DNA from: a virus | Taxonomy: Duplodnaviria; Caudoviricetes | Direction: 5' to 3' (one strand) | Virus record (IMG/VR): IMGVR_UViG_3300033463_006479 | Coordinates: 96,001-160,000 of that record | Length of the DNA stretch: 64,000 bases | The notes under the pieces: model-generated | The model's database searches: none | The model's input: only the letters and a program-made list of their open reading frames with translations | Told to the model about the DNA's origin: nothing | Shown: positions 1 through 64,000 of the stretch, in pieces | Numbering within the stretch: position 1 is the first letter of the stretch | Layout of the letters: each line of letters starts with the position of its first letter | Translations under genes and position numbers: made by a program

Positions 1-694
1 TGAGTTTGCAGGCAACCGCACAACTGCCACTGCCCATAAACGGGTCTAACACAGTATCGCCTTTGTTTGATGAAAGTGTTATCAGTTCAACATTCAGAAG
101 GACTGGTTTTTGTGTTGAGTGGATTTGTTTTTCAAACTTGGAATTGTATGTCGGTGAGGTGAACGCAAGTACATTTCCAACTCCACTCCAACGGACACGC
201 ATACCAGTGTTTTGGTCAAGAAACCATCCCCTCGGTTTTCCGTCTTTGACATATGGTGCTACAACTTCACGAAGATACTCAACTTTGTTAAACGTCCATT
301 TAGCACCAATTTTTGTTATATGCAGGATTTCCTCCGCTTGCGATTTTAGTTTCAGCGAACTTCCCCTACCCTTTTGTCTTGCGTAAGTCAGCCAGTTTTC
401 AAGATTGCATTGTAGTCCAGCAAGTTTGACGGCCTCATATACCGTTGGAAACATTGTCCTTGCACAGCACATCCATATTGTTCCGTTATCTGTAAGAACA
501 CGTTTCGCTTCACGCAGAAATTCAACTATGAACACTTGATAATCCATAATGTCATCCCAACTCGTGTCTGAAGTAACGCCCGCAAACCCTATTCCGTATG
601 GTGGGTCGGTCACAATAAGCGGTATGCTCTTGTCTGGAAGAGTCCGCATATACTTGTAATAATCCTCGTTGAAAATTTTAATATCACTGTCCAT
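1..694 (-). CDS. DNA methyltransferase (N6-A/N4-C, beta class), 3' end runs off the window
   Basis: Own translation from ATG at 694 (absent from ORF track): MDSDIKIFNEDYYKYMRTLPDKSIPLIVTDPPYG ... HSTQKP ... VLDPFMGSGS; DPPY precedes FxGxG. Confidence 0.9.
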   Translation of the reverse strand, partial: MDSDIKIFNEDYYKYMRTLPDKSIPLIVTDPPYGIGFAGVTSDTSWDDIMDYQVFIVEFLREAKRVLTDNGTIWMCCARTMFPTVYEAVKLAGLQCNLENWLTYARQKGRGSSLKLKSQAEEILHITKIGAKWTFNKVEYLREVVAPYVKDGKPRGWFLDQNTGMRVRWSGVGNVLAFTSPTYNSKFEKQIHSTQKPVLLNVELITLSSNKGDTVLDPFMGSGSCAVACKL

Positions 695-913
695 TTGAAA
701 CCTCCCGTATTGAAATAATGCTATTCATATCAAGATTGGTTAAAATCTGCTCTCTGGCAAAAGGTTCAATGCTATACCATATTGCTTCTGTCGGTTTGTT
801 CATATCAATATCTTTATCAACAGAAACAATATCGTGTTCCACTTCAATTCCGCCGCTCACATAACCGCCGCTGGTTACATATGTGCTAATATATGTTATT
901 TCCAGTTCCATAA
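684..913 (-). CDS. hypothetical protein
   Basis: C-terminal part of ORF 684..1034 from MELEIT; fits the gene packing. Confidence 0.5.
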
Positions 914-921
914 ATTTGTAA

Positions 922-1617
922 TTATATAAGTTGTGCCCTTTTCCAATGTTTAGTCCAATGTTTGTCAGTCTGAACGTGGTTTGCACGCACATACTTGCAC
1001 ACATATTTCGGAAATTCGTCCACGCTGAACTCATCTGCTATACGCATAACAACACCCTCCTTCGTGTCGCCGTATGCTGACGGCTGCTGCATAATCTCGT
1101 CAATCTTTTGCTTAACCTCATCTTCGCTATGGAACACGCCACGCCAAAGGATTGGAACTGTTGGAAGTTCCATAATGCTTGCCGTGAGTTCAACATCATC
1201 CCAAGAGTAGAATATAGGAAAATGAAACATATCGTTTGACAATCCGACAACAGCGAATATATGGAAGTATTCTGGAAGTCTGTCATAATGTATGGAATGC
1301 TCTCCGTACAAGTTCTCCCCAAACACCTCCTCATACTCTCCGATTTTGCCTTTCACTTTCCAATAAAGCCCGTCATTGCCCCACAAGTTCCTTGACCAAG
1401 GGCTTCTTGTTTCTGTTGCGTGAGAACGGGCGAACACGCCATCACAGCTCAAGCAAGAATTTTCTCCGTCAAGTTTTTCAGTTATGACAACTTCCCTGCC
1501 CTTGTAATTCTCAAACCATCCACTCTCTAAACGCTTATCGTCAGAGGTAGCTCCTTGTGAGAACGGGAGATGATATGTTCTTGGATATTTCATCGCTTTA
1601 TGTTTTTGACGATACAA
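922..1617 (-). CDS. ATP-dependent RNA ligase family protein
   Basis: KYPRTYHLPFS N-terminus, motif I TEKLDGEN, FGENLY, EGVV, KYVR. Confidence 0.85.
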   Translation of the reverse strand: MYRQKHKAMKYPRTYHLPFSQGATSDDKRLESGWFENYKGREVVITEKLDGENSCLSCDGVFARSHATETRSPWSRNLWGNDGLYWKVKGKIGEYEEVFGENLYGEHSIHYDRLPEYFHIFAVVGLSNDMFHFPIFYSWDDVELTASIMELPTVPILWRGVFHSEDEVKQKIDEIMQQPSAYGDTKEGVVMRIADEFSVDEFPKYVCKYVRANHVQTDKHWTKHWKRAQLI

Positions 1618-1681
1618 AAATAAAACATATTTTCAAATCGTTGATATGAAAATGCGAAAAATTATCAACAGAGTTTTTAAC
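1615..1681 (-). promoter_or_regulatory. early-type Bacteroidota promoter with upstream TGTTGATAA-like repeat
   Basis: TATTTTTG -7 box at 1615-1622 and degenerate paired repeat at 1662-1681. Confidence 0.6.
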
Positions 1682-1682
1682 A

Positions 1683-2039
1683 CTATTTGAACGAGTATCT
1701 GTTCATTGTGGTGTATTCAACCGTTGTGATTCTGGAAAGCAGGTCAATGCCAGTTTCATCTTTCACGCTCTTTGAGAACTTGTCAAGAAACAATCTGATT
1801 TCAAGTTTCTTGTCAGCGTCAAAAATGAAATTTTCATCAGCATAAGACCAGACCTTAACCTTGTCATATCTGCGTTTGTATTCGCCAGAATATGACAATG
1901 ACATTCCGATTCCGTGTTTCTGGTTCAGCGTGAAACTCACGTTTCCTCTGGTTGTTGTTACGCCTTTGATGTTGTGCGATTTGAGGTAGGCGCATAGGCG
2001 TTCAGCCTTCCGTAATCTTTTAACTCTTATGTCTTCCAT
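1683..2039 (-). CDS. hypothetical protein
   Basis: 118-aa ORF in a tightly packed minus-strand run. Confidence 0.7.
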   Translation of the reverse strand: MEDIRVKRLRKAERLCAYLKSHNIKGVTTTRGNVSFTLNQKHGIGMSLSYSGEYKRRYDKVKVWSYADENFIFDADKKLEIRLFLDKFSKSVKDETGIDLLSRITTVEYTTMNRYSFK

Positions 2040-2049
2040 TATAATGTTG

Positions 2050-2424
2050 TTATAATAGCGAATCCGCTATTGGTTTAATCATCTGGTAATAATATGTTTC
2101 TTCAAACTTGCACTTGCTGTGTGTCCTTACATATTTGTCGCACCACTCGTACAAATCAGCACCGACAGCACCAGTATAAATGACTCCGTTGCTGGCCATA
2201 GCACACAAGTTTTCAAAAAGCGTTCTTTTTTCCAAAGGCCATTCCGCAACAACAGAATACGGCACATTAAACAACGGGCAATAAATGCCAACTGAAGAAT
2301 GAGTCCCACGTCTTGAACGTTCAGCTATGATATTGGCCGCATTGGTTACACGTTTCATCAATTCATCTTTGCTTGATTGCGTGTAAACTGGTTGTTCGGA
2401 TGTTGCGTTTTTGTTTTCTGTCAT
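2050..2424 (-). CDS. hypothetical protein
   Basis: 124-aa ORF, 4-bp overlap with the upstream gene. Confidence 0.7.
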   Translation of the reverse strand: MTENKNATSEQPVYTQSSKDELMKRVTNAANIIAERSRRGTHSSVGIYCPLFNVPYSVVAEWPLEKRTLFENLCAMASNGVIYTGAVGADLYEWCDKYVRTHSKCKFEETYYYQMIKPIADSLL

Positions 2425-2912
2425 AACCTTATGTCAAATATCTGGTTGTTGTATTTTTCAAATATTTTTCTGACTATCTCCCTATTTTCTTCCGTGTCAA
2501 AACTTCTGTCATAGTCGCCGCCGCATTGAACAAGACTTTCAATCGCTATGATATAAAAAGTGTTTGTTTTATTTTTTGCAATAGTCTTGTCAAGTTCAAC
2601 AATGTCAATCTCGTTCAAGCGTGTTTTTGTAATAGGCTTTATTTCCAGTTTTCCACCATTTCTTTTAGGTTCTTTATAGTCTGGATTTTTGGCAAGAACT
2701 GTTATGGTAGAAAAAGGTGAGCCTTCACCGCTTTTCCATTTTAGTATATTATACGCTTGTTCAAGCGTGAGCGGTTTTTTTGGAAGTCCGCCAAATATAT
2801 CTTCAGTTCTGAATGATACTTCAAATCTATCATCTCTGACCGATGTTGATGGCGCATTATTGTATTGTTGCAATATTTTCAAATAGTCTTTAAAGTAATC
2901 TTTAGGTGGCAT
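2421..2912 (-). CDS. hypothetical protein with internal KLEIKPITKTRL tag
   Basis: 163-aa ORF containing the conserved tag seen in late proteins. Confidence 0.75.
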   Translation of the reverse strand: MPPKDYFKDYLKILQQYNNAPSTSVRDDRFEVSFRTEDIFGGLPKKPLTLEQAYNILKWKSGEGSPFSTITVLAKNPDYKEPKRNGGKLEIKPITKTRLNEIDIVELDKTIAKNKTNTFYIIAIESLVQCGGDYDRSFDTEENREIVRKIFEKYNNQIFDIRL

Positions 2913-3240
2913 CGTTTTCTTTGTTTTTGTTTGTTATGTAATTCAAAACATACAGCAATCCGTCAAACCCGATAAGTTTCAACGCTTCACTTATATGCAA
3001 GTCAGCATCACCTTTGACTATATGGCTTGCGTATTCATCATCACAGCCGAGCGTATTCTTTATATATTCTCTTGCGTTATCCCCGCCGTTTTGCCGTTCA
3101 AGTATTTTGACGGCAATCATACCAGATACACGAAGCCACTGGCGATTGTTGACACGCCATTCGGCCATTTCACGCCAGTTGGATGGTGTTGGTGAACTTA
3201 TGGCTTCAAGTTTCTTAATTATATCATCATTGGTTGTCAT
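2902..3240 (-). CDS. hypothetical protein, possible HTH
   Basis: ORF probably starting at MTTNDD; helical C-terminal region. Confidence 0.6.
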   Translation of the reverse strand: MTTNDDIIKKLEAISSPTPSNWREMAEWRVNNRQWLRVSGMIAVKILERQNGGDNAREYIKNTLGCDDEYASHIVKGDADLHISEALKLIGFDGLLYVLNYITNKNKENDAT

Positions 3241-3607
3241 CGTTTTTCTTATGTTCGTCAATATACTCATCCATAACAACATTGAGAAATTCAACGGTTT
3301 TATCTGGAAGATTTTTTGCATCTGGGTTTTCTTTCAAATAGTCAAGGGTTTTTCCGACACCATAAATGACATACATATCCTCTTTTGAAGGGACGAATAT
3401 CACGAATAACGATGTTACGCAAAGTGCGGCAAACATTTTGAATGTCATTTTGCCGATTTTTGTCCTAATAGAATCATTTTCGTTTTCAGCAACCATAACA
3501 ATATATGTTATGAGAAGCACAACAACTGTTACTATAAGAATAATCATAGCAGTAATGGAGACACATTTGAAACCGTCCAATACGCTAAACCAATACAAGT
3601 TTTTCAT
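3227..3607 (-). CDS. membrane protein
   Basis: Two hydrophobic segments. Confidence 0.7.
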   Translation of the reverse strand: MKNLYWFSVLDGFKCVSITAMIILIVTVVVLLITYIVMVAENENDSIRTKIGKMTFKMFAALCVTSLFVIFVPSKEDMYVIYGVGKTLDYLKENPDAKNLPDKTVEFLNVVMDEYIDEHKKNDDNQ

Positions 3608-3834
3608 TTCTTTGATTTTTTGATGATGTTCAATATTTTGAATATGTGATAAAATGCCAAGCCGACAAAAATATAAAGCGGAAGCTCAAAGCATAGGAAC
3701 ATAGTCCAGTTAAAACCAACTGTACCATAATGTCCTACTATAGCCATTATGATTCCAACTATGCCAATTCCAAGAATAAAGTTTAGGTTATTCTCTACGG
3801 CCTTTTTTATGAACTTTCCGATTTTGTCAAACAT
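3604..3834 (-). CDS. small membrane protein
   Basis: Two hydrophobic segments, ATGA overlap. Confidence 0.65.
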   Translation of the reverse strand: MFDKIGKFIKKAVENNLNFILGIGIVGIIMAIVGHYGTVGFNWTMFLCFELPLYIFVGLAFYHIFKILNIIKKSKK

Positions 3835-3840
3835 ATCCGT

Positions 3841-4395
3841 TTATTTTTCAACAACAGTATATCCGAATGGAACTACGCCGTTTGCTATGGATTCCCAATG
3901 CTTGGCCACATTATTGCCAGCAGGGAACGCATATTTGTCACCAGCCTCTTTTCTGCGGATTTCCTCATTGTTTTTTTCAACGAGTTCTTTTGCTTTTTTT
4001 TGCAATGCCGTCCAAGTGTCCTTGCTGATTGTTTTTTCAAACTTGTCATCGTATTGCGGATATAGCATATGGTTGTAGTTCACAAGACGCATTCCGCAAT
4101 CGTGGTCATCAAGCATAAGTTTGTCAATGATACTCCACAGCACACAACCTATTTGAAAGCCAGTCATACCATATTGACAAGAACACATTTCTATTGCCGC
4201 ATACGCAAGTGCAGATGCGGAATCAACGGTCTGCTCGTAAAAGTCAGTGCCGTCTTTTAACGCAAAACAATGCGAAACGAGTTCATCGGCAAACGCTTTA
4301 AGCTGTTCCGTGTTGCGGATTTCGGTTTTCGCACGATTGTGCCATTTTTCCTTATCGGCCTTCCACCGTTCTCTTTGTTCTTCTGTAATTTCCAT
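3841..4395 (-). CDS. hypothetical protein
   Basis: ORF probably from MEITEE, just downstream of a TTGTAC-N17-TATATT promoter. Confidence 0.7.
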   Translation of the reverse strand: MEITEEQRERWKADKEKWHNRAKTEIRNTEQLKAFADELVSHCFALKDGTDFYEQTVDSASALAYAAIEMCSCQYGMTGFQIGCVLWSIIDKLMLDDHDCGMRLVNYNHMLYPQYDDKFEKTISKDTWTALQKKAKELVEKNNEEIRRKEAGDKYAFPAGNNVAKHWESIANGVVPFGYTVVEK

Positions 4396-4427
4396 AATTT
4401 TATTTTCTATAATATAATAAAAATTTT

Positions 4428-4676
4428 TTATTTGTACAAATATCTTGTGGTGCTCCAATCGTTTTCGGAAGATAAGCGTTTGTGATGCTCAATCATCTCA
4501 TTGGCTTCTTCAAGCGTTGTTTTTGCCAGATACGGGCTGTAATCCTCAACAATGGATTCGGTGTTCACTCTGTCTGGGAATATGATATATTTCCAAAACA
4601 GAACACTCTTTACCTGCGGGTAATAAAACAACTTCCCTTTGTGCGATACAATCTTTATTCTGTATCTGTTTGCCAT
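4428..4676 (-). CDS. hypothetical protein
   Basis: MANRYRIKIV ... YYPQVK ... WKY phage-type small protein. Confidence 0.6.
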   Translation of the reverse strand: MANRYRIKIVSHKGKLFYYPQVKSVLFWKYIIFPDRVNTESIVEDYSPYLAKTTLEEANEMIEHHKRLSSENDWSTTRYLYK

Positions 4677-4683
4677 ATTTCTG

Positions 4684-5016
4684 TTATATTTCAAATTTGT
4701 AAACCGCAACAAGTTTGTCATCGTGATAGACTTCAAGTTTGTCATCATACACGCCGAGTTGCATTAAGGAATCGTATGAGGTATGGCCGTCACTCCATTC
4801 AAGTTTCAAGGATTCACCTTTGGTGTCAAGAACTGTGCATTTTCCAATTTCCTCATAATCGTCAAAATCATTGTTCTTGCAAACATAGAAAATAAGTTTT
4901 GCGCCTTTGCAAAAAATATCCCGCTTTTCCTTCGTTGCCTTTTTTTCGTTGATAACAGAAAGTACAAGAAGAAAAGCAACAATAGCCAATGTTAAGAAAA
5001 ATATCAATCCGTTCAT
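4684..5016 (-). CDS. N-terminally membrane-anchored protein
   Basis: Hydrophobic N-terminus followed by a small beta domain. Confidence 0.65.
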   Translation of the reverse strand: MNGLIFFLTLAIVAFLLVLSVINEKKATKEKRDIFCKGAKLIFYVCKNNDFDDYEEIGKCTVLDTKGESLKLEWSDGHTSYDSLMQLGVYDDKLEVYHDDKLVAVYKFEI

Positions 5017-5026
5017 AGTGGTTATG

Positions 5027-5779
5027 CTATAATATGTTTATTTTCTTTTCGGCAATCAAATCGTATTCATAATTGGTGTCATACCAGATTGTTTTGAATT
5101 GGTCGCTGCCAGTAATTCTACTTATGTATGGTTGTAACATATCGCAAAACTGGTGCATCCATCCTTTCAAATCATCAATGCTGGTTGAGCATCTGTACAA
5201 ATATGGCTTGAGTGTCGGGTAATATGCGGCCAATCCGCCTTTTGTATAGATTTCAACATCGTCAAGAAGTGCGGAGCATTGTCCTATCTGGAACGCTATG
5301 ACCTTTTTTATGTCATCGCCGCTCATATTTTTATTCAATGTGTCAAAATCAATCGTATCAAGATTGTCCGCAAGAAGTTCCAATGTTTCAAGCCTTTCGT
5401 TCCAGCATCCGTGTAATGCTTCTTTTATTTGTGTGCGGAATTGTGACCGAGACAAGTGTGATAGTATGATTCTTGATGAACGCATACATTTGACTGGAAT
5501 GTCCCTGCATCTTCTGAATTTTACCAGTAACGGGTCGGTCTGTTCGTGCAAATCATACGTGTCAATAAGCGAATTGTTTATTTCATCAATGCTGCCTTTG
5601 TAGCAAGCCATCACAACGCCCTTTCGCTCATCAACGGTTATCAGATTTCTGTTCTCCGATTTGTCAGCACTACAAAACGCTTTCGCTTCCTGCAATGATG
5701 GTATTTCATCAACAACATAGACAACATCAGTGTCCGTGCTGTCTTCAGAGCCGTGTATATATCTTGCAAACAACTTCAT
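5027..5779 (-). CDS. nucleotidyltransferase-like protein (Pol-beta fold)
   Basis: N-terminal IHGSEDSTDTDVVYVV matches the hG[GS]...DxD motif. Confidence 0.55.
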   Translation of the reverse strand: MKLFARYIHGSEDSTDTDVVYVVDEIPSLQEAKAFCSADKSENRNLITVDERKGVVMACYKGSIDEINNSLIDTYDLHEQTDPLLVKFRRCRDIPVKCMRSSRIILSHLSRSQFRTQIKEALHGCWNERLETLELLADNLDTIDFDTLNKNMSGDDIKKVIAFQIGQCSALLDDVEIYTKGGLAAYYPTLKPYLYRCSTSIDDLKGWMHQFCDMLQPYISRITGSDQFKTIWYDTNYEYDLIAEKKINIL

Positions 5780-5782
5780 TTT

Positions 5783-5998
5783 TTATGATTTTTTAAGATT
5801 ATATTGTATGCGTTTTTTGATTGATTTAACATTTTTTGTGAACAGATAAGGTGTGAAAACAAACAGCATTTCGTTGATTTTGTCATAGATTTCGCACCTC
5901 TCATTGCGTTCTGTAAAGATGCATTGTATTGGGAATACGATTATTGCGACCAAATCTATAAAGATAACCTTTGCGAGAATTAGCAGATTCCGTTTCAT
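5783..5998 (-). CDS. small membrane protein
   Basis: 71-aa ORF with a hydrophobic stretch. Confidence 0.55.
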   Translation of the reverse strand: MKRNLLILAKVIFIDLVAIIVFPIQCIFTERNERCEIYDKINEMLFVFTPYLFTKNVKSIKKRIQYNLKKS

Positions 5999-6006
5999 TG
6001 TATTCC

Positions 6007-6342
6007 TTATTTTTTCCTTTTCAGTTTTGGAAGAATTTTTCTAATGATGAACTCTTTGTAAGAAACTGGGTCATTTTCACTGTTTACAATTCTGTCCGCA
6101 TCTTTCTTATCCAAGATAAATGTTCCGTCTGACGGCTCTGCCCAGTCATCACGCTTTGGAGGTCTGTATTCTTGAACGTGGTCATCAATGTCCTCTGGAT
6201 TGTAGTGTGCTACAGCATCTCTGACAATCTGCTTGTTTTTGTTGGATGTTTTCCGTCTGCGGTTTTTGTAAAATCCAGTGTTTTGATTGCCAAAACCGCC
6301 GCACATTCCGAGTTTTACAAATTTTCTATATGACCTGCTCAT
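6007..6342 (-). CDS. basic hypothetical protein
   Basis: MSRSYRK N-terminus, packed ORF. Confidence 0.7.
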   Translation of the reverse strand: MSRSYRKFVKLGMCGGFGNQNTGFYKNRRRKTSNKNKQIVRDAVAHYNPEDIDDHVQEYRPPKRDDWAEPSDGTFILDKKDADRIVNSENDPVSYKEFIIRKILPKLKRKK

Positions 6343-6811
6343 TATAGTTTCTTTTTTGGATTTTCTTTATTTCGGTTTCAATGCCGTCTATCGCTTGCTT
6401 GTGATATGCGATTTCTTTGTCAAGCTGTTCGATACGGGTGTGCTTGCAAGATTCCAGAAAATTGTTCTTTTCCTTGACGAGTTCTTCGCCATCACAAAGC
6501 AACCATTTGATTGGGATTTTAGGAAATTCTGCGGCTTTGCATTTGCCACCAACTTCATAATCATAAGCAAGAGAATGGCCGTGAAAGTGTAAGAACGAAT
6601 CATCAACACTGCTAACTCTTGTCAATGTTGTGCGTGCGCTGTCCTTGAATATCTTTTTCTCAATCTTGTGAAAATCGTCAAGCGCAAGTTGTGAAATTTT
6701 GAGAAGGTCTATTTCCTTCTTTGACGGTTTTTCAGAAAGACGCTTACAACCAGCGTCATAAGTTTCCTTTTGAAAATGCTTGATTAGTTTCTGTGTTTTT
6801 TCCTTTTCCAT
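6326..6811 (-). CDS. hypothetical protein
   Basis: First gene after the early promoter at 6835. Confidence 0.7.
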   Translation of the reverse strand: MEKEKTQKLIKHFQKETYDAGCKRLSEKPSKKEIDLLKISQLALDDFHKIEKKIFKDSARTTLTRVSSVDDSFLHFHGHSLAYDYEVGGKCKAAEFPKIPIKWLLCDGEELVKEKNNFLESCKHTRIEQLDKEIAYHKQAIDGIETEIKKIQKRNYNEQVI

Positions 6812-6834
6812 AACTGTTTATTTTTGTTATGCTG

Positions 6835-6901
6835 CAAAAATACAATTTTTTATAAAAGGTATAGCATATTTCAAAAAAACTTATCAACAGAGTTATCAAC
6901 A
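6835..6901 (-). promoter_or_regulatory. early promoter with TGTTGATAAC x2 upstream element
   Basis: TATTTTTGCA -7 box; + strand ttatcaacagagttatcaaca at 6881-6901. Confidence 0.75.
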
Positions 6902-6909
6902 GATTTCGG

Positions 6910-7326
6910 TCAGTCAATATTCAGTTCCAAATTGAATTTGTTGCAAAAATCCGTAAGGGTTTTCTTCAGTTCAACAAGCCATTCTTTTGTTGCTGGATTA
7001 AAATCTTCCAATGTGTATGCGTTGTCTTTCTGCTTGTCATACAGCCACGAATCCAGTCTGCTTATAAATGAGCAATCATCAATGAAGTCGCCGCCGTTTT
7101 CAAGCAGGTACATTCTGTCACGCACAAACAAAAGTATGTTCTCAACAAAAGGAGATACTTTGATTTTCTTGCGCCACAGTGTTATCGCCATTTTATTTCC
7201 GAACATTTTTCTTTCGTCATCTCCAGCATTGGTTCTCAATCGTGTGATGTTGTCATCATAATATTCTATGTCAAACAGAATGTTACGAGAATTGTCTTGG
7301 CTTGTTTCATAAATTTGGAATACCAT
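6910..7326 (-). CDS. hypothetical protein
   Basis: ORF probably from MVFQIY. Confidence 0.6.
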   Translation of the reverse strand: MVFQIYETSQDNSRNILFDIEYYDDNITRLRTNAGDDERKMFGNKMAITLWRKKIKVSPFVENILLFVRDRMYLLENGGDFIDDCSFISRLDSWLYDKQKDNAYTLEDFNPATKEWLVELKKTLTDFCNKFNLELNID

Positions 7327-7330
7327 ATCT

Positions 7331-8020
7331 TTATTGTTTAATGTTTGATGCGTTTCCTGCAATATTTGTTTTGAACATTTGCAGGAGTTTTCTTTGTATG
7401 TTGTCAAGACTGATTTCGGAATGTCTTATTCCGCTTTTGTCAGCCCGATAAATGACAGACTCGTTTCCGTTTGGAAACCATTTTTCAGCGTCTTCCTTTC
7501 CGATATCAAGGATGATGTTATCGCTTTCGTATTTGAACTTATATGGAATGGGTGTTATGCCGCATAACCTCATCATACAGTCAAATGTTTCCCAAAAATG
7601 GTCAATGGTGAATGTGAAGTCGTTTGTTTTCTTTTTACGAAACAGATTCCACCTTTTGGTTTTCTTTGGCTCATTTGTTATGCCGAACATTATCATAAGA
7701 TTGATAATGTTAATATGCATATCGTTCCACTTGTTTTTATTGACATAATAACGAAACACAACATCATTGGTGATGTTATATTCGGATATTTCTATGCTTG
7801 CGTATAGGTTTGGGTATTTTCTGCTTGCAACAAAGCATTTCACGCCATACGTTAACGGCTCAAATGTAACTATGTTGAAATCGTTTTTGTCAAATGCTTC
7901 CACGAATTTCTTTTCAAGTGATTTCAGCCATTTCTCATTGGCTTCCTTGGCTTTCATATTACCGTATTTGAACATATTTTCGGCAATGTCACCAAACATA
8001 ACTGGTATCGGAACAATCAT
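7331..8020 (-). CDS. hypothetical protein
   Basis: 229-aa ORF. Confidence 0.7.
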   Translation of the reverse strand: MIVPIPVMFGDIAENMFKYGNMKAKEANEKWLKSLEKKFVEAFDKNDFNIVTFEPLTYGVKCFVASRKYPNLYASIEISEYNITNDVVFRYYVNKNKWNDMHINIINLMIMFGITNEPKKTKRWNLFRKKKTNDFTFTIDHFWETFDCMMRLCGITPIPYKFKYESDNIILDIGKEDAEKWFPNGNESVIYRADKSGIRHSEISLDNIQRKLLQMFKTNIAGNASNIKQ

Positions 8021-8418
8021 ACGTTCTTTGTTTTTTGGTTGTTATACATATCGGTTGGTGCTTCCAACGCAAGACCTTTCTCGATGAGGTGTCTGTAATC
8101 AAAATGTCGGGCATTAAGCCAGTCAAGTGCTACATAGGCGTTATGTGAGAACGTCCATTCTTCCGAGCCGTTGTGCGTGATTTCGTGCAACTCGTTTCTT
8201 TCGTCATCCGTCATACTTGACATAGGCCGCAAGAATGGTTTTATTTCATTGACACACCAAGTGTGGAAATAACGTCTGTCTATGTTTTCCCTGCTTAATT
8301 CCGTATCTTTGAGGACAAATCTGTCGCCAAGATAAGTTTCACATATAACGCCATACGGAAGTCTGGCGCACAAGTCGCACTTTACGAGTTCCTTTTCTTC
8401 TAATGTCATCACTCTCAT
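8017..8418 (-). CDS. conserved-type Bacteroidota phage protein
   Basis: DLCARLPYGV ... KPFLRPMSSMT ... LIEKGLALEAP. Confidence 0.7.
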   Translation of the reverse strand: MRVMTLEEKELVKCDLCARLPYGVICETYLGDRFVLKDTELSRENIDRRYFHTWCVNEIKPFLRPMSSMTDDERNELHEITHNGSEEWTFSHNAYVALDWLNARHFDYRHLIEKGLALEAPTDMYNNQKTKNV

Positions 8419-8440
8419 AACGATGGTATTATTATTATTA

Positions 8441-8860
8441 TTATTTGTTCTGATGTTTTCCGAGAACTGCGCTTATTGAACAGATGCCGTCAATGATTGT
8501 TTCGACTTCTCCAGTTTCTGAATTGTGCTCATTATGGTAATATCCGTTTAACTCAAATTCAATGCTGTTCGGATTTTTTTCTATGATAGATTCCAATACC
8601 TTTCCGTTAAATGTTCCAACTGGTGTCACATTGGCCATCATATCTCCGTTATCATCAACCCACATATCATTTACTTTGCAAGCCATTGCCGATAGCGGAA
8701 CATAACCAGCTGGAATTGATACTGGATGTTCAAGTGTGCCTATGGCTTTGCCATCTTTAAGAAATTTCTCTATGGCGTTTTTCAAAACGTCTTTTGGAAT
8801 TTTGGTGTTGCCACTATTGACATTGCACCAGACTTTTGCCGTGTAGGTTTTATTCTCCAT
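8441..8860 (-). CDS. T4 gp21-like prohead protease paralog, probably inactive
   Basis: AIGTLEHP resembles gp21 ALGELxHP; the expected GVSSRG serine motif is replaced by EFELNG. Confidence 0.55.
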   Translation of the reverse strand: MENKTYTAKVWCNVNSGNTKIPKDVLKNAIEKFLKDGKAIGTLEHPVSIPAGYVPLSAMACKVNDMWVDDNGDMMANVTPVGTFNGKVLESIIEKNPNSIEFELNGYYHNEHNSETGEVETIIDGICSISAVLGKHQNK

Positions 8861-10184
8861 CGTTCCAAGTTTTGTATTTTCCGTCATATTCATCGCAAGT
8901 TCCGAGAAGGTTTTTCGTGTCGTTGCTGTATGGCACGCATTGTGTGAATGCGCCAGTGACACACATATAGTATTTTATGTCACCAACGTCCTCGCAATAC
9001 ATAAAGAAATCACAAACCCATACATCATCAAAATAATTTCGGACAAGAACCTTGTCATACGGACGCAGTTCTTCAGACGAAAACGGCATAGGCGTTATTG
9101 GTGCGTTGAAACCTATTGCTGAACACTCGCCTTCCCCAAGGCTCAACACATTATACCCGAATTGGTCAACTGATGAAACCAAGTATAAATCGCCATTATA
9201 TTGGATTCTGTCGCCCTTTTTGTATTTTGGAATGCCGCAGTTGCTTCTCCAAACAATATGCTCGTTGGCATCCCATATCCAGTCGTTTTTCTCAAGCATA
9301 GAAAGAATCTCCTTTTTCGTATCAATGGATGCGTATTCAAAAGAGCATTCGTTCTTTTTGCGATGAACATTGTGTTTTTCCCAATCGGTCACAACATCAA
9401 GTCTGTGGTTTGTAACTCCGTATCTTGCATAAAAATGAATATATCCGCATTTGTCAATTTCCTTGAATATGAAAATTGTGTCATTGTCGCAAAGAATGTC
9501 GCCGTCCCTTGCATCGTCAATAGTCCATAGGCGGAATAGGTTTGACGGAAGATTGAACTCACGTCCGAACTCGTCAATCAGATTCAGCTCAGTCAATGCG
9601 GTCTGCGACTTTATGTAAAGCGGTGTTCCTTTTTTAAGAAACGCCTTTTCGCCGCTGCGTGTCCTTTCGGTGTCAATGTCTTTGACACACACAACACATT
9701 TGTTTGCTTTAGCACCGACAAAATCGCAAAGGTCTGCGTTCCAGTAGAATCCGTATGCAGCGGCCTTTTCAAAAAACTCGGCACGCTCCACATTGTTGGC
9801 GTATCTGGAATTTTTGAAATTAAACTTGCCTTTCGGCACATCATTTCCAACAAGTGTCGGATATGCTGCAAGCACGCAGTCTTTTGAAATTGCGTATGTC
9901 TTGCCATCACCAGCAACGATTACAGAGCCTACGCTTTTTGGCATAACAATACTCTGCCAGTCGCCTTCCCAATACTTGATGTCTTTTGCTGGAAACAGCA
10001 CGCATTCCCCGCTGTAATCAATCTGTCCGAAAACATTGACGGAAAACATTTCGCCGTTGCTCATTTTTTTAAATTCAAGGTTTCCGTCATCGAGCGTTTT
10101 TTGGTAGCGCACATTGCCGAAGCAAGTTGAATACAATTCAACTCCAGATGCCGCACCCATCAATAAATCTCTAATGCTTGTCAT
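8850..10184 (-). CDS. hypothetical multi-module phage protein
   Basis: 444-aa ORF with WTIDDARDGDIL and PKYKKGD modules. Confidence 0.75.
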   Translation of the reverse strand: MTSIRDLLMGAASGVELYSTCFGNVRYQKTLDDGNLEFKKMSNGEMFSVNVFGQIDYSGECVLFPAKDIKYWEGDWQSIVMPKSVGSVIVAGDGKTYAISKDCVLAAYPTLVGNDVPKGKFNFKNSRYANNVERAEFFEKAAAYGFYWNADLCDFVGAKANKCVVCVKDIDTERTRSGEKAFLKKGTPLYIKSQTALTELNLIDEFGREFNLPSNLFRLWTIDDARDGDILCDNDTIFIFKEIDKCGYIHFYARYGVTNHRLDVVTDWEKHNVHRKKNECSFEYASIDTKKEILSMLEKNDWIWDANEHIVWRSNCGIPKYKKGDRIQYNGDLYLVSSVDQFGYNVLSLGEGECSAIGFNAPITPMPFSSEELRPYDKVLVRNYFDDVWVCDFFMYCEDVGDIKYYMCVTGAFTQCVPYSNDTKNLLGTCDEYDGKYKTWNDGE

Positions 10185-10539
10185 ATGTTATGTTATTTTT
10201 AGTTTTTGCATAATAATTGATGATTTTATCAAGTGTTGTCCCGCAAACACCACGAGAGGCGAGCCAATGTCCCCACACAAGCGTATGGGAAAGGTTTTCC
10301 TCAATGAATGTTGGGGCAAAACAAGAAATGAGCTGATGTTGGCTCATAATGAATGACTTGCCAGAATATTGTCCGTCTTTGACCTTGTATTCGTCAAACC
10401 CAAGATATTCAAACTGGTATTTCTTGCCGATTTCAAGCCAAGACAAGAAATTGGACACACATCTGAAACTCTTTCCATTTATGAAATTGACGAGTGCATT
10501 CTCGTTTTTAAAAATGTTTTTCGCCATTGTCGTGTTCAT
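10171..10539 (-). CDS. hypothetical protein
   Basis: 122-aa packed ORF. Confidence 0.7.
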   Translation of the reverse strand: MNTTMAKNIFKNENALVNFINGKSFRCVSNFLSWLEIGKKYQFEYLGFDEYKVKDGQYSGKSFIMSQHQLISCFAPTFIEENLSHTLVWGHWLASRGVCGTTLDKIINYYAKTKNNITYDKH

Positions 10540-10554
10540 TATAATGCAGTTATA

Positions 10555-11403
10555 TCAGTCAATAATAAGATATCGCCCGTTGTCCTTTTTGCTGCCTTTG
10601 AGTTCGTCAAGCATATCCTTATAATAAAAAGCCCCGCCGTGTTTGACGATTTCACTCACACGCTTGATTTCGTCTTTTACCTCGGAGCGTTTAAGCAGAT
10701 ATTTCAGTTTTGCCTTGCCGTCAATTACAACAGCCGTATAGGTAACAAATGCGTTGCTGTCCCATAATTTGACTTTAAAAGGATAATTGCCACGTTCAAT
10801 CTCACCGACAAACTCACAGATATTTTTGAACTCGGTGGTTACAATATTCTTGTATTTAATCAAAGTGTCTTGGCCTTTATGTTCTTTGTTATATTGCAAA
10901 CGTAAAGCACCGTACAAACTGCTGTTTGAATAAAAATGGTGGCTGAATATGCTCAAAATCTTGATGGTGATTAGCATTTTTTCTTTTAAGCCTTCATCTT
11001 TACACCTCAAATATCTATACCAGAGGTCTTGCTGTTCAAACTTGCTGCACTTTGACAAGACTTCGTTTACAGCGTCATCGTTGATTTTAGGGAACGTCAT
11101 ATATGTATTTTCAAACGGGGTGCATTCCTTTTTGACAACAAACTTGTCAAATGCCCCAAGATTGGCGTATGCCTCAAAATCCCTTACGTGGAATTTGAAT
11201 CTGTCGCCGCATTTCTTGCAAGTGAAACAAATCATCTGGCCAGCAGTTCCGTCATAAATGCCATCGCATTCCCAATGCTGTAACGCATCGTAGAACGATT
11301 CATTGGTAGAGCACTCACAAGAAAGCTCCCCAGCATATCGGTAATCATCAGCCTGCGGTACTGACGGGATTGAATATGTTTTTCCGTTCAAATCAATTTG
11401 CAT
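10555..11403 (-). CDS. hypothetical protein with Zn-ribbon
   Basis: CECS ... CKKCG; first gene after the early promoter. Confidence 0.75.
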   Translation of the reverse strand: MQIDLNGKTYSIPSVPQADDYRYAGELSCECSTNESFYDALQHWECDGIYDGTAGQMICFTCKKCGDRFKFHVRDFEAYANLGAFDKFVVKKECTPFENTYMTFPKINDDAVNEVLSKCSKFEQQDLWYRYLRCKDEGLKEKMLITIKILSIFSHHFYSNSSLYGALRLQYNKEHKGQDTLIKYKNIVTTEFKNICEFVGEIERGNYPFKVKLWDSNAFVTYTAVVIDGKAKLKYLLKRSEVKDEIKRVSEIVKHGGAFYYKDMLDELKGSKKDNGRYLIID

Positions 11404-11424
11404 AGTATTATTATTTTAACGCTG

Positions 11425-11492
11425 CAAAAATAAAACAATGTTTGTTATGTTCAGCTTGTCTTTCCAAAAAGTTATCAACAAAGTTATTAACA
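11425..11492 (-). promoter_or_regulatory. early promoter with paired upstream repeat
   Basis: TATTTTTGCA at 11425-11432; gttatcaacaaagttattaaca at ~11472-11492. Confidence 0.7.
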
Positions 11493-11780
11493 ACTTGTTT
11501 CTTTTTCGTAAAAAGCAAGAAATCCTTTAAGTTCCAAAACATTTGGCTTTTTATCATCGCCAATGGTATAACTGATTATGCGTATTCTATGGTGGTATTC
11601 GTTCTTTTCAGTAACCACGCACTTTTCGGATTTGTCAATTTTGCTGATAAACGTATCACCGACATTTATATCGTCATACGCTTTTTTCATTTTTCTTTCC
11701 TCACGCATTTCACTAATTGGAGAAATTGCAAGAAGCATTGCAAAAATGAAGAACAATATAATTATGATTGCCTTACTCAT
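11487..11780 (-). CDS. membrane-anchored small protein (paralog 1)
   Basis: N-terminal TM then VGDTF ... VVTEK domain. Confidence 0.7.
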   Translation of the reverse strand: MSKAIIIILFFIFAMLLAISPISEMREERKMKKAYDDINVGDTFISKIDKSEKCVVTEKNEYHHRIRIISYTIGDDKKPNVLELKGFLAFYEKETSC

Positions 11781-12114
11781 TTACGGATTTTTTATATATA
11801 TTATTGAAGTCATACAACGACATAGCGTTCTCGCCACCGCCATAGCTGTTGTATTTGTAACGCACATAAACGCACTTTCCGTCATCTGTTGTTTTTGTAT
11901 CAACGACTGTAACCGTTCTGATGAACTGCTTGTAAGGATTGTCAAAGTCATCCGCATCAACATAAATATCGCCATTTTTAGGAATATCCTCATCTTTGAC
12001 TTTCAGCCTTTTTGATTTGGAATTAAGTTCTTTCAACATAAATCCAGCGAGAATGATTACGCCAACGCACAATACAATCACGATAATGTGCAATAAAATA
12101 AAAGTGGTTTTCAT
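11773..12114 (-). CDS. membrane-anchored small protein (paralog 2)
   Basis: N-terminal TM then NGDIY ... VTVVDTK ... YVRYKY. Confidence 0.7.
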   Translation of the reverse strand: MKTTFILLHIIVIVLCVGVIILAGFMLKELNSKSKRLKVKDEDIPKNGDIYVDADDFDNPYKQFIRTVTVVDTKTTDDGKCVYVRYKYNSYGGGENAMSLYDFNNIYKKSVNE

Positions 12115-12124
12115 ATTTCTGGTT

Positions 12125-12430
12125 TTAATTTGTTTTTAATCTGAATATCCACAAAAAATCATCCATTTCTTTAATGTGTGTGTCGCCGTCACCATACATA
12201 TATTTGACAAACATTCTGCCGTGCTCTCCAAAGTATTTGTCGATAACAGTAACCGTGTCTATCGCATACACGTCTGGGTGGTCAAGGTCATCAATCCTTT
12301 CATATTTGTCTCCGATATGGATTTTGTCAAAACGATGCAGTTTTTCTTGCCGTCCGACCAGATGAAAAATGATGGCCATAGGAACGACAATCACGATAAG
12401 TATGCAAATGTTTGTCAGAAAGTACATCAT
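12125..12430 (-). CDS. membrane-anchored small protein (paralog 3)
   Basis: N-terminal TM then IGDKY ... VTVIDK ... FVKYMY. Confidence 0.7.
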   Translation of the reverse strand: MMYFLTNICILIVIVVPMAIIFHLVGRQEKLHRFDKIHIGDKYERIDDLDHPDVYAIDTVTVIDKYFGEHGRMFVKYMYGDGDTHIKEMDDFLWIFRLKTN

Positions 12431-13278
12431 TATAGTTGTTCTTTACATTCCTCAACTTTGTCATTCATATCTTTGATGATTTGTTCGATTGCAACTGGTC
12501 GGCAATCGTGAGCATCAACGGCCACGTTATAGATATACGGAATGTCATTGTAGAATTTGCTTTTGCTGTGCGTATGGCCAGACAAGTTAAGTGTCATCTG
12601 TTTCAACGACTCCTTTTCAAGATTTCCAGTCATAGACGGGAAGTGCGTGAGATAGAACTTGTAACCTTCGTATCGTACCTTTGCCGCATAGGTGATGCTT
12701 TTGACATTTGGCAAAGTTCTGTAAAGACTTATTCGGTTGTCTGTGTCGTGGTTTCCGATGACAATGTGCAGGTTGCCGTTAAGCCTTTTCAGTATGTCCA
12801 TACCCTTGTTTGAAGCACCTCCGAGCATAAGGTCGCCGAGAATATAAACGTGGTCATCCTCGCCAATCAAGGCATTCCAGCGTTTTTCAATCTCAACATT
12901 CATTTCGTTCACATCCTTAAACCCCCTTGGCTTCCAGATAAACTCCCTATCGTGGAAAAAATGTAGGTCTGAAGTGAAATACACGCCAGCACCCTTTTCA
13001 TAAGAATCGGATTCTTGGCAGAACAGAGGCACATTCACGATAGTCTTACTTGTGTTGAAGTTCATTCCGTTGTCGGAAATCGGAAGGAATATGATATTCT
13101 TTCCGTCCTTGCGCTCCATACAAGAGCACTCTCCGTATGTCTTTCTGACATCATCACGGCTTTCGGTTTTGCACTTGTAAATGAAAAAGCAACCGTCACA
13201 GTTGCGGTGCTCACACACGGACAATCTGATGTTATGCCGTGCGTCAATGGTGATTTCTTGTCCAATCTGATATTCCAT
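12430..13278 (-). CDS. calcineurin-like metallophosphoesterase with Cys-rich N-terminal domain
   Basis: SDLH, LGD, GNHD, THFP, GHTH motifs. Confidence 0.9.
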   Translation of the reverse strand: MEYQIGQEITIDARHNIRLSVCEHRNCDGCFFIYKCKTESRDDVRKTYGECSCMERKDGKNIIFLPISDNGMNFNTSKTIVNVPLFCQESDSYEKGAGVYFTSDLHFFHDREFIWKPRGFKDVNEMNVEIEKRWNALIGEDDHVYILGDLMLGGASNKGMDILKRLNGNLHIVIGNHDTDNRISLYRTLPNVKSITYAAKVRYEGYKFYLTHFPSMTGNLEKESLKQMTLNLSGHTHSKSKFYNDIPYIYNVAVDAHDCRPVAIEQIIKDMNDKVEECKEQL

Positions 13279-13312
13279 AATAAAACTCTATTTTAACAAT
13301 ATAATAAAAACG

Positions 13313-13579
13313 TTAAAAAAGTCGTTTGCTTTTAATTGAGTTCAGAAGTTCGTTCACCTCTGGGTGCTTTCTGACATAGGTTTTCCAACTTGTGTTGTTC
13401 GTTCCGCAAGCAAGTTTACCGAATGAACAGTTGTCGCTTATGCTGATTCCGATAAGCGGGTTTCCGAAAGCATCGGAAACGACAAACTCTCCGACACCGC
13501 TTTTAAGCATAGCGTAGGCTATGTTGCAGATTTTTCCGTTGTCACGTTTTCCCTTGTAACTTGTAGATACTGTTTCCAT
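13313..13579 (-). CDS. hypothetical protein (tandem paralog)
   Basis: Similar to 13579..13842 (KIC..AY..LK.G.GEF ... G.S.SDN.S.G.L ... W..Y.RKH.EV). Confidence 0.75.
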   Translation of the reverse strand: METVSTSYKGKRDNGKICNIAYAMLKSGVGEFVVSDAFGNPLIGISISDNCSFGKLACGTNNTSWKTYVRKHPEVNELLNSIKSKRLF

Positions 13580-13842
13580 TATTTTTTGTTTTTTGATTTG
13601 ATTTCGTTGATTTTGTCAAGCACCTCGGTATGCTTTCTCATATATGACTGCCACACGGAATCTTTTCCGAAACCGAGCAGTCCGTAACTTGTGTTGTCGC
13701 TTACGCTGACACCGAGCAGAAGTCTCCCCTTCCAGTCGGTTATTTCAAACTCGCCCTTGCCGTATTTGAGAAGCGTGTATGCAGTCCCACAGACTTTCTG
13801 TGTATCGCCGATTCCGTTGTAATTTATTCTAAATCTTTTCAT
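13579..13842 (-). CDS. hypothetical protein (tandem paralog)
   Basis: Paralog of the downstream gene; first gene after the early promoter. Confidence 0.75.
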   Translation of the reverse strand: MKRFRINYNGIGDTQKVCGTAYTLLKYGKGEFEITDWKGRLLLGVSVSDNTSYGLLGFGKDSVWQSYMRKHTEVLDKINEIKSKNKK

Positions 13843-13885
13843 TGCTTTTTATTTTTGTTATTGTACGTTGCTCTTTTTCACACCG

Positions 13886-13952
13886 CAAAAATAATACATT
13901 ATTTGTTATAGTCAACAACTTTTTTCAAAAAGTTATTAACAAAGTTATCAAC
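13886..13952 (-). promoter_or_regulatory. early promoter with paired upstream repeat
   Basis: GTTG-N19-TATTTTTG plus gttattaacaaagttatcaaca. Confidence 0.75.
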
Positions 13953-13997
13953 AGAAACCATAAACCATTGATTTGAAAATAGTTGAAATTTTATGGT

Positions 13998-14005
13998 TAT
14001 AAATA
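13998..14005 (+). promoter_or_regulatory. T4-type late promoter
   Basis: TATAAATA about 20 nt upstream of the terminase ATG. Confidence 0.75.
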
Positions 14006-14024
14006 TATGTAACATAATTATATT

Positions 14025-15956
14025 ATGGCTAAACAACAAGGACAAGACGCATCACATACCACAGTATGGAGCACGAGAGCCATACAACAATTTACAGATG
14101 ATTTGGACAATGGAATAGAAAGGAAGGATAATCCTTATTATTTCGGTGATGTGCATTTAAGAAAGCCAAATCTTATGTTTGAATATACGCAACACGAAAT
14201 AGATGAACTTGTAAAATGCAAGGCCGATGTGAAGTTTTTTTCAAACTCTTACGCCTATACAATGTCGCCGACAAACGGAGCACTTGAACAGATAACGTTG
14301 CGTGATTATCAAGAAGAATTGCTTGATACAATAGATGAAAATAGATTTACAATAATTTTGTCAAGCAGACAAAGCGGAAAAACCGTTTCATCATCAATAT
14401 ATCTTGCTTGGTTTTTGTTGTTTAACTATGACAAAACGGTTTTTGTGTGTGCAAACAAGGAGAAAACAGCAAGGGATGTCATAAAAAAAGTGCAGGACGT
14501 TATTATGAATGTGCCGTTTTTTATGAAGCCAGGCATAACCAAATGGGGAAGTCTTGAATGCACATTTGATAATGGTTGCCGTCTTATTGGTGAATCAACA
14601 ACCGAGAGAAGCGGTATCGGTTTTACCATACATTGCTTATATCTTGATGAGTTTGCTCACGTTGATAAAAATATAATTGAACCTTTTTACAGCAATATAT
14701 ATCCGACAGTTTCATCATTGTCAGATAGCAAAATAATTATAACATCAACACCAAATGGTATGAATTTGTTTTATCAATTATATGATGCTGCAACAAAAGG
14801 TATAAATTCATATAAACCATATCGTATTGACTGGTGGCAAGTACCGAATTGGGATAAGAAAAACAAGTGCTGGGTGAAACGTGACCAGAAATGGATGGAT
14901 ATGATGATAAAGGACTTGGGCGGTGCTGACGAGGAACTTGGCAGGGAAAGGTTTGGTGCTCAATACGGAAACTCGTTCTTGAGCACTGGTAATTTGCTGC
15001 TCGGACCAAACGCTTTGAAGATACTTGAAGAATCCCTTGAAGTTTTCAACAAGTCCGATGACCTATGGGTGTTTGATGATTACGATATAGAGGAAGCCCG
15101 TGATATTGTATGGAAACCAGACTTTGACCCATCACGTGCGAAATACACAAACGACCAGTTCCTTTTCAGCATAGATATTGCGGAGGGCAACGGCGGTGAT
15201 GATTCTGTCATAAACATTTTCAGAATGCGTATAATGGACGAGGACAAATGGAACAATGTCATTTCTCCAGATTCAATCTATGATTTTATCGGACTGGAAC
15301 AAGTCGGCATATTCGCATCAAACAAAATGCACTTGCAGAAATTCGCAAAAATGCTTTACATTCTTTCCCATATTGTGTTCAATCCAGATAATGTGAAAAT
15401 GCTTCTTGAGTGGAATGCGTTTGGCGGTGAGGTGTATAATCATTTGAGCAACGTGTTCGGTGAGAAGAATGATTTTGACCCATCTGTTGTTTTGAAATTC
15501 AAGCGTGCTGCGGATAGAAAAACAGCAGAACCAGGACTTAAACTGAACAAGGACAACAAACTTATATATTGCCAGAATACGAGAAAACATATAACTTCTG
15601 GCCGTATGATTCTGCACGAGCCAGAAACGATAGGCCAGTTCAATCTTTTCGGTCGTGTCGGTTCTTCATACGCAGCCATAACAGACCACGATGACCGTGC
15701 TATGAGTTGTGTTGATGCGAATGCGTTTTTTGACAATAGGGATTTCAAATGGATTGCCGACATTATACTTGAGGACAATCCAGAACTTGAAAACAAACTT
15801 TACAAGCATTTGTACGGGGATGATTATGAGCCAGTGCAGGAAGTCAAACCAATGTTCGGATACGAGCATATCGGAAACAACAGTCCGATAATACCGAATG
15901 ACACAAGTGCGGTAAGCCCGTATTCCCAGTTGAAAGGTATGCCGTTGCATTATTAG
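14025..15956 (+). CDS. terL: large terminase subunit (T4 gp17-like)
   Basis: LRDYQ Q motif, Walker A SRQSGKT, Walker B LYLDEFAH, ITSTPNG, RNase H DIAEG ... HDD. Confidence 0.95.
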   Translation: MAKQQGQDASHTTVWSTRAIQQFTDDLDNGIERKDNPYYFGDVHLRKPNLMFEYTQHEIDELVKCKADVKFFSNSYAYTMSPTNGALEQITLRDYQEELLDTIDENRFTIILSSRQSGKTVSSSIYLAWFLLFNYDKTVFVCANKEKTARDVIKKVQDVIMNVPFFMKPGITKWGSLECTFDNGCRLIGESTTERSGIGFTIHCLYLDEFAHVDKNIIEPFYSNIYPTVSSLSDSKIIITSTPNGMNLFYQLYDAATKGINSYKPYRIDWWQVPNWDKKNKCWVKRDQKWMDMMIKDLGGADEELGRERFGAQYGNSFLSTGNLLLGPNALKILEESLEVFNKSDDLWVFDDYDIEEARDIVWKPDFDPSRAKYTNDQFLFSIDIAEGNGGDDSVINIFRMRIMDEDKWNNVISPDSIYDFIGLEQVGIFASNKMHLQKFAKMLYILSHIVFNPDNVKMLLEWNAFGGEVYNHLSNVFGEKNDFDPSVVLKFKRAADRKTAEPGLKLNKDNKLIYCQNTRKHITSGRMILHEPETIGQFNLFGRVGSSYAAITDHDDRAMSCVDANAFFDNRDFKWIADIILEDNPELENKLYKHLYGDDYEPVQEVKPMFGYEHIGNNSPIIPNDTSAVSPYSQLKGMPLHY

Positions 15957-15996
15957 TGTTTTTCTTTTATAAATATAATGGCATTATAATGAAGCA

Positions 15997-16662
15997 ATGA
16001 ATATACTTAAAACGGATAGGTTTATAAGCGAGAAACTTTTAATAGCACCGATGTCAAAAACAAGGCTTGCTGATGTCGGTGCGAAAACACGTGAAGAAAA
16101 GAGATTGCTTGAAGCAACGTTTGATGTGATATTCATTGATGGATTGAATTATATGGAACTTGGTGTGCTTGCGCTTGGATTGCTGGACTATTCATATAAG
16201 ACAAATGTAACAAAATACGGTGACACGCATATTTGCATTTCCGTAAAAAATGATGACTGCGATGTTTATGGTGAAGAATGGAGTCCGTTTACACACCCAA
16301 GCGGATTGCCAGTTGCCTTAAATGATGAGCAGATGCAGATACTTTCCGAATACGGATTGAGATATGAATATGACAAAGGGACTGCTTGGATGGGTGTATC
16401 AGATGGCGTGAAATTGACAAGTCTGCTTGCATCTTATATTAGAACAAATTTGAAAAAGCATTTGCATTTGATAAATCCGAATGAAGTCAATGTTGTATGC
16501 AGCACAAACAACGGCGGTTCAATTTGTATATCAACAAACAAGCAGTCGGACAAAAACAGAAAAATAGAAGATGATTCGTTTTATGTTGATTTTATGTATA
16601 GTCTGATATGCATACAAGATTTTTTCAAGGAAATGTCCGATAAAATTATGGAAAACAAATAA
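15997..16662 (+). CDS. putative internal virion protein with bipartite N-terminal tag
   Basis: MNILKTDRFISE-KLLIAPMSKTRL; TATAAATA at 15968-15975. Confidence 0.7.
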   Translation: MNILKTDRFISEKLLIAPMSKTRLADVGAKTREEKRLLEATFDVIFIDGLNYMELGVLALGLLDYSYKTNVTKYGDTHICISVKNDDCDVYGEEWSPFTHPSGLPVALNDEQMQILSEYGLRYEYDKGTAWMGVSDGVKLTSLLASYIRTNLKKHLHLINPNEVNVVCSTNNGGSICISTNKQSDKNRKIEDDSFYVDFMYSLICIQDFFKEMSDKIMENK

Positions 16663-17060
16663 TGATTATGAACATATTGAAAGCCGACAATTACATTTCG
16701 GAGAAACTCGAAATTAAACCTATGACTGCAACAGCATTGAACAAAATAGGTGGAATTAACTATTCAGTTATTGCTTGGTGTGATGATGATGCTGGTTTTG
16801 ATGAAATAAATTTTGACGGAACGTGTCTTGTTTTAAATGAATTTGTATCAATTTTACAAAAAGTTGCCAATGAATTAAACGCACAAGTTATATTATCTGT
16901 ACCAGATGTTGGCAGTACGAATTGCACGTATGAAATTATTGGCAGTGATAAAAAAGAAATTACATACGGCGTGTTTACCGTTATGAACAACAAAGATGCG
17001 GAAAAAATATTGCACGATATATCAGACACCATACAAGGCAGCAGGATAACCGTGCAGTAA
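16662..17060 (+). CDS. putative internal virion protein with bipartite N-terminal tag
   Basis: MNILKADNYISE-KLEIKPMT; co-transcribed late gene. Confidence 0.7.
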   Translation: MIMNILKADNYISEKLEIKPMTATALNKIGGINYSVIAWCDDDAGFDEINFDGTCLVLNEFVSILQKVANELNAQVILSVPDVGSTNCTYEIIGSDKKEITYGVFTVMNNKDAEKILHDISDTIQGSRITVQ

Positions 17061-17069
17061 TTCACGAAA

Positions 17070-17711
17070 CTATCTGAATGTTGGCTGGTATTCTGGATGG
17101 TCTGCAAGCGGGCAGTCAATACACAATGCATCAATGCTTGTAACGCTTGACACATCCCATCCAGATATGTCTTGCAAGAAACTTTTAGCACCTTTGAATA
17201 TGCCGTCCATACTTTTTACACTTGACACATCCCATCCAGATATGTCTTGGTTGAAACTTTCTGCGTGGCAAAACATACCTTCCATATGCTCAACTCCAGA
17301 CACATCCCATTTGGATATGTCGCAGTTGAAATCAAGGGCATAGTCAAACATATAACACATATTTTTAACTTTTGAAACATTCCATTTTGAAATGTCTCCG
17401 TTAAAATGTGTTGTGGAAAACATACAATACATATTAGCAACATTGCTGACATCCCACTTGGAAATGTCGCCATTGAACTTTATACAATGAAAAAGATAGG
17501 ACATATCATTTATATCAGAAACGTCTATATCGTTCAAATCGCAATTTTCGCCTTCATTTTCAATTCTATATGATATAAGTTCTTCAAGTTCCTTTGTTGT
17601 TTTCGGAAAATACTTGTACAAAAGACTTTTTTTGTTGGAAAGTCTTGCTTTTGTAATCGGTTTTATTGAAAGTTTCTCGCTTATATAGTTTTGCGAATCA
17701 AGTATTCTCAT
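17070..17711 (-). CDS. DUF285/BspA-like repeat protein with bipartite N-terminal tag
   Basis: Repeated FNxDISKWDVSxVxxM; MRILDSQNYISE-KLSIKPITKARL; TATAAATA at 17727-17734. Confidence 0.85.
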   Translation of the reverse strand: MRILDSQNYISEKLSIKPITKARLSNKKSLLYKYFPKTTKELEELISYRIENEGENCDLNDIDVSDINDMSYLFHCIKFNGDISKWDVSNVANMYCMFSTTHFNGDISKWNVSKVKNMCYMFDYALDFNCDISKWDVSGVEHMEGMFCHAESFNQDISGWDVSSVKSMDGIFKGAKSFLQDISGWDVSSVTSIDALCIDCPLADHPEYQPTFR

Positions 17712-17734
17712 AAATGTTTATTTCTATATTTATA

Positions 17735-17765
17735 AAAAACGCACCGACATTTCTGCGGTGCGTTT
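17735..17765. terminator. intrinsic terminator
   Basis: aaaaaacgcaccg-loop-cggtgcgttt hairpin. Confidence 0.6.
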
Positions 17766-17792
17766 CATAGATAAACAATAAACTATAATATA

Positions 17793-18236
17793 TCAGTTGT
17801 TGAAACTGTCAATGATTTCAAACTTGTTCCACAATACTTTATTGAATTTGTTCCGTTCATTCTTCGTTATCACGGCATATCCGTTCACTTCTGGAAGTTG
17901 TTTGCCGTTGCAATCAAAGAACGATTTGCATTTGAAAACCGACAAATCTGGAAACTGATTTATGCGGCATAAGAATATATGTATATTCTTTTCCTTGTTG
18001 TGATTGTGTGTTCCGCAGTCAATTATATACGGCTCACCATTTGAGAACAATGTTTCGATTTTAACGCCAGTTTCTTCAGAGAACTCACGTTTGGCTGCAT
18101 CAATATCGGATTCGTCATCCTCAACAAGACCTTTTGGAAAATCATATCCACAGTTGTCTGGCCGTCCAGTTGCGTGGCAGGCCAATATGCTTCCGTTTCC
18201 GTCAATAAGTACAAGTGCCGCTGTTACTTTTTTCAT
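17793..18236 (-). CDS. NUDIX hydrolase
   Basis: Nudix box GLVEDDESDIDAAKREFSEETG. Confidence 0.9.
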   Translation of the reverse strand: MKKVTAALVLIDGNGSILACHATGRPDNCGYDFPKGLVEDDESDIDAAKREFSEETGVKIETLFSNGEPYIIDCGTHNHNKEKNIHIFLCRINQFPDLSVFKCKSFFDCNGKQLPEVNGYAVITKNERNKFNKVLWNKFEIIDSFNN

Positions 18237-18278
18237 AATGATTCAAATTATATATTTTAATTTTACGCATTAACATAT

Positions 18279-18524
18279 CTAAACCGATGCTTTTTGTGTC
18301 TTGAGCAAATACTTGTTCAATCCTTTGCGAAGTTCTTCGGTGAAATAATAGTTTGTCGTATAACCTTCTCGTGTAGCCCATTTGTCAAATATCTTTTTGA
18401 ACTCCTTGCCATCAACATCTTCTGGTATGTCCATACCGAATGTGTCCACAAGATTGAGTATTCCAGTCTTGTTATGCAAGATATCGAAAAGTGTTATTCG
18501 TTTTGGTAATTGTTTGATTAGCAT
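18279..18524 (-). CDS. hypothetical protein
   Basis: 81-aa packed ORF. Confidence 0.6.
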   Translation of the reverse strand: MLIKQLPKRITLFDILHNKTGILNLVDTFGMDIPEDVDGKEFKKIFDKWATREGYTTNYYFTEELRKGLNKYLLKTQKASV

Positions 18525-18535
18525 ATCAATATTTT

Positions 18536-18778
18536 TTAATCAAAATACGTGTAACCTTTCCAAGATGTATCAACCGCTTTCGGCTCTGGTTCAAGTCCGA
18601 TTAAGGATTTCAAGTGAACACGCATAACGGTGTTCGGTCTTGCTCCGTTTTTCCCATATTCAAGCAGCCGTATCTTTGCTGTCTTGTTTGTTTTTGACAA
18701 AACTTCGCAGCGTGTTTTGTGCCACACATCGGCAAAAGCCTCACGCCATCTGTAAAAAATAGTTTTTCCGTTTTCCAT
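18536..18778 (-). CDS. hypothetical protein
   Basis: From MENGKT, just downstream of the early promoter at 18798. Confidence 0.65.
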   Translation of the reverse strand: MENGKTIFYRWREAFADVWHKTRCEVLSKTNKTAKIRLLEYGKNGARPNTVMRVHLKSLIGLEPEPKAVDTSWKGYTYFD

Positions 18779-18797
18779 ATCTGATGTTTTTGTGACG

Positions 18798-18864
18798 CAA
18801 AAATACAAAAACATCCAATACAATGTAATGTGTTTTTGAAAAAGTTTTCAACAAAGTTATCAAC
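18798..18864 (-). promoter_or_regulatory. early promoter with paired upstream repeat
   Basis: TATTTTTG plus gttttcaacaaagttatcaaca. Confidence 0.7.
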
Positions 18865-18865
18865 A

Positions 18866-19405
18866 CTAAAACAATGCCGTTTTCTTTTCTGTCTTTGGTT
18901 TAGGCTCGTATAAGTATTTGATGAAATCCCCAAGATGTCGGTCGTTCAAATCAATTCTTCTCACATTGTCCGCATTCTGCATTTTCCGCATAAGTGTTTT
19001 TTCAATATAATTGTTCTGTTCAAACCTTGTTGTTGTCGGGCAGCTTCGCTTCAATTCACTCCATCCTTGGTCGTTTGTTATAAAAAGCGTGTTGTCTTTG
19101 AAAAACTGTGCATAAAGAATTTTGGTGTTTTCGCCATTTTGTTTTTTCGCCCATTCCAACGCCTCAAAATCTGCCTTGTCCATAACAAGGTCTCCGTATT
19201 TGGTGCTGTTGAAATCACGTTGTTTCAGATTAAACAAATAGTTGCATCCGTTTTTCAATCCTTTCACATCATATCCGCAACCTTTATGTCCTTTCACAAC
19301 ACCTTCAAAATTGTCGTATGCTATCATAAGCATCATAAATAATTTGATGCTGTCATTGTCGCCACTAACATTGTGGTCTTCCTTGTTCTGCGTTTTTGTA
19401 TTCAT
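18866..19405 (-). CDS. PD-(D/E)XK-like protein
   Basis: From MNTKTQ; YDVKG ... LFNLKQR resembles the nuclease motif with E replaced by N; TTGCAT-N17-TATATT promoter upstream. Confidence 0.5.
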   Translation of the reverse strand: MNTKTQNKEDHNVSGDNDSIKLFMMLMIAYDNFEGVVKGHKGCGYDVKGLKNGCNYLFNLKQRDFNSTKYGDLVMDKADFEALEWAKKQNGENTKILYAQFFKDNTLFITNDQGWSELKRSCPTTTRFEQNNYIEKTLMRKMQNADNVRRIDLNDRHLGDFIKYLYEPKPKTEKKTALF

Positions 19406-19496
19406 ATTCAAATAATATCGTATATACCAATATAATAAAAAACTTGAAAATATGCAACAGCACTTATAAATAATATCGGAACAAATATAGAATAAT

Positions 19497-20495
19497 ATGA
19501 GGATATTAAGGTCAAGCCAGTTTATAGCCGAGGGTGCTGGTGCTGGATATAAAGTTAAATTTGAAGGTTTGAAATTTGATTTAGCCACAGCTGAATTTAC
19601 TGGGGAACGCATAATGATTGACGATGAGGAATATTGGAAAATCAAAATAGGCATTAAGCACGATTTTGTTGATAGATGGGAAACTGAAAGTTACTATGAA
19701 TGTATGACATCAGACGGAGATGATAATTTCTTCTTTTATGACGGTGACAATGACCGTTTGATTGATGGCGGTGTATCGTTTTGGGTTGTGTCAAAAACGG
19801 AATTTCTTGAGTATGTGTCAAGAAATTATGAGTTTCAAGTGGATGAAAAACTTGATATAAAACCAATAACTGGGAGCTGGTTGAGGTCAACGGCACAAGC
19901 ATCAGCCGAAATGAGAAAGAAGATAATAAACTATACACAATATTTAAGAGAATTTTTTGATGACGAATGCGGCGATTCCAGAGACCTTGAATTTAATTAT
20001 GGATGTGGTTGGGGACACGTAAATCTTCCAAATCCGATTGTGCTTGGAGGCGATGTGAAAGACAAGGAATATCCATTTATTGAGTATTCTGATGGTTATG
20101 GAAATCTTTATATAAACTGTTATGAATTGCAAATAAACTGCGAGCAAATTGTTAATGACATAAATTATTTTTATGAATATGTTGATTATGCCAATGGAGA
20201 ATATGACACATATCACGATGATAATGATGGTATGGATTATTTAAAGGTTTCAGATGATAGTATTTTATCAGAAATAGATTCAGAATTTGATGAAAACGAA
20301 TATGAAAAATTGTGCAAGGATGCTATTGAAAGACTGAAAAACAAATATGGCATCCCATTTTATATGTTTGATATAAACGGAAGGCACGTGTATATTGAAG
20401 ACCAATTAGAAAACAGAAAAAACTTTAACAGTATAGAATTTGATGTCAAGAATGAGCAAGAAGATATTATAAAGAAACTAAACGGAAATTCATAA
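19497..20495 (+). CDS. acidic putative internal virion protein
   Basis: MRILRSSQFIAE N-terminus, internal VDE-KLDIKPIT; TATAAATA at 19465-19472. Confidence 0.7.
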   Translation: MRILRSSQFIAEGAGAGYKVKFEGLKFDLATAEFTGERIMIDDEEYWKIKIGIKHDFVDRWETESYYECMTSDGDDNFFFYDGDNDRLIDGGVSFWVVSKTEFLEYVSRNYEFQVDEKLDIKPITGSWLRSTAQASAEMRKKIINYTQYLREFFDDECGDSRDLEFNYGCGWGHVNLPNPIVLGGDVKDKEYPFIEYSDGYGNLYINCYELQINCEQIVNDINYFYEYVDYANGEYDTYHDDNDGMDYLKVSDDSILSEIDSEFDENEYEKLCKDAIERLKNKYGIPFYMFDINGRHVYIEDQLENRKNFNSIEFDVKNEQEDIIKKLNGNS

Positions 20496-20503
20496 TTGAA
20501 CTT

Positions 20504-21277
20504 TTAAAACAATGGTTTTGCCGACCGTTCATCCTCTATGCGTTTTGTTGCTATGTCAAAATAGTCCTTGTTGCTTTCAAAACCTATATAATGTCGGTTT
20601 TCCTTTATGCAGGCGACTGCGGTTGTCCCGCTGCCTATGCAGTTGTCGAGAATCACATCGCCTTCATTTGAATATGTGCGTACAAGGTATCTGAAAAGTT
20701 CCAGAGGTTTCTGTGTCGGGTGCAGTCCGACCTCAACATTGAACTTCTGCCAAGATGAAGGAACTCTCATATCTGAACATTTGTTTGTTTCACGCACACC
20801 GAAATCCCTATAATTTGATGACTGGCTGTCAAACTTCACGTTGTACTGGACACGGGCAAGCCCGCTTCCGCTGCGTTCCTGCATCTGTTTGTTGTAAGTC
20901 CATTTGCCTTTGCTGAACACAAGGATTTCCTCGTGTTCCTTGAACGGCTCTCTGACCGTATTTGCGAAATTAGAGCCACGGTTTTTAATCCATATCCATT
21001 CGTGTCTGAAGTCCTTTATGTTACTCATAACAAGCATAGACGTGAACGGCTGGCTTGCTGTAAGGACAATGGCCGCAGTAGGTTTGCATATTCTGTCGTA
21101 TGCAGCCCATAATTTGTCAAAAGGTATAACGACATCCCATTTGTTCTTTGTAGTGCCGTAAGGCAAATCGCATATAACGCAATCAATGCTTTTGTCTGGT
21201 ATCCGCCTCATTCCTTCAAGGCAGTCCTCATTGTAAATGACATCAAGTTCCATCAAATGATGTTTTTGGTTCAACAA
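20504..21277 (-). CDS. DNA methyltransferase (N6-A/N4-C, beta class)
   Basis: DLPYG, HPTQKP, ILDNCIGSGTT. Confidence 0.9.
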   Translation of the reverse strand: MLNQKHHLMELDVIYNEDCLEGMRRIPDKSIDCVICDLPYGTTKNKWDVVIPFDKLWAAYDRICKPTAAIVLTASQPFTSMLVMSNIKDFRHEWIWIKNRGSNFANTVREPFKEHEEILVFSKGKWTYNKQMQERSGSGLARVQYNVKFDSQSSNYRDFGVRETNKCSDMRVPSSWQKFNVEVGLHPTQKPLELFRYLVRTYSNEGDVILDNCIGSGTTAVACIKENRHYIGFESNKDYFDIATKRIEDERSAKPLF

Positions 21278-21414
21278 TAATCATTCTCTCCAGTTATGGA
21301 ATGACAGCACCAAGTTCTGTCATCGCAATCCCAGCAGCAGCCGTCACAATGGTCGCTGTATTCGTTATACGCTTGAACTGGTTCGGTTTCTTCTGGCATT
21401 TGTCTGGTTTTCAT
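21271..21414 (-). CDS. small Cys-rich peptide
   Basis: Own translation MKTRQMPEETEPVQAYNEYSDHCDGCCWDCDDRTWCCHSITGENDYC; TATAAATA at 21415-21422. Confidence 0.45.
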   Translation of the reverse strand: MKTRQMPEETEPVQAYNEYSDHCDGCCWDCDDRTWCCHSITGENDYC

Positions 21415-21516
21415 TATTTATATAAACAAAAAAGCCGCACCAGATAACTGATGCGGCCTAAACATAGGTGAAAGACACGAAACCGAATATCAAGTCGGTT
21501 TCAATAAGGAAATGCA

Positions 21517-21900
21517 TTATGCCATAGAACCTTTTCGGTCATTGGCATATTTTTCAAAGAACATATTGAGCAACTGGTTAATCATTGTGCTGACCAATGC
21601 GGAAACAGTATCAACACCGACAAGTTTTCCTTTGTCAATATCTTCATATCCGATTGCGCCATTGACAAAAACTTTCGTTATGCCGTCATAAGCGATACCG
21701 ATACTGACATTGGCGGTTTTGTCCGTATCAATGACAGATTTTAGAATGTCAGACACAAGTTTAAACATTGCCTGCGTTGTGATTGCAGTAGTTCCATAAA
21801 TGGTTTTTACTGGTGTGTTCACCTCAACATAAACAGACGGGTTTCCGAACATCGCTGCTTTTTCCACGACTTCGGTTTTTGTTTCAGATTTGAAAAACAT
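21517..21900 (-). CDS. hypothetical protein
   Basis: 127-aa ORF. Confidence 0.7.
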   Translation of the reverse strand: MFFKSETKTEVVEKAAMFGNPSVYVEVNTPVKTIYGTTAITTQAMFKLVSDILKSVIDTDKTANVSIGIAYDGITKVFVNGAIGYEDIDKGKLVGVDTVSALVSTMINQLLNMFFEKYANDRKGSMA

Positions 21901-21925
21901 AATTTTTGGTTTGGTTAATAATATG

Positions 21926-22000
21926 TGGTCAAGGCAGGACTCGAACCTGCGACCTCTTGTGTATCAGACAAGCTATCTAATCCAGCTGATATACTTGACC
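21926..22000 (-). tRNA. tRNA-Ile(GAU)
   Basis: Cloverleaf, loop CTGATAC. Confidence 0.9.
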
Positions 22001-22006
22001 ATTTTG

Positions 22007-22077
22007 AGTTCTTGGTTGGATTTGAACCAACGTTGACGGTTTTGCAGACCGCCTCCTAACCGCTCGGACACAAGAAC
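22007..22077 (-). tRNA. tRNA-Cys(GCA)
   Basis: Loop CTGCAAA. Confidence 0.9.
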
Positions 22078-22276
22078 ATATAAAGCGGCACACATAGCAT
22101 TGTGCGTTCCGCATAAGCAACCTTCAGCACAAGAAAACTTTTAAAGAGGCAGTTGCTCTCAAGGGATAGAGTTTGCCTTACATCCGATACAACCATTTTG
22201 AATGCTTGGCTATTCTTTTCTTATTTGAGTCGGAGACATAATACAATTTTTGCCGCATAATGTTTGCCGCATTTTG

Positions 22277-22528
22277 TTGGCACGGAGGGAATCGAACCCC
22301 CACTGAAAACCGTGTTCCTGCTTTTTCGGTTTACCGCTGCTTTATTTCCAATTTATTGCCAGCGGTCTCTTCTTTTGCAATGGCGTTCCGTATAATCGTC
22401 TTTTGGAATTGCCAGATAATACTTTCCGCTATGCCGACTGCTTTACTTTCGGCGAAGTCCAGTTGAGCCAAGCCCCGCACCCGCAAACGCTTTCGCTTAA
22501 TTGCGGATGGTTCTGTACCACAGTGCCA
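22277..22528 (-). ncRNA. tmRNA-like ~250-nt tRNA mimic
   Basis: TGGCAC/GTGCCA acceptor, T-arm GGGGGTTCGATTCCCTC, AGAACC/GGTTTT helix enclosing ~190 nt. Confidence 0.5.
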
Positions 22529-22535
22529 ATATATA

Positions 22536-22607
22536 CGAGAAGCGAAGAATGTTCCAAGTTAAATTGATAGGATTTAATTGTAATTCAAGTTTGCTGTATG
22601 CTTCTCT
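22536..22607 (-). ncRNA. stem-ACAGCAA element
   Basis: GAGAAGC ATACAGCAA ... GCTTCTC. Confidence 0.55.
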
Positions 22608-22631
22608 TTTGTGTTGTTTTATGTCAAAGAA

Positions 22632-23078
22632 CTACCACTTTTCTGGAAACTTAACCGTGAACGGCTGGTTTCTGTAAAGGTATTTGTCATATTGCATTTT
22701 ATGCTTGCGCATATTGTCAAGTTCGGTGAAATCAACCTCAATGGGACATTTTCCGCCAAGTCGGAACAATTTATATTCATATTTTCCTTTGTCCTCGGAA
22801 AACAGATTTCCATTACGAAGTGCATAAAGTGTTTCACGAAGTTCCAACCAGAGTTTCTGGTTTGGCGAGTTTGCGTTTTGTACGGATTTTGGATAAGACT
22901 TCTTGTTTTTCTGCAAATACCCATAACAACGATTCGCATAAGCCTCTCCCAATTTGATTACGCCATAAACTTTGACACGTTTGGGTTCAAACGACATAGA
23001 GAACGAGTTTTCGCAATAGCCGCAGATTTCGCCAGTAGTCAAATCCTTTCTCAATATGACATATCTTCTGTCTTTCAT
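22632..23078 (-). CDS. basic hypothetical protein
   Basis: 148-aa ORF after the early promoter at 23099; boxA-like GTTCTTTGACA follows its stop. Confidence 0.7.
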   Translation of the reverse strand: MKDRRYVILRKDLTTGEICGYCENSFSMSFEPKRVKVYGVIKLGEAYANRCYGYLQKNKKSYPKSVQNANSPNQKLWLELRETLYALRNGNLFSEDKGKYEYKLFRLGGKCPIEVDFTELDNMRKHKMQYDKYLYRNQPFTVKFPEKW

Positions 23079-23098
23079 ATCCGTTTTTGTTTACGCCG

Positions 23099-23165
23099 CA
23101 AAAATACAACAATTATTTCAAATGTCAATACTTTTTCAAAAAAGTTATCAACAGAGTTATCAACA
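23099..23165 (-). promoter_or_regulatory. early promoter with paired upstream repeat
   Basis: ATTG-N19-TATTTTTG; gttatcaacagagttatcaaca. Confidence 0.75.
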
Positions 23166-23531
23166 AGAGGAATCAACAAGACATCCTTCAGAAAACGGCT
23201 TGTCTTCTGGCTTTATGTTATATGGAAAGTCAATAAAGCACAATATACTTGTCTGCGGAACTTTCAATTCATATTCACAAATGACATCTTTCAAAAAGAA
23301 ATTAATCTCAATCTCTGTTTCAAAGTCATATCCAAATCTATCGGAAATCACTTTTCCAAACCAGAGCCTTCCGTCACTTGAAGCATCAAGCGCAGTCCTT
23401 TGTGCTGCCTTTACAGCAACGCCATCCTTAAATCTGATATACTTTTGTAATTGTATGCACCAATAATACTTGTCTTTCAGCTTGTAATATTTGTCAAATT
23501 CTATCATAACATATAATTTAAAGTTGTTCAA
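23160..23531 (-). CDS. hypothetical protein
   Basis: 123-aa ORF. Confidence 0.6.
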   Translation of the reverse strand: MNNFKLYVMIEFDKYYKLKDKYYWCIQLQKYIRFKDGVAVKAAQRTALDASSDGRLWFGKVISDRFGYDFETEIEINFFLKDVICEYELKVPQTSILCFIDFPYNIKPEDKPFSEGCLVDSSC

Positions 23532-23763
23532 CGATTTTTATGAATTTGCCGTTTTTTCTGAAACACATCATATCATCAATGCGGAATTTCCATTTTTTAG
23601 ACCATATAGAAACAACAATAGTGTTATTATTAGGCATACTTATCACTTTACCTTTAAGCCATTGCAACGGCTTTTTTGAAGGAACTTCACAATATGATGT
23701 CGGCAATGCCATTTTAATCCGCATACCGACATACGGCTCGGTTATGTCTTTTTTATTTTTCAT
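23518..23763 (-). CDS. hypothetical protein
   Basis: From MKNKKD, ATGA overlap. Confidence 0.6.
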   Translation of the reverse strand: MKNKKDITEPYVGMRIKMALPTSYCEVPSKKPLQWLKGKVISMPNNNTIVVSIWSKKWKFRIDDMMCFRKNGKFIKIVEQL

Positions 23764-24782
23764 TGTTCTGAAATTATTGGTTTGATTACACGCATACAAT
23801 CTCTTGTAAAATTATATCGGTCAAGATAGTTTCCAGCAACAACAGCATCATAGACTTTTCCAACTTCTGTCGTGCTTTCAACAACATTGGTTGTCGCCGA
23901 TGCGAACTGGTTGTTATCATCAATCATAGAGCATACCATCAAAAGTGGCTGTTTTATATAAACTGGGTTTTTAAATCTGTGAGGCATAATGTAATATACA
24001 TTGTCCTCGCAAGCACAAGACGTACAATACCCACCAATTTTTTCAAGAAATGCTTTTTTCTTGAATGCCAAAGGTTGTGATGATGAAGATAAAAACGACC
24101 AAGAATAGTCAGTATCAGATGTAACAAATGAACTTTTCAAAACCAAAGAGATGTATGGTATTCTTATTGTGTCATTTCTATAAATTATTTGTTTCAATTT
24201 TATTTCACCTTTTAAGTATTTGTCTTTGTATTCCGAATATCCAACGCCATCAAAACCCATATTGTCAAGTATTTCTATAGGTCTTGTGTCATCTGGCATT
24301 TTTGATAATCCGATTTCTGTATTATGGTTATAAAACGCACCGCTTACCAGATTTTGACTAATACACCAAGAACGCATACCCGTAAAAAATTCGCTGTCCT
24401 TATATGTATTCACAGCATTTTGTATCTTTGACAAAGTGCCTTCATAAATGAAATCATCACTATCAAGAGTGAATATCACATCGGAATCACCGTCATAAGA
24501 AGCCAAGTCTATGCACTTGTTACGCATAATGCCATACCTACCATTCTCAACAGAAATACCATCAAGCGGGTCGTGATAGACTTTTATTTTCTCTTTGCAA
24601 TGTTTAAACGAAACGCCTTGCATTTCTACGAAGAATCGTTCAACATATTCTTTGACACAGCCATCTTTTGAATTGTCAAGAATAATCCATTCCCAATCAT
24701 CAAAATCTTGCGAACAAACATTTATAAGACGAGCGTTCTGCCAAGGAACTATTTTATTGCACGGCGTAATTATACTAATCAT
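23760..24782 (-). CDS. glycosyltransferase family 2
   Basis: MISIITP, EWIILDNSKD, LDSDD DxD motif, ED motif. Confidence 0.85.
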   Translation of the reverse strand: MISIITPCNKIVPWQNARLINVCSQDFDDWEWIILDNSKDGCVKEYVERFFVEMQGVSFKHCKEKIKVYHDPLDGISVENGRYGIMRNKCIDLASYDGDSDVIFTLDSDDFIYEGTLSKIQNAVNTYKDSEFFTGMRSWCISQNLVSGAFYNHNTEIGLSKMPDDTRPIEILDNMGFDGVGYSEYKDKYLKGEIKLKQIIYRNDTIRIPYISLVLKSSFVTSDTDYSWSFLSSSSQPLAFKKKAFLEKIGGYCTSCACEDNVYYIMPHRFKNPVYIKQPLLMVCSMIDDNNQFASATTNVVESTTEVGKVYDAVVAGNYLDRYNFTRDCMRVIKPIISEQ

Positions 24783-25051
24783 TGCATATTGTCAAAAAAT
24801 GTTATGATAATGGGTGAATTTTGAATATACGGAAGTGAGCGTATGGTGTTGTATGATATAAAGTCAGCGGCTTCGTCCGCATCCATACCATCAACTTCCA
24901 TAAGATGCTCAATCATCTTGTCGTAGTCATACACAGCCCTGCCGTCATCAGTAAGGCCGACACAAGCAGTGTCATAAGACGGGTCTTCAAAAACAACGGT
25001 TTCCTCATAACCGAAGTTTGACAAAAATTCTTTAAGTTCCTCTTGTTTCAT
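24779..25051 (-). CDS. conserved phage hypothetical protein
   Basis: AVYDYDKMIEHL ... YNTIRSLPY. Confidence 0.75.
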   Translation of the reverse strand: MKQEELKEFLSNFGYEETVVFEDPSYDTACVGLTDDGRAVYDYDKMIEHLMEVDGMDADEAADFISYNTIRSLPYIQNSPIIITFFDNMQ

Positions 25052-25071
25052 ATTATAAATGGTTTAATTTG

Positions 25072-25157
25072 CGGAGGCGGTAGGATTCGAACCTACGGGG
25101 GTTATTAGCCCCAACGGTTTTCAAGACCGCCGCCATAAACCACTCGGCCACGCCTCC
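25072..25157 (-). tRNA. tRNA-Ser(UGA)
   Basis: Loop CTTGAAA, long variable arm. Confidence 0.9.
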
Positions 25158-25192
25158 ATACATATATAATAAAAAATAAATGGAAATGTTTG

Positions 25193-25263
25193 CAGGCAGT
25201 CAAGGACTCGAACCTCAATCTCTGGTTTTGGAGACCAGCATTCTACCATTGAACTAACCACCT
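25193..25263 (-). tRNA. tRNA-Trp(CCA)
   Basis: Loop CTCCAAA. Confidence 0.9.
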
Positions 25264-25401
25264 ATAAGGCGGATATATTACCGACAGCCCGCCACTGTCC
25301 GCCGACACATACGATTCGGTGTTGAATGCGGCAACCTATCGGTTGGCTTCAAGAATGGTACGTTCCAGACTACTTGAGCTCATTTCATCTGACTTTTATT
25401 G

Positions 25402-25484
25402 CGGAGAGCAGTGTACTCGAAACACACTCCATAGGAGCAGCACGTTTAGCAGACGGCTACAGCAGCCTCACTGTTTTACTCTCC
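25402..25484 (-). tRNA. tRNA-Ser(GCU)
   Basis: Loop CTGCTAA, long variable arm. Confidence 0.8.
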
Positions 25485-25491
25485 ATAAAAT

Positions 25492-25641
25492 TGCTTCCAC
25501 GACTGGACTCGAACCAGCAGTACCGCCGCTAATCGTGTTGTCGGCGGGCAACCTTTACGTCTCACTCCCAAGACTACTATCTAACAGACCACGACATCTG
25601 TATCAAGCGTAGGTATACCAAATTCCCTATCACGCAGAAGT
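25492..25641 (-). ncRNA. tRNA-like RNA with expanded anticodon domain
   Basis: Acceptor CTTCTGCG/CGTGGAAG, D arm and GGTTCGAGTCC T arm; ~60 extra nt. Confidence 0.55.
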
Positions 25642-25643
25642 TG

Positions 25644-25718
25644 TGCGAGGTGAGGGATTTGAACCCCCGACTCCCTGCTTGTAGGGCAGGTGTTCTGAAC
25701 CAACTGAACTAACCTCGC
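25644..25718 (-). tRNA. tRNA-Val(UAC)
   Basis: Loop CCTACAA. Confidence 0.9.
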
Positions 25719-25855
25719 AAAAAACACGCCAAACCAGTCTTGTATCGTCAAATTAAACTAACCGCTGGCACAAACCATATGGCATTTTATGGTTGCTTTT
25801 CAAAGGCCAGCAATGTGCCCACAACGAAGGGACACAAACTTTGGCGTTTGTTTTG

Positions 25856-25929
25856 TGCCGCTGGGTGGATTCGAACCACCGTCTCCTCCTTATGAGAGAG
25901 GCGCAAGAAACCACCTCCGCTACAGCGAC
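25856..25929 (-). tRNA. tRNA-Met/Ile2(CAU)
   Basis: Loop CTCATAA. Confidence 0.8.
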
Positions 25930-25949
25930 AGAATTAGTCGCACTATCGC

Positions 25950-27800
25950 AGGACTATAAGCTCCGAAGAACTAAACATAGTCAAAAGTGGTCACACCACT
26001 TTCACTACGTTCACCATCTGATTTGTTCATCAGACTTCTTCGGAACGACAACAGCACATCTTTAACTTTCTCACGTTTGAGTTTTCTCGGTTCGTATGCG
26101 CCGTTGCCAAGTCGTTTTAAGAGCGAATCACGCAACACGGTTACGGTCACTCTGTTCTTTATATTGACAGATGCGTTGTGGTCTGCATTGTCCTTATGCC
26201 CGCATTCAACGCATTCAAAGGTCTCTTGGCTCGGTCTGTTTTCATCTGCGATGCAACCACAAATCGGACACATCTTTGAGGTGTAACTCGCCTGCACTGT
26301 TGACAATGCGATACCATATTTCCTTGCAATGTGTTCAACCTCATCTTTTAGACTGCTCAATCCGAGGAACTTGACCTTTCTATTGTAGTTTATATCCTCG
26401 TTGTCTTTATCCTTGATGTAACACCTTCCAAAACCATTGTCAAGGTCTTCCATAACGATGTGGTCAACACCATCCAACATCAACGACTTGCACATCTTTG
26501 AAATGAGTTCTTGTTCGGATTTCTGCATCTTCATCTTGAGTGTGTCAAGTTTCTGCTGTTTGCGCTTGCCGATGGTGTAGTTCTTGTCTTTCTTCAGTTC
26601 GTCCACTTTCAATGACAGTTTGCAGAAGTCATTGACTAACTTACGGTTGTAGTCATAGGCAGTTTCGTTTGACAGACTGAAGAGATTGTGCTTGCAGTTC
26701 ACGTCAATTCCTACCACGTTGTCTCCTGCTTCTGGTATGTATCTCTGACCATCCTTGCACAAGTTGATATTGACTTGATGGTATTTTTCGTTGAATGTAA
26801 GCACATATTCGTAGTCGGGATTGGATTTGCGGTAGTCATTCATACTTCCGTGCCAATCCTTGTTGAACCTCACTGGGATGTCAAACGACTTTCTTTCGAT
26901 TCCAGACAGACTGACAAAGGAGTTGATTACCGAACCAAACTTCTTGTTGTAGTCAATGATTCTCGTCTTCCTGCACCTGCCTCCGAATGACAATGACTTG
27001 AACTCAATCGGATGCTCGGAATAACAATCGATGATTCTGTTTCGTTTCCGCAAGGCAAGTTCCATAAGTCTGTCAAAACCGAACTTGTTACAGCAACGTA
27101 TGATGTTGTTGTAGAAGTCTCGCTTCTTGTCATCGCAGGTCTCCAACTGCTTGATGATATATTCCAATGTGTTATCGTTTCCGTATCTTGCAAGATAAGT
27201 CAGACAGATTGACAATGGTGTTTTGCTATTCTCCGTTACGACATTCTTCAAGTCGCCTTTCTTGTTCTTCTTGGTGTCACGCTTGTAGAACTCAAATCCG
27301 ACAAATCTTATAACTTCAAAGTCAAGGTGTTTTCGGATTGCTTCAAACTTGTTCTGGTAGCAGTTGAACACTTGTGTATATAGTTGCATATCAAACGAAC
27401 TCGGAATGGCATCCTTGTATCTCGCCCTCATCCCCTTCAAGAAGTCGAATTTTGAATATTCAAGGTACTTTTCAAGATTGGAGTTCACATATTCGGAAAC
27501 AAGGTTCTTATGGTCACGCAGCATAACAGCAAACGAATGTAAATCGTCATACTTCTGACGTGTTAAGTCGTTTGACTTGAATGTTTTTGTGTATTTGCTG
27601 TCTATGACCATATTACAATAAAAAAGAGGCATTAAACTTGCGGCAGTAATGCGAGGAGTGCCATCAAGGATAAAACCTCTGTATATCTTTATTGTTATTT
27701 TGAAACGACTCCTCGCTTTCGTTTCATTATATAAATAGTCTTAAACTATAATATATTTATACGAGTTACTTTTGAACATTTTTGACTACTTTTGAATAGG
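25950..27800 (-). mobile_element. non-autonomous tnpB element (IS607/IS200-605-like)
   Basis: CCT at both junctions, three ~10-bp TCAAAA repeats at the left end, hairpin GACTATG..TTCG..TATAGTC at the right end, no tnpA. Confidence 0.55.
25971..27632 (-). CDS. tnpB: large TnpB/Cas12f-like RNA-guided nuclease
   Basis: RuvC-I VGIDVN, RuvC-II IVMEDL, CPICG/CVECG Zn finger, RuvC-III ADHNASVNI. Confidence 0.85.
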   Translation of the reverse strand: MPLFYCNMVIDSKYTKTFKSNDLTRQKYDDLHSFAVMLRDHKNLVSEYVNSNLEKYLEYSKFDFLKGMRARYKDAIPSSFDMQLYTQVFNCYQNKFEAIRKHLDFEVIRFVGFEFYKRDTKKNKKGDLKNVVTENSKTPLSICLTYLARYGNDNTLEYIIKQLETCDDKKRDFYNNIIRCCNKFGFDRLMELALRKRNRIIDCYSEHPIEFKSLSFGGRCRKTRIIDYNKKFGSVINSFVSLSGIERKSFDIPVRFNKDWHGSMNDYRKSNPDYEYVLTFNEKYHQVNINLCKDGQRYIPEAGDNVVGIDVNCKHNLFSLSNETAYDYNRKLVNDFCKLSLKVDELKKDKNYTIGKRKQQKLDTLKMKMQKSEQELISKMCKSLMLDGVDHIVMEDLDNGFGRCYIKDKDNEDINYNRKVKFLGLSSLKDEVEHIARKYGIALSTVQASYTSKMCPICGCIADENRPSQETFECVECGHKDNADHNASVNIKNRVTVTVLRDSLLKRLGNGAYEPRKLKREKVKDVLLSFRRSLMNKSDGERSESGVTTFDYV

Positions 27801-27898
27801 TTTATCAACTTCTGTTGCTATCCCAAAGCGTCCGACTTCACGGAAGGAATCCTCACGTGCTGAACTCCTATAATATCATTAAAAATATGAAAAACTTG

Positions 27899-27981
27899 GG
27901 CGTAGGGTGGGATTCGAACCCACATATAGAATAAATCCACAGAGCCACAATCTGTTGCATAGCCATTCTGCCACCTACGCC
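27899..27981 (-). tRNA. tRNA-His(GUG) with long variable region
   Basis: Loop TTGTGGC, G-1:C73 pair. Confidence 0.8.
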
Positions 27982-27986
27982 ATATA

Positions 27987-28341
27987 TTAAAATTTTATTT
28001 TTCTACCATTACCATTTTTATCTTTAACAGAAACTGTATTTTTCATAGATTTCCAACCATAATCACCTCCAGTTTTCATATTATAACACATTATATCTTT
28101 GACTAAAAAATCGGTTACAATTTCTGATTCATACGCAAATGCTTCTTCGGCAGAATCAAAAAAAACAAACAATTTCTTTTTTAAAGTTTTCAATACCATA
28201 TTTTTTATAAGCATATCGCAAACGCCGCCCACTGCCCATATATCCATCATCTAAATTGTTTGTGTTATGAACACCATAATAAAAATGATTATTTATGCAA
28301 TTTGTTATTTTATAAAAATAATGATATTTGTATGTTTTCAT
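27987..28341 (-). pseudogene. GIY-YIG (Seg-like) homing endonuclease, frameshifted
   Basis: [20 protein letters not shown] in one frame, AFAYESEIV..YNMKTGG in another; shift at a homopolymer near 28160; TATAAATA at 28363. Confidence 0.75.
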
Positions 28342-28421
28342 TATCGAACTTTATTGTTATATTATTTATAATGTCAAAAGTTCGACAATTCCCATTATAA
28401 TGTCGTTATAACAAAAAAATC

Positions 28422-28509
28422 CGTGCGGGTGAGACTCGAACTCACAATGTGCGTTTGCGGGACTTTTCTTTTTCAAGAAAGTTGCGGATACCGTTCCGCA
28501 TACCCGCAC
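28422..28509 (-). ncRNA. tRNA-like RNA with non-canonical anticodon arm
   Basis: Intact acceptor, D and T arms; arm ACTTTCTTGAAAAAGAAAAGT has no 7-nt loop. Confidence 0.6.
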
Positions 28510-28721
28510 AGATTATGGTTTGCCGTTCTTTCACGGCAGTCATCGGATATTTTGGTGAGGGCGGTTATCCGTAACCGCAATATTATGGAAAATTAACAAC
28601 GTCAAACAAATTATGCGCCATATAACTCATATTTTAAATTATGTATCATATAACGCATAATCTTCGTCTCTCCGAAATGTCGCCACGCATTCTTTATACT
28701 CGTTGGTGTGGTTGAACGAGT

Positions 28722-28794
28722 TGTAGCCACAGCAGGACTCGAACCTGCGGCCTGCTGGTTGTCCAGCTTATCTACCACTGATATATGCGGCTAC
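28722..28794 (-). ncRNA. tRNA-like RNA with 4-nt anticodon loop
   Basis: GCTGG-ACAA-CCAGC arm; extended acceptor GTAGCCGCA/TGTGGCTAC. Confidence 0.65.
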
Positions 28795-28859
28795 GGGAGC
28801 AGTGTGCGTTGCTCCCAACAGCAGGCTATCGCACACGACCTGCTGTTTGTCAAAAAGTC

Positions 28860-28957
28860 TGCAAGGAGGGTAAAAGAGTCGAACTTTTTAATAACCATTA
28901 TGAAAGGTTGCTGTAGTTTTCTATGATACAAGAAAAACAATCATAACCTCCGTTGCA
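28860..28957 (-). ncRNA. tRNA-like RNA carrying a permuted ACAGCAA module
   Basis: TTTTTCTTG..AGAAAAC TACAGCAA inserted 5' of a CAT loop; T loop GTTCGACT. Confidence 0.5.
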
Positions 28958-28965
28958 GACTATTG

Positions 28966-29038
<73 letters not shown>

Positions 29039-29047
29039 TAACACAAG

Positions 29048-29119
29048 AGCGGTGTATGAGAATCGAACTCACATCTCTGGCTTGGCAAGCCAGCGCACTA
29101 ACCGTTGTGCTAACACCGC
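29048..29119 (-). tRNA. tRNA-Gly(GCC)
   Basis: Loop TTGCCAA. Confidence 0.9.
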
Positions 29120-29136
29120 ATTTGAAGCCAATGGCA

Positions 29137-29421
29137 TTATCGTATAATTATGTCATTGATTTCTTCAAACGGAACGAAAACGTCATAGCCGTCATCGTCC
29201 TCAAAATGGTTAATTTCTTCTTTGAACCAAAATCCGAATTTGTATCTGTCATATACGAATGTTTCGCCATTCCATTCAGCCATATTAGCATTGCGGCAAA
29301 CACCGTTATATCTACGACCGACCTTCAATTCGGATTTCGGTATGGGTTTTATAGAATTAATGTCCTTTTTGTTTATGCCAGCATAAATTCTGGCTTTTCT
29401 GTCAAGTTCGTTTTTATCCAT
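29137..29421 (-). CDS. conserved phage hypothetical protein
   Basis: YNGVCRNA..AEWNG..FVY.RYKFG..HFEDDDGYDVFVP. Confidence 0.75.
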   Translation of the reverse strand: MDKNELDRKARIYAGINKKDINSIKPIPKSELKVGRRYNGVCRNANMAEWNGETFVYDRYKFGFWFKEEINHFEDDDGYDVFVPFEEINDIIIR

Positions 29422-29432
29422 TTGGATTGTTT

Positions 29433-30338
29433 TTAGTCACTGACATTCGGTTTGTTGCCGATTGCACCAGTGAATTTGTTAGTAAGTTCAAGAAGTTCAT
29501 TCTTATTCATATTGATAACACAGCATTTCATTTTGCTGTTCGGGTCAACCAGATATGCGCCAAGCCATCTGTGATGTCCGTCAAGAATGAAATTGTCTTT
29601 TGACACGATTGTGATGGGGCTTTTGTCATTTGGTTTAAGCAACCAGTCCATACCTTCTTTCGTGGGTTCTTCCTTGCCACCGAGAGGGATTGCCATATAG
29701 ATACTCTTTATGAAGAAAATCTGTTCTTGGATTGGTTTCAGTTTGCTGACTGGAATATCAACGACAGCACCACTGACTTGTTCCTTTTTATCTCCGTCAC
29801 CAGCTGTGAGCCATTTTTTACTCAATTCTTCGTCTTTGTCCAAATCAGCCTGCACCTTTTTTGCAAGTTCTTTATCCTCGCCGATAACATCAATGAAACC
29901 GTGTTGCAATAAGAACTTCAATGTAAGAACTTGGTTTGCCATAACCGTTTTTCTTTTGTTGTGGTCTTCAACACCACCATCTTCCAAAGCATCATCCATC
30001 ATTTCTGTTCTCGGTGCGCTTTCCTCATCTTCTTTTCCCTTACCAACACCTTTGAAGTTTGAATTGTTGATTACTGGCATTTCGCCACGTTTGTAAACAC
30101 CGAATTTGTCGGCAAATTTTTTTGCTGAATCATAATTGGCTTTAAAAGTTTCCTCATTATCGTATATTTCGGAAAACTTGTCATCAAGCATTTCTTTTGC
30201 AACCTCAACTGCTTTGTCAGCGTTTGTTTTGCGAAGTTCCAGTTTCGCATATTTTTTTCTCACCTCATTGGCTTTTGCGTAAGTATATTCTTCGTTGATG
30301 TGTCTACTTCTAAATTCGTTAAATTTCAATATCTTCAT
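29433..30338 (-). CDS. ParB/Srx-like domain protein, putative virion-internal
   Basis: ILDGHHRW motif; MKILKFNEFRSRHINE N-terminus; TATAAATA at 30359. Confidence 0.75.
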   Translation of the reverse strand: MKILKFNEFRSRHINEEYTYAKANEVRKKYAKLELRKTNADKAVEVAKEMLDDKFSEIYDNEETFKANYDSAKKFADKFGVYKRGEMPVINNSNFKGVGKGKEDEESAPRTEMMDDALEDGGVEDHNKRKTVMANQVLTLKFLLQHGFIDVIGEDKELAKKVQADLDKDEELSKKWLTAGDGDKKEQVSGAVVDIPVSKLKPIQEQIFFIKSIYMAIPLGGKEEPTKEGMDWLLKPNDKSPITIVSKDNFILDGHHRWLGAYLVDPNSKMKCCVINMNKNELLELTNKFTGAIGNKPNVSD

Positions 30339-30376
30339 AACAGTAATTTTTTATGATATATTTATACGACATAAAA

Positions 30377-31355
30377 TCACAATAAATCCACATCAACTTC
30401 TTTGTGCTCCAATATCAAATGCGGTTTATATCCAAGTCTTTCATACTCTAAAAACTTATCTTTCATATTTTGCAAGTTCAATGTCCAATTGGATTTTATT
30501 TCAAATATCTCATTAGTTGTCGGTATGAAAAAATCTGGTATGGCGCATTTATATTTGTTTGTCAATGTATCAAAATACTTAATTCGTAAACATTCTACGT
30601 CATAATCAATTTTTTGCAAATCTAATATTTTTGCAAAATCTAATTCATACGAAGACCTCAAATAAACACGTTTTGCCATTCCAAGTAGTATGCCAACAAT
30701 TTTTATAAGGGCACGAGTCTTTTTCTGATTTGACATTTATTTTACCAAGTATATATGCTTCAGATAAAGATTTGCTGTGATTTCTTGTTTGTATATCCAA
30801 TGATTTCAATATTTTATGAAAATTGGAAATACCAGAATTATATCCATATTTATCTGATAATGTTTTATCATCAATATGATTTGCATATTCTTGTTTTATC
30901 AAGCAAACAGTTTTATCATATTCATAAAAAATATCAGTTGTTCCAATTTTACTTTTATCAAAACCAAATATGGCTAATGTATTAAAAATCCTATATTTAT
31001 TGCAAATGTCTGGTCTTTCACAATGACCTTTTTCTGCGCCGCACCATTTACATTTTTTTATTTTCGTATTTTTTGATTTATTTGTGTGTAATGTGTTTAA
31101 TAATGTGGCCTTTTGTTTTTCCCTACTTTCTTTTGTTCTTATTTTATTGTTATATTTAGCAGCGCAATTTGTCGAACAAAATTTATTGCTCTTTTTATCA
31201 TAAGGTAATAACTTTCCACAACAACTACAACAATTTGGGTTTTTATAATAGTCGGATATGCGTTTATCTTTTTGTTCGTTTCTTGTTTTTAATGACGCTA
31301 AAAATCCAAGTTTTCCAGCTTCAGATTCACTTAATCCATTTCTTTGTTTTGGCAT
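30377..31355 (-). pseudogene. homing-endonuclease-like gene (Zn fingers plus TnsA-like PD-(D/E)XK), frameshifted near 30670
   Basis: CCSCC..FCSTNCAA, CKWCG; RSSYE..IPDF..EIKS in a second frame; TATAAATA at 31373. Confidence 0.7.
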
Positions 31356-31391
31356 ACAAATATATATTATATTATTTATATGTCAAATTTG

Positions 31392-31464
31392 AGCCAGTAG
31401 AGGGATTCGAACCCCCGATTTCATCGTTACAAAGGATGCTCCGTAACCACTTGGATATACTGGC
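31392..31464 (-). tRNA. tRNA-Thr(UGU)
   Basis: Loop TTTGTAA. Confidence 0.85.
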
Positions 31465-31668
31465 AACAAAGGTGATAGCAGATGTGTCTCGGATTCGCAC
31501 CTTTTACTGATTGTCTGTACACAACAATGCAGTTATCATTTAGCATTGTACGGCTTGCGCAAACCGAACAACGGCGATTTTATACCCGACCATACTCGTT
31601 GTCACTATCCGCATTACTGGGTGCGTTCCATCCACGGAACGGTGACCATTTCTTGCGTTTTAACCTTG

Positions 31669-31753
31669 TCGGACTGGGGGACTCGAACCCCCAACACGGA
31701 TTTTCCAGTTTTCTCTGGCGTGCTACCACGATACGCAGTTAACGTATAGTCCG
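31669..31753 (-). ncRNA. atypical tRNA-like RNA
   Basis: CGGACT/AGTCCG acceptor, GGGGGTTCGAGTCCCCC T arm, CCAG-AGAAAA-CTGG arm. Confidence 0.55.
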
Positions 31754-31763
31754 TTATGTTAGG

Positions 31764-31837
31764 TCAGCAGGATAGGACTCGAACCTATAACCCGTTGATT
31801 AGAAGTCAACCGTTCTAATCCATTGAACTACCTGCCG
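31764..31837 (-). tRNA. tRNA-Arg(UCU)
   Basis: Loop CTTCTAA. Confidence 0.9.
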
Positions 31838-32237
31838 ATTTTTAGCACGCACAGACAGCGTACTTTTTTGCTGTATGGGATGTTCATTCTTTACTTTCCG
31901 TGAACTCACCTCCGTCCGCTCTCCCGACTTTTTAACCGTATAGTTTCGCTGGCGACATCACTTCCAGCATAGCCATTCCTCTGTTATACTCATCTTGGCT
32001 GCACGAGTGGCTTTGCGTTTTATCCTTTCTGGCCAACAAGTTTGTCTGTATGATAAACAGCCAATCCAAGAGTTCCGTAGTCACTTGGAAGCACCGAAAT
32101 CCCGCCACTTATATTCAGCGGACTAAAGCGTACCAATCCGATGGTTGCCATATTTCTGCCGTTTTCCCGTACCGACACCATTTTGTCGTGGTTATGTTCG
32201 GCACACAACTCGCTTGGCTGTTATGCTGTTTTTATTG

Positions 32238-32310
32238 TGGGTTAGGTGGGACTCGAACCCACTACCCCATCCTTAAAAGGGATGTGCTCTACCAGATGAG
32301 CTACTAACCC
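32238..32310 (-). tRNA. tRNA-Lys(UUU)
   Basis: Loop CTTTTAA. Confidence 0.9.
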
Positions 32311-32424
32311 GTTCCTCGCCTACTGATGCATCCTCGGCGAGAGTTTCTCGGTTTTTTAACTCGAAAAACCGATGAATCGTAAAAACGGCTCGTCTTATAG
32401 GAGACGTGAGCCAAAAACTGGCCG

Positions 32425-32508
32425 TGGTCGAGGCGGGAGTTGAACCCGCACGTCCTTTCGGACGAAGGTTTTTGAGACCTTTGCGTCTACCAGTTCCGCC
32501 ACTCGACC
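32425..32508 (-). tRNA. tRNA-Leu(CAA)
   Basis: Loop CTCAAAA, long variable arm. Confidence 0.9.
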
Positions 32509-32583
32509 AAAAAACCAACAGCGGTTATTCATCATTGATGGATTTGTATCCCTACCTGCTTTCTACAAAGTGCAGGACGAGGC

Positions 32584-32781
32584 TCATTCGCCGCAGCCCC
32601 TCGTTTTGGCAATATGCTGGTTCGTTTCATTTCGCCGTTGAATTTCATCAACAAGTTCAAGATATTCTTCAGCTGATGGTGATGTGTTGTGAAGATGCTT
32701 GTACTTTGAAAGTTTTTCATCAAGTTCTTCACGGCTCATATTTTCAAGTTTTTGTTTAAGGATTTCCGTTGTTTTATCCAT
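32584..32781 (-). CDS. small hypothetical protein
   Basis: From MDKTTEIL within the tRNA array. Confidence 0.5.
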   Translation of the reverse strand: MDKTTEILKQKLENMSREELDEKLSKYKHLHNTSPSAEEYLELVDEIQRRNETNQHIAKTRGCGE

Positions 32782-32811
32782 ATATGTTATGTTTTTGTTT
32801 TCTGATATGTG

Positions 32812-32896
32812 TGGCTTGGGCGGGACTCGAACCCGCACGCCCGCAATGGGCAACAGATTTTAAGTCTGTCGTGTCTACCAATTCCACCACCAAGCC
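32812..32896 (-). tRNA. tRNA-Leu(UAA)
   Basis: Loop CTTAAAA. Confidence 0.9.
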
Positions 32897-32907
32897 AGAC
32901 AATCAAG

Positions 32908-32991
32908 TCGGCGAGGCGGGGGTCGAACCCGCACGCCCTTTCGGGCACTTGCTCCTAAAACAAGCACGTCTGCCAATTCCGCCACTCACCG
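32908..32991 (-). tRNA. tRNA-Leu(UAG)
   Basis: Loop TTTAGGA. Confidence 0.9.
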
Positions 32992-33001
32992 CAATATAAT
33001 G

Positions 33002-33075
33002 TCGATAAGGTGGGATTCGAACCCACAATAACACGAATCTGAATCGTGTGCGTCTGCCAGTTGCGCCACTCATCG
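33002..33075 (-). tRNA. tRNA-Leu(CAG), short variable arm
   Basis: Loop TTCAGAT. Confidence 0.8.
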
Positions 33076-33096
33076 TTTGATATTCATATTCGTTTG

Positions 33097-33180
33097 TGGT
33101 CGAGGCGGGATTTGAACCCGCATACCCTTTCGGGCAACAGTCCCTCAAACTGCCGTGTCTGCCAATTCCACCACTCGACC
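33097..33180 (-). tRNA. tRNA-Leu(GAG)
   Basis: Loop TTGAGGG. Confidence 0.9.
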
Positions 33181-33348
33181 ATTTTGTCAGTTCTTCCATC
33201 GGACGATTATACTGACAACCCAATCCACCGATTTTCGTACACTTTCCAAGTATGTCGGCAACTTCCAGCCGCTCACACGGACTGGTTACGGTACGTGACC
33301 GTGAGAATGTGCGGATAATAACACACTTTCTTCCTTGCCAGGTCGGAG

Positions 33349-33420
33349 AGCAGGTGATGGGAATCGAACCCACATTTCCAGCTTGGAAGGCTGAAGCACT
33401 AACCGTTGTGCTACACCTGC
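33349..33420 (-). tRNA. tRNA-Gly(UCC)
   Basis: Loop CTTCCAA. Confidence 0.9.
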
Positions 33421-33558
33421 ATAAAGAAAGATGGCTGGTTTGTCGTTATGCCAGCAAAGCACGCTTCCGCCATACTTCAAACGGGGTTTCACACCTCGTT
33501 ACATCTTTTTAGCCACCGAGCGTTTGACCGATTTCGCCATCGCCATACCAATATAGTA

Positions 33559-33633
33559 TGCACGAGCAGGACTTGAACCTGCATTCATCGCAAACCACTG
33601 CGACCGTCCGAGTTGAACGGAACTGATTCGGTG
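33559..33633 (-). ncRNA. atypical tRNA-like RNA
   Basis: T arm GCAGGTTCAAGTCCTGC; TCGCA-GTGGTT-TGCGA arm with 6-nt loop. Confidence 0.5.
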
Positions 33634-33638
33634 TTCTG

Positions 33639-33710
33639 TAGCGGAGGACGGAATCGAACCGCCGACCTCAAGGTTATGAGCCTTACGAGCTACCTCTGCT
33701 CCACTCCGCA
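33639..33710 (-). tRNA. tRNA-fMet(CAU)
   Basis: Loop CTCATAA, 1:72 mismatch. Confidence 0.8.
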
Positions 33711-33883
33711 CTATTAAAAACTGGCGGCGGCGTTGTGGCTTATACGTAAATCACCACACCTTTGATTTCAGATTTTAGGCCAGTTCGGATTTTCGTGTTT
33801 ATATCAAAAACAAGAAATGCGAAACAGACTTCACATCATCCTATAACCATTAAGTCAAAAGAACAACGTTTGACACCAGTTTG

Positions 33884-33959
33884 TTGAACCGATTGGATTC
33901 GAACCAACGCAGCACAAAGTTAATTGTGTCGTGCTACCGAAATGTTACACCACGGTTCA
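33884..33959 (-). ncRNA. tRNA-like RNA with 6-nt anticodon loop
   Basis: Normal acceptor, D and T arms; CACAA-TTAACT-TTGTG. Confidence 0.6.
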
Positions 33960-33987
33960 TCCGTTTGTATGGAAATGAAAAAAATTG

Positions 33988-34103
33988 ATTGGCAGGCAGG
34001 AGTCGAACCCACACATCGGTCTTGGACAAGATTAAATACTGCTGATAATTTCTTTGGCCAAGAAACATTTTCTTACCGTGCTCTACCTTTAAGCTACTGC
34101 CAA
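33988..34103 (-). ncRNA. tRNA scaffold with ACAGCA-type insertion in the anticodon arm
   Basis: CGGT..ACCG stem enclosing GTTTCTTG-GCCA-AAGAAAT TATCAGCAG. Confidence 0.6.
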
Positions 34104-34207
34104 ATGTCCGTTTTCGTTTTGTCCTCCTTGCAAATAATGAGCTCCTCATCCAAGGCTGGTTGTTGCACTATGTCGAAATACGGTAAAGAACACTACAACC
34201 TTTCACG

Positions 34208-34292
34208 TGGGGGAGGAGGGATTCGAACCCCCTGTGTTTCTATGTAACGGATTTACAGTCCGCCGCCCTTCCACCATCAGAGCAGCTCCCCC
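34208..34292 (-). tRNA. tRNA-Tyr(GUA)
   Basis: Loop CTGTAAA, long variable arm. Confidence 0.9.
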
Positions 34293-34303
34293 ATTTACGC
34301 CAA

Positions 34304-34807
34304 CTATTTGCTGGCGATTTCTTTTACTGCATTTGCGATAACACCATTGTTCGCATTAGGATATTTAACCTTCACTCTTGCGATAATATCTTTGGTATAT
34401 CGTTGCAGTTGTTTAGTGTCAAACGTTTCACCATTGTTGTTTTTTTCAGAAACAAGTATATCAACTTGCTTTTCGGTTTCATTGCGAACTTCCTCAACGC
34501 TCGGCTCTTTCGGCAAGAGTTTTTCAAGTTCAGAAGCCTCAAATTCGTTCACCTTTCTGTTTTCAACGGCTATTTTGTTGTCATCACCAGCCTTGGCAAA
34601 CTCCTGCGCAGCCGTGCGGCAACGTTTCAGCATAGAACGGAGAATTTCAGTTTCCTTTTCGTCATTAGGAAGTTTTGTTCCGTTATGCACGGCGTTCACC
34701 ATTTCGGTCTTGACACCTTTCCAGAAATTCGTTTTTAATTTCACGGCGCAGTCTTTTTCTTCAAACATAGCGTCCGCAATGTGTTTGTCAAGCGTTTCAA
34801 AAATCAT
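34304..34807 (-). CDS. GatB/YqeY domain protein
   Basis: LDKHIADAM.EKD ... EILRSMLKR ... E...LEKLLPKEPS.EEV ... A..G.IA..VK. Confidence 0.75.
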   Translation of the reverse strand: MIFETLDKHIADAMFEEKDCAVKLKTNFWKGVKTEMVNAVHNGTKLPNDEKETEILRSMLKRCRTAAQEFAKAGDDNKIAVENRKVNEFEASELEKLLPKEPSVEEVRNETEKQVDILVSEKNNNGETFDTKQLQRYTKDIIARVKVKYPNANNGVIANAVKEIASK

Positions 34808-34834
34808 AACTTTGTGTTTTTATTGTTGTTTTTG

Positions 34835-34907
<73 letters not shown>

Positions 34908-34960
34908 ATTCAGATAAAGGACATTTGAATATTTTAACCAATAAACTATACAGCCTTGTT

Positions 34961-35063
34961 AGACCATAACACGGACTCGAACCGCTCGGTTGCTTTGTCG
35001 TGCACAACTCCGCAACCAATTTCTTCCAAACCACACGATATTTGCAACTATCACGTGTTGTCT
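34961..35063 (-). ncRNA. degenerate tRNA-like RNA
   Basis: T arm CGGTTCGAGTCCG with a non-canonical body. Confidence 0.35.
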
Positions 35064-35072
35064 TTATCTTGG

Positions 35073-35146
35073 TGGACACTGGTGGGACTTGAACCCACGA
35101 CATCCTGCTTGCAAGGCAGGCGTTCTTCCAACTGAACTACAGGCCC
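35073..35146 (-). tRNA. tRNA-Ala(UGC)
   Basis: Loop CTTGCAA. Confidence 0.85.
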
Positions 35147-35443
35147 AAAAGTGCAGCATACCGAAGTTTTTGCAATGTGCATCGGCCTCTATCGCTGCTG
35201 CGGCGAAAAAGCCTCTTTAGTTATTCGGTGAGGCTTGATTTCCGTTCACGCTCGTTTTGCTGCGGAAGTTTACTCGCATCGTGGAATTGTCACCACGCTC
35301 TCCCGCTTTGTGGCGGGAATGTCACTTGACACTTATACGCCTCAACTTTCCAATGCCGTCCGTTTTCGAAAATTATAATTTCGGTTTCGGCATATCAGCA
35401 CAAGTCAGCGATGCTTGAACACCAGTCTGCAAGCACTGTGTTG

Positions 35444-35515
35444 TTGTCCCGACCAGAATCGAACTGATATTACTTGTGCCAAAAACAAGTGTAATAGCCA
35501 TTATACCACAGGACA
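35444..35515 (-). tRNA. tRNA-Gln(UUG)
   Basis: Loop TTTTGGC. Confidence 0.85.
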
Positions 35516-35647
35516 TTACAAGCAACCGTTTTTATCTCTCGGATAGGTTGCTCACCTGCACCGCTTCCTTTTTTATGTTTCCGTGGCACTGCGGTTTTGA
35601 CACGGCGAAACGAGGTTTTACACAAAAATTGTTAAAGTCAAAGAAAA

Positions 35648-35710
35648 CAAGGTGCATATGGAAATAACAAATTTAGGTGTTGTTTGGAATAATGTTGCTG
35701 TACGCACCTT
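35648..35710 (-). ncRNA. stem-ACAGCAA element
   Basis: AAGGTGCG TACAGCAA ... TGCACCTTG. Confidence 0.6.
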
Positions 35711-35752
35711 TTGAACTATAAATTAACTATGAATGAAAAATGCCATAAAAAA

Positions 35753-35816
35753 CAAGACACACAAAAAAGATTCAAAGTGACAGTTTGATTTTTTTATGAA
35801 TTGCTGTATGTGTCTT
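35753..35816 (-). ncRNA. stem-ACAGCAA element with Asp(GUC) anticodon stem-loop
   Basis: AAGACAC ATACAGCAA .. TCAAA-CTGTCAC-TTTGA .. GTGTCTTG. Confidence 0.65.
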
Positions 35817-35818
35817 TG

Positions 35819-35920
35819 CGTATCTGGCAGGAGTCGAACCTGCGCCCTTGAGGATATGCCTCACGTTCTTACCGACATCTCCACGTTGGAATCCCACCAA
35901 CGCTTCACCACTACAGATAC
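35819..35920 (-). ncRNA. atypical tRNA-like RNA
   Basis: GTATCTG/CAGATAC acceptor, T arm, extra hairpin in the D region, 5-nt loop TGAGG-CATAT-CCTCA. Confidence 0.55.
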
Positions 35921-36000
35921 TGACAGAGGATAGGTTTGTTAAAACTATATGTGATTTGCAACTCAACATAAAGCTGTAACAATTAACATCATTCTGTTTG

Positions 36001-36074
36001 CGGTGTGTACGGGACTTAAACCCGTGACCTCCGCCGTGACAGGGCGGCATTCTAATCAACTGAACTAACACACC
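36001..36074 (-). tRNA. tRNA-Asp(GUC)
   Basis: Loop CTGTCAC. Confidence 0.85.
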
Positions 36075-36080
36075 ATTTTG

Positions 36081-36205
36081 TCGGGGGTGGTGGATTCGAA
36101 CCACCATAACGGCTACCCAAAAGCAAAATTGAAATAAAATTGCTGTCCAATTCTCATACAAGAATCGTCAAAAAAATACGTGTCCTACCATTAGACGAAC
36201 CCCCG
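36081..36205 (-). ncRNA. tRNA scaffold with ACAGCAA insertion replacing the anticodon arm
   Basis: CGGGGGT acceptor, D and T arms intact; ATTCTTG-TAT-GAGAAT TGGACAGCAA inside. Confidence 0.6.
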
Positions 36206-36214
36206 TTAAAAAAA

Positions 36215-36282
36215 CAAGATACTAAAAATGTAGCGATTTCAAATTACGAGTTTGATGCTTTTGTTTTTGCTGTATGTATCTT
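36215..36282 (-). ncRNA. stem-ACAGCAA element with Thr(CGU) anticodon stem-loop
   Basis: AAGATAC ATACAGCAA .. TCAAA-CTCGTAA-TTTGA .. GTATCTTG. Confidence 0.65.
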
Positions 36283-36313
36283 TGGTTTTCATAATGATAT
36301 ATACTGACTGTTG

Positions 36314-36513
36314 CAGACGGCAAAGGAATCGAACCTTTGAATCTTCACCATATCAAGAGCCTACTTTGTCGGTTAGTTGACTGACAACCGTGATGATAAC
36401 TATAAACCGATTGTTTCGGAACTTATACCCGTTCATATTCCAGAACGGTGACGTGTCGCCACGCCCCACATCTTGATACGGAATTGACGCATTTCCGTTT
36501 ATGCTATCCGTCT
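36314..36513 (-). ncRNA. tRNA scaffold with ~130-nt structured insertion
   Basis: AGACGG/CCGTCT acceptor, GCAT..ATGC D arm, T arm; CCGTATCAAGA/TCTTGATATGG helix encloses the insert. Confidence 0.6.
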
Positions 36514-36647
36514 ATTAAAAAGTGCAGGAAACCATTGTTTGCTGGGATTGGTCTGACTATGAGTAAAGTAATGATGGAAATGACCAGTCGCCACAAATGT
36601 TTGTGTTTATTACTGATGTCTAAAACTGCACTTATATTTTAATGATG

Positions 36648-37058
36648 TTATTTCTTTTTCCAATGTGATTTAATCCCTCCGCATTTTCTACTGCAACAAG
36701 GATTTGGGTGCGTTGATAAATTACGTTTATCAAAAATGAATTTCTCACCACAAACTGGACAAACACATTCAATAAAAGTTTTTGATTGTTTCTTTTTTGA
36801 ATTATTTTGTCTTTTTGATATAACTTGTAAGTTCTCTATCCTATCATCCATTCTATCACCATTTATGTGGTCAACTTCATCATCATTTGCCACATCACAA
36901 CTATAATATGAAGTATAAAGATATTTTGCATAAGACATTGAATGTTTTTCGCCATTTGCATATTTCATAGTTGCAACTCTTCTGGGTTCTTTGTTTATAT
37001 TTACATAAACACTGGTTACACCTTTATTTTTATAGTATTCACTAACATCAATTTTCAT
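36648..37058 (-). CDS. HNH homing endonuclease
   Basis: VDHINGDRMDDRIENLQ..N; C-terminal CPVCG..CCSRKC. Confidence 0.85.
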   Translation of the reverse strand: MKIDVSEYYKNKGVTSVYVNINKEPRRVATMKYANGEKHSMSYAKYLYTSYYSCDVANDDEVDHINGDRMDDRIENLQVISKRQNNSKKKQSKTFIECVCPVCGEKFIFDKRNLSTHPNPCCSRKCGGIKSHWKKK

Positions 37059-37077
37059 AACAAGTTTAATTTGCTTG

Positions 37078-37151
37078 TAGCGATGGCGGGACTTGAACCC
37101 GCAACCTCCTGCTTATAAGGCAGGTCCTCTAACCATTAAGGATACACCGCT
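37078..37151 (-). tRNA. tRNA-Ile(UAU)
   Basis: Loop CTTATAA. Confidence 0.85.
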
Positions 37152-37197
37152 ATCTTGTCGTTCTATAAATTATGTATAAACGAACAATCAAGGAAAA

Positions 37198-37271
37198 CAA
37201 GACACTTTGAAATAGCGTATTCATATTAAAAGTATGGTGCTTGTTCATTTAAGGATTGCTGTAAGTGTCTT
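37198..37271 (-). ncRNA. stem-ACAGCAA element with Lys(UUU) anticodon stem-loop
   Basis: AAGACAC TTACAGCAA .. CATA-CTTTTAA-TATG .. GTGTCTTG. Confidence 0.65.
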
Positions 37272-37273
37272 TG

Positions 37274-37346
37274 TCCACCCGCAGGGATTCGAACCCCAAT
37301 CTTGAGTTCCGTAGACTCACGTTCTAATCCGTTGAACTACGGGTGG
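37274..37346 (-). tRNA. tRNA-Arg(ACG)
   Basis: Loop CTACGGA. Confidence 0.88.
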
Positions 37347-37351
37347 TTTTG

Positions 37352-37426
37352 CGGGGGAGGTGAGACTCGAACTCACAACCATCGGCTTAACAGGCCGCCG
37401 CTCTGACCGATTGAAGCTACTCCCCC
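37352..37426 (-). tRNA. tRNA-Asn(GUU)
   Basis: Loop CTGTTAA. Confidence 0.88.
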
Positions 37427-37432
37427 GTTTTG

Positions 37433-37504
37433 TAGTCCCAGCGGGAATCGAACCTGCATTTAGAGTTTAGGAAACTCTCGTTCTGTCCGTTGAACTATAG
37501 GACT
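37433..37504 (-). tRNA. tRNA-Arg(CCU)
   Basis: Loop TTCCTAA. Confidence 0.88.
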
Positions 37505-37510
37505 GGATTA

Positions 37511-37590
37511 CAAGGTGCTGGGTAACGAATAACAAAAATGAAACAGAATTTTAATTGTAAATGCTATGATATTTTTGCTGTATGCACCTT
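37511..37590 (-). ncRNA. stem-ACAGCAA element
   Basis: AAGGTGC ATACAGCAA ... GCACCTTG. Confidence 0.6.
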
Positions 37591-37592
37591 TG

Positions 37593-37666
37593 TGGATACT
37601 GGTGGGACTTGAACCCACGACATCCTGCTTGCAGGGCAGGCGTTCTCCCAACTGAACTACAGACCC
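37593..37666 (-). tRNA. tRNA-Ala(UGC), second copy
   Basis: Loop CCTGCAA; near-identical to 35073-35146. Confidence 0.85.
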
Positions 37667-37873
37667 AGAAATACAAGGTTTATGTTCTGACCAGCGTCTT
37701 CACCGCCAAGCCAATTTCATCTGTTTACGTCCTCGCAAACCTTGCAAAACAAAGGAGTGTGGCGCAGTTCACCATCAGCCACATTTAGGGCTTTTTTCTT
37801 ATGGATAGAATTAAAGCGTAAAAACCTTTCCATATACCGAGCAGAAGTGAAGATTCTGGCGGGTAATGAAATG

Positions 37874-37946
37874 TCGTCCCAACGGGATTCGAACCCGTGA
37901 CTCCACCGTGAAAGGGTGGCGACTTAAACCACTTGTCGATAGGACG
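37874..37946 (-). tRNA. tRNA-Glu(UUC)
   Basis: Loop CTTTCAC. Confidence 0.9.
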
Positions 37947-37964
37947 GTGCGTATATGCCATTCC

Positions 37965-39325
37965 ATTCGGACACTATCGCATTATAGCAAACGTGCGGTA
38001 ATGTAGAACGTGGATGCGATTGTGTCGCCGCAGCAGTTTTTACATTTTCTTATTGCTTCTCGCTGAACTGTGGCCAATCCAAACCAAACGGCATATAAGG
38101 AAACCGCAGGTAAGTATAGTTGTCTTGCATCGGCGGGCGGTTTCGTATGACCGACACAAATGTCTCTTGGACGTTATGTTCGCCGCACATTGCGGCATTG
38201 CTTGACTGACGGGCGGTTTGACACCTACCGTTCCGACAGCTGCAACCAGTATATATCATTTCAACTGGATTTAGAAAACTATGATTTACAAAGGTTTAAA
38301 GACTTCCTTAACCTACCACACTATGTTACCATAGCCAAATAATATCACCAAAACAGTCTGAAACAAATCAGTTTTCATACATTTGTTACACACTTTGTAT
38401 CAGGTGTGCAGCCGTGACAGCTCTGTTTTATTATCTGTTGTGGTCTGGAGCACATTATAGCCATATCGGAAATTCTGCGCAGTTATAATAACATTTTAAA
38501 TTTAATGAATTGTTGAGGGTCATACCCGCTCTACCGTATAGAATAATCAAGTAAATAGACCATTCTTTCTTGTTTCATCCTGCCACTACTTTTTAAGTCT
38601 GTTGTCAGACAGTCATCCATAGTTGGGCAGTCCGCAAGCGTAAATTTGGTGTTACGGACACCTATTATTAAAAATTCCGACTGTAGGCTCGTCCTCTATG
38701 CTCTCTACACATTTATGATAATGTTTTTCAATCAAAGAATTGCCATCATCTGATTGAAAACAAGGCAGCAAAAGGGGATTCTACGCAGGCAATTTATTCT
38801 CATAGCCCGATTCTCTTTTGCCGCACATTATCATTTTAGCACGGTATTGTCCCCGCACGTTATTGGTTAGTGCTGCCGCAGACATCACAAACAAATTCGC
38901 TTATGACGGCTGCTGGCGGTATGATGATAAAATGTGTACGGTGTTGCGATTTGGCCATAAGCCAGAACGGAACTGCACAACACGTTATCGTCAATGGGGA
39001 TGTCCACCGTTTTAGGGACGTTCTACTACGGGTTGTTCACGCCGTAGCACTCCAAATATAAATTCAAAGCGGGTTGGTGAGCATCTTGCAGAAATTCTGG
39101 AAGATGCCGCACACTCCCGTCTGATACGTTTCGTATGGAGAAACGGGTTTCTCCTTCTTGTTTCCACCTGCCGACACTTCTTGGATTCATTTCTGAACGC
39201 AATATGTAATCTGGCAGTCCGCAAGCGTTACTTCGGCGGTACGTCCGCCTACCATCCGATTGTCGCATCTGTTTTGGCAACGCCTCCACAGAGCATCGGA
39301 ATTTCCTTATAGTGCCTTTCGCCAA
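37965..39325 (-). ncRNA. large end-paired structured ncRNA (ROOL-like), intron-split
   Basis: 5' GGCACUAU (39316-39309) pairs with 3' AUAGUGUC (37977-37970); ~640 nt after intron removal; GUUGCAGCUG, GUGUCGGU and CCUUAUAUGC motifs recalled from ROOL RNAs; heads the tRNA array. Confidence 0.6.
38346..39065 (-). ncRNA. group I intron, no ORF
   Basis: P1 CGCUUU/GGAGUG with U-G; P3 CGUCC/GGACG; P4 ACGGU/ACCGU (P AAAACGGUGGA, Q CAAUACCGUGCUAAA); P7 GAGCA/UGCUC (R GUAGAGAGCAUAGA, S AUAAUGUGCUCC); ACCA/UGGU before the candidate omega-G. Confidence 0.8.
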
Positions 39326-39329
39326 TATG

Positions 39330-39842
39330 TCAAAGAACTTTGTTCTTATTCCAATATAATAAAAAATTCGAGAAATCGTGAAATGTTTTTGTCAAATGAC
39401 CGCCTCTCGGTTTTCATCATATTTTCAAAGAACGCTGCGTATTTAATATAATAAAAATTTTCGGAATATGCAAAATGTTTTTGCAAAAACTTCAGTTTTC
39501 ATCATATCAAAGAGCCGCATTTTAGTTTCGCAGTTGTTATCAAAAACAACGCTGCAAAAATACAACTTTTTTTAATGCTGTCAACAATTTCGTAAAAAAG
39601 TTTTCAACAAAGTTATCAACAGCCGTTGTGTTTCATATCTTCAAAGAACGTTACTCAATCAATATAATAAAAATTTTGAAAAATGGAGAAAACATTGCAA
39701 CATTTTTCGTTTATCATATCAAAGAGCGTTTTGCCGTTTTTTAGTGTCGGCGCATCACTGTCATAATGACTTTGCAAAGATACAACCTTTTCTAATAGTG
39801 TCAATACATTTTTCAATAAACTTATCAACAGAGTTATCAACA
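39330..39842 (-). promoter_or_regulatory. stack of five promoter plus boxA-like units
   Basis: Early promoters at 39555 and 39775, TATTATATT-type at 39353, 39445 and 39661; each followed by G[CT]TCTTTGA at 39330, 39425, 39507, 39641, 39719. Confidence 0.75.
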
Positions 39843-40051
39843 ATCTTATTTAATTCAACATTCACAATATCAGCAATTTCAATTATCAAAACAAACAGCA
39901 AAAAAATTGGCGGCATATTTTTGATATACCGCCAACCGAATATTTTTTGTACGATATATCGCATCACGAACCATATTCGTCATTATAGTTCGCCCAAAAG
40001 AGTTGTGATTTACTTGGTCGGATATCGTATAGCTTTGTCATAGTTACTATC

Positions 40052-40147
40052 GTTTTTTCTTTTTTTATTTATACGAGCGATTTTTCGCTTTTTTCTGTTT
40101 TTATTTATACGAGCGATTTTTCGCTTTTTTCTGTTTTTATTTATACG
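40052..40147 (-). repeat. 36-bp tandem repeat, each unit with a TATAAATA late promoter
   Basis: ttttttctgtttttatttatacgagcgatttttcgc x~2.6; a further partial copy at ~40365-40390. Confidence 0.85.
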
Positions 40148-40175
40148 GATTGATGTCGGTTTATTGATATTCTAA

Positions 40176-40352
40176 TTAGTTTTGGCTGATAACAGACTCA
40201 CCTGCAATTTGCTCAACTTCCCTTTGCGTATAGGTTTTGCCGTTACACTCATAAAGTTTCTGACCATTGTTATATCCGTTGAAATGGTAGGTTATTTCAT
40301 TTATAATTATGTCGTTTCCGTCTTTTACTACATTTGTGTCACTCATATACAT
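40176..40352 (-). CDS. small late hypothetical protein (58 aa)
   Basis: Own translation MYMSDTNVVKDGNDIIINEITYHFNGYNNGQKLYECNGKTYTQREVEQIAGESVISQN; TATAAATA at 40380. Confidence 0.55.
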   Translation of the reverse strand: MYMSDTNVVKDGNDIIINEITYHFNGYNNGQKLYECNGKTYTQREVEQIAGESVISQN

Positions 40353-40423
40353 CCTATGTTTTTCGTCTTTTTCTGTTTTTATTTATACGAACAGCTTTTT
40401 TATTTTTTTACAGATGAAATATG

Positions 40424-41272
40424 TTAAAGTGAAAGTATTGTTTTTCTGACAGCATCACGGACTTTTCGTTTTTCGTTTGTATTCAATTCATTGAATTTGA
40501 ACACAACTTGTTCTTCACTATATCCATTGGTGTCTGGCTCTGAATATCCGATAAGATACATATTGCCATAGTAATCACTTTCTTCGTGAGGATATATTTG
40601 GAACAATATGGAATCGTTCATTCCATCAAATTTACGAATATGCAAATCAGATTGCGATAGCCATAAGTTATACATACCAGCCCCAGCGTCTTCAAGTTTT
40701 GACAGATTTTTTCTTGCAATATCGCACAAATCTTCAACATACAATTTGTTTTGGAATGAGGTATCATTTGACAAATCAGACAATCTGTCTTTTGTTACTG
40801 GCTTTATGTTCAGTTTTTCATCAACTTTTGATATTGTGTTGATAACTGCAATGGCTGTTGGAAAATCGTCAATTATTTTGTCAAACTGGAACGGCAGTGA
40901 GTCTATCAGATTTTCTTCCAAGCCGATTATGTCACACGTGTTTATATATGGGCTTTTCACGCATTTGACAAAGATATGCTTTGTTCTGTTTTTTTCCAAT
41001 GAGTGAACATTGACAGAATAGCCGCTCTCCATCGCTTCTTTTATAGTGTCGGTAAGATGTTCATACGAAAACACCTCAACAAAATCGTTCTCACCAAATG
41101 CGCCGATTGAACGCATAAACTGCGTTAATTGTGCGTATGACATATTTTCAAGTTTGGCACGAAGGACATTAATGTCTTTGGCTTCATTTGATATGCCTTG
41201 CATTCTGGTTTTCGTCATTGGCTTGACGTTCAGTTTTTCGGAAATATATTTGTTTGTGTTGAGTATTTTCAT
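40424..41272 (-). CDS. putative internal virion polyprotein with two tags
   Basis: MKILNTNKYISE-KLNVKPMTKTRM and internal VDE-KLNIKPVTKDRL. Confidence 0.75.
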   Translation of the reverse strand: MKILNTNKYISEKLNVKPMTKTRMQGISNEAKDINVLRAKLENMSYAQLTQFMRSIGAFGENDFVEVFSYEHLTDTIKEAMESGYSVNVHSLEKNRTKHIFVKCVKSPYINTCDIIGLEENLIDSLPFQFDKIIDDFPTAIAVINTISKVDEKLNIKPVTKDRLSDLSNDTSFQNKLYVEDLCDIARKNLSKLEDAGAGMYNLWLSQSDLHIRKFDGMNDSILFQIYPHEESDYYGNMYLIGYSEPDTNGYSEEQVVFKFNELNTNEKRKVRDAVRKTILSL

Positions 41273-41280
41273 ATTGTTGT

Positions 41281-42507
41281 TTAAATTCTTTTAGGTTGTT
41301 TTGATTTTTTTCTTGCGATTGGAGTTTTGCTGAATGCGTTTGCTGTATTGCAAATAACAGAAATATCCCAGCCAGACAAATCACAATCAAATTGTGAACA
41401 TCCGAAAAACATATCCTCTATTGTTTCAACACTGCTGACATCCCACAATGATATGTCACCATTGAAATCCGAATAGGCGAACATAGCATTCATATCCTTT
41501 ACATTTCCGACATTCCAATTTGATATGTCGCCATTGAAAGATGAGCCATAGAACATTTTTGTCATTTTTTCAACATTTCCAACATCCCATTTTGATATGT
41601 CATTATTAAATCTTGAAAGGTTGAACATCTGCTCCATATTTTCAACTCTGGAGACATTCCATTTGGAAATATCGCCATTGAACGTTGTCCTGCTGAACAT
41701 ATACGACATATACTTGACTTTTGACACATTCCACGCCGTAAGATTCTGGTTGAAATCAAGATTGTTATGAAACATTGATGTCATATTCTCAACATTGCCG
41801 ACATTCCATTTGGAAATGTCTCCATTGAAATATCCGCTTTTTGAATTGCCGTTCTCGCAACAGAACATACTTGACATATTTTCCACCTTGCCGACATTCC
41901 ATTTTGATATGTCCCCGTGAAATTTAGTGAATGCGAACATAAAACTCATATTCTCCACATTGCTTACATTCCATTTTGATATGTCCCCGTCAAATTCACA
42001 TTCACAGAACATAGCACTCATATCCACAGCACTGGAAACATTCCATTTTGAAATATCGCCATTGAATATTGAATCGGCAAACGCCCTATTGAAATTGGTT
42101 ACATTTGATACATCCCATTCTGATATGTTTCCGTTGAATTTTGAACTGTCAAAAATATACTGCATATTCGTAACATTGGAAACATTCCATTTGGATATGT
42201 CGCCATTGAATTTCGTATTGTAGAAAAGCCAGCCCATATCCGTAACATTGGAAACATTCCATTTGGATATGTCAATGTTTTCAATATCCATTCCCCAAAA
42301 CAATGCGTTCATATCAGTTATTTTTGAAACATCAATGTCATTCAAATCATAATTTGAACAGTCTATGTGTTCCTTTATGGCCGCAATAAGTTCATCTTTT
42401 GTTTTTGGATGATATTTGTATGGACGCAGTTCAGTAAGCCTTGCTTTTGAAACTGGCCTTATGTTTAATTTTTCTGAAATGTATTCCTCGGAATCAAGTA
42501 TGTGCAT
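41281..42507 (-). CDS. DUF285/BspA-like repeat protein with bipartite tag
   Basis: About 13 FNGDISKWNVSNVxxM repeats; MHILDSEEYISE-KLNIRPVSKARL. Confidence 0.9.
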   Translation of the reverse strand: MHILDSEEYISEKLNIRPVSKARLTELRPYKYHPKTKDELIAAIKEHIDCSNYDLNDIDVSKITDMNALFWGMDIENIDISKWNVSNVTDMGWLFYNTKFNGDISKWNVSNVTNMQYIFDSSKFNGNISEWDVSNVTNFNRAFADSIFNGDISKWNVSSAVDMSAMFCECEFDGDISKWNVSNVENMSFMFAFTKFHGDISKWNVGKVENMSSMFCCENGNSKSGYFNGDISKWNVGNVENMTSMFHNNLDFNQNLTAWNVSKVKYMSYMFSRTTFNGDISKWNVSRVENMEQMFNLSRFNNDISKWDVGNVEKMTKMFYGSSFNGDISNWNVGNVKDMNAMFAYSDFNGDISLWDVSSVETIEDMFFGCSQFDCDLSGWDISVICNTANAFSKTPIARKKSKQPKRI

Positions 42508-42515
42508 AAGTCAGA

Positions 42516-43061
42516 TTATTGTTCCGTGATGGCATTCTTGCTTTCCATATCGGCAAGAAAATCGTTGAGGTTTTTAAGATGTTCTTCCTCGTCAGCAAGA
42601 ATATGAACAACCATATCATAAGTGGTTGTATCCTTGTCACGCAAGAAATCAAGCGTTTTCTGATAGCCGTCAATGGCACATTGCTCGTGAGTTATGTTCA
42701 TATGCACGAGTGCTTTCGTGTCATACGGCTTTTGTGGCATAGTGTAATGGCATTCGCTTAAAGTAACGAGATACGTTATGTCTTTCAAGCGTTCAATGTC
42801 GCCGCCAAGTTCAGAAATGCGTTTCAATATCTTTTCGGCGTGGTCGTTCAGCTCGTCATCGGCCATTTCCTTGAATGTCTTTTCAATGTTCGGTCTTTCA
42901 CTTCCAACGAGAAAATCAGCAACGGTATTGTAATGATACCACTGCAAAACTTCTTCTGCATAGCGTTTTTCAAGGATTGCTATAACTTCCTGCACATCTA
43001 TTCTGTCACTAACAGATTCATTTACTCTTTTGAAATTGAAATAATTGCTTAATTGCTTCAT
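42516..43061 (-). CDS. ferritin/Dps-like (bacterioferritin-like) protein
   Basis: E..Y, DELNHAE..RI.ELGG, HE..AI..Y, DEEEH diiron motifs; TATAAATA at 43087. Confidence 0.85.
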   Translation of the reverse strand: MKQLSNYFNFKRVNESVSDRIDVQEVIAILEKRYAEEVLQWYHYNTVADFLVGSERPNIEKTFKEMADDELNDHAEKILKRISELGGDIERLKDITYLVTLSECHYTMPQKPYDTKALVHMNITHEQCAIDGYQKTLDFLRDKDTTTYDMVVHILADEEEHLKNLNDFLADMESKNAITEQ

Positions 43062-43133
43062 TGGTTTCTATATATTATTCCGAATATATTTATAAACAAA
43101 AAAGCCAGCAAACCGCTGGCCTTAATCATATTG

Positions 43134-45437
43134 TCAATCTCCATAATCGTCTTTTTTGGCATTCTCGTCAAGCTCTATGTAACATCGTTTCAGCTGGTCA
43201 AGTGCTGGATTGACACACCATTTCAAATGTTTCTTGAACTGCTTTCTTATGTTGTGGTTGTAAATAAGGAACAGTATCTTCTTTTTCCAAGTGAGCAGTT
43301 TTCCTAATGTTCTGCCACTGAACTCTCCATCAGTAAGAAACAACCACACGGAGTTTCTGTCGCTCTCTATGGTTTTTATAATATAATTGACACACTTGCC
43401 TATATTTGTTCCACTACCAGCAGCATTATCTTGGCACATATTTATTATCTGTGTAACAACGCTATCGTGATGTTCTTTCACATAGTCGGCTTCAAAATGA
43501 AGCATTGCATCAAAGTCAATGTTTGTTGCAAAAGGTATCAATGTTATTCCAGAATAAGCGAGTTTGTCGCAACAATTAACTATTGTATTTGCAAACAGTT
43601 CAATAATGCTATAATTTACACTTATTGACGTATCTACAAATATGTTTATGTATTGCGGTGCTGCATCGTTTTTCGGATGGTAGGGGCGTATCATATCGTG
43701 TGCGATTGTTCTTCTGTCACCCCAACGAACCCTATGTTTGTCTGGAATTTTATGGCGTTTGCCTGCATAAAGCGTGTTGTCTTCCAGAAACGTCTTGATT
43801 ATCTCTTGCCACAACTCGTCCATAACAGCATCCTTCATTTTTATGCTTGTGCATATTTTTTCAAGTGTACTATTTGGCTTGTTCTTGATTATTTCATCAC
43901 GGAGTTTGCTTACGGATTCGGTATCAATGGAATCCTTGCTCTGTATGCTGCTCATTATCTTGCTTGCCGTTGCATCGTCAAACCCGCTTCGTCTTAAACT
44001 ATCTCCAAGTTTTCCGTTAACTTCACTTTGTTTGATTATCTCGCCGACAAATCTGTTTTTTCCACCAGAACCGTTTTCACTATATCTTATTTCTGGTATA
44101 TTGTCATTTTTGTTCTGCTTCCTTTTTCTGTTCTTTTCCTTTCTTATGTTGTCATCATATTCGGAATATCCGTGCTGCTTTTCAATACTTCTTTGCTGGT
44201 TGCCGTCATTGCCACCTGCATTGTTTTGGTCTGATTGGTTTTTATCACCATTTTTCCCGTTTTGCGAGTTACTGGAGCTGCTGTTTTTTCCGTTCATTTG
44301 ATTGTCAGCAGCATCAACAGCATTGTCTGCCGCATCTTGTGCCTTGTTGTTTTCTTCTTGCGCTTTCTTTGCATTTTCTCTTGCACCTTTTGTATCTCCT
44401 TTTGCTGCGGATTCATTTGCTTTGTCTGCCGCCTCTTGTGCATCGTTTGCTGCATCTTGTGCATCGTTTGCGTGTTCTTGCGCCTTATCTGCCGCTTGTT
44501 GTGCTTTGTCGGCTTCATCCTTTGCTGATTTGTATTTATCTGAACCAGTTCCGTATTTTTGTCTTGCTTTTTCTGCGGCATCAGACAATTCATCAGCGTT
44601 TTCTTGTGCGTCATTTGCGGCTTCCTGCGCATCGTTGGCTGCGTCTTGTGCGGCATCAGCGGCATTTTGTGCTTCTTCTGCCGCTTCGTCAGCAGACATA
44701 TTTGAAGTATCGTTCTTTGATTTTCCGTGAGATGATTTTCTGTTGTTTTCTTTGGACTCTTTCGCTGCATCATCGGAAAACCAAGAGTTCATTTTTGAAT
44801 CGGCATTTGCATTTTCAGCATCCTCGGAATGTTTTTTTGCGTTTTCCGCTTCACGTCTTGCCGTTTCCATATCACCTTTTTCTGCGGCTGACTTTGAGTT
44901 GTCTGCTGCTGTTTGTGCTTTGTCAGCAGATTTCTTTGCGTCTTCTGCTGCTTTTCTCGCATCGTTTGCTGCATCTTGTGCTTCATTTGCCAAATCCTTT
45001 GCTTCAGAATACTCGTTTGAGTTTTCACCAAATTTGGATTTTGCTTTATCAGCCTCCGACTTTGCATTGTCTGCTGATTTTTGTGCTTTATTGGCGGACT
45101 GTTCTGCACTTTCAGCAGAACGCTTTGCTTTATCGGCGAATTTCTGTGCACGTTCAGACACTTGCGATGGTGTCATATCAGACATATCTTCATCATCCGA
45201 AAATTCCATATCATTATCATCAGACGAAGAATCACCACCGCCATTGTTCTTTTGCGGAACAATGCGTTTTTCCTTATACGTTTCTGGTTTTTCTTCATCA
45301 TTGTCTTGGCCACCAAAAGGCGGAGCATCCATAAGGGACTGCTGAATTTCACCTATACTGTCGCCAATACCTTGTATGAGGCCGTCCTCATATCTTTGAT
45401 ATTCATTTGGTATCAATATGTTATCCGTGTTTGCCAT
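43134..45437 (-). CDS. vWA-domain protein with Ala/Asp/Gln-rich coiled-coil
   Basis: MIDAS IFVDTSIS, GSGT, FLTDG; AQDAANDAQEAA heptads. Confidence 0.8.
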   Translation of the reverse strand: MANTDNILIPNEYQRYEDGLIQGIGDSIGEIQQSLMDAPPFGGQDNDEEKPETYKEKRIVPQKNNGGGDSSSDDNDMEFSDDEDMSDMTPSQVSERAQKFADKAKRSAESAEQSANKAQKSADNAKSEADKAKSKFGENSNEYSEAKDLANEAQDAANDARKAAEDAKKSADKAQTAADNSKSAAEKGDMETARREAENAKKHSEDAENANADSKMNSWFSDDAAKESKENNRKSSHGKSKNDTSNMSADEAAEEAQNAADAAQDAANDAQEAANDAQENADELSDAAEKARQKYGTGSDKYKSAKDEADKAQQAADKAQEHANDAQDAANDAQEAADKANESAAKGDTKGARENAKKAQEENNKAQDAADNAVDAADNQMNGKNSSSSNSQNGKNGDKNQSDQNNAGGNDGNQQRSIEKQHGYSEYDDNIRKEKNRKRKQNKNDNIPEIRYSENGSGGKNRFVGEIIKQSEVNGKLGDSLRRSGFDDATASKIMSSIQSKDSIDTESVSKLRDEIIKNKPNSTLEKICTSIKMKDAVMDELWQEIIKTFLEDNTLYAGKRHKIPDKHRVRWGDRRTIAHDMIRPYHPKNDAAPQYINIFVDTSISVNYSIIELFANTIVNCCDKLAYSGITLIPFATNIDFDAMLHFEADYVKEHHDSVVTQIINMCQDNAAGSGTNIGKCVNYIIKTIESDRNSVWLFLTDGEFSGRTLGKLLTWKKKILFLIYNHNIRKQFKKHLKWCVNPALDQLKRCYIELDENAKKDDYGD

Positions 45438-45439
45438 TG

Positions 45440-46294
45440 TTAGTTATTTGAAAATCTCCTTTTTAATTCATCAGCAACTTTTGTCATATCACCGCCATAT
45501 TTTTCCATCATTTTTTCAATGTCGTTGATTGTTGCGATAGCGTTTCTGTTATTGGCGACATACAATTTTCTGATAAGTTCCCTGCCGTCACGATGCCCGT
45601 TTTTCCATTCAGAACTTGTCGGTATCTTTTCCTTTTTCTTATTTTGCCGTTTTGCTTGCGGTTGCGGATTCTTTTTGCACTGTTCTACCACATTCTTGTA
45701 CCTTTTCATAATTGTTTCCATAGGCAATCCTGCAACATCCTTGCTGTAACAACCACCGATTTGTTTCCAAAAATCTGGCGGGCATATATTATCGCCTACC
45801 ATTATACCATTAACCTCCAAATCGCCAGCAATGTTCAAATCTTTCCAATTTGCTTTTATTTCTTGGTTTTCATTATAAGATAACATTCTTGGTATATGGG
45901 CAAGCATAGAGTGCATAGCCTCGTGGTACAATATTCTAAAAACGGCAAGTGCGTTCATTCCAAGGCCGTGCGGAGGATTGTCATATAAGAAACCGACATT
46001 TATATAATACACCATTTTTGAATCCACACACATAGTATCTGTTATCGTGTCATCAAGCAAATAAATTATTGAACAATTTTTAATATATTTGTATTCATAG
46101 GGCTGCGTATTCTTGAAATATGCGATTGCACTATTTACAAGGTCAACAAACTCTATGCCATCAACAAGATTGCCATCAGACATACGGATTTTGCCAAGTG
46201 CGGCAAGCTCATCGGCATTGCCGCCATTTGTATTTCCATAACTCTCAAGAATGATGGAATAATGTGATGTATTATATACGTATTCCTTATCCAT
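45440..46294 (-). CDS. HEXXH metallopeptidase-like (DUF2201-type)
   Basis: TMCVD..YIN..F, YHEAMH..LAH..R, NIAGDLEVN. Confidence 0.8.
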   Translation of the reverse strand: MDKEYVYNTSHYSIILESYGNTNGGNADELAALGKIRMSDGNLVDGIEFVDLVNSAIAYFKNTQPYEYKYIKNCSIIYLLDDTITDTMCVDSKMVYYINVGFLYDNPPHGLGMNALAVFRILYHEAMHSMLAHIPRMLSYNENQEIKANWKDLNIAGDLEVNGIMVGDNICPPDFWKQIGGCYSKDVAGLPMETIMKRYKNVVEQCKKNPQPQAKRQNKKKEKIPTSSEWKNGHRDGRELIRKLYVANNRNAIATINDIEKMMEKYGGDMTKVADELKRRFSNN

Positions 46295-46297
46295 AAA

Positions 46298-49189
46298 TTA
46301 GTCTATCATAGAATTTCCTATACTGTCAAACAAAGTGTCCAAATCAACATTCGGATGGCTTTGTTCATAATCACCGATTATGCGTGCATATTCATTGAAG
46401 TTCGGGTCAGTATTGTCAAGAAGGTTGCAGTATTTACAAATTCTTGCAATAAGGTCTGGAACTGGTGATGAAGATTGTGTATCAAAATTGTCGTTCAAGA
46501 AATGGATTATGGTTTCCAAATCTTTTGGCGGTATTTTATCAGAAGCATCAAACATTGATTGTATTTCACGTTTCAAGTGGTTTGTAACCGCAACCGCATT
46601 CACATTGGTATCAACTTTAAGATTTGGATTGTTTACAATACGGTCGTATGTGTATCTGAATGAATCAGAGCCGCCATTTTCAATGTATTCCTCAACATAT
46701 TCTTGAGCAATGTCATCTGGAAGGAAACCAGCCACATAAGTCAAGAATGTATCATAACCGAGGTCGGCATAGGATTTAACGCCTTCAATCTTGCACACCT
46801 TATTCAATTCCGAGATAGCCCTCGACCATTGTCTTGGTGAAATGCTTCTTGTTTCCATATCGTCTTCCGTTGCATCGGGGTCAATGTTATGCCATCTTGA
46901 ATTTGGCGTGTCTTCACCTCTCGCACCAATGAACTCAATCGTAAAATCATCAAATCCGCCTTTGTCTTTAGCCCATTTAGACCAATCCTTGAATGTAGGA
47001 ACAAAGTTATATGATTTCAACCTCTGTTTAAGTGCTGGCGGAGCATCACTCCAACTTCTTTTGACACGAACATCGTCTGTCGGACGGTTTGAACAAGCCA
47101 TACAATACCACTTGCTTCCAAGTCTGTATCCGCCAGTTGTTTGGCGTGTCATCATAATTTGTGCGATACCGAACAATGTGTCTGGGTCGGCACGCAAAAA
47201 CTCGTCAAACATAAGGATACCTCCGCCGCCGTGCGTTTCGGTATCTTCCATATATCCTTCTTTGTCATATATAACGCTGACGTGTCCGTTAGCAACAGCG
47301 TTTCTTGCTTTGTCAAGTTCTTTATCTCCAGTAGGCAGCCACATAGGAAGCCAACTTTTAGGAACGTCTGATGAATGCGCTGTGATAAATTTCTCACAGT
47401 CTTTGTCTGTCATATTATGTGCCGCCATATATTCCTTGACAAACGGGATATTCTTTACTCGTTCAATATCGTCTTGTGTTATCTTGACTGGCATAGGCAT
47501 AAACAAGTCGCCAGCCTGCAATATTGAACAATCAACAACTATAATTGAGAATTTGTCGTTATTGCTTCCGCCACTTTCCGCAACGACATCGTTGGCCGCA
47601 TCAACAATATCTTTCGGTATGGTAGTCTTACCAATACCAGGCGCACCCCATATCACCATAGGTTCAAATATGATTGGCTTGTCACCTTTCATACCTTTCA
47701 ATATGGTGTTCAGCATACTTTTGAGCGTTTCGCTTTTTATGTCTTTAGCACCGATGTTCTTATATGTCTGTCCTCCGATTTTCTCAACACTTTTCAGACC
47801 GACACGGCGTTCATTGACTTCAAGGGATTCGCTTATTGCGCTGCTTGACAATTTGGAAGTGTATTCCATAAACTTGAAGTAATTGTCAAACTCTTGGCTG
47901 TTCTCTGGTATTTCGTCATAATACCCAGACTTCTGCGGATAATTGACTGGTTTCCCACATTCAGCATAAACACCAGCAACACGATATTTCTTCAAGAAAT
48001 CAACAATGTTCTGCGGGAGATTAGCACCGAACATATCAAGTGTTTTCCCCACAACAAACGTGAATCCGTCTTTGAGTTTTACACCGACCGTTTCAAAAGC
48101 GTCCTTTATTTTGCTGAAAGACCTTTGGGCAAAATCTCTGATAACGCCTTCATTCATACCATATTGTTCGTTGATGAACTCCATAGTATCCAACACATAT
48201 TTCTTTTCATTAGTTGTATCCATAATGGCCTGCATTCTGTATTTTTTAATATCACTTGTTTTTCGCTTAATGTCATCTGCACTGCCAATCCAAGCACCCA
48301 TACGTTTTTTGACGGATTCCGTATCATCGGCGGAAGTCCTTCCGATAACTGGGAGATAACCGAGTTCTTGGTTTATAGTCAAAGCCCATCTTCTCAAAAC
48401 ATCCTTCTTGTCAAAGTCAGAACCGATAAACATATTCTTTATATTCTGTGCCTTTTTAAGTTCCCAGTCCTTTATGGAATCGTTGTTGAATGTGGATTTG
48501 TAGAACATACCTTCAAAGCAAGTTCCGTTTGAAACATTCCAGTTGCTCAAATCAACATTCGGCAAATCCTTGAATGCGAACACAGCCGTAAAATCACGGA
48601 CATCTGTCACATTGAAGAACGAATATGGAAGTTCAACATCCTGCGTTGTAACAGCATCACCCCAAGGGCTGTCTTTCGGGTTTGTGATAAGATGATAAAC
48701 CAAATCCGATGCGAAGTTTATATCGTGCAAGTTCTGGTCAACATAAGCATCGCCCTTTACATTGGTAAGGGTTATCTCTTGATGGCTCATCCAGTCGTTG
48801 AGTTCGTCCTTCAGTTTTTTCTCCTTTGCCTTTATTTCCTCTTGCTTGTTTCTTTTTCTGACTTGTTCGGCTTCCAAATCGCTCATTGACCTTATTTTGC
48901 TATAATCGGTATCATCGTCTGGTATGCTATCTTCGTCAGTTTCTTCTTTTGATTTAACTCTGTCAAATAAGCCCTCATTGACAACACGGCCTTCAGTAAG
49001 AAAAGATGCGGTCTTTGTCTTTTCAAGAAGTTCATTGACGGATTCATTGATTGCCGCCTCGTTCTCCTTATAAAACTGTTCATAGAGTTTTCGTTTTTCG
49101 GAAATTGAAAGGCTCTTATCCACGTTTTTCCAGAAGTTCTCATAAGCGAACTTCGACATTATTCCTATATTGTAATTGAATGCTCCCAT
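46298..49189 (-). CDS. MoxR-like AAA+ ATPase with N-terminal DUF285 repeats
   Basis: WGAPGIGKT, ILMFDEFLRA, ACSNR, ALKQR, SPRQW; DLSNWNVSN repeats. Confidence 0.85.
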   Translation of the reverse strand: MGAFNYNIGIMSKFAYENFWKNVDKSLSISEKRKLYEQFYKENEAAINESVNELLEKTKTASFLTEGRVVNEGLFDRVKSKEETDEDSIPDDDTDYSKIRSMSDLEAEQVRKRNKQEEIKAKEKKLKDELNDWMSHQEITLTNVKGDAYVDQNLHDINFASDLVYHLITNPKDSPWGDAVTTQDVELPYSFFNVTDVRDFTAVFAFKDLPNVDLSNWNVSNGTCFEGMFYKSTFNNDSIKDWELKKAQNIKNMFIGSDFDKKDVLRRWALTINQELGYLPVIGRTSADDTESVKKRMGAWIGSADDIKRKTSDIKKYRMQAIMDTTNEKKYVLDTMEFINEQYGMNEGVIRDFAQRSFSKIKDAFETVGVKLKDGFTFVVGKTLDMFGANLPQNIVDFLKKYRVAGVYAECGKPVNYPQKSGYYDEIPENSQEFDNYFKFMEYTSKLSSSAISESLEVNERRVGLKSVEKIGGQTYKNIGAKDIKSETLKSMLNTILKGMKGDKPIIFEPMVIWGAPGIGKTTIPKDIVDAANDVVAESGGSNNDKFSIIVVDCSILQAGDLFMPMPVKITQDDIERVKNIPFVKEYMAAHNMTDKDCEKFITAHSSDVPKSWLPMWLPTGDKELDKARNAVANGHVSVIYDKEGYMEDTETHGGGGILMFDEFLRADPDTLFGIAQIMMTRQTTGGYRLGSKWYCMACSNRPTDDVRVKRSWSDAPPALKQRLKSYNFVPTFKDWSKWAKDKGGFDDFTIEFIGARGEDTPNSRWHNIDPDATEDDMETRSISPRQWSRAISELNKVCKIEGVKSYADLGYDTFLTYVAGFLPDDIAQEYVEEYIENGGSDSFRYTYDRIVNNPNLKVDTNVNAVAVTNHLKREIQSMFDASDKIPPKDLETIIHFLNDNFDTQSSSPVPDLIARICKYCNLLDNTDPNFNEYARIIGDYEQSHPNVDLDTLFDSIGNSMID

Positions 49190-49210
49190 TATAATGCTAT
49201 TATATTTGTA

Positions 49211-51196
49211 CTATTTCGTTTCCATTTTTCTTCTCAATGACTTTCTCCAGTCCTCACCATATATAAAGTCTGATTTGAGTACGCCGTTTGTGAATGTACG
49301 CCAAGAAATCTTGCAGTCGCCGTTTTTCTTTATCTCGTTTTCAACAAACTCAATAACCTCATCAACATATTGCGGTGGAACATCCCAAGTTTCATCGTTT
49401 TCAGCTTTCACTTGAAGCAGTTTCTCTTTGATTTTAGCCCAAAGTACCAATGAAGGCGGTGCAAATTCAAAGAAAAGGCTTCGGCCTTCAACCGCATCCC
49501 AAGAGTTCTTACCCATAATCTTTGCCAACGCTTCTGGTGTTTCATTTGTAATAATGAGAAAACGGCTCATAACACGCATTTTGTCTGGAAGGTATCTGAC
49601 TTGGGTTTTTAGTTTTTCAATCTCATCCTCCTTTTCCTCTTGCTTTTTGGCTTTCGCTATTGCTTTTCTGTTTGCTGTTTCTGGACATTCCTTTTCATAC
49701 ATCTTGCGGTAATTCACAATGTCGCCAACTGTGCAGTCGGTTATGCCGTAGTAATTTCCACGAGGCCCCTCGCCAGTTGCAGTTCCTCTCGGTGCTTCTA
49801 TCTGTGGGAACACACCAGCATCGACTTCAAGAACGTGTTTCCAGAATGCACGCTGGAATCCAGTATCAAACAAGTTCGGTGTATCATCAAACACAAGCAA
49901 TTTTCCGTTATTGTCATAAACAAAATCGTAAAGCTGCGATGCGTTACAAGTTGAAGTTCCACGCTGTGCATAATCAATGTTGTCTTTCAATCGCATTTCA
50001 TTACGCACATCTTTCCAAGCCTCCGATTTTCCGACACCGCCCTTACCAGATATGAATATGCAAGGTGCGCCAATTTTGTTGTTTTTTAGTTTTTCGCTTT
50101 TTGACGATTTGCAATATTCAACCATTCTTCTGATATTGCGTTTCAAATAATCCATATCGTCAAAATACTTGTCGCACAATTCATAGAATTTTTCCATATT
50201 GCCGCCATACACATATTGAGCAACAGTAACATCAAGACCACGATATATGAGTTTTTCACTCATAGGTGCTGGAGTTTTTACGGTAACACCTTCGTTTGTT
50301 GTAACTTTGACATCAATACCAAATCTTTCACTTGTGCAAATGATTTTCACAATGGCACAATAGGTTTCAACAGATGCGGTTGATGTGCTGCCGCTTCCGT
50401 TTGATAAAATCTCACGATACTTTTGGCCGTTTGCCGTATTGTTACGCAAGTCAAACACGATTTGGATTGGACTGAAATTTGAGTTTAGTTTTTTGAGTTC
50501 GTCAGCAAATTTGAATATGCCTTCACGGGACAGATTCTTGCCGACATTATGCTTCATTTTATTCTCATCGTCAAATATGAAATTCTTTATGACACGATAA
50601 CGCTCTGTAGCTTCAACCATATCATAGGTTCTCAAAATGTCATCGTGTGAAGTAACACCCTCGTTCAATGCGGCATAACCCGTACCAGCATTTCGGCCTT
50701 CATACATACCGCCTTTATATGCGGATGGGTTCTTGATTATGTCAAAGAGAAGTCCGAGCATTTTAACCAAGCCCATATTTTTTGCACTTATCGTATAGTC
50801 AGCCGTTTGATGGTCGCTTTCCAAATCATAATTAAGATAATATCGGATTACCGAATTATCGCCAATGCCGATAGGTGTTACAGTTACAGCAAGACCTTTT
50901 CTGATTCCGCTCAAAATGAGTATTGTACTGATACCGTCAATCACCTTGAAATATGTGTGATAATACGCTTTCCATCCGCAATTCTTGTTAAGCATACTGA
51001 CAACAAGTTCCGCCATTTTTTTCATCTTCTTGTTATCTGAAACGACAATGTTCGGGTTTGTCATAGTTGCGGATGCGTTGAGTTCATCGGCAAGTATTGA
51101 TGTGCCGTTTATAATCTCACTTCCGTTTTGTCTGATTATGCCAGTGGATTCAAGAACTGGTGCTGGCCTATTTGTATAATCTGATAGTTTTTTCAT
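49211..51196 (-). CDS. P-loop AAA ATPase, late gene
   Basis: ISGKGGVGKS, LLVFDD, IITN, AVEGRS; TATAAATA at 51217. Confidence 0.8.
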   Translation of the reverse strand: MKKLSDYTNRPAPVLESTGIIRQNGSEIINGTSILADELNASATMTNPNIVVSDNKKMKKMAELVVSMLNKNCGWKAYYHTYFKVIDGISTILILSGIRKGLAVTVTPIGIGDNSVIRYYLNYDLESDHQTADYTISAKNMGLVKMLGLLFDIIKNPSAYKGGMYEGRNAGTGYAALNEGVTSHDDILRTYDMVEATERYRVIKNFIFDDENKMKHNVGKNLSREGIFKFADELKKLNSNFSPIQIVFDLRNNTANGQKYREILSNGSGSTSTASVETYCAIVKIICTSERFGIDVKVTTNEGVTVKTPAPMSEKLIYRGLDVTVAQYVYGGNMEKFYELCDKYFDDMDYLKRNIRRMVEYCKSSKSEKLKNNKIGAPCIFISGKGGVGKSEAWKDVRNEMRLKDNIDYAQRGTSTCNASQLYDFVYDNNGKLLVFDDTPNLFDTGFQRAFWKHVLEVDAGVFPQIEAPRGTATGEGPRGNYYGITDCTVGDIVNYRKMYEKECPETANRKAIAKAKKQEEKEDEIEKLKTQVRYLPDKMRVMSRFLIITNETPEALAKIMGKNSWDAVEGRSLFFEFAPPSLVLWAKIKEKLLQVKAENDETWDVPPQYVDEVIEFVENEIKKNGDCKISWRTFTNGVLKSDFIYGEDWRKSLRRKMETK

Positions 51197-51234
51197 TTTT
51201 TATAATTTTCCGATATTATTTATATGTATTGGCA

Positions 51235-52008
51235 TTATTTCCGTTTTCCAAATTCAGATATTTGTATGACATCTGTATGACTTAAAGTGGTTTCGCCCTT
51301 TTTAATCATATCTGTACAAATATACCATTTTTTATCCCCTTGATGCCAGTTAAGCATTGCATATTTTATTTCATTGCCGTTTATGTCGTGTGACGGATAT
51401 TTGAAAGGATATTTGCTGTCGCTTGCTATCTCCGAATGAAAGCAGCAGTATTCGTATTTTTTAGGAACATAATCACTTCGTATATATAGCGAAACAGATT
51501 TGCCGAATAATGAAAGGTCATCCAATCGTTCTTCTACATTTTCATAATTCCAAATGTGAGGGTCATCATAACGCCTTGGCTTATTAATCAATAAAGCTGC
51601 TGGCATAAGAGCATTCATATTATTCCTTTTTCCTATGACATATCGGTTTTCCATAAGCAACTGAATAGCATATGGATATATGTTTTTTTCAATATCAACA
51701 AACCATTCGGAATCTGTATGGTATTCCTTTTGCTGGTCAATGTAACATCTGTTGGTTATTGAAGACTTGACAACGCAAAAATAATCAATTTCAAAATTGT
51801 ATGGATACCAAACACTTTGTGTGATTAAAGCAGCAGCAACGGCCTTTATCAAATCGTGCTGCGTTTTTGGATATTGCATATTGCATACGTCATCATACGA
51901 TATGCGTCTTTTGTCCAATATGTTACGAACATTGCCAAGATTTGTTTTTGTGATTGGCCTTATGTCAAGTTTTTCGTTTATGAAATTTGATGCGTTGAGT
52001 ATCTCCAT
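51235..52008 (-). CDS. putative internal virion protein with bipartite tag
   Basis: MEILNASNFINE-KLDIRPITKTNL. Confidence 0.75.
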   Translation of the reverse strand: MEILNASNFINEKLDIRPITKTNLGNVRNILDKRRISYDDVCNMQYPKTQHDLIKAVAAALITQSVWYPYNFEIDYFCVVKSSITNRCYIDQQKEYHTDSEWFVDIEKNIYPYAIQLLMENRYVIGKRNNMNALMPAALLINKPRRYDDPHIWNYENVEERLDDLSLFGKSVSLYIRSDYVPKKYEYCCFHSEIASDSKYPFKYPSHDINGNEIKYAMLNWHQGDKKWYICTDMIKKGETTLSHTDVIQISEFGKRK

Positions 52009-52016
52009 ACAGCATA

Positions 52017-52568
52017 TTATATTGCAAGTTTAACAACAACTTCCTGCGCACGGAATGTGCAGTTAAATGTTTTCATATCTATCATATTGCTTGAGAAGTT
52101 GAAATCCAATCCGTCTATGGCCGTGAACAAAACATTCTTGTATTCTATCGTGAACACCTCATATCCGTTGCCGTCAAAAATTCTGACAAAAGGAACGCCG
52201 TTTATAAACTTGTCTTCGGATGACGAATAATAGTAATAGAACAAATCTAACATAAGAAAATAGTTCACATAGCCGTCATACAACTGCTGTGTTACGGTAA
52301 ATTCTTTTGGCATAAGTCTTTCTGGTGAATATGCAGAACGATAGATTCTTGAATACGGGGTTTTTCTGTCGTATTGTTCAACAACATCAAACTGCACATT
52401 TTGCATATTGAATCCCTGCACCCCGTAATTGACATAATCAATGCAGCGGTCAAAGACGTTGCCTGGGATGCGTTGGAGATAGGGCATATACTTGTCGTTT
52501 ATCTCGTCTGGTATGAGTGTCTTCGCAAAGAAGAACTCAAACATATTGTTTCTTGCTGGAAGTAACAT
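52017..52568 (-). CDS. tail tube-fold structural protein
   Basis: Late promoter; beta-rich C-terminus YKNVLFTAIDGLDFNFSS..KTFNCTF typical of the gp19/gp54 fold. Confidence 0.55.
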   Translation of the reverse strand: MLLPARNNMFEFFFAKTLIPDEINDKYMPYLQRIPGNVFDRCIDYVNYGVQGFNMQNVQFDVVEQYDRKTPYSRIYRSAYSPERLMPKEFTVTQQLYDGYVNYFLMLDLFYYYYSSSEDKFINGVPFVRIFDGNGYEVFTIEYKNVLFTAIDGLDFNFSSNMIDMKTFNCTFRAQEVVVKLAI

Positions 52569-52583
52569 TTGAGTCTTTTTCTT

Positions 52584-52595
52584 TATTTATAAATA
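52584..52595. promoter_or_regulatory. palindromic bidirectional late promoter
   Basis: TATTTATAAATA gives TATAAATA on both strands between divergent genes. Confidence 0.75.
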
Positions 52596-52613
52596 TACGG
52601 AAAAGCAATCCGA

Positions 52614-53672
52614 TTGATGAAGATATTAAGTTCAAAAGATTTCGCAAGTTTACACGAAAAACTCGACATACGTCCAATCACAAAGGATATGCTTTCCGAT
52701 ATGTCAGATGAACGCATATTGAAAGAGAAAATGCACGCAAGGAAAGACACGAAAGAATATGCTGAATTTATCTGGTACACATATGCAAAGATACAGAAAA
52801 GAATAATTGAAGGGAACTATAAAGTTGAGGTATCTGGCAAATTGACATTAAAAGGCGAACTTGGATATACTCACAACCAAGAAAATATATGGATTGTCGA
52901 ATTGCCGTTAATATCAAGCAATGTGTATAAAATAAAAGATTTGACGGATTACGAATGTTCTCCGTATTGGCCGAAACCGCCATATCATATTTGGATAACA
53001 TCAGCAGAAAACGCATATTCCGATGAGGTAAAAAAGGATGTGTGGAAAAAAATCGGAATGGAACTGAAACCAATATATGAACTCGTTGCAGACAAAAATG
53101 GGTTATACAACAAAAAAATAACAGATGCTATAACATTAAAATTCAATAAAGCAAACTGGGGGATAAATGCGCATCAAGAATTGATAGATGGACTTGAAAA
53201 TGCGATAGGTGACGTGAATGTGAAATTGCAATATACAGTCAGAGGTTTGGGTGATAACACAATAGAGCCAATTGTATATATATGTTTGAATAAAAACGAA
53301 AAGGGTATAGATAGGCATAGCAGCAATGTCTTTTGGTTCGATTTAAGTTATGGTAAAATAGAATGCAGAAATATGCCGCATTTGTATCTGTCGCCGTTTG
53401 ACAAAAGCGGAAATAATCCATTTAATCCGAGTTTGAAATATTTGGCTATGCGAAGTTCTGATAATTTGCTGAAAGAATGTGGTATGAAACCTTGGAGAAA
53501 GGTATCTTACAAAACACCGCAAGATGTCATAAACAAAATATCAAGATATGTGAACGACAGCATACGTCTTATGGACATATATTGTGGAACGAATGTCAAA
53601 TTGTTAGGCGGAAAAGATATGATTGGCGTTTTGGACATATCAATCGCTGATGCGAATATGGAAAATATATAA
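52614..53672 (+). CDS. putative internal virion protein with bipartite tag
   Basis: MKILSSKDFASLHE-KLDIRPITKDML. Confidence 0.75.
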   Translation: MMKILSSKDFASLHEKLDIRPITKDMLSDMSDERILKEKMHARKDTKEYAEFIWYTYAKIQKRIIEGNYKVEVSGKLTLKGELGYTHNQENIWIVELPLISSNVYKIKDLTDYECSPYWPKPPYHIWITSAENAYSDEVKKDVWKKIGMELKPIYELVADKNGLYNKKITDAITLKFNKANWGINAHQELIDGLENAIGDVNVKLQYTVRGLGDNTIEPIVYICLNKNEKGIDRHSSNVFWFDLSYGKIECRNMPHLYLSPFDKSGNNPFNPSLKYLAMRSSDNLLKECGMKPWRKVSYKTPQDVINKISRYVNDSIRLMDIYCGTNVKLLGGKDMIGVLDISIADANMENI

Positions 53673-53677
53673 TAAAA

Positions 53678-53911
53678 ATGAGTACGATACTTGCACTTGA
53701 AGAATTTATAGTGGAAAACGACAATGAACTTTTTTTGGAAGTTCTCGAACACTTCAAAAAACAATATCCGAGAAGAAGGATTGAAGTCAAAAGATACGGC
53801 TATGGAAACATAGTGAGCATTGACGGTGAGGACAAATTCAATACGAGCGGTTACAACCTGCTCTATAATATTAAACGTCTGTGCGATTGCCTTGAAGATG
53901 AATTGATTTAA
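53678..53911 (+). CDS. small late protein with CTS-like N-terminus
   Basis: MSTILALEEFIVE. Confidence 0.65.
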   Translation: MSTILALEEFIVENDNELFLEVLEHFKKQYPRRRIEVKRYGYGNIVSIDGEDKFNTSGYNLLYNIKRLCDCLEDELI

Positions 53912-53913
53912 TT

Positions 53914-54426
53914 ATGATGAAGATATTGAAAGCAGCCGATTACATTGGTGAGAAACTCACAATAAAGCCAGTTACAAAAACGAGATTGTCGGATATAAAG
54001 AAAGCCAACAGCGAGCGGCACACATATAGGATAGCCGAATGTGAGGTTATTATGGCTGAAGATAATTATGTCAATGGCGAGGATGAGGGTATATCTTTTC
54101 CATTTGTGATAACTCATATTAAAACAGCAAACAGTTTGGAAAACCTTTTGCGCAACTTCAATGATGATGTTTGCCGTGGTCACGCATTTGATATTGAAGA
54201 TTTTGTTTATGACACAGAAACTGACGGTAGAGTTGATATGTCTGTTACAAGTATGTTGATAACAACAAATTTCAATTTCAAAGAACCTACACAAAATGAT
54301 TGGGAAAGATTCAAAGAAGGCAAAATCAATATGACATCGCTAATATTCCAACTTCTCATAGAGAAAGACGAATTTGTTGATGACATATCAGAAGATTGTG
54401 AAAAAATAGGTATTATAAGTAGGTAG
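53914..54426 (+). CDS. putative internal virion protein with bipartite tag
   Basis: MKILKAADYIGE-KLTIKPVTKTRL. Confidence 0.75.
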   Translation: MMKILKAADYIGEKLTIKPVTKTRLSDIKKANSERHTYRIAECEVIMAEDNYVNGEDEGISFPFVITHIKTANSLENLLRNFNDDVCRGHAFDIEDFVYDTETDGRVDMSVTSMLITTNFNFKEPTQNDWERFKEGKINMTSLIFQLLIEKDEFVDDISEDCEKIGIISR

Positions 54427-54450
54427 TGTTTTATACATTGCAAAAAATAA

Positions 54451-54922
54451 CGGAATTATCCCTTTTAGTCTTGTAACACGCTTTTATAAATATACAAGAA
54501 AAATATAAACTTGAATTATGACACATATTAAAAGAATCAATGAAATGAACCAACAAATTTTTCTAAAAAATTTGGATGATTTCAAAATACATATCACAAG
54601 TGTTGATGTTTATGATAAACATATCAAAACCGACATTAAAAATGGAGATATGATGGATTTTGATACATTTTCTGTAAAATGCAACAATATAGATAAATAT
54701 GGCGGTCATTATAGTGTTGAAATTGACAAAAAGGATGAAAATACTTATGTTGTTGTTTGTATTGATGATGAAGGTAGTGTTTCTTGCGAAATTGCATTTA
54801 CAATTATTTACTTTAATCCAAATTCGGCAGATGACATTTTTACTTGTATGATAAATCGTTCAAATGTTTTACGTTAATCGTATAACAAGAATTGCATTAC
54901 AAGACTAAAAGGGATAATTCCG
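54451..54922 (+). mobile_element. TIR-bounded cargo cassette (IS1595-like, no transposase)
   Basis: Perfect 26-bp inverted repeat CGGAATTATCCCTTTTAGTCTTGTAA; flanks AAAAATAA/AAAAAGAA (7/8 match). Confidence 0.75.
54518..54877 (+). CDS. cassette cargo, late protein with CTS-like N-terminus
   Basis: MTHIKRINE; TATAAATA at 54485 inside the cassette. Confidence 0.7.
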   Translation: MTHIKRINEMNQQIFLKNLDDFKIHITSVDVYDKHIKTDIKNGDMMDFDTFSVKCNNIDKYGGHYSVEIDKKDENTYVVVCIDDEGSVSCEIAFTIIYFNPNSADDIFTCMINRSNVLR

Positions 54923-54985
54923 AAAAAGAATAACCGACCTGGCAAGGAAACAAAATTTCCATTGGTGAGCGTATCACCGAAAAGA

Positions 54986-55012
54986 AAAAGCCTCCGATTT
55001 GGAGGCTTTTTC
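54986..55012. terminator. bidirectional intrinsic terminator
   Basis: aaaaagcctcc-gattt-ggaggcttttt between convergent genes. Confidence 0.8.
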
Positions 55013-55043
55013 AATTAATGGAAAGATTTGAAAAATTCAGAAA

Positions 55044-55232
55044 TTAGTTTTCTTTATTCTCTTGTTTTTCTTCTTCCGCAGCATTCTCATTATTGAAGAA
55101 CTCTGGGGACAGTTTTGTGATGGCGGCATAAACCAAGGATGCGTCCTTTAACGTATATGCACCAGCCTTCTGTCCAATTACGGCTGCTTGGATAAGCACG
55201 TTGATTGCTTCTTTTTCGTTCATATTACTCAA
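55044..55232 (-). CDS. small hypothetical protein
   Basis: AINVLIQAAVIGQKAGAYTLKDA. Confidence 0.7.
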   Translation of the reverse strand: MSNMNEKEAINVLIQAAVIGQKAGAYTLKDASLVYAAITKLSPEFFNNENAAEEEKQENKEN

Positions 55233-55671
55233 TGTTTATTTGTTTATTAATCGTTTTCTGTTCTCGTTTCGGCATAACAACCGTCAGAACGCCATTTTCA
55301 AGATGTGCTCTGATTTTGCTTTCATCAACACAATCGTCAAACGGGATTTTGATTTTTTCGTCTTTTCCCATCTTCAAAAATGTACGGTCAAAGCCTTCAC
55401 CTTTAACGCCAACGCTGACATAGTTTTCTCCGTTGTTTGTACATTCAATAGACATACAAAGTTCGGACTTGTCAACCTCTGGCATAAGAAGTTTCACGAT
55501 GACCGCCTTGTCGTTTTCTTCTCTTTTGCAATTACTCATAGCGCAAAAATGGAAGAAATCCTTGTTGCCATTCTTTTTTTCTGGAAACGTTTTCTTGAAA
55601 GCGGAATCCATTTTTTCAAAATCAACGCCCATTGCGTCAAATAAATTTGTCAAATCTGTAATGTAACTCAT
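55225..55671 (-). CDS. Hsp20/alpha-crystallin small heat-shock protein
   Basis: MPEVDKSEL ... VDESKIRAHLENGVLTVVMPK. Confidence 0.85.
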   Translation of the reverse strand: MSYITDLTNLFDAMGVDFEKMDSAFKKTFPEKKNGNKDFFHFCAMSNCKREENDKAVIVKLLMPEVDKSELCMSIECTNNGENYVSVGVKGEGFDRTFLKMGKDEKIKIPFDDCVDESKIRAHLENGVLTVVMPKREQKTINKQINIE

Positions 55672-55785
55672 AACTTTGCTTTATATTAAATAATAAAAAT
55701 TTTTGTTTTATGAACAAAATATGATTTTTTTGTTTCAGATTAATGAATACAATTTGCGTGCCAAACACGTCTGTCTGACATTTTG

Positions 55786-57132
55786 TCAGTTTTTCAATGA
55801 TTTTTTCAGTGATTTCAAGTCATCAAGGTACATATCGGCAGGAACTCGCTTCTTCATAATTTCAAGTTCCAGTTTCTTGGCATCGTATTCTTTGAGCAAT
55901 TCGGCATAGCGTTCTTTTGTGAGCGAGTATATCGGCATATTTATGAGATAGTCAAATGAATTTGAAACCTTGTCAAACTTTTTGTTTTCAAGCCAATCGC
56001 AAATTTCTTTTTTAGGAACATTGCTGACTTTAAGTTTTTTGTCAATTATTGCCTTTATGAATTTTGCACGATTTCCGAGAATAAGGATTTCCTTCATAAG
56101 CATATCTATAATATGTTTCTTCCGTTTCTCGTACCAAGAAAGTCTGAACTTGCAGAAATACGGTATGATATCCTCGGCTCTTTCAAACTGCAAAAGTCTG
56201 TCATTTTCATCAACCGATATTATGATTTCTGTTTCAGAGCTGTTTACACGCAAAACCGATTCCAGTTTGTTTGTGTCTATAAGTTCTTTCAATGCGGCTC
56301 GTGTGAATTTGAGAACATAATCAACGCCAGACGAACTGTTGTTCTCATAATCAACAATCACTTTTTTGTCAATCAAAGAATCAAGGTATTCTTCATATTT
56401 CTCAAAAGTTATCGCTGGCGGCAAATCGGTTACACGGACAGTTGTCGTATTGACAATTTTATAAATGCCAGATATATTCCACTTGTTAGGGTTGTCATTG
56501 TCACGAACAAATGTGCCGCCAAATTCAGAAAGCCAAGGTTTCAGTTCCTTTACTTTTTTATTGTTGAGAAATGCTATGCAGGCATCAACAACATCCTCTG
56601 GGTTTCTGTTGAGAATATTTGTTGAAAAGCCTACAGCAATTCCAGAACTGCCGTTCAACAATATTGTCGGTATGATTGGAAGAAAGAACAATGGTTCAAT
56701 TTCATAACCTTCTTCCATTCGTTTTTCAAGCAATTCAAAATCCTTATAAAGAAGTCTGAAGTTTTTTGAAAGTTTAGTTCCTATATATCTCGGAGCACCA
56801 GCATCTGGAACACGCAGGCTTCCGTATTGGCCGTGGCCTTCAAGAAGCGGTAGGCTGTTCTTGAATGTCTGTCCCATATTGGTTATGGCATCGTTCATAC
56901 TTTTGTCGCCGTGAGCGTAAAGGGCAAGCGAAGAAACCTCACCGCCAAGCTGATAAACCTTCATTGGTTTCTCATTGCCAGTTTTCCATATTTTGTTGGC
57001 GATGAAAATTATCTTTCGCTGAACTGGTTTTAACCCATCAATGCAACTTGGTATGGCACGGTCTTCAATGACCGACTTTGCAAAAAGAAGTTGGTCAACG
57101 TCAAGAAAGTTGTCTATTGTTCGTGTTCTCAT
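55786..57132 (-). CDS. type II topoisomerase GyrA/ParC-like subunit (T4 gp52-like)
   Basis: RAIPSCIDGLKPVQRKI, YAHGD.S, GAPRYI catalytic Tyr, LLNGSSGIAVGFST. Confidence 0.95.
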   Translation of the reverse strand: MRTRTIDNFLDVDQLLFAKSVIEDRAIPSCIDGLKPVQRKIIFIANKIWKTGNEKPMKVYQLGGEVSSLALYAHGDKSMNDAITNMGQTFKNSLPLLEGHGQYGSLRVPDAGAPRYIGTKLSKNFRLLYKDFELLEKRMEEGYEIEPLFFLPIIPTILLNGSSGIAVGFSTNILNRNPEDVVDACIAFLNNKKVKELKPWLSEFGGTFVRDNDNPNKWNISGIYKIVNTTTVRVTDLPPAITFEKYEEYLDSLIDKKVIVDYENNSSSGVDYVLKFTRAALKELIDTNKLESVLRVNSSETEIIISVDENDRLLQFERAEDIIPYFCKFRLSWYEKRKKHIIDMLMKEILILGNRAKFIKAIIDKKLKVSNVPKKEICDWLENKKFDKVSNSFDYLINMPIYSLTKERYAELLKEYDAKKLELEIMKKRVPADMYLDDLKSLKKSLKN

Positions 57133-57136
57133 CTGA

Positions 57137-57700
57137 TTATGCTGAAAGTCTTTTTGAGAAAATCAAGTTACGTAATTCCATAAGTCGCAAATATTCATCA
57201 ACATCACAACCAAAATGTTCAGACACAAAATCTTCAATTTCTGGAACTTTATAATTTTCAACTTCAGTTGTTGTATATGCTTTCGGAAACAAATCTATTG
57301 TGTTGTGCTCATTAACACTAAATAAACGGTATTGGTCGTAAGACGGATATGCCTCTGTGTTATATACCCGTTCATCAGCAAGAAAGCATACAGCGGTCGG
57401 CAAACCGTTCAAATCTTCCTCATAGAAAGCGCAGTTCGGTACTTTAAGCTGGTCAAGTGCCGACATAGCATCAATCAAATCTATATACACGCCAGCATCA
57501 AGCACAATCATTGTCTTGAAAATGTTAGCCCAGTCATTATAAGCATCACGGTCACAGACATTGTATTTGTGTTCGTCTTTGATTTTTTCGGAATACTCCA
57601 CAACAGCGTGAAGCGATTGTATTCCTTTCTGCATAGGATTCAACTGGCGTAGAACCATTGAATACATACGCTGTTCAAGTTTTTTATCGTTGTCTTGCAT
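57137..57700 (-). CDS. peptidyl-tRNA hydrolase PTH2-like protein
   Basis: RMYSMVLRQL..QKGIQSLHA, KTMIVLD, FYEEDL...TAVCF. Confidence 0.6.
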   Translation of the reverse strand: MQDNDKKLEQRMYSMVLRQLNPMQKGIQSLHAVVEYSEKIKDEHKYNVCDRDAYNDWANIFKTMIVLDAGVYIDLIDAMSALDQLKVPNCAFYEEDLNGLPTAVCFLADERVYNTEAYPSYDQYRLFSVNEHNTIDLFPKAYTTTEVENYKVPEIEDFVSEHFGCDVDEYLRLMELRNLIFSKRLSA

Positions 57701-57718
57701 TAAAAATAAAATTAAAAG

Positions 57719-58294
57719 TTAAACAATTTTTGCGTCCTTAACGTCCTCTTTGGTTGAATTTCTGAATATAGTGTCAAACACGCCGCCATAATAACCAGTT
57801 TTCGCCATAATTCTCAATGCTTCATCAGAGTTCCATTCCCCTATTGAATAATAATCATCAAAACTGATGTCTTTCAAAACAAGTTCGGCGGTAACATCAA
57901 AATAATAGTCGCCTATTTTGTTAAAAGCGTGGTCTATTGGAAAACTTCCGTACAATGTCATATAGCCTTCCACATATTTTATATCTTCCCAGCCATATGT
58001 TTTCCCGTCTATGTTCAATGTGATTTCATCAAACGATTCAAGTATTTGAGCCGTATGCAATGCGTTGGAATAACATTCTTTTTTCTTGAATTTGCCGTTG
58101 CGTTTTAGAATATTTATTGTAGATGCATCAAATAGTTCATATACCGAAGTACACTTAACGTGCTTAACAGATTCAAGTTTCTTATTAAAGTAATCACGCT
58201 GATAGCCAGATGATTGTTCCGCAAAAAAACGAAGCATATCAACTATCGAATTGCTGCTTGATTCCGTTATGAACTCAATATATGATTTAACCAT
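57719..58294 (-). CDS. late protein with T4-like CTS, possible transglutaminase-like fold
   Basis: MVKSYIEFITE; ECYSNA..YVEGY..IDHAFN..YFDVT (C-H-D); TATAAATA at 58347. Confidence 0.65.
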   Translation of the reverse strand: MVKSYIEFITESSSNSIVDMLRFFAEQSSGYQRDYFNKKLESVKHVKCTSVYELFDASTINILKRNGKFKKKECYSNALHTAQILESFDEITLNIDGKTYGWEDIKYVEGYMTLYGSFPIDHAFNKIGDYYFDVTAELVLKDISFDDYYSIGEWNSDEALRIMAKTGYYGGVFDTIFRNSTKEDVKDAKIV

Positions 58295-58320
58295 TTTTCA
58301 AAAATATGTTTCCTTATTTA

Positions 58321-59645
58321 CGAAATTATCCCTTTTATTCTTGTATTATTTATAAGACTTCAAGTTCAATAGTCGCTTCGTTGCTGTCCGATTGTTCACC
58401 AGTTTTATTGGGTCTTGCAAACGGTTGGTACACAGCTCCACGACCGTACTCGGCATTCCTTGCCGAGATATGTCTCTGCCATTCGTCTGGTTCATATTGT
58501 TCGTTGTTCTTCGCCGCATTGATGTCTCTGTCGTGATGAGCACCACAGTTCGGACAAGTCCAATATCTTACTGCCAGATTTTTGACTTTCTTGTTTATAT
58601 AACCGCACTCGCTGCACATCTGGCTTGACGGATAATATCTGTCAACTTTCATCATAGTCTTGCCGTTCCAAGCACATTTGTATTCAAGTGTCTGAACGAA
58701 CTGATACCAGTTGCATTCGGATATGGATTCAGCAAGTTTGTGATTTTTCATCATACCTTTTACATTCAAATCCTCAACTTTTATCAAGTCATAAGTTTTG
58801 ACCAGTTCTGCGGTTATCTTATGTATGTAGTCAGTTTTGATGTCTGTGATTTTCTGGTAGATTCGGTTGCATTTCAATACTTGGTTTTCATATCTCTTGC
58901 TTCCATAGACCTTCCTTGCCAGACATCTCTGATATTTTTTCAGTTTTCTTTTGTAATATCTGATTATGCTTCGTTTGCTTGCATATTTGAATCCCTTGCT
59001 TGTGATTATAAGTTCCTTTATTCCGAGGTCAAGACCTACACGTTCATAAGTTTTGTTTCTTGGTGTGTAGTCCTGCTTGACCGTTATCGCTATGTAGTAT
59101 CTGCCAGCCTTGTTTTTTGATATTGTGGCAAAGCAGATTTTACCTACAATTCCACGCTCCATAACTATGTCTATTCCGCTTTTGAGCTTCGGAATGTATA
59201 GTTTGTTATCCTTGATATGAAATGTGTTAGGCTGTGCAATCTTGAACGACTGCTTGTCTCTTCTGTTCTTGAACTTCGGATAGGAGCTTCTGTGCTTGTA
59301 GAAATTGTCATACGCAGTATGCATATTCTTCAAACTGCATTGCAAAGACTGCAAAGGAACAATGTTCAAGAACTCAAATCCTTCAAACTTGCGGATTTCT
59401 GTTAATTTACCAGACTGCACATTGTATGAATCACTTGTCTTTGCTTCATCATACTGTTTTTTTTTCTCGTTTAGAAAATGGTTGTACACAAACCTGCAAC
59501 ATCCGAACACATTGGCAAGATAAACTTGCTGCTCCTTGTTCGGATACAACCTAAACTTGTACGTGTACATTCTCTCCATCTGATTAAAACACTATACCAT
59601 ATTTATATTACTCACATTTTTACAAGACTGAAATGGATAATTCCA
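58321..59645 (-). mobile_element. tnpB cassette bounded by the same TIR family as 54451-54922
   Basis: cgaaattatcccttttattcttgta and ttacaagactgaaatggataattcc, 2 mismatches each to the perfect TIR. Confidence 0.75.
58350..59579 (-). CDS. tnpB: TnpB (IS605 OrfB-type) RNA-guided nuclease
   Basis: YKFRLYP HTH, VGLDLGI, VEDLNV, CSECG/CPNCG, DRDINAAKN. Confidence 0.95.
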   Translation of the reverse strand: MERMYTYKFRLYPNKEQQVYLANVFGCCRFVYNHFLNEKKKQYDEAKTSDSYNVQSGKLTEIRKFEGFEFLNIVPLQSLQCSLKNMHTAYDNFYKHRSSYPKFKNRRDKQSFKIAQPNTFHIKDNKLYIPKLKSGIDIVMERGIVGKICFATISKNKAGRYYIAITVKQDYTPRNKTYERVGLDLGIKELIITSKGFKYASKRSIIRYYKRKLKKYQRCLARKVYGSKRYENQVLKCNRIYQKITDIKTDYIHKITAELVKTYDLIKVEDLNVKGMMKNHKLAESISECNWYQFVQTLEYKCAWNGKTMMKVDRYYPSSQMCSECGYINKKVKNLAVRYWTCPNCGAHHDRDINAAKNNEQYEPDEWQRHISARNAEYGRGAVYQPFARPNKTGEQSDSNEATIELEVL

Positions 59646-59656
59646 TTTATATGTGC

Positions 59657-60643
59657 CTATTTGACATCAGCAACAGTATAGTACACATTGCTGATAAACA
59701 TTTTCGGGATTGCAGTGAACGTATAGCACGCATTTTTTATTTCTGGTGCGGCGTTGTCACGCCAAAAATCAATGACAATATCATCATCGCCTTGTTTGCC
59801 ACGTGGGTCAATTTCAATTATAGCATAGTTATGAATATGTTTCATATCTATAATTTTTCGCAAATTGGAGATTGTATCTTCTTTTGTATCACATCTTCCA
59901 CACAAGAAAATCTTTTCTGGAAAATACCTGTAACCAGTTTGCGATTTAGAATCTGATTGCGACCTAACACGACCGACTTTTGGTCGGAGTCCAACACGCA
60001 TTATGCTGTTAATGTTTTTTATATCTGTTATATGATAGACATATTGGTTTCTTTTTATTTCGTCATTTATACATTCAGTATAATATGGCTCAATAAAAAC
60101 TGTAAGTTTCCCATTAACTGATTCTATAATAGTTATATAATAAAGATACAACTCCAATAAATCATATAATTTATCGGACATTGGTGATGACAACAACATA
60201 TTTGTTCCAACACAAGTATCATCTACAATAGAACAATTTGAACTGAACGATATGCTTATTGTATCTATATCATTAGCTACATTATCGTCATAACCGCACA
60301 CAGCATTATATTCGGAAACAAGTAAGTTTATTTTGTCAATAAGGGGTTTTGCGTTATGTGTGCGTAACGATTCATTAATATTAATTATGTGATTTATATG
60401 CCCGCACATAGGCCGTTCCCGTATTCCAGACCATTGCCAGTTTTTACTGTAGTAATAACCAAGAGCATAATCAACAATCTCGTCATCTGAATTTTTTTCA
60501 TCAATATGGCTTAAATCAAAAAACTCTTCAATTGTACGGAAATCATAACCCTCTTGTATTGAAGATAGTCGCAACGGTATATTTGAATATTTTTCGTAAT
60601 CCGTTTTCATAATAAATTTCATTTGATTTTTTATCCATATCAT
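59657..60643 (-). CDS. hypothetical protein with ADP-ribosyltransferase-like C-terminal domain
   Basis: YVYHITD..NINSIMRVGLRP ... IFL ... IIEID ... YT..AIP. Confidence 0.5.
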   Translation of the reverse strand: MIWIKNQMKFIMKTDYEKYSNIPLRLSSIQEGYDFRTIEEFFDLSHIDEKNSDDEIVDYALGYYYSKNWQWSGIRERPMCGHINHIININESLRTHNAKPLIDKINLLVSEYNAVCGYDDNVANDIDTISISFSSNCSIVDDTCVGTNMLLSSPMSDKLYDLLELYLYYITIIESVNGKLTVFIEPYYTECINDEIKRNQYVYHITDIKNINSIMRVGLRPKVGRVRSQSDSKSQTGYRYFPEKIFLCGRCDTKEDTISNLRKIIDMKHIHNYAIIEIDPRGKQGDDDIVIDFWRDNAAPEIKNACYTFTAIPKMFISNVYYTVADVK

Positions 60644-62214
60644 TTTTGTTTTGAAGCATCTGTGAACAAATCAAACTTGATTGCTGGATATGATTCATAA
60701 TCCTCAATACGTATATCTTCTGGCGTTATCTGGTCATAACGCAAAACCGTTTGAGGAAGAACAAGTTTGGCCGCACCGAACAAATGGGGGTTTCGTTCAA
60801 GCATTTCAAGAACGCCGTCCGTGTGGTTTTTGTAAATGTGTGCGTTTCCAAGAGAACCAGCAAGCATCTTCGGGCACATATTGACTGTCTTTGCTATGAT
60901 TGACAGAAGTATGGCATAACTCAATATATTGAACGGAATACCCAATGCCATATCACAAGAACGCTGTATCCAACGCATACTCAAATAGTATTCTGGTATG
61001 TTGTATGTTTTCAGCACATACTCCATATTCATACCTTTTGTATCAAGACCTATTGTGTTGTAATACAATTCAACTCTTTCGTCAAAAGGTATGGGTTCTG
61101 CATAGAACTCCATAGCATAATGACAAGGCGGCAATGCCATTTTATCCATAAAAGCAGGATTCCAAGCAGACACAACAAGCCGTCTATTGTTCGGGTCTGT
61201 TTTTAATTTTTCAACAACGGCATCCAACTGGTTCACACCAGAATGACCGAAGTCTGTCCATTGTGAGCCGTAGATTGGACCGACATCGCCAAAAGTATAA
61301 TTCTCTCCATCAATGTCAATACTTGTTTCGTTTTTAACACCATCCAAAAAAGTATCAAAATCAACTGGTTCGATATTCGCTGATTTGGCAATTTTCACAT
61401 AATGGGCATACGCATCCTTATCCCATATATGAACATTTCTGTCAACCAGATATTTAATGTTCTTGCATCCGTTAAGAAACCAAACAAGTTCCACAACAAC
61501 AGCATTTAAAGCCATTTTCTTTGTTGTGAGAACTGGCAGACCTTTGCGTAAATCAAAATGCAGATGTGCATCAAATATACTGCGGGCAGTTCCTACCCTT
61601 GTGGGTGTATCAACACCATTTTCAAGAATATCACGCAGCAGGTTCAGATATTGTATGTCGCAATGTGATTCGTGTCGTTTTCTGAACATTGTGAAAAACG
61701 TATGGTCATCGACATCTTCAATCATACGGACATCATATTTTTTCTGAAATCTTCCGCCATTTGTGGCATTGCCTATAGTGTACCAGAATTTTGGAAAATA
61801 TGTGTCAAATTTTTCAATGCTGCAATTCTTGATGACACTGCAATAAATGGTATCGGCCAAGTCATTGTCCATAACATATTTGTAAACCTGCGCCCCGCCA
61901 ATATAATACACTTGTTTATAGCCCAACGTTTCAGCAATACTTTCAGCCTCATCAAACGATGAGGCATAAGCAAGCCAAGTTTTGTCAGAAGGCTGCGACA
62001 CGCCATTGGTGTCGGCCTTTGAAGTAACCACTATATTCACTCTGTTTTTTAGCGGATGACCAATGGATTCAAATGTGGTTCTACCCATAATGACAGCTTG
62101 CCCTTTTGTAAGACGGACAAACCTTCTCATATCGCTTTTGTTTTCCCAAGGCATTTTGCCGTTAAGTCCGATACCGCCATTCTGACTGACGGCAACAACA
62201 ACATTTCTAATCAT
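60640..62214 (-). CDS. thyA: bifunctional dihydrofolate reductase-thymidylate synthase
   Basis: DHFR: GIG..GKMPW..D, VIMGRTTFES, IGGA.VY, DTYFP; TS: LTTKK, ELVWF, GPIYG.QW, MALPPCH, QRSCD.ALGIPFNI, AHIY. Confidence 0.95.
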   Translation of the reverse strand: MIRNVVVAVSQNGGIGLNGKMPWENKSDMRRFVRLTKGQAVIMGRTTFESIGHPLKNRVNIVVTSKADTNGVSQPSDKTWLAYASSFDEAESIAETLGYKQVYYIGGAQVYKYVMDNDLADTIYCSVIKNCSIEKFDTYFPKFWYTIGNATNGGRFQKKYDVRMIEDVDDHTFFTMFRKRHESHCDIQYLNLLRDILENGVDTPTRVGTARSIFDAHLHFDLRKGLPVLTTKKMALNAVVVELVWFLNGCKNIKYLVDRNVHIWDKDAYAHYVKIAKSANIEPVDFDTFLDGVKNETSIDIDGENYTFGDVGPIYGSQWTDFGHSGVNQLDAVVEKLKTDPNNRRLVVSAWNPAFMDKMALPPCHYAMEFYAEPIPFDERVELYYNTIGLDTKGMNMEYVLKTYNIPEYYLSMRWIQRSCDMALGIPFNILSYAILLSIIAKTVNMCPKMLAGSLGNAHIYKNHTDGVLEMLERNPHLFGAAKLVLPQTVLRYDQITPEDIRIEDYESYPAIKFDLFTDASKQK

Positions 62215-62783
62215 TTCAAATTCTCCTTTAAATATTCATTAGCCTTTCTGAAAAGTTCCTTTGTCTTGGAAAGCGACATTCCCATAGTTTCGGAAATGCT
62301 TATGAAATCGGTTTTTCCGTTGTGTGTTTCCTTGAAACCATATTTCATATCAACAATGTCCCTGCTTTTTGAATCAAGACTTCCCACAAGACGTTTGTAA
62401 TCCATAATGACTTCATTATAAATTGCATCATTGAACTGCACAAATTCCGTATCATCGCCATCATCATAGGTAATGCCGACATAACTATGCGTGATATTAT
62501 CGTATTTCTTGAAACCAGAATTAAGTCTATGATACGGGATATGAACGACATTACGCTGAAGGTTAATTTCGTTCTTTGCATATTCAGTCATAAGAGGTTT
62601 GCAGAAAACCCAGAAGTTAGGATTTTTTGCAGAATCGTATTTTTCCATACTTTTGACAACAGCAAGCGCACACACCTGCCGCACGTCATTTTGTGTTTCC
62701 TCGTTGAAACAGTTGAATTTGCAGAATATATAACTTACAATCCTGCTGAAATCCTTTGACTTGAGAAGTTCATTTATTTCCAT
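62211..62783 (-). CDS. phage sigma70-like factor
   Basis: Region 2 DVRQ..LAVVKSMEKYD..KNPNFWVF; region 4 LDSKSRDIVDMKYG..ISETMGMS. Confidence 0.75.
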   Translation of the reverse strand: MEINELLKSKDFSRIVSYIFCKFNCFNEETQNDVRQVCALAVVKSMEKYDSAKNPNFWVFCKPLMTEYAKNEINLQRNVVHIPYHRLNSGFKKYDNITHSYVGITYDDGDDTEFVQFNDAIYNEVIMDYKRLVGSLDSKSRDIVDMKYGFKETHNGKTDFISISETMGMSLSKTKELFRKANEYLKENLK

Positions 62784-63064
62784 AGCACATCGATTTTTTT
62801 GTACATAGCGTTTTTGATAGTTTCAAGGCCGTTTTTTTCTTCAAATCTTGAATCACCGCTTGACGAAAAAATCACAAAGTGCTGTTTTTTGGTATCCCAA
62901 TAGGCAAGCCCGTAAACGCCATACTTGACGATTGCATTGTCTTTTTCGGAATTGGACTTGTTTGTGTCGGCAAACAAGTCAAGTTGTACATTTCTCTTCA
63001 CGGCATACACTATGCCATAGCCGCCTTCTGACGGCTTTTCATTTCTCGAATCTTTCCAGTCCAT
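62774..63064 (-). CDS. hypothetical protein
   Basis: 96-aa ORF. Confidence 0.65.
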   Translation of the reverse strand: MDWKDSRNEKPSEGGYGIVYAVKRNVQLDLFADTNKSNSEKDNAIVKYGVYGLAYWDTKKQHFVIFSSSGDSRFEEKNGLETIKNAMYKKIDVLWK

Positions 63065-63095
63065 ATATGTAAATTTTTAAAAGTTATCAAAAAAA

Positions 63096-63827
63096 TCAAT
63101 CCTTAATAATCGTAACATTACTGTAATCAATCGGTGTGTAATATTTCCTATTGTCAATTATAGTTTTCGCTTCCATATAGTATGAATCATACTCATCTTT
63201 TCCAAGAGCCACAATCTCGTTATCCTTAAATCCCATAATAGGATTTGAATATATAGCGGTCTGCTCATAGTCAAATCGGTTTATCTTGACAAGGACACGG
63301 TTTCCATTATAATCAATGCCGAAAGCATCAGTGTACATAAGGTCTGTGCTCTTTTTCATAAAATAATCTGGATAACCATCATTTGCGTGGACATCGTTTT
63401 TTGGCTCTGGCTGGACAGCTGATGTCTTTTTGTGCGGTTCTGGTGTCGCATAGTCGTTGGTTGAAATTACCACTCGTGTTTCCTCTGGAATTGCAGTTAT
63501 GGTGTTTTGCGGTTTCACGCTTTTCCACACAAATCGGCCATCTATTTTTTTCAGATAATTATGGCGCAAAGAACAAAGTTCAAAATCCTTATCAGTTTCA
63601 ATTTTTTCTATTAGATTGAACAGATTTTCCGCTATTGTTTCTGGACTATAATGCTTGCAATACAATTCATACAACTTTGATACGCAAGACACTGCGTTAT
63701 CACCGCCAGCATTATCATTGAACACGCCATCGTTATACGTAGCACACCACTCCCCGTTTGAGAATTGTATGTTTATGTTTTTGCTGTCATCGCCGAACAA
63801 AGCGAGTTTTTTTGTCAAATCGTCCAT
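63096..63827 (-). CDS. hypothetical protein
   Basis: From MDDLTK. Confidence 0.65.
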   Translation of the reverse strand: MDDLTKKLALFGDDSKNINIQFSNGEWCATYNDGVFNDNAGGDNAVSCVSKLYELYCKHYSPETIAENLFNLIEKIETDKDFELCSLRHNYLKKIDGRFVWKSVKPQNTITAIPEETRVVISTNDYATPEPHKKTSAVQPEPKNDVHANDGYPDYFMKKSTDLMYTDAFGIDYNGNRVLVKINRFDYEQTAIYSNPIMGFKDNEIVALGKDEYDSYYMEAKTIIDNRKYYTPIDYSNVTIIKD

Positions 63828-63829
63828 AG

Positions 63830-64000
63830 TTACACATTGAATATTTTTGTAAAATCTTTGAGATAGTCGCAACGGATTATTTTCTCACATCCGCCAAGCG
63901 TGCGCAAATCAACAAACTGGTTGTATGTCGCATAGATGAGAACTCCGTATTCAGCATCAACACCAGCGAATTTCTTGGGATTGTCATCAATGAAAAAATC
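63830..64000 (-). CDS. C-terminus of a HAD-family 5'(3')-nucleotidase-like protein (partial)
   Basis: Own translation DFFIDDNPKKF ... GVLIYATYN. Confidence 0.5.
   Translation of the reverse strand, partial: DFFIDDNPKKFAGVDAEYGVLIYATYNQFVDLRTLGGCEKIIRCDYLKDFTKIFNV

Follow-up and report, generated by a model that had tools for sequence, protein, structure and literature searches.

Leader sequence and distribution

Approximately one quarter of the genes of an uncultured giant T4-type phage carry at their N-termini the same leader of 26 residues (78 nt), made of two halves. The first half, together with the [ILV]-x-Glu that closes it, is on balance probably a capsid-targeting sequence (CTS) joined to a head-protease site, and the multi-module proteins would be cut into pieces at such sites. 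The phage is represented by a 192,463-bp contig (G000) with ~276 called genes and a CheckV completeness estimate of 70%; coordinates given below are those of the window, that is, the whole 64,000-nt stretch of this contig that was analysed. A sister phage, G001, is complete at 413 kb and displays 81% identity to the contig in TerL, 88% in the major capsid protein (MCP) and 92% in the portal. The contig encodes a T4-type capsid protein (gp23-like, PF07068 at 96.7 bits) and a T4-type portal (gp20-like, PF07230 at 218 bits).

Part 1 of the leader (residues 1-12) reads M-x-I-L-x-x-x-x-[YF]-[IV]-x-E, and part 2 reads KLxI[KQ]P[VI][TS]Kx[RL]L, its typical form KLxIKPVTKxRL being basic. Residues 1-12 finish in [IV]-x-E in all eight leaders of the window, while in a sub-family located outside the window the junction [IL]-x-E is replaced by F/Y/L-N-E (F/Y/L at P3). 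In 100 shuffles of the window sequence the second-half core pattern, observed 11 times, is expected 0.02 times and the first-half pattern, observed 8 times, 0.07 times. The first-pass annotation had listed eight N-terminal tags, at 15997, 16668, 17711 (minus strand), 41272 (minus), 42507 (minus), 52008 (minus), 52617 and 53917, and all of them are real. However, this count is far too low, as a profile of the tag matches 76 of the ~276 contig genes at residue 1 plus about 15 internal copies, and even within the window two genes carrying related leaders, 53678..53911 and 54518..54877, had been overlooked. With the same profile, 61 reading frames of the complete G001 genome carry the tag, in 72 copies, and a database of 1.84 billion proteins yields 192 representative clusters, most of them with the tag at residue 1.

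The sequences support a reading of the two halves as separable modules. Across four genomes part 2 is better conserved than part 1, and it is also found at N-termini beginning M-L-x-I-K-P and, in G001, behind a different leader, MTHIKRIDE... Part 1 stands alone on some genes, with starts of the type ...QFIAE-G or ...EFIVE-N. Moreover, homologous passengers exist with the full tag, with one half and with no tag.

Tagged genes in the window

The large terminase gene (14025..15956, plus strand; late promoter at 13998-14005) is followed immediately by tagged genes, likewise in G001. The first of these, 15997..16662 (plus, 221 aa, tag at nt 15997-16074), encodes an uncharacterised singleton passenger behind a TATAAATA late promoter at 15968-15975 and shares its operon with 16668..17060 (plus, 130 aa), whose passenger is also uncharacterised. 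On the opposite strand, 17070..17711 (minus, 213 aa, tag at nt 17634-17711, TATAAATA at 17727-17734) encodes a DUF285 protein, an LRR-like solenoid (Pfam E 6.6e-61). Its AlphaFold model has a mean pLDDT of 90.9 and the passenger reaches at least 95, compared to 55-65 for residues 1-30, and residues 15-20 are called coil.

Further along, 40424..41272 (minus, 282 aa, N-terminal tag at 41195-41272) is a tagged two-module protein, and 41281..42507 (minus, 408 aa) is a second tagged DUF285 protein (E 7.7e-131), in an operon headed by gene 42516..43061 with TATAAATA at 43087-43094. The tagged proteins had been called otherwise dissimilar, which does not hold for 17070..17711 and 41281..42507, both DUF285, but does for the other passengers of the window, which are singletons.

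An overlapping divergent pair of TATAAATA late promoters at 52584..52595 serves tagged genes on both sides. Leftward it faces 52017..52568 and 51235..52008 (minus, 257 aa), a tagged gene with an uncharacterised passenger whose G001 homologue retains the second half only. Rightward it faces 52617..53672 (plus, 351 aa), which has a 2-residue insertion in the first half (FASLHE-KL) and a homologue in G001 that is also tagged, then the 77-aa ORF 53678..53911 (plus), which carries the first half only and starts MSTILALEEFIVE-N, and finally 53917..54426 (plus, 169 aa), with an acidic uncharacterised passenger and a G001 homologue that bears the other leader type, MTHIKRVDE. The 119-aa gene 54518..54877 (plus, TATAAATA at 54485-54492) begins with this second type in the 9-residue form MTHIKRINE, ending in I-x-E, and leaders of the MTHIKRINE type are common to four G001 genes.

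Internal copies of the second half

Both of the internal second halves reported earlier in the window are present, after QVDE in 19497..20495 and after KVDE in 40424..41272. The first of these genes (plus strand, TATAAATA at 19465-19472) encodes a conserved 332-aa protein whose N-terminus has the first half only (MRILRSSQFIAE-GAGAG) and whose internal site and second half, QVDE-KLDIKPITGSWL, lie at about aa 114-129 (~nt 19836-19883); both motifs are invariant in 8 orthologues with identity down to 52%. In 40424..41272 the corresponding segment is KVDE-KLNIKPVTKDRL (~nt 40781-40825). Internal copies retain [ILVM]-x-E and part 2 while part 1 is absent, and they are spaced ~150-170 residues apart, after a ...W... 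module end. One multi-module protein was modelled, 19497..20495 (mean pLDDT 66), with low-confidence segments at residues 1-18 and 114-143, the latter at pLDDT below 50 and between two folded parts. The proposal that internal copies reflect polyprotein processing thus gains one copy that fits, located in a predicted inter-domain linker, while the cleavage itself is what we infer.

A second half with no preceding Glu had also been noted in the 163-aa gene 2421..2912 (minus strand), and it is indeed there (GGKLEIKPITKTRL, ~nt 2616-2651). The motif is kept in two G001 homologues, and a search of the window for a nearby TATAAATA late promoter found none for this gene. Since a Glu-less family with no late promoter has part 2, this half appears to work independently of the cut site, and the earlier view of it as what cleavage exposes has to be relaxed: it is not simply an exposed product.

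Late promoters

The window contains 21 TATAAATA motifs compared to 3.8 expected, counting the promoter motif only. Nearly all tagged genes had been placed in TATAAATA operons, and all eight of the window do have the motif 16-26 nt upstream of a start codon, directly or through their operon. The association extends to both whole genomes when same-strand gene runs with and without tagged genes are scored for TATAAATA. Indeed, in G000 the motif is found for 13 of 17 tagged runs versus 9 of 73 others (p 4.5e-7), and in G001 for 16/21 versus 34/164 (p 7.5e-7). TATAAATA likewise accompanies the genes for the MCP, the portal, the terminase and the protease, and in both genomes tagged genes lie directly 3' of the portal, MCP and terminase genes.

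Passenger proteins

Clustering separates the passengers into at least 20 unrelated groups. Among 124 tagged proteins the families found were DUF285 (28), LRR_4 (15), LRRNT (10) and Fib_succ_major (9), and no enzyme family or known anti-defence domain was recognised in this set. Most tagged proteins are acidic, with a median pI of 5.66. Judged by family, DUF285, LRR and Fib_succ_major domains are typical of cell-surface binders and unlike known injected proteins. The passengers had been described as an injected effector arsenal; with binding repeats as cargo, and neither enzymes nor known anti-defence domains recognised in it, this is conjecture.

Head protease and junction hexapeptide

The main head protease gene was not found on the contig, where the best S77-like ORF scores 19.5 bits against a Pfam cut-off of 27 bits. 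This weak ORF, 8441..8962 (minus strand), was rejected as the main head protease, as its own G001 homologue sits beside that phage's true protease. The latter lies in the 200-340 kb block of G001, which is almost unrepresented in the contig, scores 49.5 bits as an S77 protease and matches the T4 gp21 structure 5JBL (E 2.3e-6). In 38 homologues of the protease I9 is nearly invariant and E11 invariant, a pair that, in sequence, resembles the LIE-9 site of T4 gp21 (PMC9026906).

The tail of the G001 protease is scaffold-like, with 14-residue repeats H[NS]DYLAE[KQ]L and 10-14 regularly spaced Y-L-A-E sites, and its hexapeptide Y-L-A-E-[KQ]-L is the one found at the tag junction. The pattern [YFW][ILVM]xE[KQ][LIM], defined after both classes (tags and tail repeats) had been seen, occurs 54 times in the G001 proteome compared to 4.5 expected; 33 of the matches lie in tags and 10 in the tail of the protease, which leaves 11 in other places. 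A scoring matrix built on the scaffold repeats fails to single out the tags, which make up 6 of its 100 top 14-mers; hence, the similarity of tag and tail is limited to the hexapeptide. Near the N-terminus of the MCP, candidate sites of the [IL]-x-E kind are conserved as INE, IKE and LNE (residues 6-8, 19-21 and 49-51), a weak observation as the motif is short.

Discussion

The first-pass annotation read the leader as a system for loading proteins into the virion and delivering them. This reading is favoured by the T4-type head module, the gp21-type protease of G001, the shared hexapeptide, the late promoters and the separable halves; that the proteins are packaged, cleaved and ejected, and that part 2 has a role of its own, is what we infer. 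The T4 CTS is an N-terminal propeptide of 10-19 residues (MKTYQEFIAE in IPIII) after which gp21 cuts, at L/I-x-E (PMC9026906; PMC8442874), and it may be how T4-like phages in general load a variety of proteins (PMC9026906, PMC3012670). The resemblance to the CTS of T4 IPI, IPII, IPIII and Alt, which gp21 removes, is one of form and of setting: a short N-terminal leader on unrelated proteins, with an aromatic residue and then [IL]-x-Glu, is expressed late from TATAAATA alongside a T4-type capsid protein and portal, to which the sister phage adds an S77 protease. Because the first half of the leader looks like this head-loading tag, we propose, by analogy, that dozens of binding proteins are probably packed beside the phage DNA. 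The late-made leader would take each unrelated passenger into the scaffolding core of the prohead via part 1, and the gp21-type (S77) head protease would then cut after the Glu of [ILV]-x-E and remove part 1. The same cut, at internal [ILVM]-x-E-KL sites, would split the multi-module proteins. Every mature piece would retain part 2 as an N-terminal arm, short, flexible and basic, which our preferred guess makes a handle that may hold the mostly acidic cargo to DNA or to a common partner. The functions suggested earlier for this half, in ejection order, DNA binding or docking, are guesses as well.

Several features set the phage apart from T4, however. A handful of T4 genes carry a CTS, compared to 76 on a partial contig and 61 frames in G001, sites recur here inside multi-module proteins, and an invariant 12-residue basic segment lies past the cut site, T4 having nothing similar. 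Part 2, the better-conserved half, is explained by nothing in T4 biology, and this counts against the main reading, as do its Glu-less copies in genes lacking a late promoter, the F/Y/L-N-E sub-family, the protease missing from the contig, the confinement of the tag-tail similarity to the hexapeptide and the acidic, surface-binder character of the cargo. Furthermore, T4 cargo comprises small basic proteins, an ADP-ribosyltransferase and a nuclease inhibitor, whereas here it consists of binding repeats. The T4 scaffold protein gp22 and the core proteins gp67 and gp68 are cut at many L/I-x-E sites, and the G001 protease tail with its repeated Y-L-A-E would similarly be chopped up and expelled like scaffold; in contrast to T4, protease and scaffold-like repeats form a single protein in G001, with the site extended to the hexapeptide that the cargo leader also has. 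The giant phages phiKZ, 201phi2-1 and SPN3US pack tens of megadaltons of diverse proteins, which are processed by a relative of gp21 (gp175/gp245-type), the cut falling behind Glu in a motif three residues long (PMC9026906, PMC7411985). Their ejection and inner-body proteins differ in having no shared portable leader, an S/A-x-E motif and small paralogue families, in a separate phage lineage. [quoted passage not shown] 2017; PMC5512222). The multi-module tagged proteins share this architecture, but polyvalent proteins contain enzymes and their own embedded metallopeptidase, whereas the modules here are binders or uncharacterised, the sites are of head-protease type and most tagged genes are single-module.

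Part 2 could be a separate address once the protease exposes it, giving a load-then-deliver code on about one quarter of the genes, an extension that we hold to be tentative and rather doubtful. The basic arm would then tie acidic cargo to DNA for co-ejection or, alternatively, dock all binders onto one target in the newly infected cell, and the scheme would include the second-half-only set, which would never be packaged. A different proposal places the action in the producing cell, with part 2 as a linear motif docking to one partner (a host hub, DNA or a phage factor) and the tagged proteins acting where they are made and not as packaged cargo. The stronger conservation of part 2 in the four genomes and its occurrence alone at N-termini, in the conserved Glu-less family with no nearby late promoter and joined to MTHIKRIDE... 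in G001 all agree with this. Yet it leaves unexplained the strict N-terminal position, the preceding [ILV]-x-E, the match to the protease tail and the position of tagged genes next to those for portal, MCP and terminase, and we consider it unlikely in this form, although it and the main explanation could both hold if docking follows delivery. The tag could also be an uncleaved anchor that fixes alternative binders to a common outer site of the virion (capsid surface, collar or fibres), in which case the result would be a mixed adhesin coat and I-x-E would be incidental. The cargo, nearly all of it made of binding repeats of the kind that bacteria carry on their surfaces and with no enzyme families, argues for such an anchor, and late co-expression with structural genes fits it equally well. 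Phage receptor-binding proteins usually combine a conserved N-terminus with a variable C-terminus, the layout seen here, and part 2, the most conserved part, resembles in sequence a short strand leading into the start of a helix. Against this, the junction hexapeptide is shared with an internal protease and scaffold protein, [ILVM]-x-E is retained in internal copies, the part-1-only genes end in FIAE or FIVE as the T4 CTS does, and 26 residues predicted at low AlphaFold confidence are very short for a structural anchor, which makes an outer position quite unlikely.

The nucleotide sequence of the tag bears on a further alternative, in which it is a recombination handle, or the inherited N-terminus of an expanding gene family, with no targeting role, the conserved 78-nt stretch permitting passenger cassettes to be swapped and amplified. 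Codon use in the tag does depart from genome usage, as Ile3 is ATA in 61 of 63 cases (44% in the genome) and Glu12 is GAG in 73% (26% in the genome). The Pro18 codon is genome-specific: 70% of the copies in G000 use CCA, and 79% of those in G001 use CCC (background of CCC in G001, 23%). Copies from one genome agree in codon slightly more often (same-codon identity 0.59 and 0.56) than copies from different genomes (0.52). Tandem arrays hold most tagged genes, and the contig and G001 differ in their gene sets, also as expected for a handle. However, at Leu4, Leu14, Tyr9, Ile16 and Lys21 the amino acid is constant whereas codon choice is free, and selection therefore acts on the peptide. Internal copies and half-tags are likewise conserved as protein, and nucleotide conservation begins exactly at the ATG and ends at ~+78, with no conserved flank. 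Recombination coexists with targeting at T-even internal-protein loci and could do so here; a handle with no targeting role is very unlikely.

To our knowledge, it is not yet understood how the T4 CTS locates the scaffolding core. The phage clade described here constitutes a natural library of more than 100 leader variants, together with a protease whose tail repeats the junction peptide, and the two make the CTS recognition rule testable. The retained second half could serve as a portable tag for protein delivery. If displayed on the virion surface, the tagged proteins would represent a new kind of multi-adhesin display. If packaged, they would be by far the largest head-loaded protein set proposed for any phage, made of binding repeats and not of enzymes, which bears on the extra coding capacity of huge phages.

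Occurrence of the tag and relatives of the phage

Translation of the named reading frames revealed the two-part N-terminal tag at all eight starts where the first-pass annotation had placed it, namely 15997, 16668, 17711 (-), 41272 (-), 42507 (-), 52008 (-), 52617 and 53917, as well as the proposed internal copies in 19497..20495 and 40424..41272 and the copy lacking the Glu in 2421..2912. The consensus of the eight window ORFs is M-x-I-L-x-x-x-x-[YF]-[IV]-x-E followed by K-L-x-[IV]-[KRA]-P-[IMV]-[TS]-x-x-x-[LM], with a two-residue insertion in the copy at 52617. Shuffled sequence gives 0.02 copies of the second-half core and 0.07 of the first-half pattern, whereas the window has 11 and 8. On the whole 192,463-bp IMG/VR virus contig, in which the window covers 96001-160000 and for which CheckV gives a completeness of 70%, the tag profile matches 76 of ~ 276 called genes and a further ~ 15 internal copies, most of the tagged genes lying in tandem arrays outside the window. 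The complete 413-kb genome of a sister phage, G001, contains 61 tagged reading frames with 72 tag copies. The earlier observation holds, and on a larger scale.

Among 1.84 billion representative proteins, a full HMMER scan found the tag in only 192 clusters with an E of 0.001 or below (a word-index protein search with residues 1-40 had given a single match). In most of these clusters the tag starts at residue 1, or it recurs every ~ 150-170 residues. Given the few clusters and this fixed start or regular spacing, the tag is a rare element confined to a single clade and fixed in position. No tag family is present in Pfam or PHROGs, the profile gave nothing significant against PDB sequences, and six of the window passengers have no Pfam or PHROGs family.

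A 15-kb query gave no megablast match among phage GenBank records. Relatives are present in IMG/VR, including G001, which shares with the phage studied here (G000) 81% identity in TerL, 88% in the capsid protein and 92% in the portal. The contig encodes a gp23-type capsid protein (PF07068, 96.7 bits), a T4-type portal (PF07230, 218 bits) and a large terminase. The portal gene is directly followed by tagged genes in three genomes, and the capsid protein and terminase genes each in two.

Late promoters of the tagged genes

The T4 late-promoter motif TATAAATA occurs 21 times in the window versus 3.8 expected, and all eight tagged window genes stand behind a copy 16-26 nt upstream of a start codon, either directly or via their operon. 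When each same-strand gene run was counted as one unit, the motif was found in 13 of 17 runs with tagged genes versus 9 of 73 runs without in G000 (p 4.5e-7), and in 16 of 21 versus 34 of 164 in G001 (p 7.5e-7). The proposed enrichment of late promoters at tagged genes holds genome-wide in both phages. The motif also precedes the capsid and portal genes, the terminase gene of G000 and the protease gene of G001. At 52584-52595 two divergent motifs lie on opposite strands with a 4-base overlap (TATTTATAAATA), together making a compact two-way late promoter for the tagged operons on either side. On the minus strand at 40066-40145, three motifs spaced exactly 36 nt stand upstream of a non-coding/tRNA region, with a fourth at 40380-40387.

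Codon use and evolution of the tag

Conservation runs from the ATG to about +78, and no upstream sequence is conserved. An RNA or translation-start element was rejected, since the conserved sequence starts at the ATG itself and internal copies are kept as peptide. Codons vary freely at Leu4, Tyr9, Leu14, Ile16 and Lys21, and this free codon change at fixed residues indicates that it is the peptide that is under selection. Codon use at other positions is uneven: Ile3 is ATA in 61 of 63 copies (44% genome-wide), Glu12 is GAG in 73% (26% genome-wide) and Arg23 is AGG in 49% (15% genome-wide). For the invariant Pro18, 70% of G000 copies use CCA and 79% of G001 copies use CCC, a codon with a background of 23% in G001 overall, and this genome-specific choice of proline codon spans unrelated passengers and internal copies. 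Such codon patterns suggest that the tags have to some extent been homogenised, or have recently spread, inside each genome, and would be compatible with the tag doubling as a recombination point.

An ORF-poor stretch at 27898-37946 (-) carries 24 tRNA genes, including tRNA-Ile(UAU), tRNA-Arg(CCU), tRNA-Arg(UCU) and tRNA-Leu(CAG), which read ATA, AGG, AGA and CTG. Array tRNAs thus read ATA and AGG, codons over-used by the tag; that this might tie the array to translation timing is only a thought. Other ORFs in the window include a 553-aa frame at 25971-27632 (-) matching the transposase families phrog_506 and phrog_12300, and a 524-aa fused DHFR-TS frame at 60640-62214 (-), with dihydrofolate reductase at residues 4-182 and thymidylate synthase at 172-522.

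Separable halves and a second leader

The idea that the two halves are separate modules was upheld by internal copies without the first half, by half-tags and by a second leader. Internal copies keep [ILVM]-x-E and the second half, lack the first half, and come after a module end (...W...) plus ~ 10 residues. Some genes begin at or just before M-L-x-I-K-P, that is, with the second half alone, and in 2421..2912 and its two G001 homologues the second half is internal and lacks the Glu in front; the family of 2421..2912 sits in a cluster without TATAAATA. Of the two halves, the second is the better conserved across four genomes. The first half is likewise found alone, as ...QFIAE-GAGAG in 19497..20495 and its G001 orthologue, as ...QFIAE-SAK in G001 and as ...EFIVE-N in 53678..53911.

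The second leader, MTHIKR[IV][ND]E, has 9 residues, ends in [IV]-x-Glu and heads five otherwise different proteins (window 54518-54877; G001 190773, 262979, 302551 and 351927), in one of which the main tag's second half follows. By analogy with T4, which has different classes for IPI and for IPII/IPIII, this leader may represent another class of capsid-targeting sequence.

Passengers and predicted structure

Grouped by family, the passengers comprise 26 DUF285 genes, 24 LRR genes, three small families and ~ 17 singletons; those in the window are two DUF285 proteins, the remainder being singletons. Among the 124 tagged proteins of both genomes, Pfam assigned DUF285 to 28, LRR_4 to 15, LRRNT to 10, Fib_succ_major to 9 and DUF4893 to 6, and no enzyme families. 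Tagged proteins are acidic, with a median pI of 5.66 versus 6.46 for the rest, and their 19,506 codons make up ~ 30% of the contig. Homologous passengers may be tagged, half-tagged or untagged between G000 and G001. In an untagged 963-aa protein at 46298-49189 (-), a DUF285 stretch (residues 190-260) is accompanied by an ATPase-like region (phrog_1297); an HNH-endonuclease-like ORF at 45440-46294 (-) adjoins this gene.

The DUF285 protein 17070..17711 was modelled with 19 paralogues. The mean pLDDT is 90.9, with 95 or more in the passenger and only 55-65 in residues 1-30, and the low values point to a tag that is a flexible extension outside the fold. Helices are predicted at 6-14 and 21-31, with coil between them at 15-20. 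For 19497..20495, modelled from 8 sequences (mean pLDDT 66), the low-confidence segments are residues 1-18 and 114-143, the latter being the internal tag, and both motifs stay unchanged in orthologues with as little as 52% identity. No solved fold convincingly matched either model: Foldseek gave only weak rows for the DUF285 model, all LRR solenoids (best E 0.18), and no PDB match at E 0.001 or better for 19497..20495. For 52617..53672 there was no usable ESM Atlas match.

The head protease and its repeat tail

No convincing S77 protease was found on the contig. The sole match, the small ORF 8441-8962 (-), which contains a TLEHP motif, scores 19.5 bits, under the cut-off; it was rejected as the head protease on account of this score, its poor alignment to the G001 protease (E 37) and its separate homologue in G001. 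It could represent a degenerate, or else an additional, protease-like protein. The end of a 444-aa ORF of unknown function at 8850-10184 (-) overlaps it, and homologues of the two lie side by side near the G001 terminase. G001 itself has a true S77 protease (49.5 bits), which matches the T4 gp21 structure 5JBL at E 2.3e-6. The 200-340 kb block of G001 that holds this gene is almost without counterpart in the G000 contig, hence the G000 protease gene presumably lies in the missing part.

Residues 1-200 make up the G001 protease in an open frame of 651 aa (647 aa when counted from the first Met) at 290916-292871 (L023:1-1926:-). The remainder holds 10-14 repeats of H[NS]DYLAE[KQ]L with a 14-residue period, and the frame ends in a conserved C-terminal domain. 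The Y-[LIV]-A-E repeats are kept in diverse protease homologues (5,351 matches, of which 8 were read and 38 aligned). In the 38 aligned homologues E11 is invariant and I9 nearly so, resembling the LIE-9 site that T4 gp21 has close to its N-terminus (PMC9026906). Thousands of metagenomic proteins share the protease and repeat tail, many of them on contigs of 380-420 kb, so that protease and scaffold seem to be joined in one gene in a large clade of huge phages.

The hexapeptide [YFW][ILVM]xE[KQ][LIM], a pattern defined only after both the tags and the protease tail had been seen, occurs 54 times in the G001 proteome versus 4.5 expected from composition; 33 of these copies fall in tags, 10 in the tail of the protease and 11 in other places. 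These counts indicate that the tag junction is the same peptide as that repeated in the scaffold-like tail, as would be expected if one enzyme cut both. A tag N-terminus ranks first among 14-mers outside the protease when scored by a matrix derived from 110 repeat units. Only 6 of the top 100 14-mers are tags; the whole first half as a copy of the repeat unit was therefore rejected, and the likeness is claimed for the hexapeptide alone.

Comparison with T4 and overall reading

T4 internal proteins are targeted to the core by N-terminal propeptides of 10-19 residues; the first 10 suffice in IPIII, residues 4 and 7 matter in targeting and 8 and 10 in processing, and gp21 cleaves after L/I-x-E (PMC9026906). 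The IPIII capsid-targeting sequence is MKTYQEFIAE (PMC8442874), and the conserved positions of the first half of the tag are I3, L4, [YF]9, [IV]10 and E12. Internal proteins of T-even phages are a diverse set in which the targeting sequence is the only shared part, so the principle of a loading leader is already known (PMC3012670). Unlike the T4 internal proteins, the system described here has its large scale, a second half, a polyprotein layout and another kind of cargo.

The explanation with the best support is loading by the first half and cleavage at the Glu, which six independent lines of evidence from the sequence make rather probable. Three other readings were weighed against loading and cleavage. 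The second half, which occurs internally and at the start of some genes, could be an intracellular docking motif, and this we regard as unlikely. The tag as an external virion anchor for adhesins, a reading that bears on passengers such as the DUF285 and LRR proteins, is also improbable. A recombination handle or family heritage is very doubtful, the genome-specific codons standing on one side and the selected peptide on the other.

The second half is firmly a separate, strongly selected, flexible basic peptide that also works outside the cleavage context, and it could possibly serve as an ejection or docking address.

Follow-up and report, generated by a model that had tools for sequence, protein, structure and literature searches.

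Six short elements in the genome of a giant rumen phage are likely to be small non-coding RNA genes of a widespread, uncatalogued family. Their sequences, together with a structural model of the candidate partner protein, suggest that the six RNAs are Y-RNA-like partners of a Ro60-like protein and are released by tRNA processing. We think that this explanation is probably correct. The conserved part of these RNAs accompanies the gene of a Ro60-shaped protein across hundreds of phages and bacteria of the gut. Each RNA consists of a constant part, the handle, and a variable interior, the payload.

Six handle RNAs in a phage tRNA operon

The elements lie in a 64,000-nt stretch of DNA (the window), which covers positions 96,001 to 160,000 of the virus record IMGVR_UViG_3300033463_006479. 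An earlier inspection of the letters alone (the sequence-only reading) had described six elements made of a stem and ACAGCAA. All six are present, all are on the minus strand and 62-79 nt long, and each starts one base to the right of the position given earlier (Table 1). The order is always the same: a 5' arm, one variable base, U, ACAGCAA, a variable interior, the 3' arm and a G. The closing helix is perfect in every element (7 to 9 bp) and is built from four different arm sequences.

The sequence TACAGCAA occurs 18 times in the window, compared to 2.95 expected occurrences, and none of 100 shuffles reaches 18. A covariance model built from five elements recovers the sixth and no other element in the window: all six reach E 3e-5 or better, while the next match has E 0.37. 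The entire 192-kb record contains only these six copies.

Table 1. Handle RNAs and neighboring tRNA features in the window
Feature	Position	Strand	Description
Handle RNA 1	37512..37590	-	79 nt; arms AAGGUGC / GCACCUU, then AU-ACAGCAA
Handle RNA 2	37199..37271	-	73 nt; 9-bp closing helix and ACAGCAA
Handle RNA 3	36216..36282	-	67 nt; payload stem AUCAAA/UUUGAA
Handle RNA 4	35754..35816	-	63 nt; payload stem as in RNA 3
Handle RNA 5	35649..35710	-	62 nt; arms as in RNA 1
Handle RNA 6	22537..22606	-	70 nt; arms GAGAAGC / GCUUCUC
Flanking tRNA genes Arg (acg), Asn, Arg (cct), Ala	37273..37666	-	
Possible related element, tRNA-like	36081..36205	-	Rfam tRNA 39 bits

Three payloads present a canonical 7-nt anticodon loop on a short hairpin. 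The loop of RNA 2 is CUUUUAA (Lys UUU) on a 4-bp stem, while RNAs 3 and 4 carry CUCGUAA (Thr CGU) and CUGUCAC (Asp GUC), each on a 5-bp stem. The Lys and Asp loops match exactly the loops in the phage's own tRNA-Lys and tRNA-Asp, but the stems differ. At the position equivalent to RNA 2, the related genome G042 also has a Lys UUU loop with different stems. The remaining payloads (at 37512, 35649 and 22537) lack a canonical anticodon loop: RNA 1 is AU-rich, RNA 5 has no clear structure and RNA 6 forms a hairpin with the non-canonical 7-nt loop CCUAUCA. D and T arms are absent from all six elements, as are T-loop and D-loop motifs. The three anticodon loops without D or T arm are just as the sequence-only reading had reported.

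The handle RNAs occupy tRNA-sized slots in the tRNA operon, 1-3 nt behind a tRNA and down to 7 nt ahead of the next. RNA 1 follows tRNA-Ala (37594-37666) after 3 nt and precedes tRNA-Arg(cct) (37432-37504) by 7 nt. RNA 2 starts 1 nt after tRNA-Arg(acg), RNA 3 lies 10 nt before the tRNA-like gene of Table 1, and RNA 4 adjoins the 3' end of a 102-nt tRNA-like gene at 35819-35920. RNA 6 is found outside the main cluster, 12 nt past the stop of an ORF. The tRNA-like gene of Table 1 keeps its acceptor, D and T arms, while two hairpins and an ACAGCAA motif stand in place of the anticodon arm. Across viral loci, a tRNA lies within 10 nt downstream of 66 of 201 elements. The handle often starts directly behind an encoded CCA.

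The handle is conserved in phages and bacteria

We find the same handle in over 107 viral contigs and in no fewer than 120 bacterial loci, and it is kept across phages of very different hosts. Its pairing is also seen in cultured phages (a Felix O1-type Salmonella phage and Listeria phage WIL-1). Handles can form arrays of up to 5 or more copies with differing payloads.

When the copies are analyzed together with homologs, the helix covaries. In a set of 28 family members that come from 12 sources, every helix cell (100%) is paired and two-sided changes occur at 4/7 pairs. The observed covariation score is not reached by any of 500 shuffles, and in slid controls 32-60% of cells pair. Among 872 ACAGCAA sites that were not selected by our search patterns, 347 have a perfect 7-bp partner (53 and 47 in two controls), with 126 different arms. 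The +1 G was not a requirement of the scan that collected 272 distinct elements, of which 96% have it. Only one strand conserves the ACAGCAA motif, and the elements lie on the same strand as neighboring genes.

A search of Rfam gave no family that fits the six elements or the handle. We also found no publication that describes an ACAGCAA-handle RNA family.

A DUF2828 protein with a Ro60-like fold accompanies the handle

A gene with DUF2828 and DUF7788/vWA domains is present in all 41 other handle-bearing large phage contigs (5/5 and 36/36). In bacteria, the gene is found within 8 kb of the handles at 88 of 120 loci, almost always co-oriented with them and mostly a short distance downstream. 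The AlphaFold model of the DUF2828 + vWA protein (pLDDT 87.7) matches the Ro60 proteins of a Thermus phage, Xenopus, human and Deinococcus over its full length (E 2e-10 to 2e-6, TM about 0.5). The MIDAS DxSxS motif is invariant. Sequence identity to Ro60 is 10-18%, a likeness at the fold level only. The co-occurrence and the fold match are strong comparative evidence for the original proposal of a putative protein-binding handle with variable payloads and a Ro60/TROVE or DUF2828-like partner.

The sequence-only reading saw no TROVE or DUF2828-like gene in the window, and the same is true for the whole, incomplete 192-kb record. We infer the partner of the window RNAs from a relative. This relative has a complete 413-kb genome (terminase 81% identical) and encodes a DUF2828 + vWA gene. 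In the window and in the relative, the handles belong to the tRNA operon and are separated from the DUF2828 gene by roughly 200 kb. A location beside a true Ro60 ortholog was rejected, since neither the window's record nor five other handle-bearing phages contain TROVE (PF05731).

We propose that the RNAs are made of two modules. The first would be the constant handle: a 7-bp end-to-end helix, whose sequence would be free as long as pairing is kept, followed by single-stranded N-U-ACAGCAA on the 5' strand, with a G on the 3' side. The second would be an interchangeable payload, in this phage either an isolated anticodon stem-loop or an AU-rich stretch without structure. The handle RNAs would be transcribed within the tRNA operon. 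RNase P and 3' processing enzymes would then excise the neighboring tRNAs and so free the handle RNAs; the processing sites of the flanking tRNAs would set the ends of RNAs 1 and 2. Small RNAs released by tRNA processing are known, for example mascRNA and the stable RNAs named species 1 and 2 from the phage T4 tRNA cluster. Once free, the handle would bind the ring-shaped Ro60-like protein (DUF2828 + vWA), whose gene would lie elsewhere in the genome in this lineage. Finally, the payload would recruit tRNA-recognizing factors to the particle or would itself be recognized by such factors. The handle RNA and the Ro60-shaped protein are probably an undescribed kind of Y-RNA particle.

The field of action is most likely a conflict over tRNA integrity during infection, that is the surveillance, repair or protection of tRNAs, because the payloads mimic tRNAs, the phage elements are set in tRNA operons and RtcB occurs in about a quarter of the bacterial loci (33/120). 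Only 1 of 31 handle-bearing phage records contains RtcB; therefore, it is the bacterial loci that support a link to repair. In Listeria phage WIL-1, RtcB and the DUF2828 gene are neighbors.

Several observations count against a Y-RNA-like role. The 192-kb record of the window contains neither a DUF2828 nor a TROVE gene. The handle sequence is unlike any tested Ro60 site (the YrlA stem consensus or the CGAA motif; PMC12135203). Three of the six window payloads have no recognizable structure and, as stated, the likeness to Ro60 is confined to the fold. The adjacency to the gene in bacteria would also fit a cis-regulatory role.

Comparison with Ro60 and Y RNAs

Known systems include the YrlA/YrlB RNAs of bacteria and mycobacteriophages (Rfam RF02553; PMC4201824), Deinococcus Yrn1 and the Ro60 of Thermus phage phiLo with Yrl1/Yrl2 (PMC12135203). 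Within the Y RNA stem, Ro60 binds mainly to the conserved 5' strand (bioRxiv 10.1101/312249). Host PNPase is a binding partner of a phage Ro60 that comes with upstream Y-like RNAs (PMC12135203). The virions of Listeria phage CKA15 contain a Ro-like protein, and very abundant RNAs arise within 2 kb upstream of its gene (PMC12282133).

Handle RNAs resemble Y RNAs in several ways. Both are modular, with the ends paired in a stem and conserved bases on the 5' strand. The other module mimics a tRNA in Y RNAs and in part of the handle family, many of whose members show the permuted order of T arm, closed acceptor and D arm. One or several RNA genes lie beside the gene of a ring protein, which in both systems combines a helical repeat domain with a vWA domain containing a MIDAS site. 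Both systems occur in phages and bacteria, sometimes together with RtcB.

However, the partner of the handle is Pfam DUF2828/DUF7788 and not TROVE (PF05731), so the relation to Ro60 is one of fold. Unlike in Y RNAs, the conserved bases are ACAGCAA instead of the YrlA stem consensus or CGAA. The payload may shrink to a bare anticodon hairpin or to nothing recognizable, as in the window, and the window RNAs are found inside a tRNA operon, far from the protein gene. In relatives, the Rfam YrlA model aligns with the payload only (model positions 23-85 and 24-84; 25.8 and 44.5 bits, compared to a gathering threshold of 69) and never with the handle. Membership of the six elements in YrlA (RF02553) was rejected: the model gives no match at E up to 10 and its stem consensus is unlike the handle.

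Payloads and alternative explanations

Elsewhere in the family the payload can also be a whole tRNA-like body or a circularly permuted YrlA-type body. About a quarter of family members elsewhere carry a tRNA-like module; the window has anticodon hairpins only. In around 30 payloads the parts are arranged as in YrlA, with the T arm first, then a closed acceptor hairpin and last the D arm. Anticodon-type hairpins are present in 64 of 208 short payloads, compared to 14.5 +/- 4.5 in shuffles. The display of anticodon hairpins by payloads is real and non-random. The commonest loops are Lys UUU (17) and Asn GUU (10), and in this lineage one hairpin stem bears four different loops (Thr, Asp, Lys and Tyr).

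The displayed hairpins could be competitive substrates or sensors for host anticodon nucleases. PrrC, PARIS, retron-type nucleases and colicin E5 target the tRNAs for Lys, Tyr, Asp and Asn, and some of these enzymes can cleave stem-loop minihelices. The enrichment of anticodon-type hairpins, with Lys UUU and Asn GUU in front, fits such a decoy, as do the exchange of loops on a single scaffold stem and the identity of the Lys and Asp loops with those of the phage's own tRNAs. In the same idea, the closing helix would keep the halves together after a cut until a ligase reseals them. RtcB in the bacterial loci and beside the gene in phage WIL-1 would agree with the idea, but RtcB is rare in phages. 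Moreover, half of the short payloads and three of the six here display no anticodon hairpin, and many payloads are tRNA bodies without an anticodon arm (the YrlA type). We consider a decoy function unlikely. The decoy idea is compatible with the Y-RNA-like explanation, which it refines.

In a cis-acting role, the handles would not be free RNAs. They would be leader or autoregulatory sites, operators in the DUF2828 mRNA to which the DUF2828 protein binds and so controls how much of it is made. The arrangement in bacteria is what one would expect from such sites: of 216 handles at gene loci, 215 are co-oriented with the DUF2828 gene and 191 lie just upstream of it on the same strand (median gap 162 nt). 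But some copies are located downstream of the gene, and the roughly 200 kb between handles and gene in the window and its relative do not suit an operator. Handles also form arrays with differing payloads, and a leader would have no need of tRNA-like modules. Hence, we regard this role as very improbable.

The tight packing between tRNAs and the frequent start behind an encoded CCA could also mean that helix and motif are an RNase signal for the maturation of the neighboring tRNAs. Such a processing or spacer function has very little chance of being correct, since most tRNAs in these arrays have no adjacent element. The accompanying suggestion, that the link to DUF2828 is a side effect of shared closeness to tRNA genes, is just as hard to maintain: at 49 of 80 examined bacterial loci the handles lie beside the DUF2828 gene with no tRNA within 8 kb.

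If the elements were decayed tRNA genes, or miniature inverted-repeat mobile DNA without RNA function, this would explain the tRNA-sized slots and why RNA 3 (36216-36282) resembles another phage's handle-enclosed tRNA-Thr minus the D and T arms. It is almost certainly the wrong explanation, because compensatory changes maintain pairing in 126 different arms, the motif is conserved on a single strand, the elements are on the strand of the neighboring genes, and the handle persists in phages of very different hosts.

Comparison with tRNAs and Dictyostelium Class I RNAs

Like tRNAs and tRNA-derived RNAs, the handle RNAs fill tRNA-sized operon slots and are closed at their ends by a 7-bp helix. 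A canonical 7-nt anticodon loop is present in some of them, and RNase P and 3' processing probably define their ends. Unlike tRNAs, they have no D or T arm and no encoded or obvious CCA end, and the conserved ACAGCAA is inserted after the helix. A tRNA identity was rejected, since the six elements form no cloverleaf and are called neither by ARAGORN nor by the Rfam tRNA model.

In dictyostelid social amoebae, Class I RNAs measure about 60 nt (roughly 42-65 nt; PMC7919456), compared to 62-79 nt for the handle RNAs. In both, a short covarying stem links the 5' end to the 3' end, and a conserved single-stranded motif that ends in U + ACAGCAA directly follows the 5' stem half. The remainder varies in sequence and structure, and the genes are present in many copies. 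Of the published 11-nt Class I pattern (PMC5054030), the last eight bases (U + ACAGCAA) are in the same place in all six elements, while the first three bases and the stem differ. Class I RNAs, in contrast, are eukaryotic genes with their own upstream DUSE promoter element, and their 6-bp stem has another sequence and a conserved 5' G. They are reported as unique to Dictyostelia, and their known binding protein is the RRM protein Rnp1A (PMC7919456). Membership in the Rfam Class I family was rejected (no match at E up to 10; genes in a phage tRNA operon).

A wider, quite improbable reading joins these observations. Handle RNAs and the Ro60-like ring would be a counter-defense particle that shows changeable anticodon loops as bait or re-sealable decoys for host anticodon nucleases. 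If this were true, then the identical handle in Class I RNAs would make them members of one ancient ribonucleoprotein class common to phages, bacteria, giant viruses and amoebae, and the 20-year-old puzzle of Class I RNAs would gain a testable protein partner. The loops concerned are Lys, Thr and Asp in this phage, and Tyr and Asn in its relatives.

A conserved handle in a phage tRNA array

The source record of the window is 192 kb long, with 38% G+C and a CheckV completeness of 70%. At least 30 tRNA genes lie in the window, and every one is on the minus strand. The sequence-only reading had described six elements here as stem-ACAGCAA mini-RNAs that show isolated anticodon stem-loops. All six are present on the minus strand, each with the helix and the motif (see table). 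From 5' to 3', an element starts with a 7-nt arm (four sequences are in use), followed by a variable base, a U and ACAGCAA. Then come 39–56 variable AU-rich bases, the exact complement of the arm and, in all six, a G. We call the arms, the motif and the final G the handle, and the variable interior the payload.

The sequence TACAGCAA occurs 18 times in the window, six times as often as expected (2.95). A covariance model in which the closing helix is the sole structure sets the six elements apart from the rest of the window, and there is no seventh copy in the whole 192-kb record. Five of the six occupy tRNA-sized slots of the tRNA operon. Packed in this way, handle RNAs would be freed as 60–80 nt species when the neighbouring tRNAs are cut out.

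Handle RNAs and further features of the window and of other loci
Feature	Position	Strand	Context
Handle RNA 1	37512–37590	-	tRNA-Ala 3 nt before start; tRNA-Arg(cct) 7 nt past end
Handle RNA 2	37199–37271	-	start 1 nt past tRNA-Arg(acg)
Handle RNA 3	36216–36282	-	end 10 nt short of a tRNA-like gene
Handle RNA 4	35754–35816	-	adjoins 102-nt tRNA-like gene
Handle RNA 5	35649–35710	-	
Handle RNA 6	22537–22606	-	
HNH endonuclease gene	36648–37058	-	inside tRNA array
tRNA-Gly(ccc)	36313–36513	-	120-nt insertion (ARAGORN, intron mode)
tRNA-like gene, possible graft	36081–36205	-	Rfam tRNA, 39 bits
tRNA-like RNA, 102 nt	35819–35920	-	
ORF, 167 aa	34304–34807	-	between tRNA genes
tnpB gene	25971–27632	-	inside tRNA array
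G+C-richer segment, ~460 nt	22078–22536	-	between handle RNA 6 and tRNA-Cys
Recurrent neighbour proteins (examples)	L317:4716–6200, L292:5501–7048, L294:3249–4643, L252:5333–6520, L268:2366–3565		bacterial loci
Non-coding stretch, ~550 nt	L359 1920–2500		Listeria phage WIL-1; ~26.2–26.7 kb of CKA15

Known RNA families do not account for these elements. At gathering thresholds an Rfam scan of the window returns tRNAs only, and none of the six matches a family there. Permissive Rfam scans also place nothing on the handles, with E up to 10 for the cluster at 35400–37800 and up to 0.1 for eight bacterial loci. We found no description of the RNA family in the literature searched, and in the GenBank records examined handle RNAs lack annotation or are mis-annotated as tiny ORFs. 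Self-cleaving ribozymes (hammerhead, twister, hatchet, pistol, HDV/theta-like) were considered because the elements abut tRNA 3' ends; they were rejected, with no Rfam match and only about nine conserved bases. A promoter or terminator, integron attC sites, IS200/IS605 hairpins, retron msr and type III antitoxin repeats do not fit in architecture or context: the elements have long, variable loops and conservation on a single strand, and they occupy tRNA slots.

The handle defines a widespread, covarying family

An initial pattern scan, and then the model, revealed clustered copies in other phage contigs. The first degenerate pattern scan of viral contigs gave mostly chance hits. A gapped two-arm pattern succeeded, with hits in more than 107 stretches of viral sequence and in at least 120 of bacterial genomes. 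Among the matches listed, 2 Mb of fetched viral loci contain 322 distinct elements, vs 22 in reversed-sequence controls.

Position frequencies were computed on the 272 distinct elements with a typical arm. The outer pairs of their helix (A-U, A-U, G-C) are conserved and the inner pairs vary. A/U-rich bases follow ACAGCAA, and 96% of the elements have a G after the 3' arm, which the scan had not demanded.

The pairing of the helix is no artefact of the search procedure, because ACAGCAA sites outside the collection patterns pair as well. A perfect 7-bp partner exists at 347 of 872 such sites, compared to 53 with reversed and 47 with shuffled arms, and the paired sites use 126 different arm sequences. 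The compensatory changes proposed from the six elements also hold for the family: in 28 members aligned to the model all helix cells pair, four of the seven pairs have changed on both sides, and none of 500 shuffles reaches the observed covariation score.

A Ro60-like protein accompanies the handle

All ORFs of 120 bacterial loci (among the matches listed) were clustered into families. One family, present in 88 of these 120 loci, combines DUF2828 with DUF7788, which overlaps a vWA domain; its MIDAS motif is invariant. The sequence-only reading had suggested a TROVE or DUF2828-like partner. The DUF2828 part is supported: the protein is encoded in all 41 other handle-bearing large viral contigs tested (5/5 and 36/36), while none of 14 control genomes matches it at E 0.001 or better. 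The TROVE part is not: PF05731, the domain of true Ro60, is absent from the record of the window and from five other phages.

Gene and RNAs often lie close together. In four of the first five viral contigs, the partner gene is immediately next to the RNA cluster. Among the matches listed, 215 of 216 handles in gene-holding bacterial loci share the strand of the gene, and 191 of these lie upstream of it, with a median gap of 162 nt. There is no tRNA within 8 kb in 49 of the 80 bacterial loci scanned (among the matches listed). Hence, the link between handle and DUF2828 is independent of tRNA arrays.

Genes for RtcB ligase and for a WYL regulator are each present in 33 of the 120 bacterial loci (among the matches listed); RtcB is rare in handle-bearing phages. 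Five further protein families recur in 15–30 of the 120 handle/DUF2828 loci (among the matches listed). Recurrent neighbour proteins of the bacterial loci have no match in Pfam, NCBIfam or PHROG; the families may be components of the bacterial handle/DUF2828 system.

A sequence search of the partner protein against the PDB returns nothing. For its fold we used an AlphaFold model (pLDDT 87.7) of the protein from a relative with a complete 413-kb genome. The sole full-length matches of this model are Ro60 structures, from Thermus phage phiLo, Xenopus, human and Deinococcus (Rsr).

No partner gene had been seen in the window, and this absence extends to the 192-kb record, where neither the Pfam DUF2828 model nor a phage homologue finds one. 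In the 413-kb relative the gene is about 200 kb away from the tRNA array. The partner gene therefore most likely sits on the missing part of the genome, and the handle RNAs of the window most likely act in trans.

Some payloads display anticodon loops

Just as first described, three of the six elements carry a canonical 7-nt anticodon loop on a hairpin (Lys UUU, Thr CGU, Asp GUC). None of the six has a D or T arm, and the remaining three lack a canonical loop. The Lys and Asp hairpins repeat the loops of the phage's own tRNAs exactly, but on different stems.

The 413-kb relative, with a terminase 81% identical, has a syntenic tRNA array that contains three handle RNAs. Across both phages, one hairpin stem is common to four RNAs, each with a loop of its own (Thr CGU, Asp GUC, Lys UUU, Tyr GUA). 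The element that follows tRNA-Arg(acg) displays Lys UUU in both phages despite different stems and closing arms, a pattern that suggests selection for which loop is displayed.

Payloads of the 272 distinct elements fall into several classes: 18 enclose a tRNA called by ARAGORN, 46 more have a T arm, 64 have only an anticodon-type hairpin and 144 are unclassified. Anticodon-type hairpins are enriched, with 64 in 208 short payloads vs 14.5 ± 4.5 in shuffles, and Lys UUU and Asn GUU are the commonest loops. In this phage, anticodons swapped on a constant stem, in payloads that consist of a bare hairpin, suggest that the functional surface is the anticodon loop itself. Such a display connects the system with current research on phage tRNAs and on host defences that cut tRNAs. 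The window adds to the family its most reduced payloads, loop swapping on one scaffold and RNAs far from the protein gene.

Relation to Y RNAs and Dictyostelium Class I RNAs

Ro60 and its Y RNAs are a classic, poorly understood RNA surveillance system. The handle/DUF2828 system, known here from sequence and predicted fold, probably resembles it in how the parts work. If true, Ro60 and Y RNA would have a second microbial counterpart that is far more widespread, with another protein family and another RNA handle.

The handle RNAs do not qualify as YrlA RNAs because handle and protein family both differ. A likeness lies in the payload: in about 30 of the T-arm payloads, a T arm is followed by a closed acceptor-like hairpin and then a D arm, as in the circularly permuted tRNA of YrlA (10.1101/312249). 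In two elements, exactly this permuted part is what the Rfam YrlA model matches; it never matches the handle, which is unlike the stem consensus of that model.

Compared with published descriptions, the phage and bacterial handle is strikingly like that of the Dictyostelium Class I RNAs. These are about 60 nt long; their ends pair in a short covarying stem, after which come a motif with U-ACAGCAA at its end and a variable remainder (PMC7919456); a search pattern has been published (PMC5054030). The common handle offers a concrete hypothesis for the mechanism of this RNA class.

Cultured phages and published expression data

A tblastn search with the partner protein has hits in 711 GenBank phage records, among them Felix O1-type, P100/A511-type, Staphylococcus, Vibrio and Campylobacter phages. 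The protein is annotated there as hypothetical, RNA-binding, vWFA or Ro-like. We checked two of these records for handle RNAs beside the gene. A Felix O1-type Salmonella phage holds four in the tRNA cluster that closely follows the partner gene, and one of them contains a permuted tRNA body. In Listeria phage WIL-1, three immediately precede the gene and RtcB follows it. The ideas about handle and DUF2828 are directly testable in tractable cultured phage-host pairs.

Multi-omics data exist for Listeria phage CKA15, a close relative of WIL-1. Purified virions contain its Ro-like protein CKA15_055, seen with 20 peptides (57% coverage), and its most abundant phage transcripts come from at most 2 kb upstream of the Ro-like gene; the authors suggest that these RNAs may be Y RNAs (PMC12282133). 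The handle trio of CKA15 maps to 25,276–25,567 (OR088597.1). The sole region given coordinates in the paper, as most transcribed, is 26.2–26.7 kb (PMC12282133). We therefore rejected its identification with the trio, as it is another, non-coding stretch of about 550 nt. Expression of the CKA15 handle RNAs is plausible.

In WIL-1 the corresponding stretch follows a sigma-A-type promoter and sits between tRNA-Pro and tRNA-Met. By coordinates it corresponds to a region among the most-read in the CKA15 genome (PMC12282133). The stretch may encode a large structured RNA.

Other features of the tRNA array

The segment next to handle RNA 6 has no convincing ORF and no Rfam match at gathering thresholds. 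The 167-aa ORF has a weak, sub-threshold match to a YqeY/GatB-like tRNA-related domain (E 1e-4). The tnpB gene encodes 553 aa with a Cas12f1-like TNB domain. The region of the tRNA-Gly(ccc) is 81% conserved in the 413-kb relative.

Two tRNA-like sequences are also unusual. The 102-nt RNA has an acceptor stem, a T arm and a long, odd middle; ARAGORN makes no call there, and the sequence is 92% conserved in the 413-kb relative. The other has intact acceptor, D and T arms, with two hairpins and the ACAGCAA motif in place of the anticodon arm. It may be a tRNA body onto which a handle motif has been grafted.

Follow-up and report, generated by a model that had tools for sequence, protein, structure and literature searches.

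Group I introns and TnpB-linked insertion sequences are known to occur together in IStrons, in which a group I intron is fused to an IS605 or IS607 element (PMC4227781; 10.1101/2023.11.20.567912). The intron of an IStron is of type IA2 with P7.1/7.2; the IS is placed downstream of P9.2, its right end serving as the 3' splice site, and tnpB is usually present (PMC4227781). For TnpB of the IS607 family, a TGGG TAM and a scaffold end of ...CGG have been shown experimentally (preprint 10.1101/2023.11.20.567912). ORF-less, PATE-like remnants of the IS200/IS605 family keep their omega RNA and rely on a nuclease supplied in trans (PMC10055086). The classical group I intron of tRNA-Leu(UAA), finally, occupies the position CUU/...G/AAAA (10.1101/2020.01.27.920355).

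Here, we describe a phage locus in which features of these systems come together. The window, that is, the whole stretch of 64,000 nucleotides that was analyzed, comprises bases 96001-160000 of a 192-kb viral contig (~70% complete) and carries 30 tRNA genes on the minus strand, from 37946 down to 21925. They are preceded by a gene-free stretch (39325-37965), for which our best explanation is a group I intron of the tRNA-Leu(UAA) family, stranded in the leader of the tRNA operon and accompanied by two gutted TnpB insertions of the IS607 type. We hold this explanation to be probable as a whole, including its premise that 39325-37965 is the transcribed leader of the phage tRNA operon with the intron at its core.

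A gene-free leader upstream of a phage tRNA array

The features of the locus are collected in Table 1. Between the promoter stack and the first tRNA, the longest reading frames reach at most 99 amino acids, have 0 Pfam matches and are not kept in the relative L005, in line with a preliminary description of this DNA that had seen no credible ORF there. The relative is part of a complete 413-kb viral contig, found via the 3' half of tRNA-Glu. It is syntenic with the window, with the same promoter-to-tRNA-Glu layout, promoter units and tRNA order at ~70 to 80% identity, and it is devoid of both omega-RNA modules described below. The promoter stack would give rise to a single long precursor RNA, from which RNase P would release the tRNAs after excision of the intron.

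Each repeated promoter unit is followed by a boxA-like motif (GTTCTTTGA), and 36-nt tandem repeats with terminator-like hairpins are located at 40045-40166, after the upstream gene and before the promoter units. Among the tRNA genes there are an HNH endonuclease ORF (36648-37058, minus strand) and a YqeY-like ORF (34304-34807, minus strand).

Full-length sequences with this version of the intron are two only, those of the window and L005. Searches with several core 15- to 19-mers against viral, metagenome and genome collections returned L005, the short L150 and chance matches only. L150 is a 1.2-kb metagenome contig that shares the insert in P8 of the intron and the TGGG plus target, representing an empty omega-2 site; as a whole (reverse strand), it has other surroundings, with a duplicated upstream unit and Bacteroidota-type promoter boxes. 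The 282-aa upstream protein had 0 relatives in viral contigs, and the contigs with homologues of the array's YqeY-like gene were non-syntenic, with this region absent.

Table 1. Positions of the features of the tRNA-operon leader in the window and the evidence on which they are based
Feature	Position	Strand	Evidence or remark
Repeated promoter units, clustered	39330-39850		Upstream of tRNA genes; strongest promoter cluster
5' flank ("exon 1"), putative tRNA-operon leader ending CUU/	39067..39322	-	P1 pairing kept; family 5' exons end CUU/
omega-1, ORF-less TnpB omega-RNA scaffold, older/more diverged	39119..39258	-	R1 115 bits, E 4e-25; end ACGA
Group I intron (by fold and homology)	38312..39066	-	Fold, covariation with L005, family HMMs
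P1	39071-39066/39053-39048	-	U.G wobble at 5' splice site
P2	39047-39042/39031-39026	-	
P3	39020-39016/38694-38690	-	Covaries
P4	39010-39005/38846-38841	-	
P5	39000-38996/38854-38850	-	
P6	38834-38826/38723-38715	-	
P7	38703-38697/38454-38448	-	7 bp
P8	38689-38686 + 38681-38675/38471-38465 + 38462-38459	-	
omega-2, ORF-less TnpB omega-RNA scaffold in P8 domain	38534..38671	-	R1 157 bits, E 2e-35; ends ACGG (38537-38534)
Guide-equivalent flank of omega-2, part of conserved P8 insert	38512..38533	-	First 18 nt = L005:2503-2520
P9 GNRA hairpin	38334-38321	-	Identical in window and L005
Terminal G	G38312	-	Putative; position from homology with the 9-nt tail that family members keep behind P9
3' flank ("exon 2"), conserved structured RNA	37947..38311	-	RNAalifold covariation; z = -2.0
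Closed terminal domain of 3' flank	38097-37952	-	Ends 5 nt before tRNA-Glu
tRNA-Glu(UUC)	37873..37946	-	First of the 30 minus-strand tRNA genes

Fold and splice sites of the group I intron

All core helices from P1 to P9 are present, with P3 to P8 in canonical order and a P3/P7 pseudoknot, and minimum free energy folding by itself recovers P2, P3, P4, P5 and P6. Between the window and L005, 33 of 35 core pairs (P1, P3, P4, P7 and P8) are kept. Five pairs, located in P3 and P8, changed on both sides and four show one-sided compatible changes, compared with 0 double changes in slid controls with partners shifted by 1 to 4 nt, a comparison that is flattered by the helices having been derived from the same sequences. 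In P1, L005 carries three substitutions, none of which breaks the pairing with the guide sequence at 39053-39048, and the U.G wobble is retained. Both broken core pairs are A.C mismatches in L005's P7, and folding of the L005 copy is no better than that of shuffles (z = -1.3); this copy may be dead. The window's P7, in contrast, is fully paired, and two of its pairs differ from the family consensus in a compensatory manner. At the P4-P6 junction, a match to a 20-mer of T4 td with two mismatches lies at homologous places in both genomes (chance expectation, 0.01); searched with this 20-mer, these two genomes (G000 and G001) and two Lak phages yielded nothing further.

Based on this fold and on the family profiles described below, 39066-38312 is a real group I intron, as the preliminary description had claimed. 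Of the helices that it had named, P3 is real and covarying, both P4 strands exist, and its P7 strands sit within the longer P7 defined here. Its 5' splice site was essentially right, 1 nt away from the site after U39067, and its 3' splice site at 38346 was displaced by ~35 nt from the terminal G that family homology indicates. No P10 pairing of note was found in the window. A 3' splice site at G38316, taken from a P10-like pairing, was replaced by G38312 on family homology; an early candidate for P7, pairing the 38707 region with the 38471 region, was rejected as its 3' strand belongs to P8 (two compensatory pairs); and for an IA2-type order, which would place P3' downstream of the conserved hairpin, the complementary strand is absent.

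The Rfam group I models, to which the preliminary description had looked for confirmation, did not recover the intron: Intron_gpI (RF00028) at E <= 10 had no match at the window locus (37800-39700) or in L005. Given that the same procedure found T4 td (40 bits) and nrdB (36 bits), the window intron is off-consensus and not merely missed through its insertion. Its P7 departs from the family consensus by the two compensatory pairs, so that Rfam's conserved R and S elements go unrecognised. In the window phage, where P7 is intact, the ribozyme would fold and then probably excise itself with guanosine, joining 39067 to 38311. We infer that the window copy still splices, as its core is fully paired, unlike L005's P7.

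The intron belongs to a tRNA-Leu(UAA) family of large phages

The 16-mer of the P9 hairpin occurs at 113 loci in viral contigs, mostly those of large rumen or gut phages. The 9-nt tail that follows P9 in the window is the same in ~102 of 117 P9 matches, and ~87 of the 117 have a T arm and acceptor strand (often with CCA) 30 to 60 nt downstream. Blocks of J6/7-P7-P3'-P8-P7', as in the window, precede most of them, and many members have an exact complement of the acceptor strand 300 to 570 nt upstream, starting a tRNA 5' half that ends in CUU/. A second P9-like match in the window (53798-53813) lies within a coding frame and was discarded as chance. When the member L330 was spliced in silico, ARAGORN called tRNA-Leu(taa), and Rfam Intron_gpI scores 44 bits on it (E = 4e-8).

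Profile HMMs built from other members, with the window and L005 left out, were then searched with nhmmer. They match the window at 39062-38998 with an E value of 3e-9 and at three collinear 3' pieces with E values of 0.002, 0.009 and 0.1; at matching places in L005, the E values are 2e-8 and 4e-8. The splice context of the family is CUU/...G/AAAA, with the intron between U34 and A35 in the anticodon loop of tRNA-Leu(UAA). By this homology, the family of the window intron is the classical tRNA-Leu(UAA) anticodon-loop intron, in place of the previously undescribed type of intron host that had been suggested.

The tRNA 3' exon is absent after ~8% of family-type intron 3' ends. Such ends were seen in L313, L335, L311, L321, L332, L339/L343 and L342, and in two of them, L313 and L335, the intron leads into a ribosome-binding site and an ATG instead of a tRNA. 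In L257-L368 (e.g., L330:7250-7700), the family apparently splits other tRNA genes besides tRNA-Leu(UAA). Since ARAGORN does not call intron-split tRNA genes, the tRNA counts of such phages are underestimates.

The flanks have lost the tRNA and retain a structured RNA

Of the tRNA context, the window keeps only the 5' flank ending in CUU/; its 3' flank does not begin with AAAA. In L005, the 3' flank begins with an AAAAUC-like string, and most of this flank is kept. A tRNA 5' half was not detectable in the window's 5' flank. Ligation of the flanks at three candidate junctions each in the window and L005 gave no tRNA by ARAGORN, with the L330 positive control working, and the idea of an intact tRNA hidden in the flanks was dropped. 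The exon part of the family HMM matches only intact tRNA-Leu genes further along the array, one of which is an intron-less tRNA-Leu(taa) at 32811-32896. Together, these results show that the intron is stranded. We propose that the tRNA exons eroded in the window phage and L005, which would have left the intron between a non-coding leader and a structured 3' RNA. The start of the leader (39322-39308, minus strand), which is conserved in L005, shows a weak resemblance to the D arm in the tRNA-Leu 5' exon of the family, perhaps a final remnant of the tRNA that was lost.

The two flanks differ in their conservation. Conservation between the window and L005 is poor in the 5' flank beyond its first 35 nt, whereas the 3' flank is conserved in blocks, with 21 of 92 RNAalifold pairs changed on both sides and three compensatory changes in the 12-bp helix that closes its terminal domain. 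The 3' flank has no Rfam match, and a model of the terminal domain (R2) matches only G000 and G001, i.e., these two genomes, and nothing in two Lak phages. The terminal domain has two invariant loops with 6 nt of mutual complementarity, so that a kissing-loop contact is possible.

The preliminary description had read the flanks differently, namely, as a giant end-paired RNA of ~640 nt, similar to ROOL or GOLLD, whose function would need removal of the intron. We regard this as highly improbable. Neither the window (37800-39700) nor L005 has a match to the ROOL, GOLLD, OLE or HEARO models at E <= 10, in either flank of the unspliced sequence, and Rfam at gathering thresholds returned tRNA only; the motifs and host type taken for ROOL-like are therefore not borne out, although in a related contig the ROOL model does recognise, with 98 bits, a ROOL 3' end (L330:1-168). 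This ROOL heads a tRNA array, as the giant RNA would, and the conserved and structured 3' flank also speaks for the proposal. So does an alternative pairing of the leader (39319-39302) with 38103-38087, but it is in competition with the helix that closes the terminal domain. The pairing of the extreme ends fares no better, given that its 3' partner strand lies in a covarying local helix and that L005 gains a mismatch. Further points against a giant RNA are the poor conservation of the 5' flank beyond its first 35 nt and the derivation of the flanks from a tRNA-Leu context. The same related contig contains a cow-rumen-3 RNA (72 bits) inside its tRNA array, at L330:7943-8066.

The compensatory changes in P3 and P8 postdate the exon loss, which falls in the common ancestor of the window phage and L005, so that some selection on the RNA fold appears to have persisted afterwards. 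With a basis of two sequences, this is no more than suggestive.

Two omega-RNA scaffolds left by TnpB elements

A repeat search revealed a ~130-nt module in two copies that lie 587 nt apart. Together, these scaffolds (omega-1 and omega-2) take up ~280 nt of the gene-free stretch and had been missed by the preliminary description. The omega-2 module shares 85% identity with a tnpB element for a 433-aa protein (C1:70592-71890), over the 3' end of that gene plus the right end, and two Lak megaphages have the same module at the end of full-length tnpB genes. In an alignment of five module copies, 11 of 26 pairs show compensatory change. The covariance model R1, built from these five copies, finds in this genome omega-2 (38671-38531), omega-1 and the tnpB-linked copy and no others; in three other genomes, 8 of 9 modules are found at the 3' end of a full tnpB. 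One module (L167; Lak-B1 185588-185725, 69 bits) has no TnpB match upstream and may be another orphan, or its gene may be hidden by the phage's altered code.

Upstream of the window modules, tblastn finds only TnpB residues 376 to 410 and, at omega-1, residues 375 to 389, and neither left-end similarity nor a tnpB gene is present in the gene-free stretch. Both window modules are gutted elements that retain the guide-RNA scaffold. TGGG borders the left end of three elements, and CGG terminates the scaffolds, which matches the published rules and identifies the elements as IS607 type. At the empty omega-2 site of L005, TGGG (L005:2499-2502) is followed by 18 nt identical to the window flank, and the same is seen in L150, from which it follows that omega-2 represents an insertion at a canonical TAM and target with subsequent deletion. 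Lost in this deletion were the TAM, the left end and the gene, along with 19 nt of the host's own sequence; the P8 helix was spared. Omega-1 does not conform to the TGGG/CGG rule, its end being ACGA and the corresponding site in L005 TCGG.

According to the course of events that we propose, IS607-type TnpB elements would have inserted twice, one insertion hitting the 5' flank and the other a TGGG site within the enlarged loop of P8; each element would then have lost its left end and nuclease gene, leaving an omega-RNA scaffold beside the original target. The scaffolds would be transcribed within the precursor, and the intact 433-aa TnpB, whose gene lies at another place in the genome and whose translation shows the RuvC motifs, could load them.

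Other tnpB-like genes were noted in the same genome. An ORF for a 553-aa TnpB/Cas12-like protein lies inside the tRNA array (25971-27632, minus strand), and its left end (27609-27830) is 84 to 86% identical to that of the 433-aa tnpB (C1:70592-71890); this common left end consists of a promoter and a structured 5' UTR and is flanked by TGGG. Further full-length tnpB genes, ~38% identical to the 433-aa one, are located at 58350-59579 (minus strand) in the window and at C1:12219-11104 and C1:63234-62119. The omega RNAs of these three genes are of another family, with no R1 match.

The orphan scaffolds might have been put to use. In such a scenario, selection would have kept the ribozyme and the two scaffolds after exon loss, the scaffolds would serve as trans guides for the phage's TnpB, with omega-2 directing it to the TGGG and target of co-infecting relatives that lack the omega modules (homing or marker exclusion), and/or splicing would build a functional leader RNA by joining the leader to the 3' RNA. 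If this were true, the entire head region of the tRNA operon would undergo gene conversion during co-infection, amounting to RNA-guided marker exclusion between phages. Several observations fit: both orphans begin at the same point of the scaffold (TnpB residue ~375) with covarying structure kept, their position is downstream of the strongest promoter cluster, TGGG with the identical 18-nt target is found in L005 and L150, the 433-aa TnpB is available in the genome, and there are precedents for ORF-less elements whose omega RNAs are served in trans (PMC10055086). However, the guide is simply the local flank, as for any insertion, with no sign of selection for targeting; omega-1, by its ACGA end and the TCGG of its L005 site, does not fit; and the conserved 20-nt block is perhaps maintained for the RNA's own fold. 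We therefore find use of the scaffolds as guides, and equally a selected role for splicing in building the leader, doubtful and give both little credence.

Decay without any use, in which intron, flanks and omega pieces are leftovers in a tolerant leader and no splicing takes place, is in our estimation unlikely, too. The loss of the tRNA exons, the presence of an intact intron-less tRNA-Leu(taa), the damage to L005's P7, the gutting of both TnpB elements and the ~8% of family matches without a tRNA 3' exon would all be expected from it. They contrast with the five double compensatory changes in P3 and P8 that arose after exon loss in the common ancestor, with the window's P7, fully paired and compensated relative to the family, with a deletion in omega-2 that spared the P8 helix, and with the helices kept in the 3' flank. 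A stranded tRNA-Leu(UAA)-family intron that probably remains active in the window phage, next to two gutted TnpB insertions, is the reading that we prefer.

Discussion

With these results, a supposed new class of intron host becomes a known one. The tRNA-Leu intron family to which the window intron belongs is common in large gut and rumen phages and is missed by standard tRNA finders and at Rfam thresholds. The stranded copy offers a natural case of a ribozyme structure evolving by compensatory change after its exons lost function, which raises the question of what selection acts on it. The TnpB relic in P8 shows IS607 and a group I intron coming together independently outside Firmicutes and Fusobacteria and bears on the origin of IStrons, and omega-2, together with the intact TGGG and target of the sister phage, constitutes a directly testable pair of guide and target.

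Compared with the described systems, the locus shares with ROOL and GOLLD RNAs the place where a large phage's tRNA array begins, as ROOL itself is found in a related contig, but neither flank nor the window region as a whole has a match to their models. The likeness to PATEs consists in scaffolds that are kept without a nuclease gene, with TnpB only in trans. PATEs, however, keep both ends and are mobilisable, whereas the pair in the window is without left ends and consists of deletion relics.

Like an IStron, the window combines a group I intron and the guide RNA of an IS607-type TnpB in one predicted transcript, and its TGGG target and ...CGG scaffold end fit the published IS607 rules. In contrast to IStrons, the remnant lies between the P8 strands, without tnpB or left end, and the intron exists without omega-2 in L005. 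The locus thus represents a secondary invasion of an intron by an IS607-type element and not a fused IStron.

The closest system remains the classical tRNA-Leu(UAA) intron, with which the family shares its splice-site context and the window a 5' flank ending in CUU with U.G in P1 as well as a putative terminal G after the GNRA hairpin of P9. The window intron differs in that the flanks are no longer a tRNA, P5, P6 and P8 are greatly enlarged, P7 is off consensus, so that Rfam misses the intron, and the host is the tRNA-operon leader of a large phage. The element is therefore of a known kind, by class a group I intron and by family a tRNA-Leu intron, and it is a variant through the loss of its host tRNA and the TnpB guide relic in P8.

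Follow-up and report, generated by a model that had tools for sequence, protein, structure and literature searches.

The IS1595 family of insertion sequences, passenger-carrying members included, was reportedly described by Siguier, Gagnevin and Chandler in 2009. The elements considered here share with this family a zinc-ribbon DDE transposase, terminal inverted repeats (TIRs) of ~25 bp, 8-bp duplications and passenger genes. The stretch of DNA under study differs in having only transposase-less one-gene derivatives, one of which carries an RNA-guided nuclease whose predicted RNA is fused to the IS end. Partnerships between such nucleases and DDE transposons have precedents. DDE-associated and solo TnpBs with inverted ends were assigned to branches DDE-1 to DDE-6 by Altae-Tran et al. 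(2023, PNAS; PMC10691335), and IS630, ISL2 and IS1031 are the partner families named there and in PMC13565253. IS1595 is not mentioned as a TnpB partner in the main text of PMC10691335, and we found no paper that names it. The closest viral case is that of Fanzor1, which lies in a non-autonomous TIR transposon of Spodoptera frugiperda ascovirus 1a with the TIR and the target-site duplication (TSD) inside the guide-RNA scaffold (Yoon et al., 2023, NAR; PMC10711439).

Our window is a 64,000-nucleotide stretch of a 192-kb Caudoviricetes record (IMGVR_UViG_3300033463_006479), that of a large rumen phage. Two cassettes in it are bounded by the same TIRs, and their features are as follows.

54451..54476, plus strand: left TIR of the 472-bp one-gene cassette (CGGAATTATCCCTTTTAGTCTTGTAA), half of a perfect 26-nt pair; the same sequence ends IS1595 elements elsewhere
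54485..54492, plus strand: TATAAATA, promoter-like motif before the cargo ORF, recognized from a genome-wide motif count
54518..54877, plus strand: 119-aa ORFan cargo gene, with no Pfam or PHROG match and only 3 homologs
54897..54922, minus strand: right TIR of the one-gene cassette, from the pair match and flanking 8-mers 7/8 identical
58301..58320, minus strand: candidate guide, the first 20 nt past the right TIR of the tnpB cassette and the 5' leader of a 191-aa gene; its use as a guide is presumed
58321..58346, minus strand: right (gene-downstream) TIR of the tnpB cassette, in which the omega-RNA scaffold is predicted to have its 3' hairpin arm and its tail
58321..58467, minus strand: predicted omega-RNA scaffold, over the last ~40 tnpB codons and through the right TIR, from loss of codon signal and covariation
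58347..58354, minus strand: second TATAAATA, within ~10 nt inserted into the last scaffold hairpin's loop, facing the 191-aa gene; found in 9 of ~25 family members
58350..59579, minus strand: tnpB, 409 aa, predicted ISDra2-like RNA-guided endonuclease (PDB 8BF8/8EXA, E 5e-75)
59600..59607, minus strand: TATAAATA upstream of tnpB, in the same place in all tnpB cassettes
59620..59645, minus strand: left (gene-upstream) TIR of the 1,325-bp tnpB cassette, with tip T, not C; comparison with the empty site suggests a loss of 4 nt at the junction
59646..59656, minus strand: left flank, downstream of a 328-aa ORF's stop codon: what is left of the native promoter after its splitting (GCACATATAAA); the empty site reads GCACATATAAATATGGAAACATAC

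The small-cassette pair (54451-54476 / 54897-54922) is 26 nt long and 100% complementary, encloses the 119-aa ORF and is flanked by the 8-mers AAAAATAA and AAAAAGAA, which agree at 7 of 8 positions. The second pair, at about 58321-58346 / 59620-59645, has 92% identity to the small-cassette repeat on both sides and encloses an intact tnpB. With up to 3 mismatches allowed, the 25-nt TIR core has four matches in the window, against none in any of 100 dinucleotide shuffles, and 10 in the whole record. Homology among the tnpB copies ends at the repeat tips. ORF and family searches found no transposase ORF within either unit of the window, and both are non-autonomous. These results bear out the layout given in the earlier note: a perfect 26-bp pair with 7/8 flanks around a promoter and the 119-aa gene, the same repeat, slightly decayed, paired around a promoter and tnpB, and a transposase in neither.

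The ends of these cassettes are those of IS1595 elements. The 26-bp TIR of the small cassette is identical to that of the elements L209, L052 and L044, and the stretches that contain it letter for letter number 11 in IMG/VR and 39 among Bacteroidales MAGs. In Bacteroidales MAGs, as well as in a jumbo phage of 387 kb, an IS1595 transposase and passenger genes lie between these TIRs. The transposases of L044, L052 and L209 match PF12762 (E 1e-33), PF12760 and NF033547 (176-182 bits; cut-off 75), and all three elements have the DDE transposase with an ISXO2-like catalytic domain and N-terminal zinc ribbon by which IS1595 is recognized. L209, a phage-borne autonomous copy of 3,388 bp, has the perfect TSD ATTTTAAA, and 16 related elements, the tnpB carriers L116, L119, L120 and L127 among them, have perfect 8-bp TSDs (8/8). 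Cargo varies across the family (PRTase, AAA/zeta-like, LPD3, Lcl_C). An IS200/IS605 element would have subterminal hairpin ends, a Y1 TnpA and neither TIR nor duplication; true inverted repeats and 8-bp duplications are found instead. The duplications of the window itself are imperfect (7/8 at the small cassette; cut down to TAAA(T) at the tnpB cassette), and clean duplications are absent at the three tnpB copies of this genome (2/8, 6/8 and 5/8), which counts against a transposon. On balance, both cassettes are probably transposase-less derivatives of one IS1595-family cut-and-paste DDE transposon, the tnpB one with a guide-RNA scaffold built in part from the right TIR. The IS1595-type ends and transposase-less cargo derivatives anticipated in the earlier note are thus both real: many such derivatives exist, one cargo being tnpB, and the cognate DDE transposase with the same ends, which the note had suggested looking for, is present in L044, L052 and L209. 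An IS1595 transposase was not found in the phage record, which is 70% complete, and this TnpB has no match in five MAGs that carry the IS; a helper acting in trans is therefore assumed.

The arrangement resembles that of the DDE-associated TnpBs of PMC10691335. In both, a DDE transposon bounded by TIRs contains a tnpB whose 3' end comes close to a transposon end, and solo tnpB elements have ends in common with transposase-bearing copies, here L209, L052 and L044. The features that delimit the branches there (TIR bounds, a tnpB 3' end <250 bp from the end, shared ends) are all found here. The carriers here differ, however, in being mostly phage genomes, and the tnpB is of close ISDra2 type rather than a derived branch.

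Direct evidence for insertion comes from two relatives, L215 and L216, which carry the site of the tnpB copy uninterrupted, exact to the base. Over 6.4 kb, L215's record and the window share 96.4% identity. Because the relative's site is uninterrupted, what was inserted is a unit bounded by the repeats. Presence/absence polymorphism in relatives was the ground on which the earlier note had staked its interpretation, and the polymorphism exists, bounded exactly by the repeats. The tnpB cassette sits inside the native TATAAATA promoter of the next (191-aa) gene. The window's tnpB copy appears to be immobilized, its left tip having lost the terminal base and half of the duplication. Two comparisons count against derivation from a transposon: in more distant relatives the cassettes are missing along with neighboring genes, and L111 is homologous to this genome on one flank only. 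The relatives were reached with the topoisomerase gene and the cargo protein as queries, after the pattern method had given no IMG/VR relatives for the flank proteins of 328 and 170 aa.

The tnpB product matches PF07282, PF01385 and PF12323, as well as NF040570 guided_TnpB (305 bits; cut-off 100), and scores 391 bits with the narrower NF038281 IS200_TnpB, under its cut-off of 425. The RuvC D/E/D residues and C4 zinc finger of 8BF8/8EXA are conserved (GLDLG, VEDLN, HDRD, CxxC...CxxC), and dN/dS is 0.06-0.07 among the three tnpB copies of the genome, indicating strong purifying selection. Judged from its sequence, TnpB looks functional. It shares with the ISDra2 TnpB/omega-RNA system (IS200/IS605; 8BF8, 8EXA, 8H1J) the catalytic and zinc-finger residues (E 5e-75) and a structured RNA over the 3' end of the gene, but is found here without subterminal hairpin ends, Y1 TnpA or a fixed target pentanucleotide. 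All tnpB relatives at >=73% identity have the TIR, and those at <=50% (44-50%) are canonical, with a hairpin and GTAGTTCAT at their ends and a TTTAT flank. The 3' part of the scaffold in the canonical relatives consists of two hairpins and GTAGTTCAT, whereas here it would consist of one hairpin and a tail made by the TIR.

Several observations point to a guide-RNA scaffold that runs through the right TIR. Third positions of tnpB codons 361-409 are as conserved as positions 1 and 2, and the stop codon lies 0-10 nt from the right TIR. The predicted scaffold has 31 pairs, with 97.9% of cells paired compared with 24-48% in slid controls, and compensatory changes occur at 10 pairs against 5.1 in shuffles, 0 of 500 of which reach 10. 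Nearly every member retains a terminal hairpin that draws on TIR bases, as does the diverged L131. A putative pseudoknot between GGAA in the loop of the first hairpin and TTCC in the tail is 99% pairable and has no compensatory change. Since the right repeat supplies the last scaffold hairpin and the tail, the guide is expected to begin in the flank beyond it. The candidate guide flank differs from the L215/L216 empty allele by 1 mismatch in 16 nt. We also considered the TIR itself as the guide, with the scaffold ending at ATTGAAC, and rejected it: no conserved motif lies on the inner side of the TIR, and just 16 nt would be left after the conserved GAAGCG block, compared with ~71 nt in canonical relatives. 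A conserved TAM is not evident in the 5-mers before the duplications (AATTA, TATTA, TGTTA, ATATA and ACATA; TTTAT in canonical relatives). A 'TA' precedes the duplication in 5/5 tnpB cassettes and in 2/8 others (Fisher p = 0.02; 3/9 others with L214), and with so few cases, one of them on an assumed register, 'TA' as the TAM is only a lead.

How might such a cassette arise and spread? We envisage non-autonomous derivatives of one IS1595-family DDE transposon of rumen/gut Bacteroidales and their large phages, in which the 26-bp TIRs and a short promoter are retained and the transposase has been swapped for a single cargo gene. This is the 119-aa ORFan in the small unit and tnpB, accompanied by its guide-RNA scaffold, in the larger one. 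Transposase could be supplied in trans by a full-length copy elsewhere, that of the host or, as in G006, of a phage, and the helper would insert cassettes into AT-rich, promoter-proximal DNA to leave an 8-bp duplication. The omega-RNA scaffold would have been remodeled: upstream sequence pairs with the right repeat's inner half to form the last hairpin, and the outer half serves as the 3' tail, allowing a guide to be read from any DNA beyond the repeat. RNA-loaded TnpB might then cut the genomes of co-infecting relatives that have no insertion, and recombinational repair might copy the cassette in, a homing process of the kind thought to operate for IS200/IS605 TnpB and Fanzor1. Our tentative proposal, which could well prove wrong, is that an ISDra2-type TnpB and its omega RNA were re-fitted to a DDE transposon, with the repeat bound by the transposase serving also as the guide-adjacent section of the scaffold, that the cassette spreads among jumbo phages by RNA-guided homing together with trans-mobilized transposition, and that it is an independent bacterial-virus counterpart of Fanzor1.

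Alternatively, TnpB could be a mere passenger of an element that moves by DDE transposition only and gains nothing from homing; the nuclease may then serve the phage against competing phages or host elements. The variable 8-bp duplication brings no built-in TAM, unlike in IS200/IS605, the cargo of other family cassettes is unrelated, and OMEGA systems are held in PMC13565253 to be of little gain to cut-and-paste DDE elements. A passenger would not, however, be expected to have its scaffold re-fitted to the TIR with a guide taken from the flank, nor a candidate guide that fits a natural empty allele with one mismatch, and the strong selection on the protein and the covarying RNA likewise make this explanation rather unlikely. 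The position of the cassettes raises another thought, namely that guide RNA and TnpB regulate the downstream gene in the manner of TldR, the guide covering its 5' leader. A co-oriented ORF begins 2-26 nt past the right repeat in 15/25 cassettes, and that of the window lies within the promoter of the 191-aa gene, but this placement fits equally well with insertion into AT-rich promoters and tolerance of co-oriented insertions. The catalytic D/E/D is intact, unlike in nuclease-dead regulators, and we regard such regulation as improbable.

The repeats could also be thought of as phage operator, terminator or recombination sites, or as the ends of an IS200/IS605- or IS607-type element with a Y1 or serine TnpA, since several copies in the genome have no clean duplications and synteny breakpoints fall at the repeats. 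The same repeats nonetheless surround a DDE transposase in unrelated bacterial genomes, the repeat by itself is neither palindrome nor hairpin, and the ends of canonical relatives are quite different. The many perfect 8-bp duplications and the exact empty site refute these possibilities, and it is very hard to see how any of them could be correct.

The comparison with Fanzor1 (PMC10711439) is close. Each is a viral transposase-less TIR transposon with the nuclease only and several copies per genome, and in each the TIR contributes to the guide-RNA scaffold and the guide runs on into the flank, which here is predicted. The Fanzor1 case involves a eukaryotic virus and a short fixed duplication in the scaffold, with RNA ends mapped by sequencing, whereas ours involves a bacterial virus, a bona fide TnpB and a variable 8-bp duplication. 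The general arrangement is already published; IS1595 is an apparently new partner family, and the gain is incremental. Its interest lies in the exact empty site and many duplications, by which a classical ISDra2-type TnpB can switch vehicle from an IS200/IS605 type to a DDE transposon, and in the apparent adaptation of the guide RNA, with the 3' hairpin and tail rebuilt out of the end of the new transposon. Fanzor poses the question of what use an RNA-guided nuclease reliant on scarless excision can be to an element whose insertion leaves duplications and which lacks a fixed target motif, and the cassette provides a tractable model for it in prokaryotes. More broadly, genes pass between Bacteroidales and the large phages of these bacteria by way of this one-gene cassette system, whose promoters suit the carrier.

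As to those promoters, this phage does have TATAAATA as a promoter-like motif: of its 59 copies genome-wide, 49 are non-coding, and 38 precede a gene start on the same strand by 5-60 nt. Late timing of the genes it drives is only hinted at, by the large terminase gene among the 39 genes that it precedes. Phage-borne cassettes carry TATAAATA, and bacterial ones carry the Bacteroidetes-type TAcCTTTG -7 motif. These motifs fit the phage-adapted system of the earlier note, but the system is not a phage-specific one, the family being a Bacteroidales IS family also present in phages. The second TATAAATA (58347..58354) may be an outward promoter-like element. A tie between this insertion in the right end and a co-oriented downstream gene was tested and does not discriminate; most cassettes have such a gene, with or without the insertion.

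The 119-aa protein had been labeled CTS-like and virion-type. We do not retain this label, as the protein is an ORFan with no virion signature, and the neighbors of the cassettes are DNA-metabolism genes. Its weak structural resemblance to hotdog-fold thioesterases (TM 0.4-0.47) gives no functional call. A homolog with 57% identity sits between the TIRs of a 449-bp element, which is flanked by a perfect 8-bp TSD. Rfam matches are limited to sub-threshold hits to Phe_leader, which fall on the terminator at ~54944-55059.

The window (bases 96001–160000) comes from an IMG/VR phage record of 192,463 bp with 38% G+C and an estimated completeness of 70%, and it holds two cassettes with the same ends. 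As the earlier note had claimed, a perfect pair of inverted repeats surrounds a promoter-like motif and a 119-aa gene, a slightly decayed pair surrounds the same motif and tnpB, and neither cassette contains a transposase.

Inverted pairs of the two cassettes (window coordinates)
54451–54476 / 54897–54922, perfect, 26 nt; inside, a TATAAATA motif and the 119-aa ORF
58321–58346 / 59620–59645, same sequence, two or three mismatches per arm; inside, TATAAATA and tnpB (409 aa, minus strand)

The repeat core is present in four copies in the window, compared with none in 100 shuffles. The genome-wide search that the note had proposed yielded 10 copies across the whole 192,463-bp record, and a looser search with the 11-nt tip added none with the remainder of the repeat.

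An identical repeat is present in 11 stretches of IMG/VR, and Bacteroidales MAGs (rumen and horse faeces) contribute another 39, frequently with many copies in one genome. The sequence between two inverted copies is 140 bp to 3.4 kb long and differs in content from pair to pair. Three of these elements each encode a 310–314-aa protein with DDE_Tnp_IS1595 (E 1e-33) and an IS1595 zinc ribbon, scoring 176–182 bits against NF033547 (cut-off 75), together with one to three passenger ORFs.

Autonomous elements
L044, an entire 2.7-kb contig
L052, 2.4 kb
L209, 3,388 bp, inside phage G006 (387 kb, 93% complete)

The ends are thus those of IS1595-type elements, as had been suggested, and a DDE transposase between the same ends does exist. 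Its relatives number over 7,000; a source name is attached to one, "IS1595 family transposase [Bacteroidales bacterium]". In other cassettes the cargo is a phosphoribosyltransferase, an AAA/zeta-like protein, LPD3, Lcl_C, or ORFans. In L209 (545–600 and 3830–3882), L044, and L037, a subterminal inverted block, GTCGTCATCCCGAYATAACGGCATACCGTCATAACG, lies just inside both repeats; one-gene cassettes do not have this block of the autonomous elements, and it may be an extra sequence for transposase binding or regulation.

Perfect 8-bp duplications flank 16 elements, including autonomous L052 and L209, the latter with two perfect repeats and the duplication ATTTTAAA.

Perfect 8-bp duplications around cassettes
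L116, tnpB carrier, AGTGATTT
L119, tnpB carrier, TATTCAAT
L120, tnpB carrier, TATTAAAT
L127, tnpB carrier, AAAGAAAT
L214, 449-bp cassette, its cargo sharing 57% identity with the 119-aa ORF of the window, AAATAAAT

In the window's own genome, the flanks of the small cassette agree at 7/8 positions, the figure claimed earlier, and those of the tnpB copies at 2/8, 6/8, and 5/8. The comparison of relatives that the note had recommended provided a natural empty site. L215 belongs to a 51-kb ENA contig whose identity to the window is 96.4% across a compared stretch of 6.4 kb (L210). Gene order is shared, small cassette included, but only GCACATATAAATATGGAAACATACTTTTGAAAA separates the contig's 321-aa ORF from its 191-aa gene. 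At the filled site in the window, GCACATATAAA is followed by T-GGAATT...element...TTTCG and then by TAAATAAGGAAACATATTTTTGAAAA; therefore, the insertion is exactly the repeat-bounded unit. A further contig, L216, is identical to L215 at the empty site, and a third has the same spacing. The insertion split the TATAAATA motif ahead of the 191-aa gene. The duplication at the window's tnpB cassette is limited to TAAA(T), and the C normally seen at the left tip is missing. This could be read simply as an 8-bp duplication of TAAATATG from which ATGC was then lost at the left junction, a loss that would also disable that end of the cassette. In the more distant relatives L202–L204 (topoisomerase 78–79% identical), both cassettes are missing along with adjacent genes, and in L111 the repeat tip bounds the homology to this genome on just one side.

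Genes beside the cassettes (window coordinates)
52614–54426, plus strand, three ORFs of 352, 77, and 170 aa, adjoining the small cassette
59657–60643, minus strand, 328-aa ORF, adjoining the tnpB cassette
60640–62214, minus strand, DHFR–thymidylate synthase fusion, 524 aa, PHROG 316 and 160

The 352-, 77-, 170-, and 328-aa ORFs, without Pfam or PHROG match, are missing in L202–L204 and present in 96%-identical L215; these regions are variable islands abutting the cassettes.

The genome carries further tnpB copies, and nucleotide homology between them ends at the repeat tips.

tnpB copies in the record (genome coordinates)
10991–12306, full unit, ~1.32 kb
62006–63321, full unit, ~1.32 kb
154321–155645, full unit, ~1.32 kb, the window's copy
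182267–182559, minus strand, 3' remnant (L013) keeping the last 90 codons and right repeat
24351–24464, minus strand, 3' remnant (L012) keeping the last 25 codons and right repeat
70586–71695 (L009:3593–4894), plus strand, outside the window, second tnpB (433 aa; 38% identity with the TnpB of the cassettes), lacking IS1595-type repeats

The proteins of the three full units are 89–93% identical to one another. Their pairwise dS is 0.6–1.0 with dN/dS of 0.06–0.07, and therefore these copies are old and separately maintained rather than recent duplicates. The remnant at 182267–182559 retains the entire RNA scaffold, with an AT-rich promoter-like stretch (TTTTTATTATATT) ahead of it and a flank of its own; it is possible that it is an orphan guide RNA usable in trans. 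Elsewhere, L122:3720–3807 shows a right repeat followed by a second scaffold fragment and second right repeat (a tandem remnant), and L019:6895–7219 is a 325-bp repeat-bounded element containing only a piece of the scaffold.

The window's TnpB matches ISDra2 TnpB structures (E 5e-75) and retains the RuvC D/E/D residues as well as the zinc-finger cysteines. Among 21 non-redundant members of the tnpB family, codons 1–360 show a coding pattern (conservation ~0.9 at positions 1 and 2, 0.5–0.8 at position 3), whereas codons 361–409 are conserved at ~0.8 at all three positions, which indicates an overlapping RNA constraint on the latter. RNAalifold (23 sequences) returned a first hairpin and four nested helices. 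With a candidate pseudoknot included, 97.9% of cells are paired versus 92.3% in shuffles, and compensatory changes affect 10 pairs versus 5.1 expected, a number reached by 0 of 500 shuffles; sliding the model lowers the paired fraction to 24–48%. In nearly all members, a conserved GAAGCGAC.ATTGAAC block is followed on its 3' side by a hairpin that CTT/AAG closes. The inner half of the right repeat makes up the 3' arm of this hairpin; the outer half, GGGATAATTCCG, comes next and is unpaired. L131, 59% identical with a diverged repeat, forms the same hairpin shape from other bases (GGGCG-AGCA-CGCCT). The nearest repeat-less relatives (44–50% identical) have two hairpins with GTAGTTCAT at the end, beyond which sequences diverge. 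We conclude that the right repeat likely belongs to the RNA scaffold, so that the guide would begin in the flank. The target duplication would then supply the first 8 nt of the guide. This agrees with the arrangement of an ascovirus Fanzor1, which was demonstrated by mapping its RNA (PMC10711439).

Past the right repeat of the window's copy, the initial 16 nt differ from the natural empty allele at one position, and CACATA precedes them in that allele; matches to the other four guides are confined to their own flanks. The 5-mers ahead of tnpB-cassette duplications end in TA in 5/5 cases, a sample too small to name a TAM, and canonical relatives have TTTAT at the left boundary.

Altae-Tran et al. 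(2023) described six branches of TnpB associated with DDE transposases, each with inverted ends, as well as solo TnpBs that share those ends (PMC10691335); a 2026 review gives the partner families as ISL2, IS630, and IS1031 (PMC13565253). No TnpB–IS1595 link was found in the literature searched. What stands out most in the present case is that the empty site is exact, that an autonomous copy is borne by a phage, and that covariation supports a repeat built into the guide-RNA scaffold.

The TATAAATA motif occurs 59 times in the record, 49 times outside ORFs and 38 times 5–60 nt upstream of a same-strand start, and the genes it serves number 39 out of about 230, the large terminase gene being one. 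In cassettes carried by phages it lies immediately inside one of the repeats; in those of bacterial contigs this place is taken by TAcCTTTG, which we take to be of the Bacteroidetes −7 type. A co-oriented ORF starts 2–26 nt past the right repeat in 15/25 tnpB cassettes. In nine members, the window's copy among them, the loop of the final hairpin contains an inserted TATAAATA, with no correlation to a downstream gene among the tnpB cassettes compared. In L202–L204, the stop codon of the DHFR–thymidylate synthase fusion gene overlaps the next gene's TATAAATA motif.

The suggestion that the small cassette carries a virion-type gene was not borne out: no feature marks the 119-aa protein as such, it has no match in Pfam or PHROG and only three homologs, and structurally it bears a weak resemblance to hotdog-fold thioesterases. 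Genes around the cassettes encode the DHFR–thymidylate synthase fusion (PF00186 and PF00303 in its L215 relative), a hydrolase, a topoisomerase II A-like protein, and HSP20. A large paralogous repeat-gene family with 65–75% DNA identity occurs at 17070–17711 (minus strand) in the window and at many sites in the record (about 18–35, 66–70, 87–89, and 137–138 kb), and it also adjoins tnpB cassettes in L128 and L132; its PHROG matches are of unknown function, and DUF285 is present in a 963-aa neighbour in L215. Between the small cassette and a converging 62-aa ORF, a strong bidirectional terminator-like hairpin, AAAAAGCCTCCGATTTGGAGGCTTTTT, spans 54975–55015 of the window and accounts for sub-threshold Phe_leader matches in Rfam.
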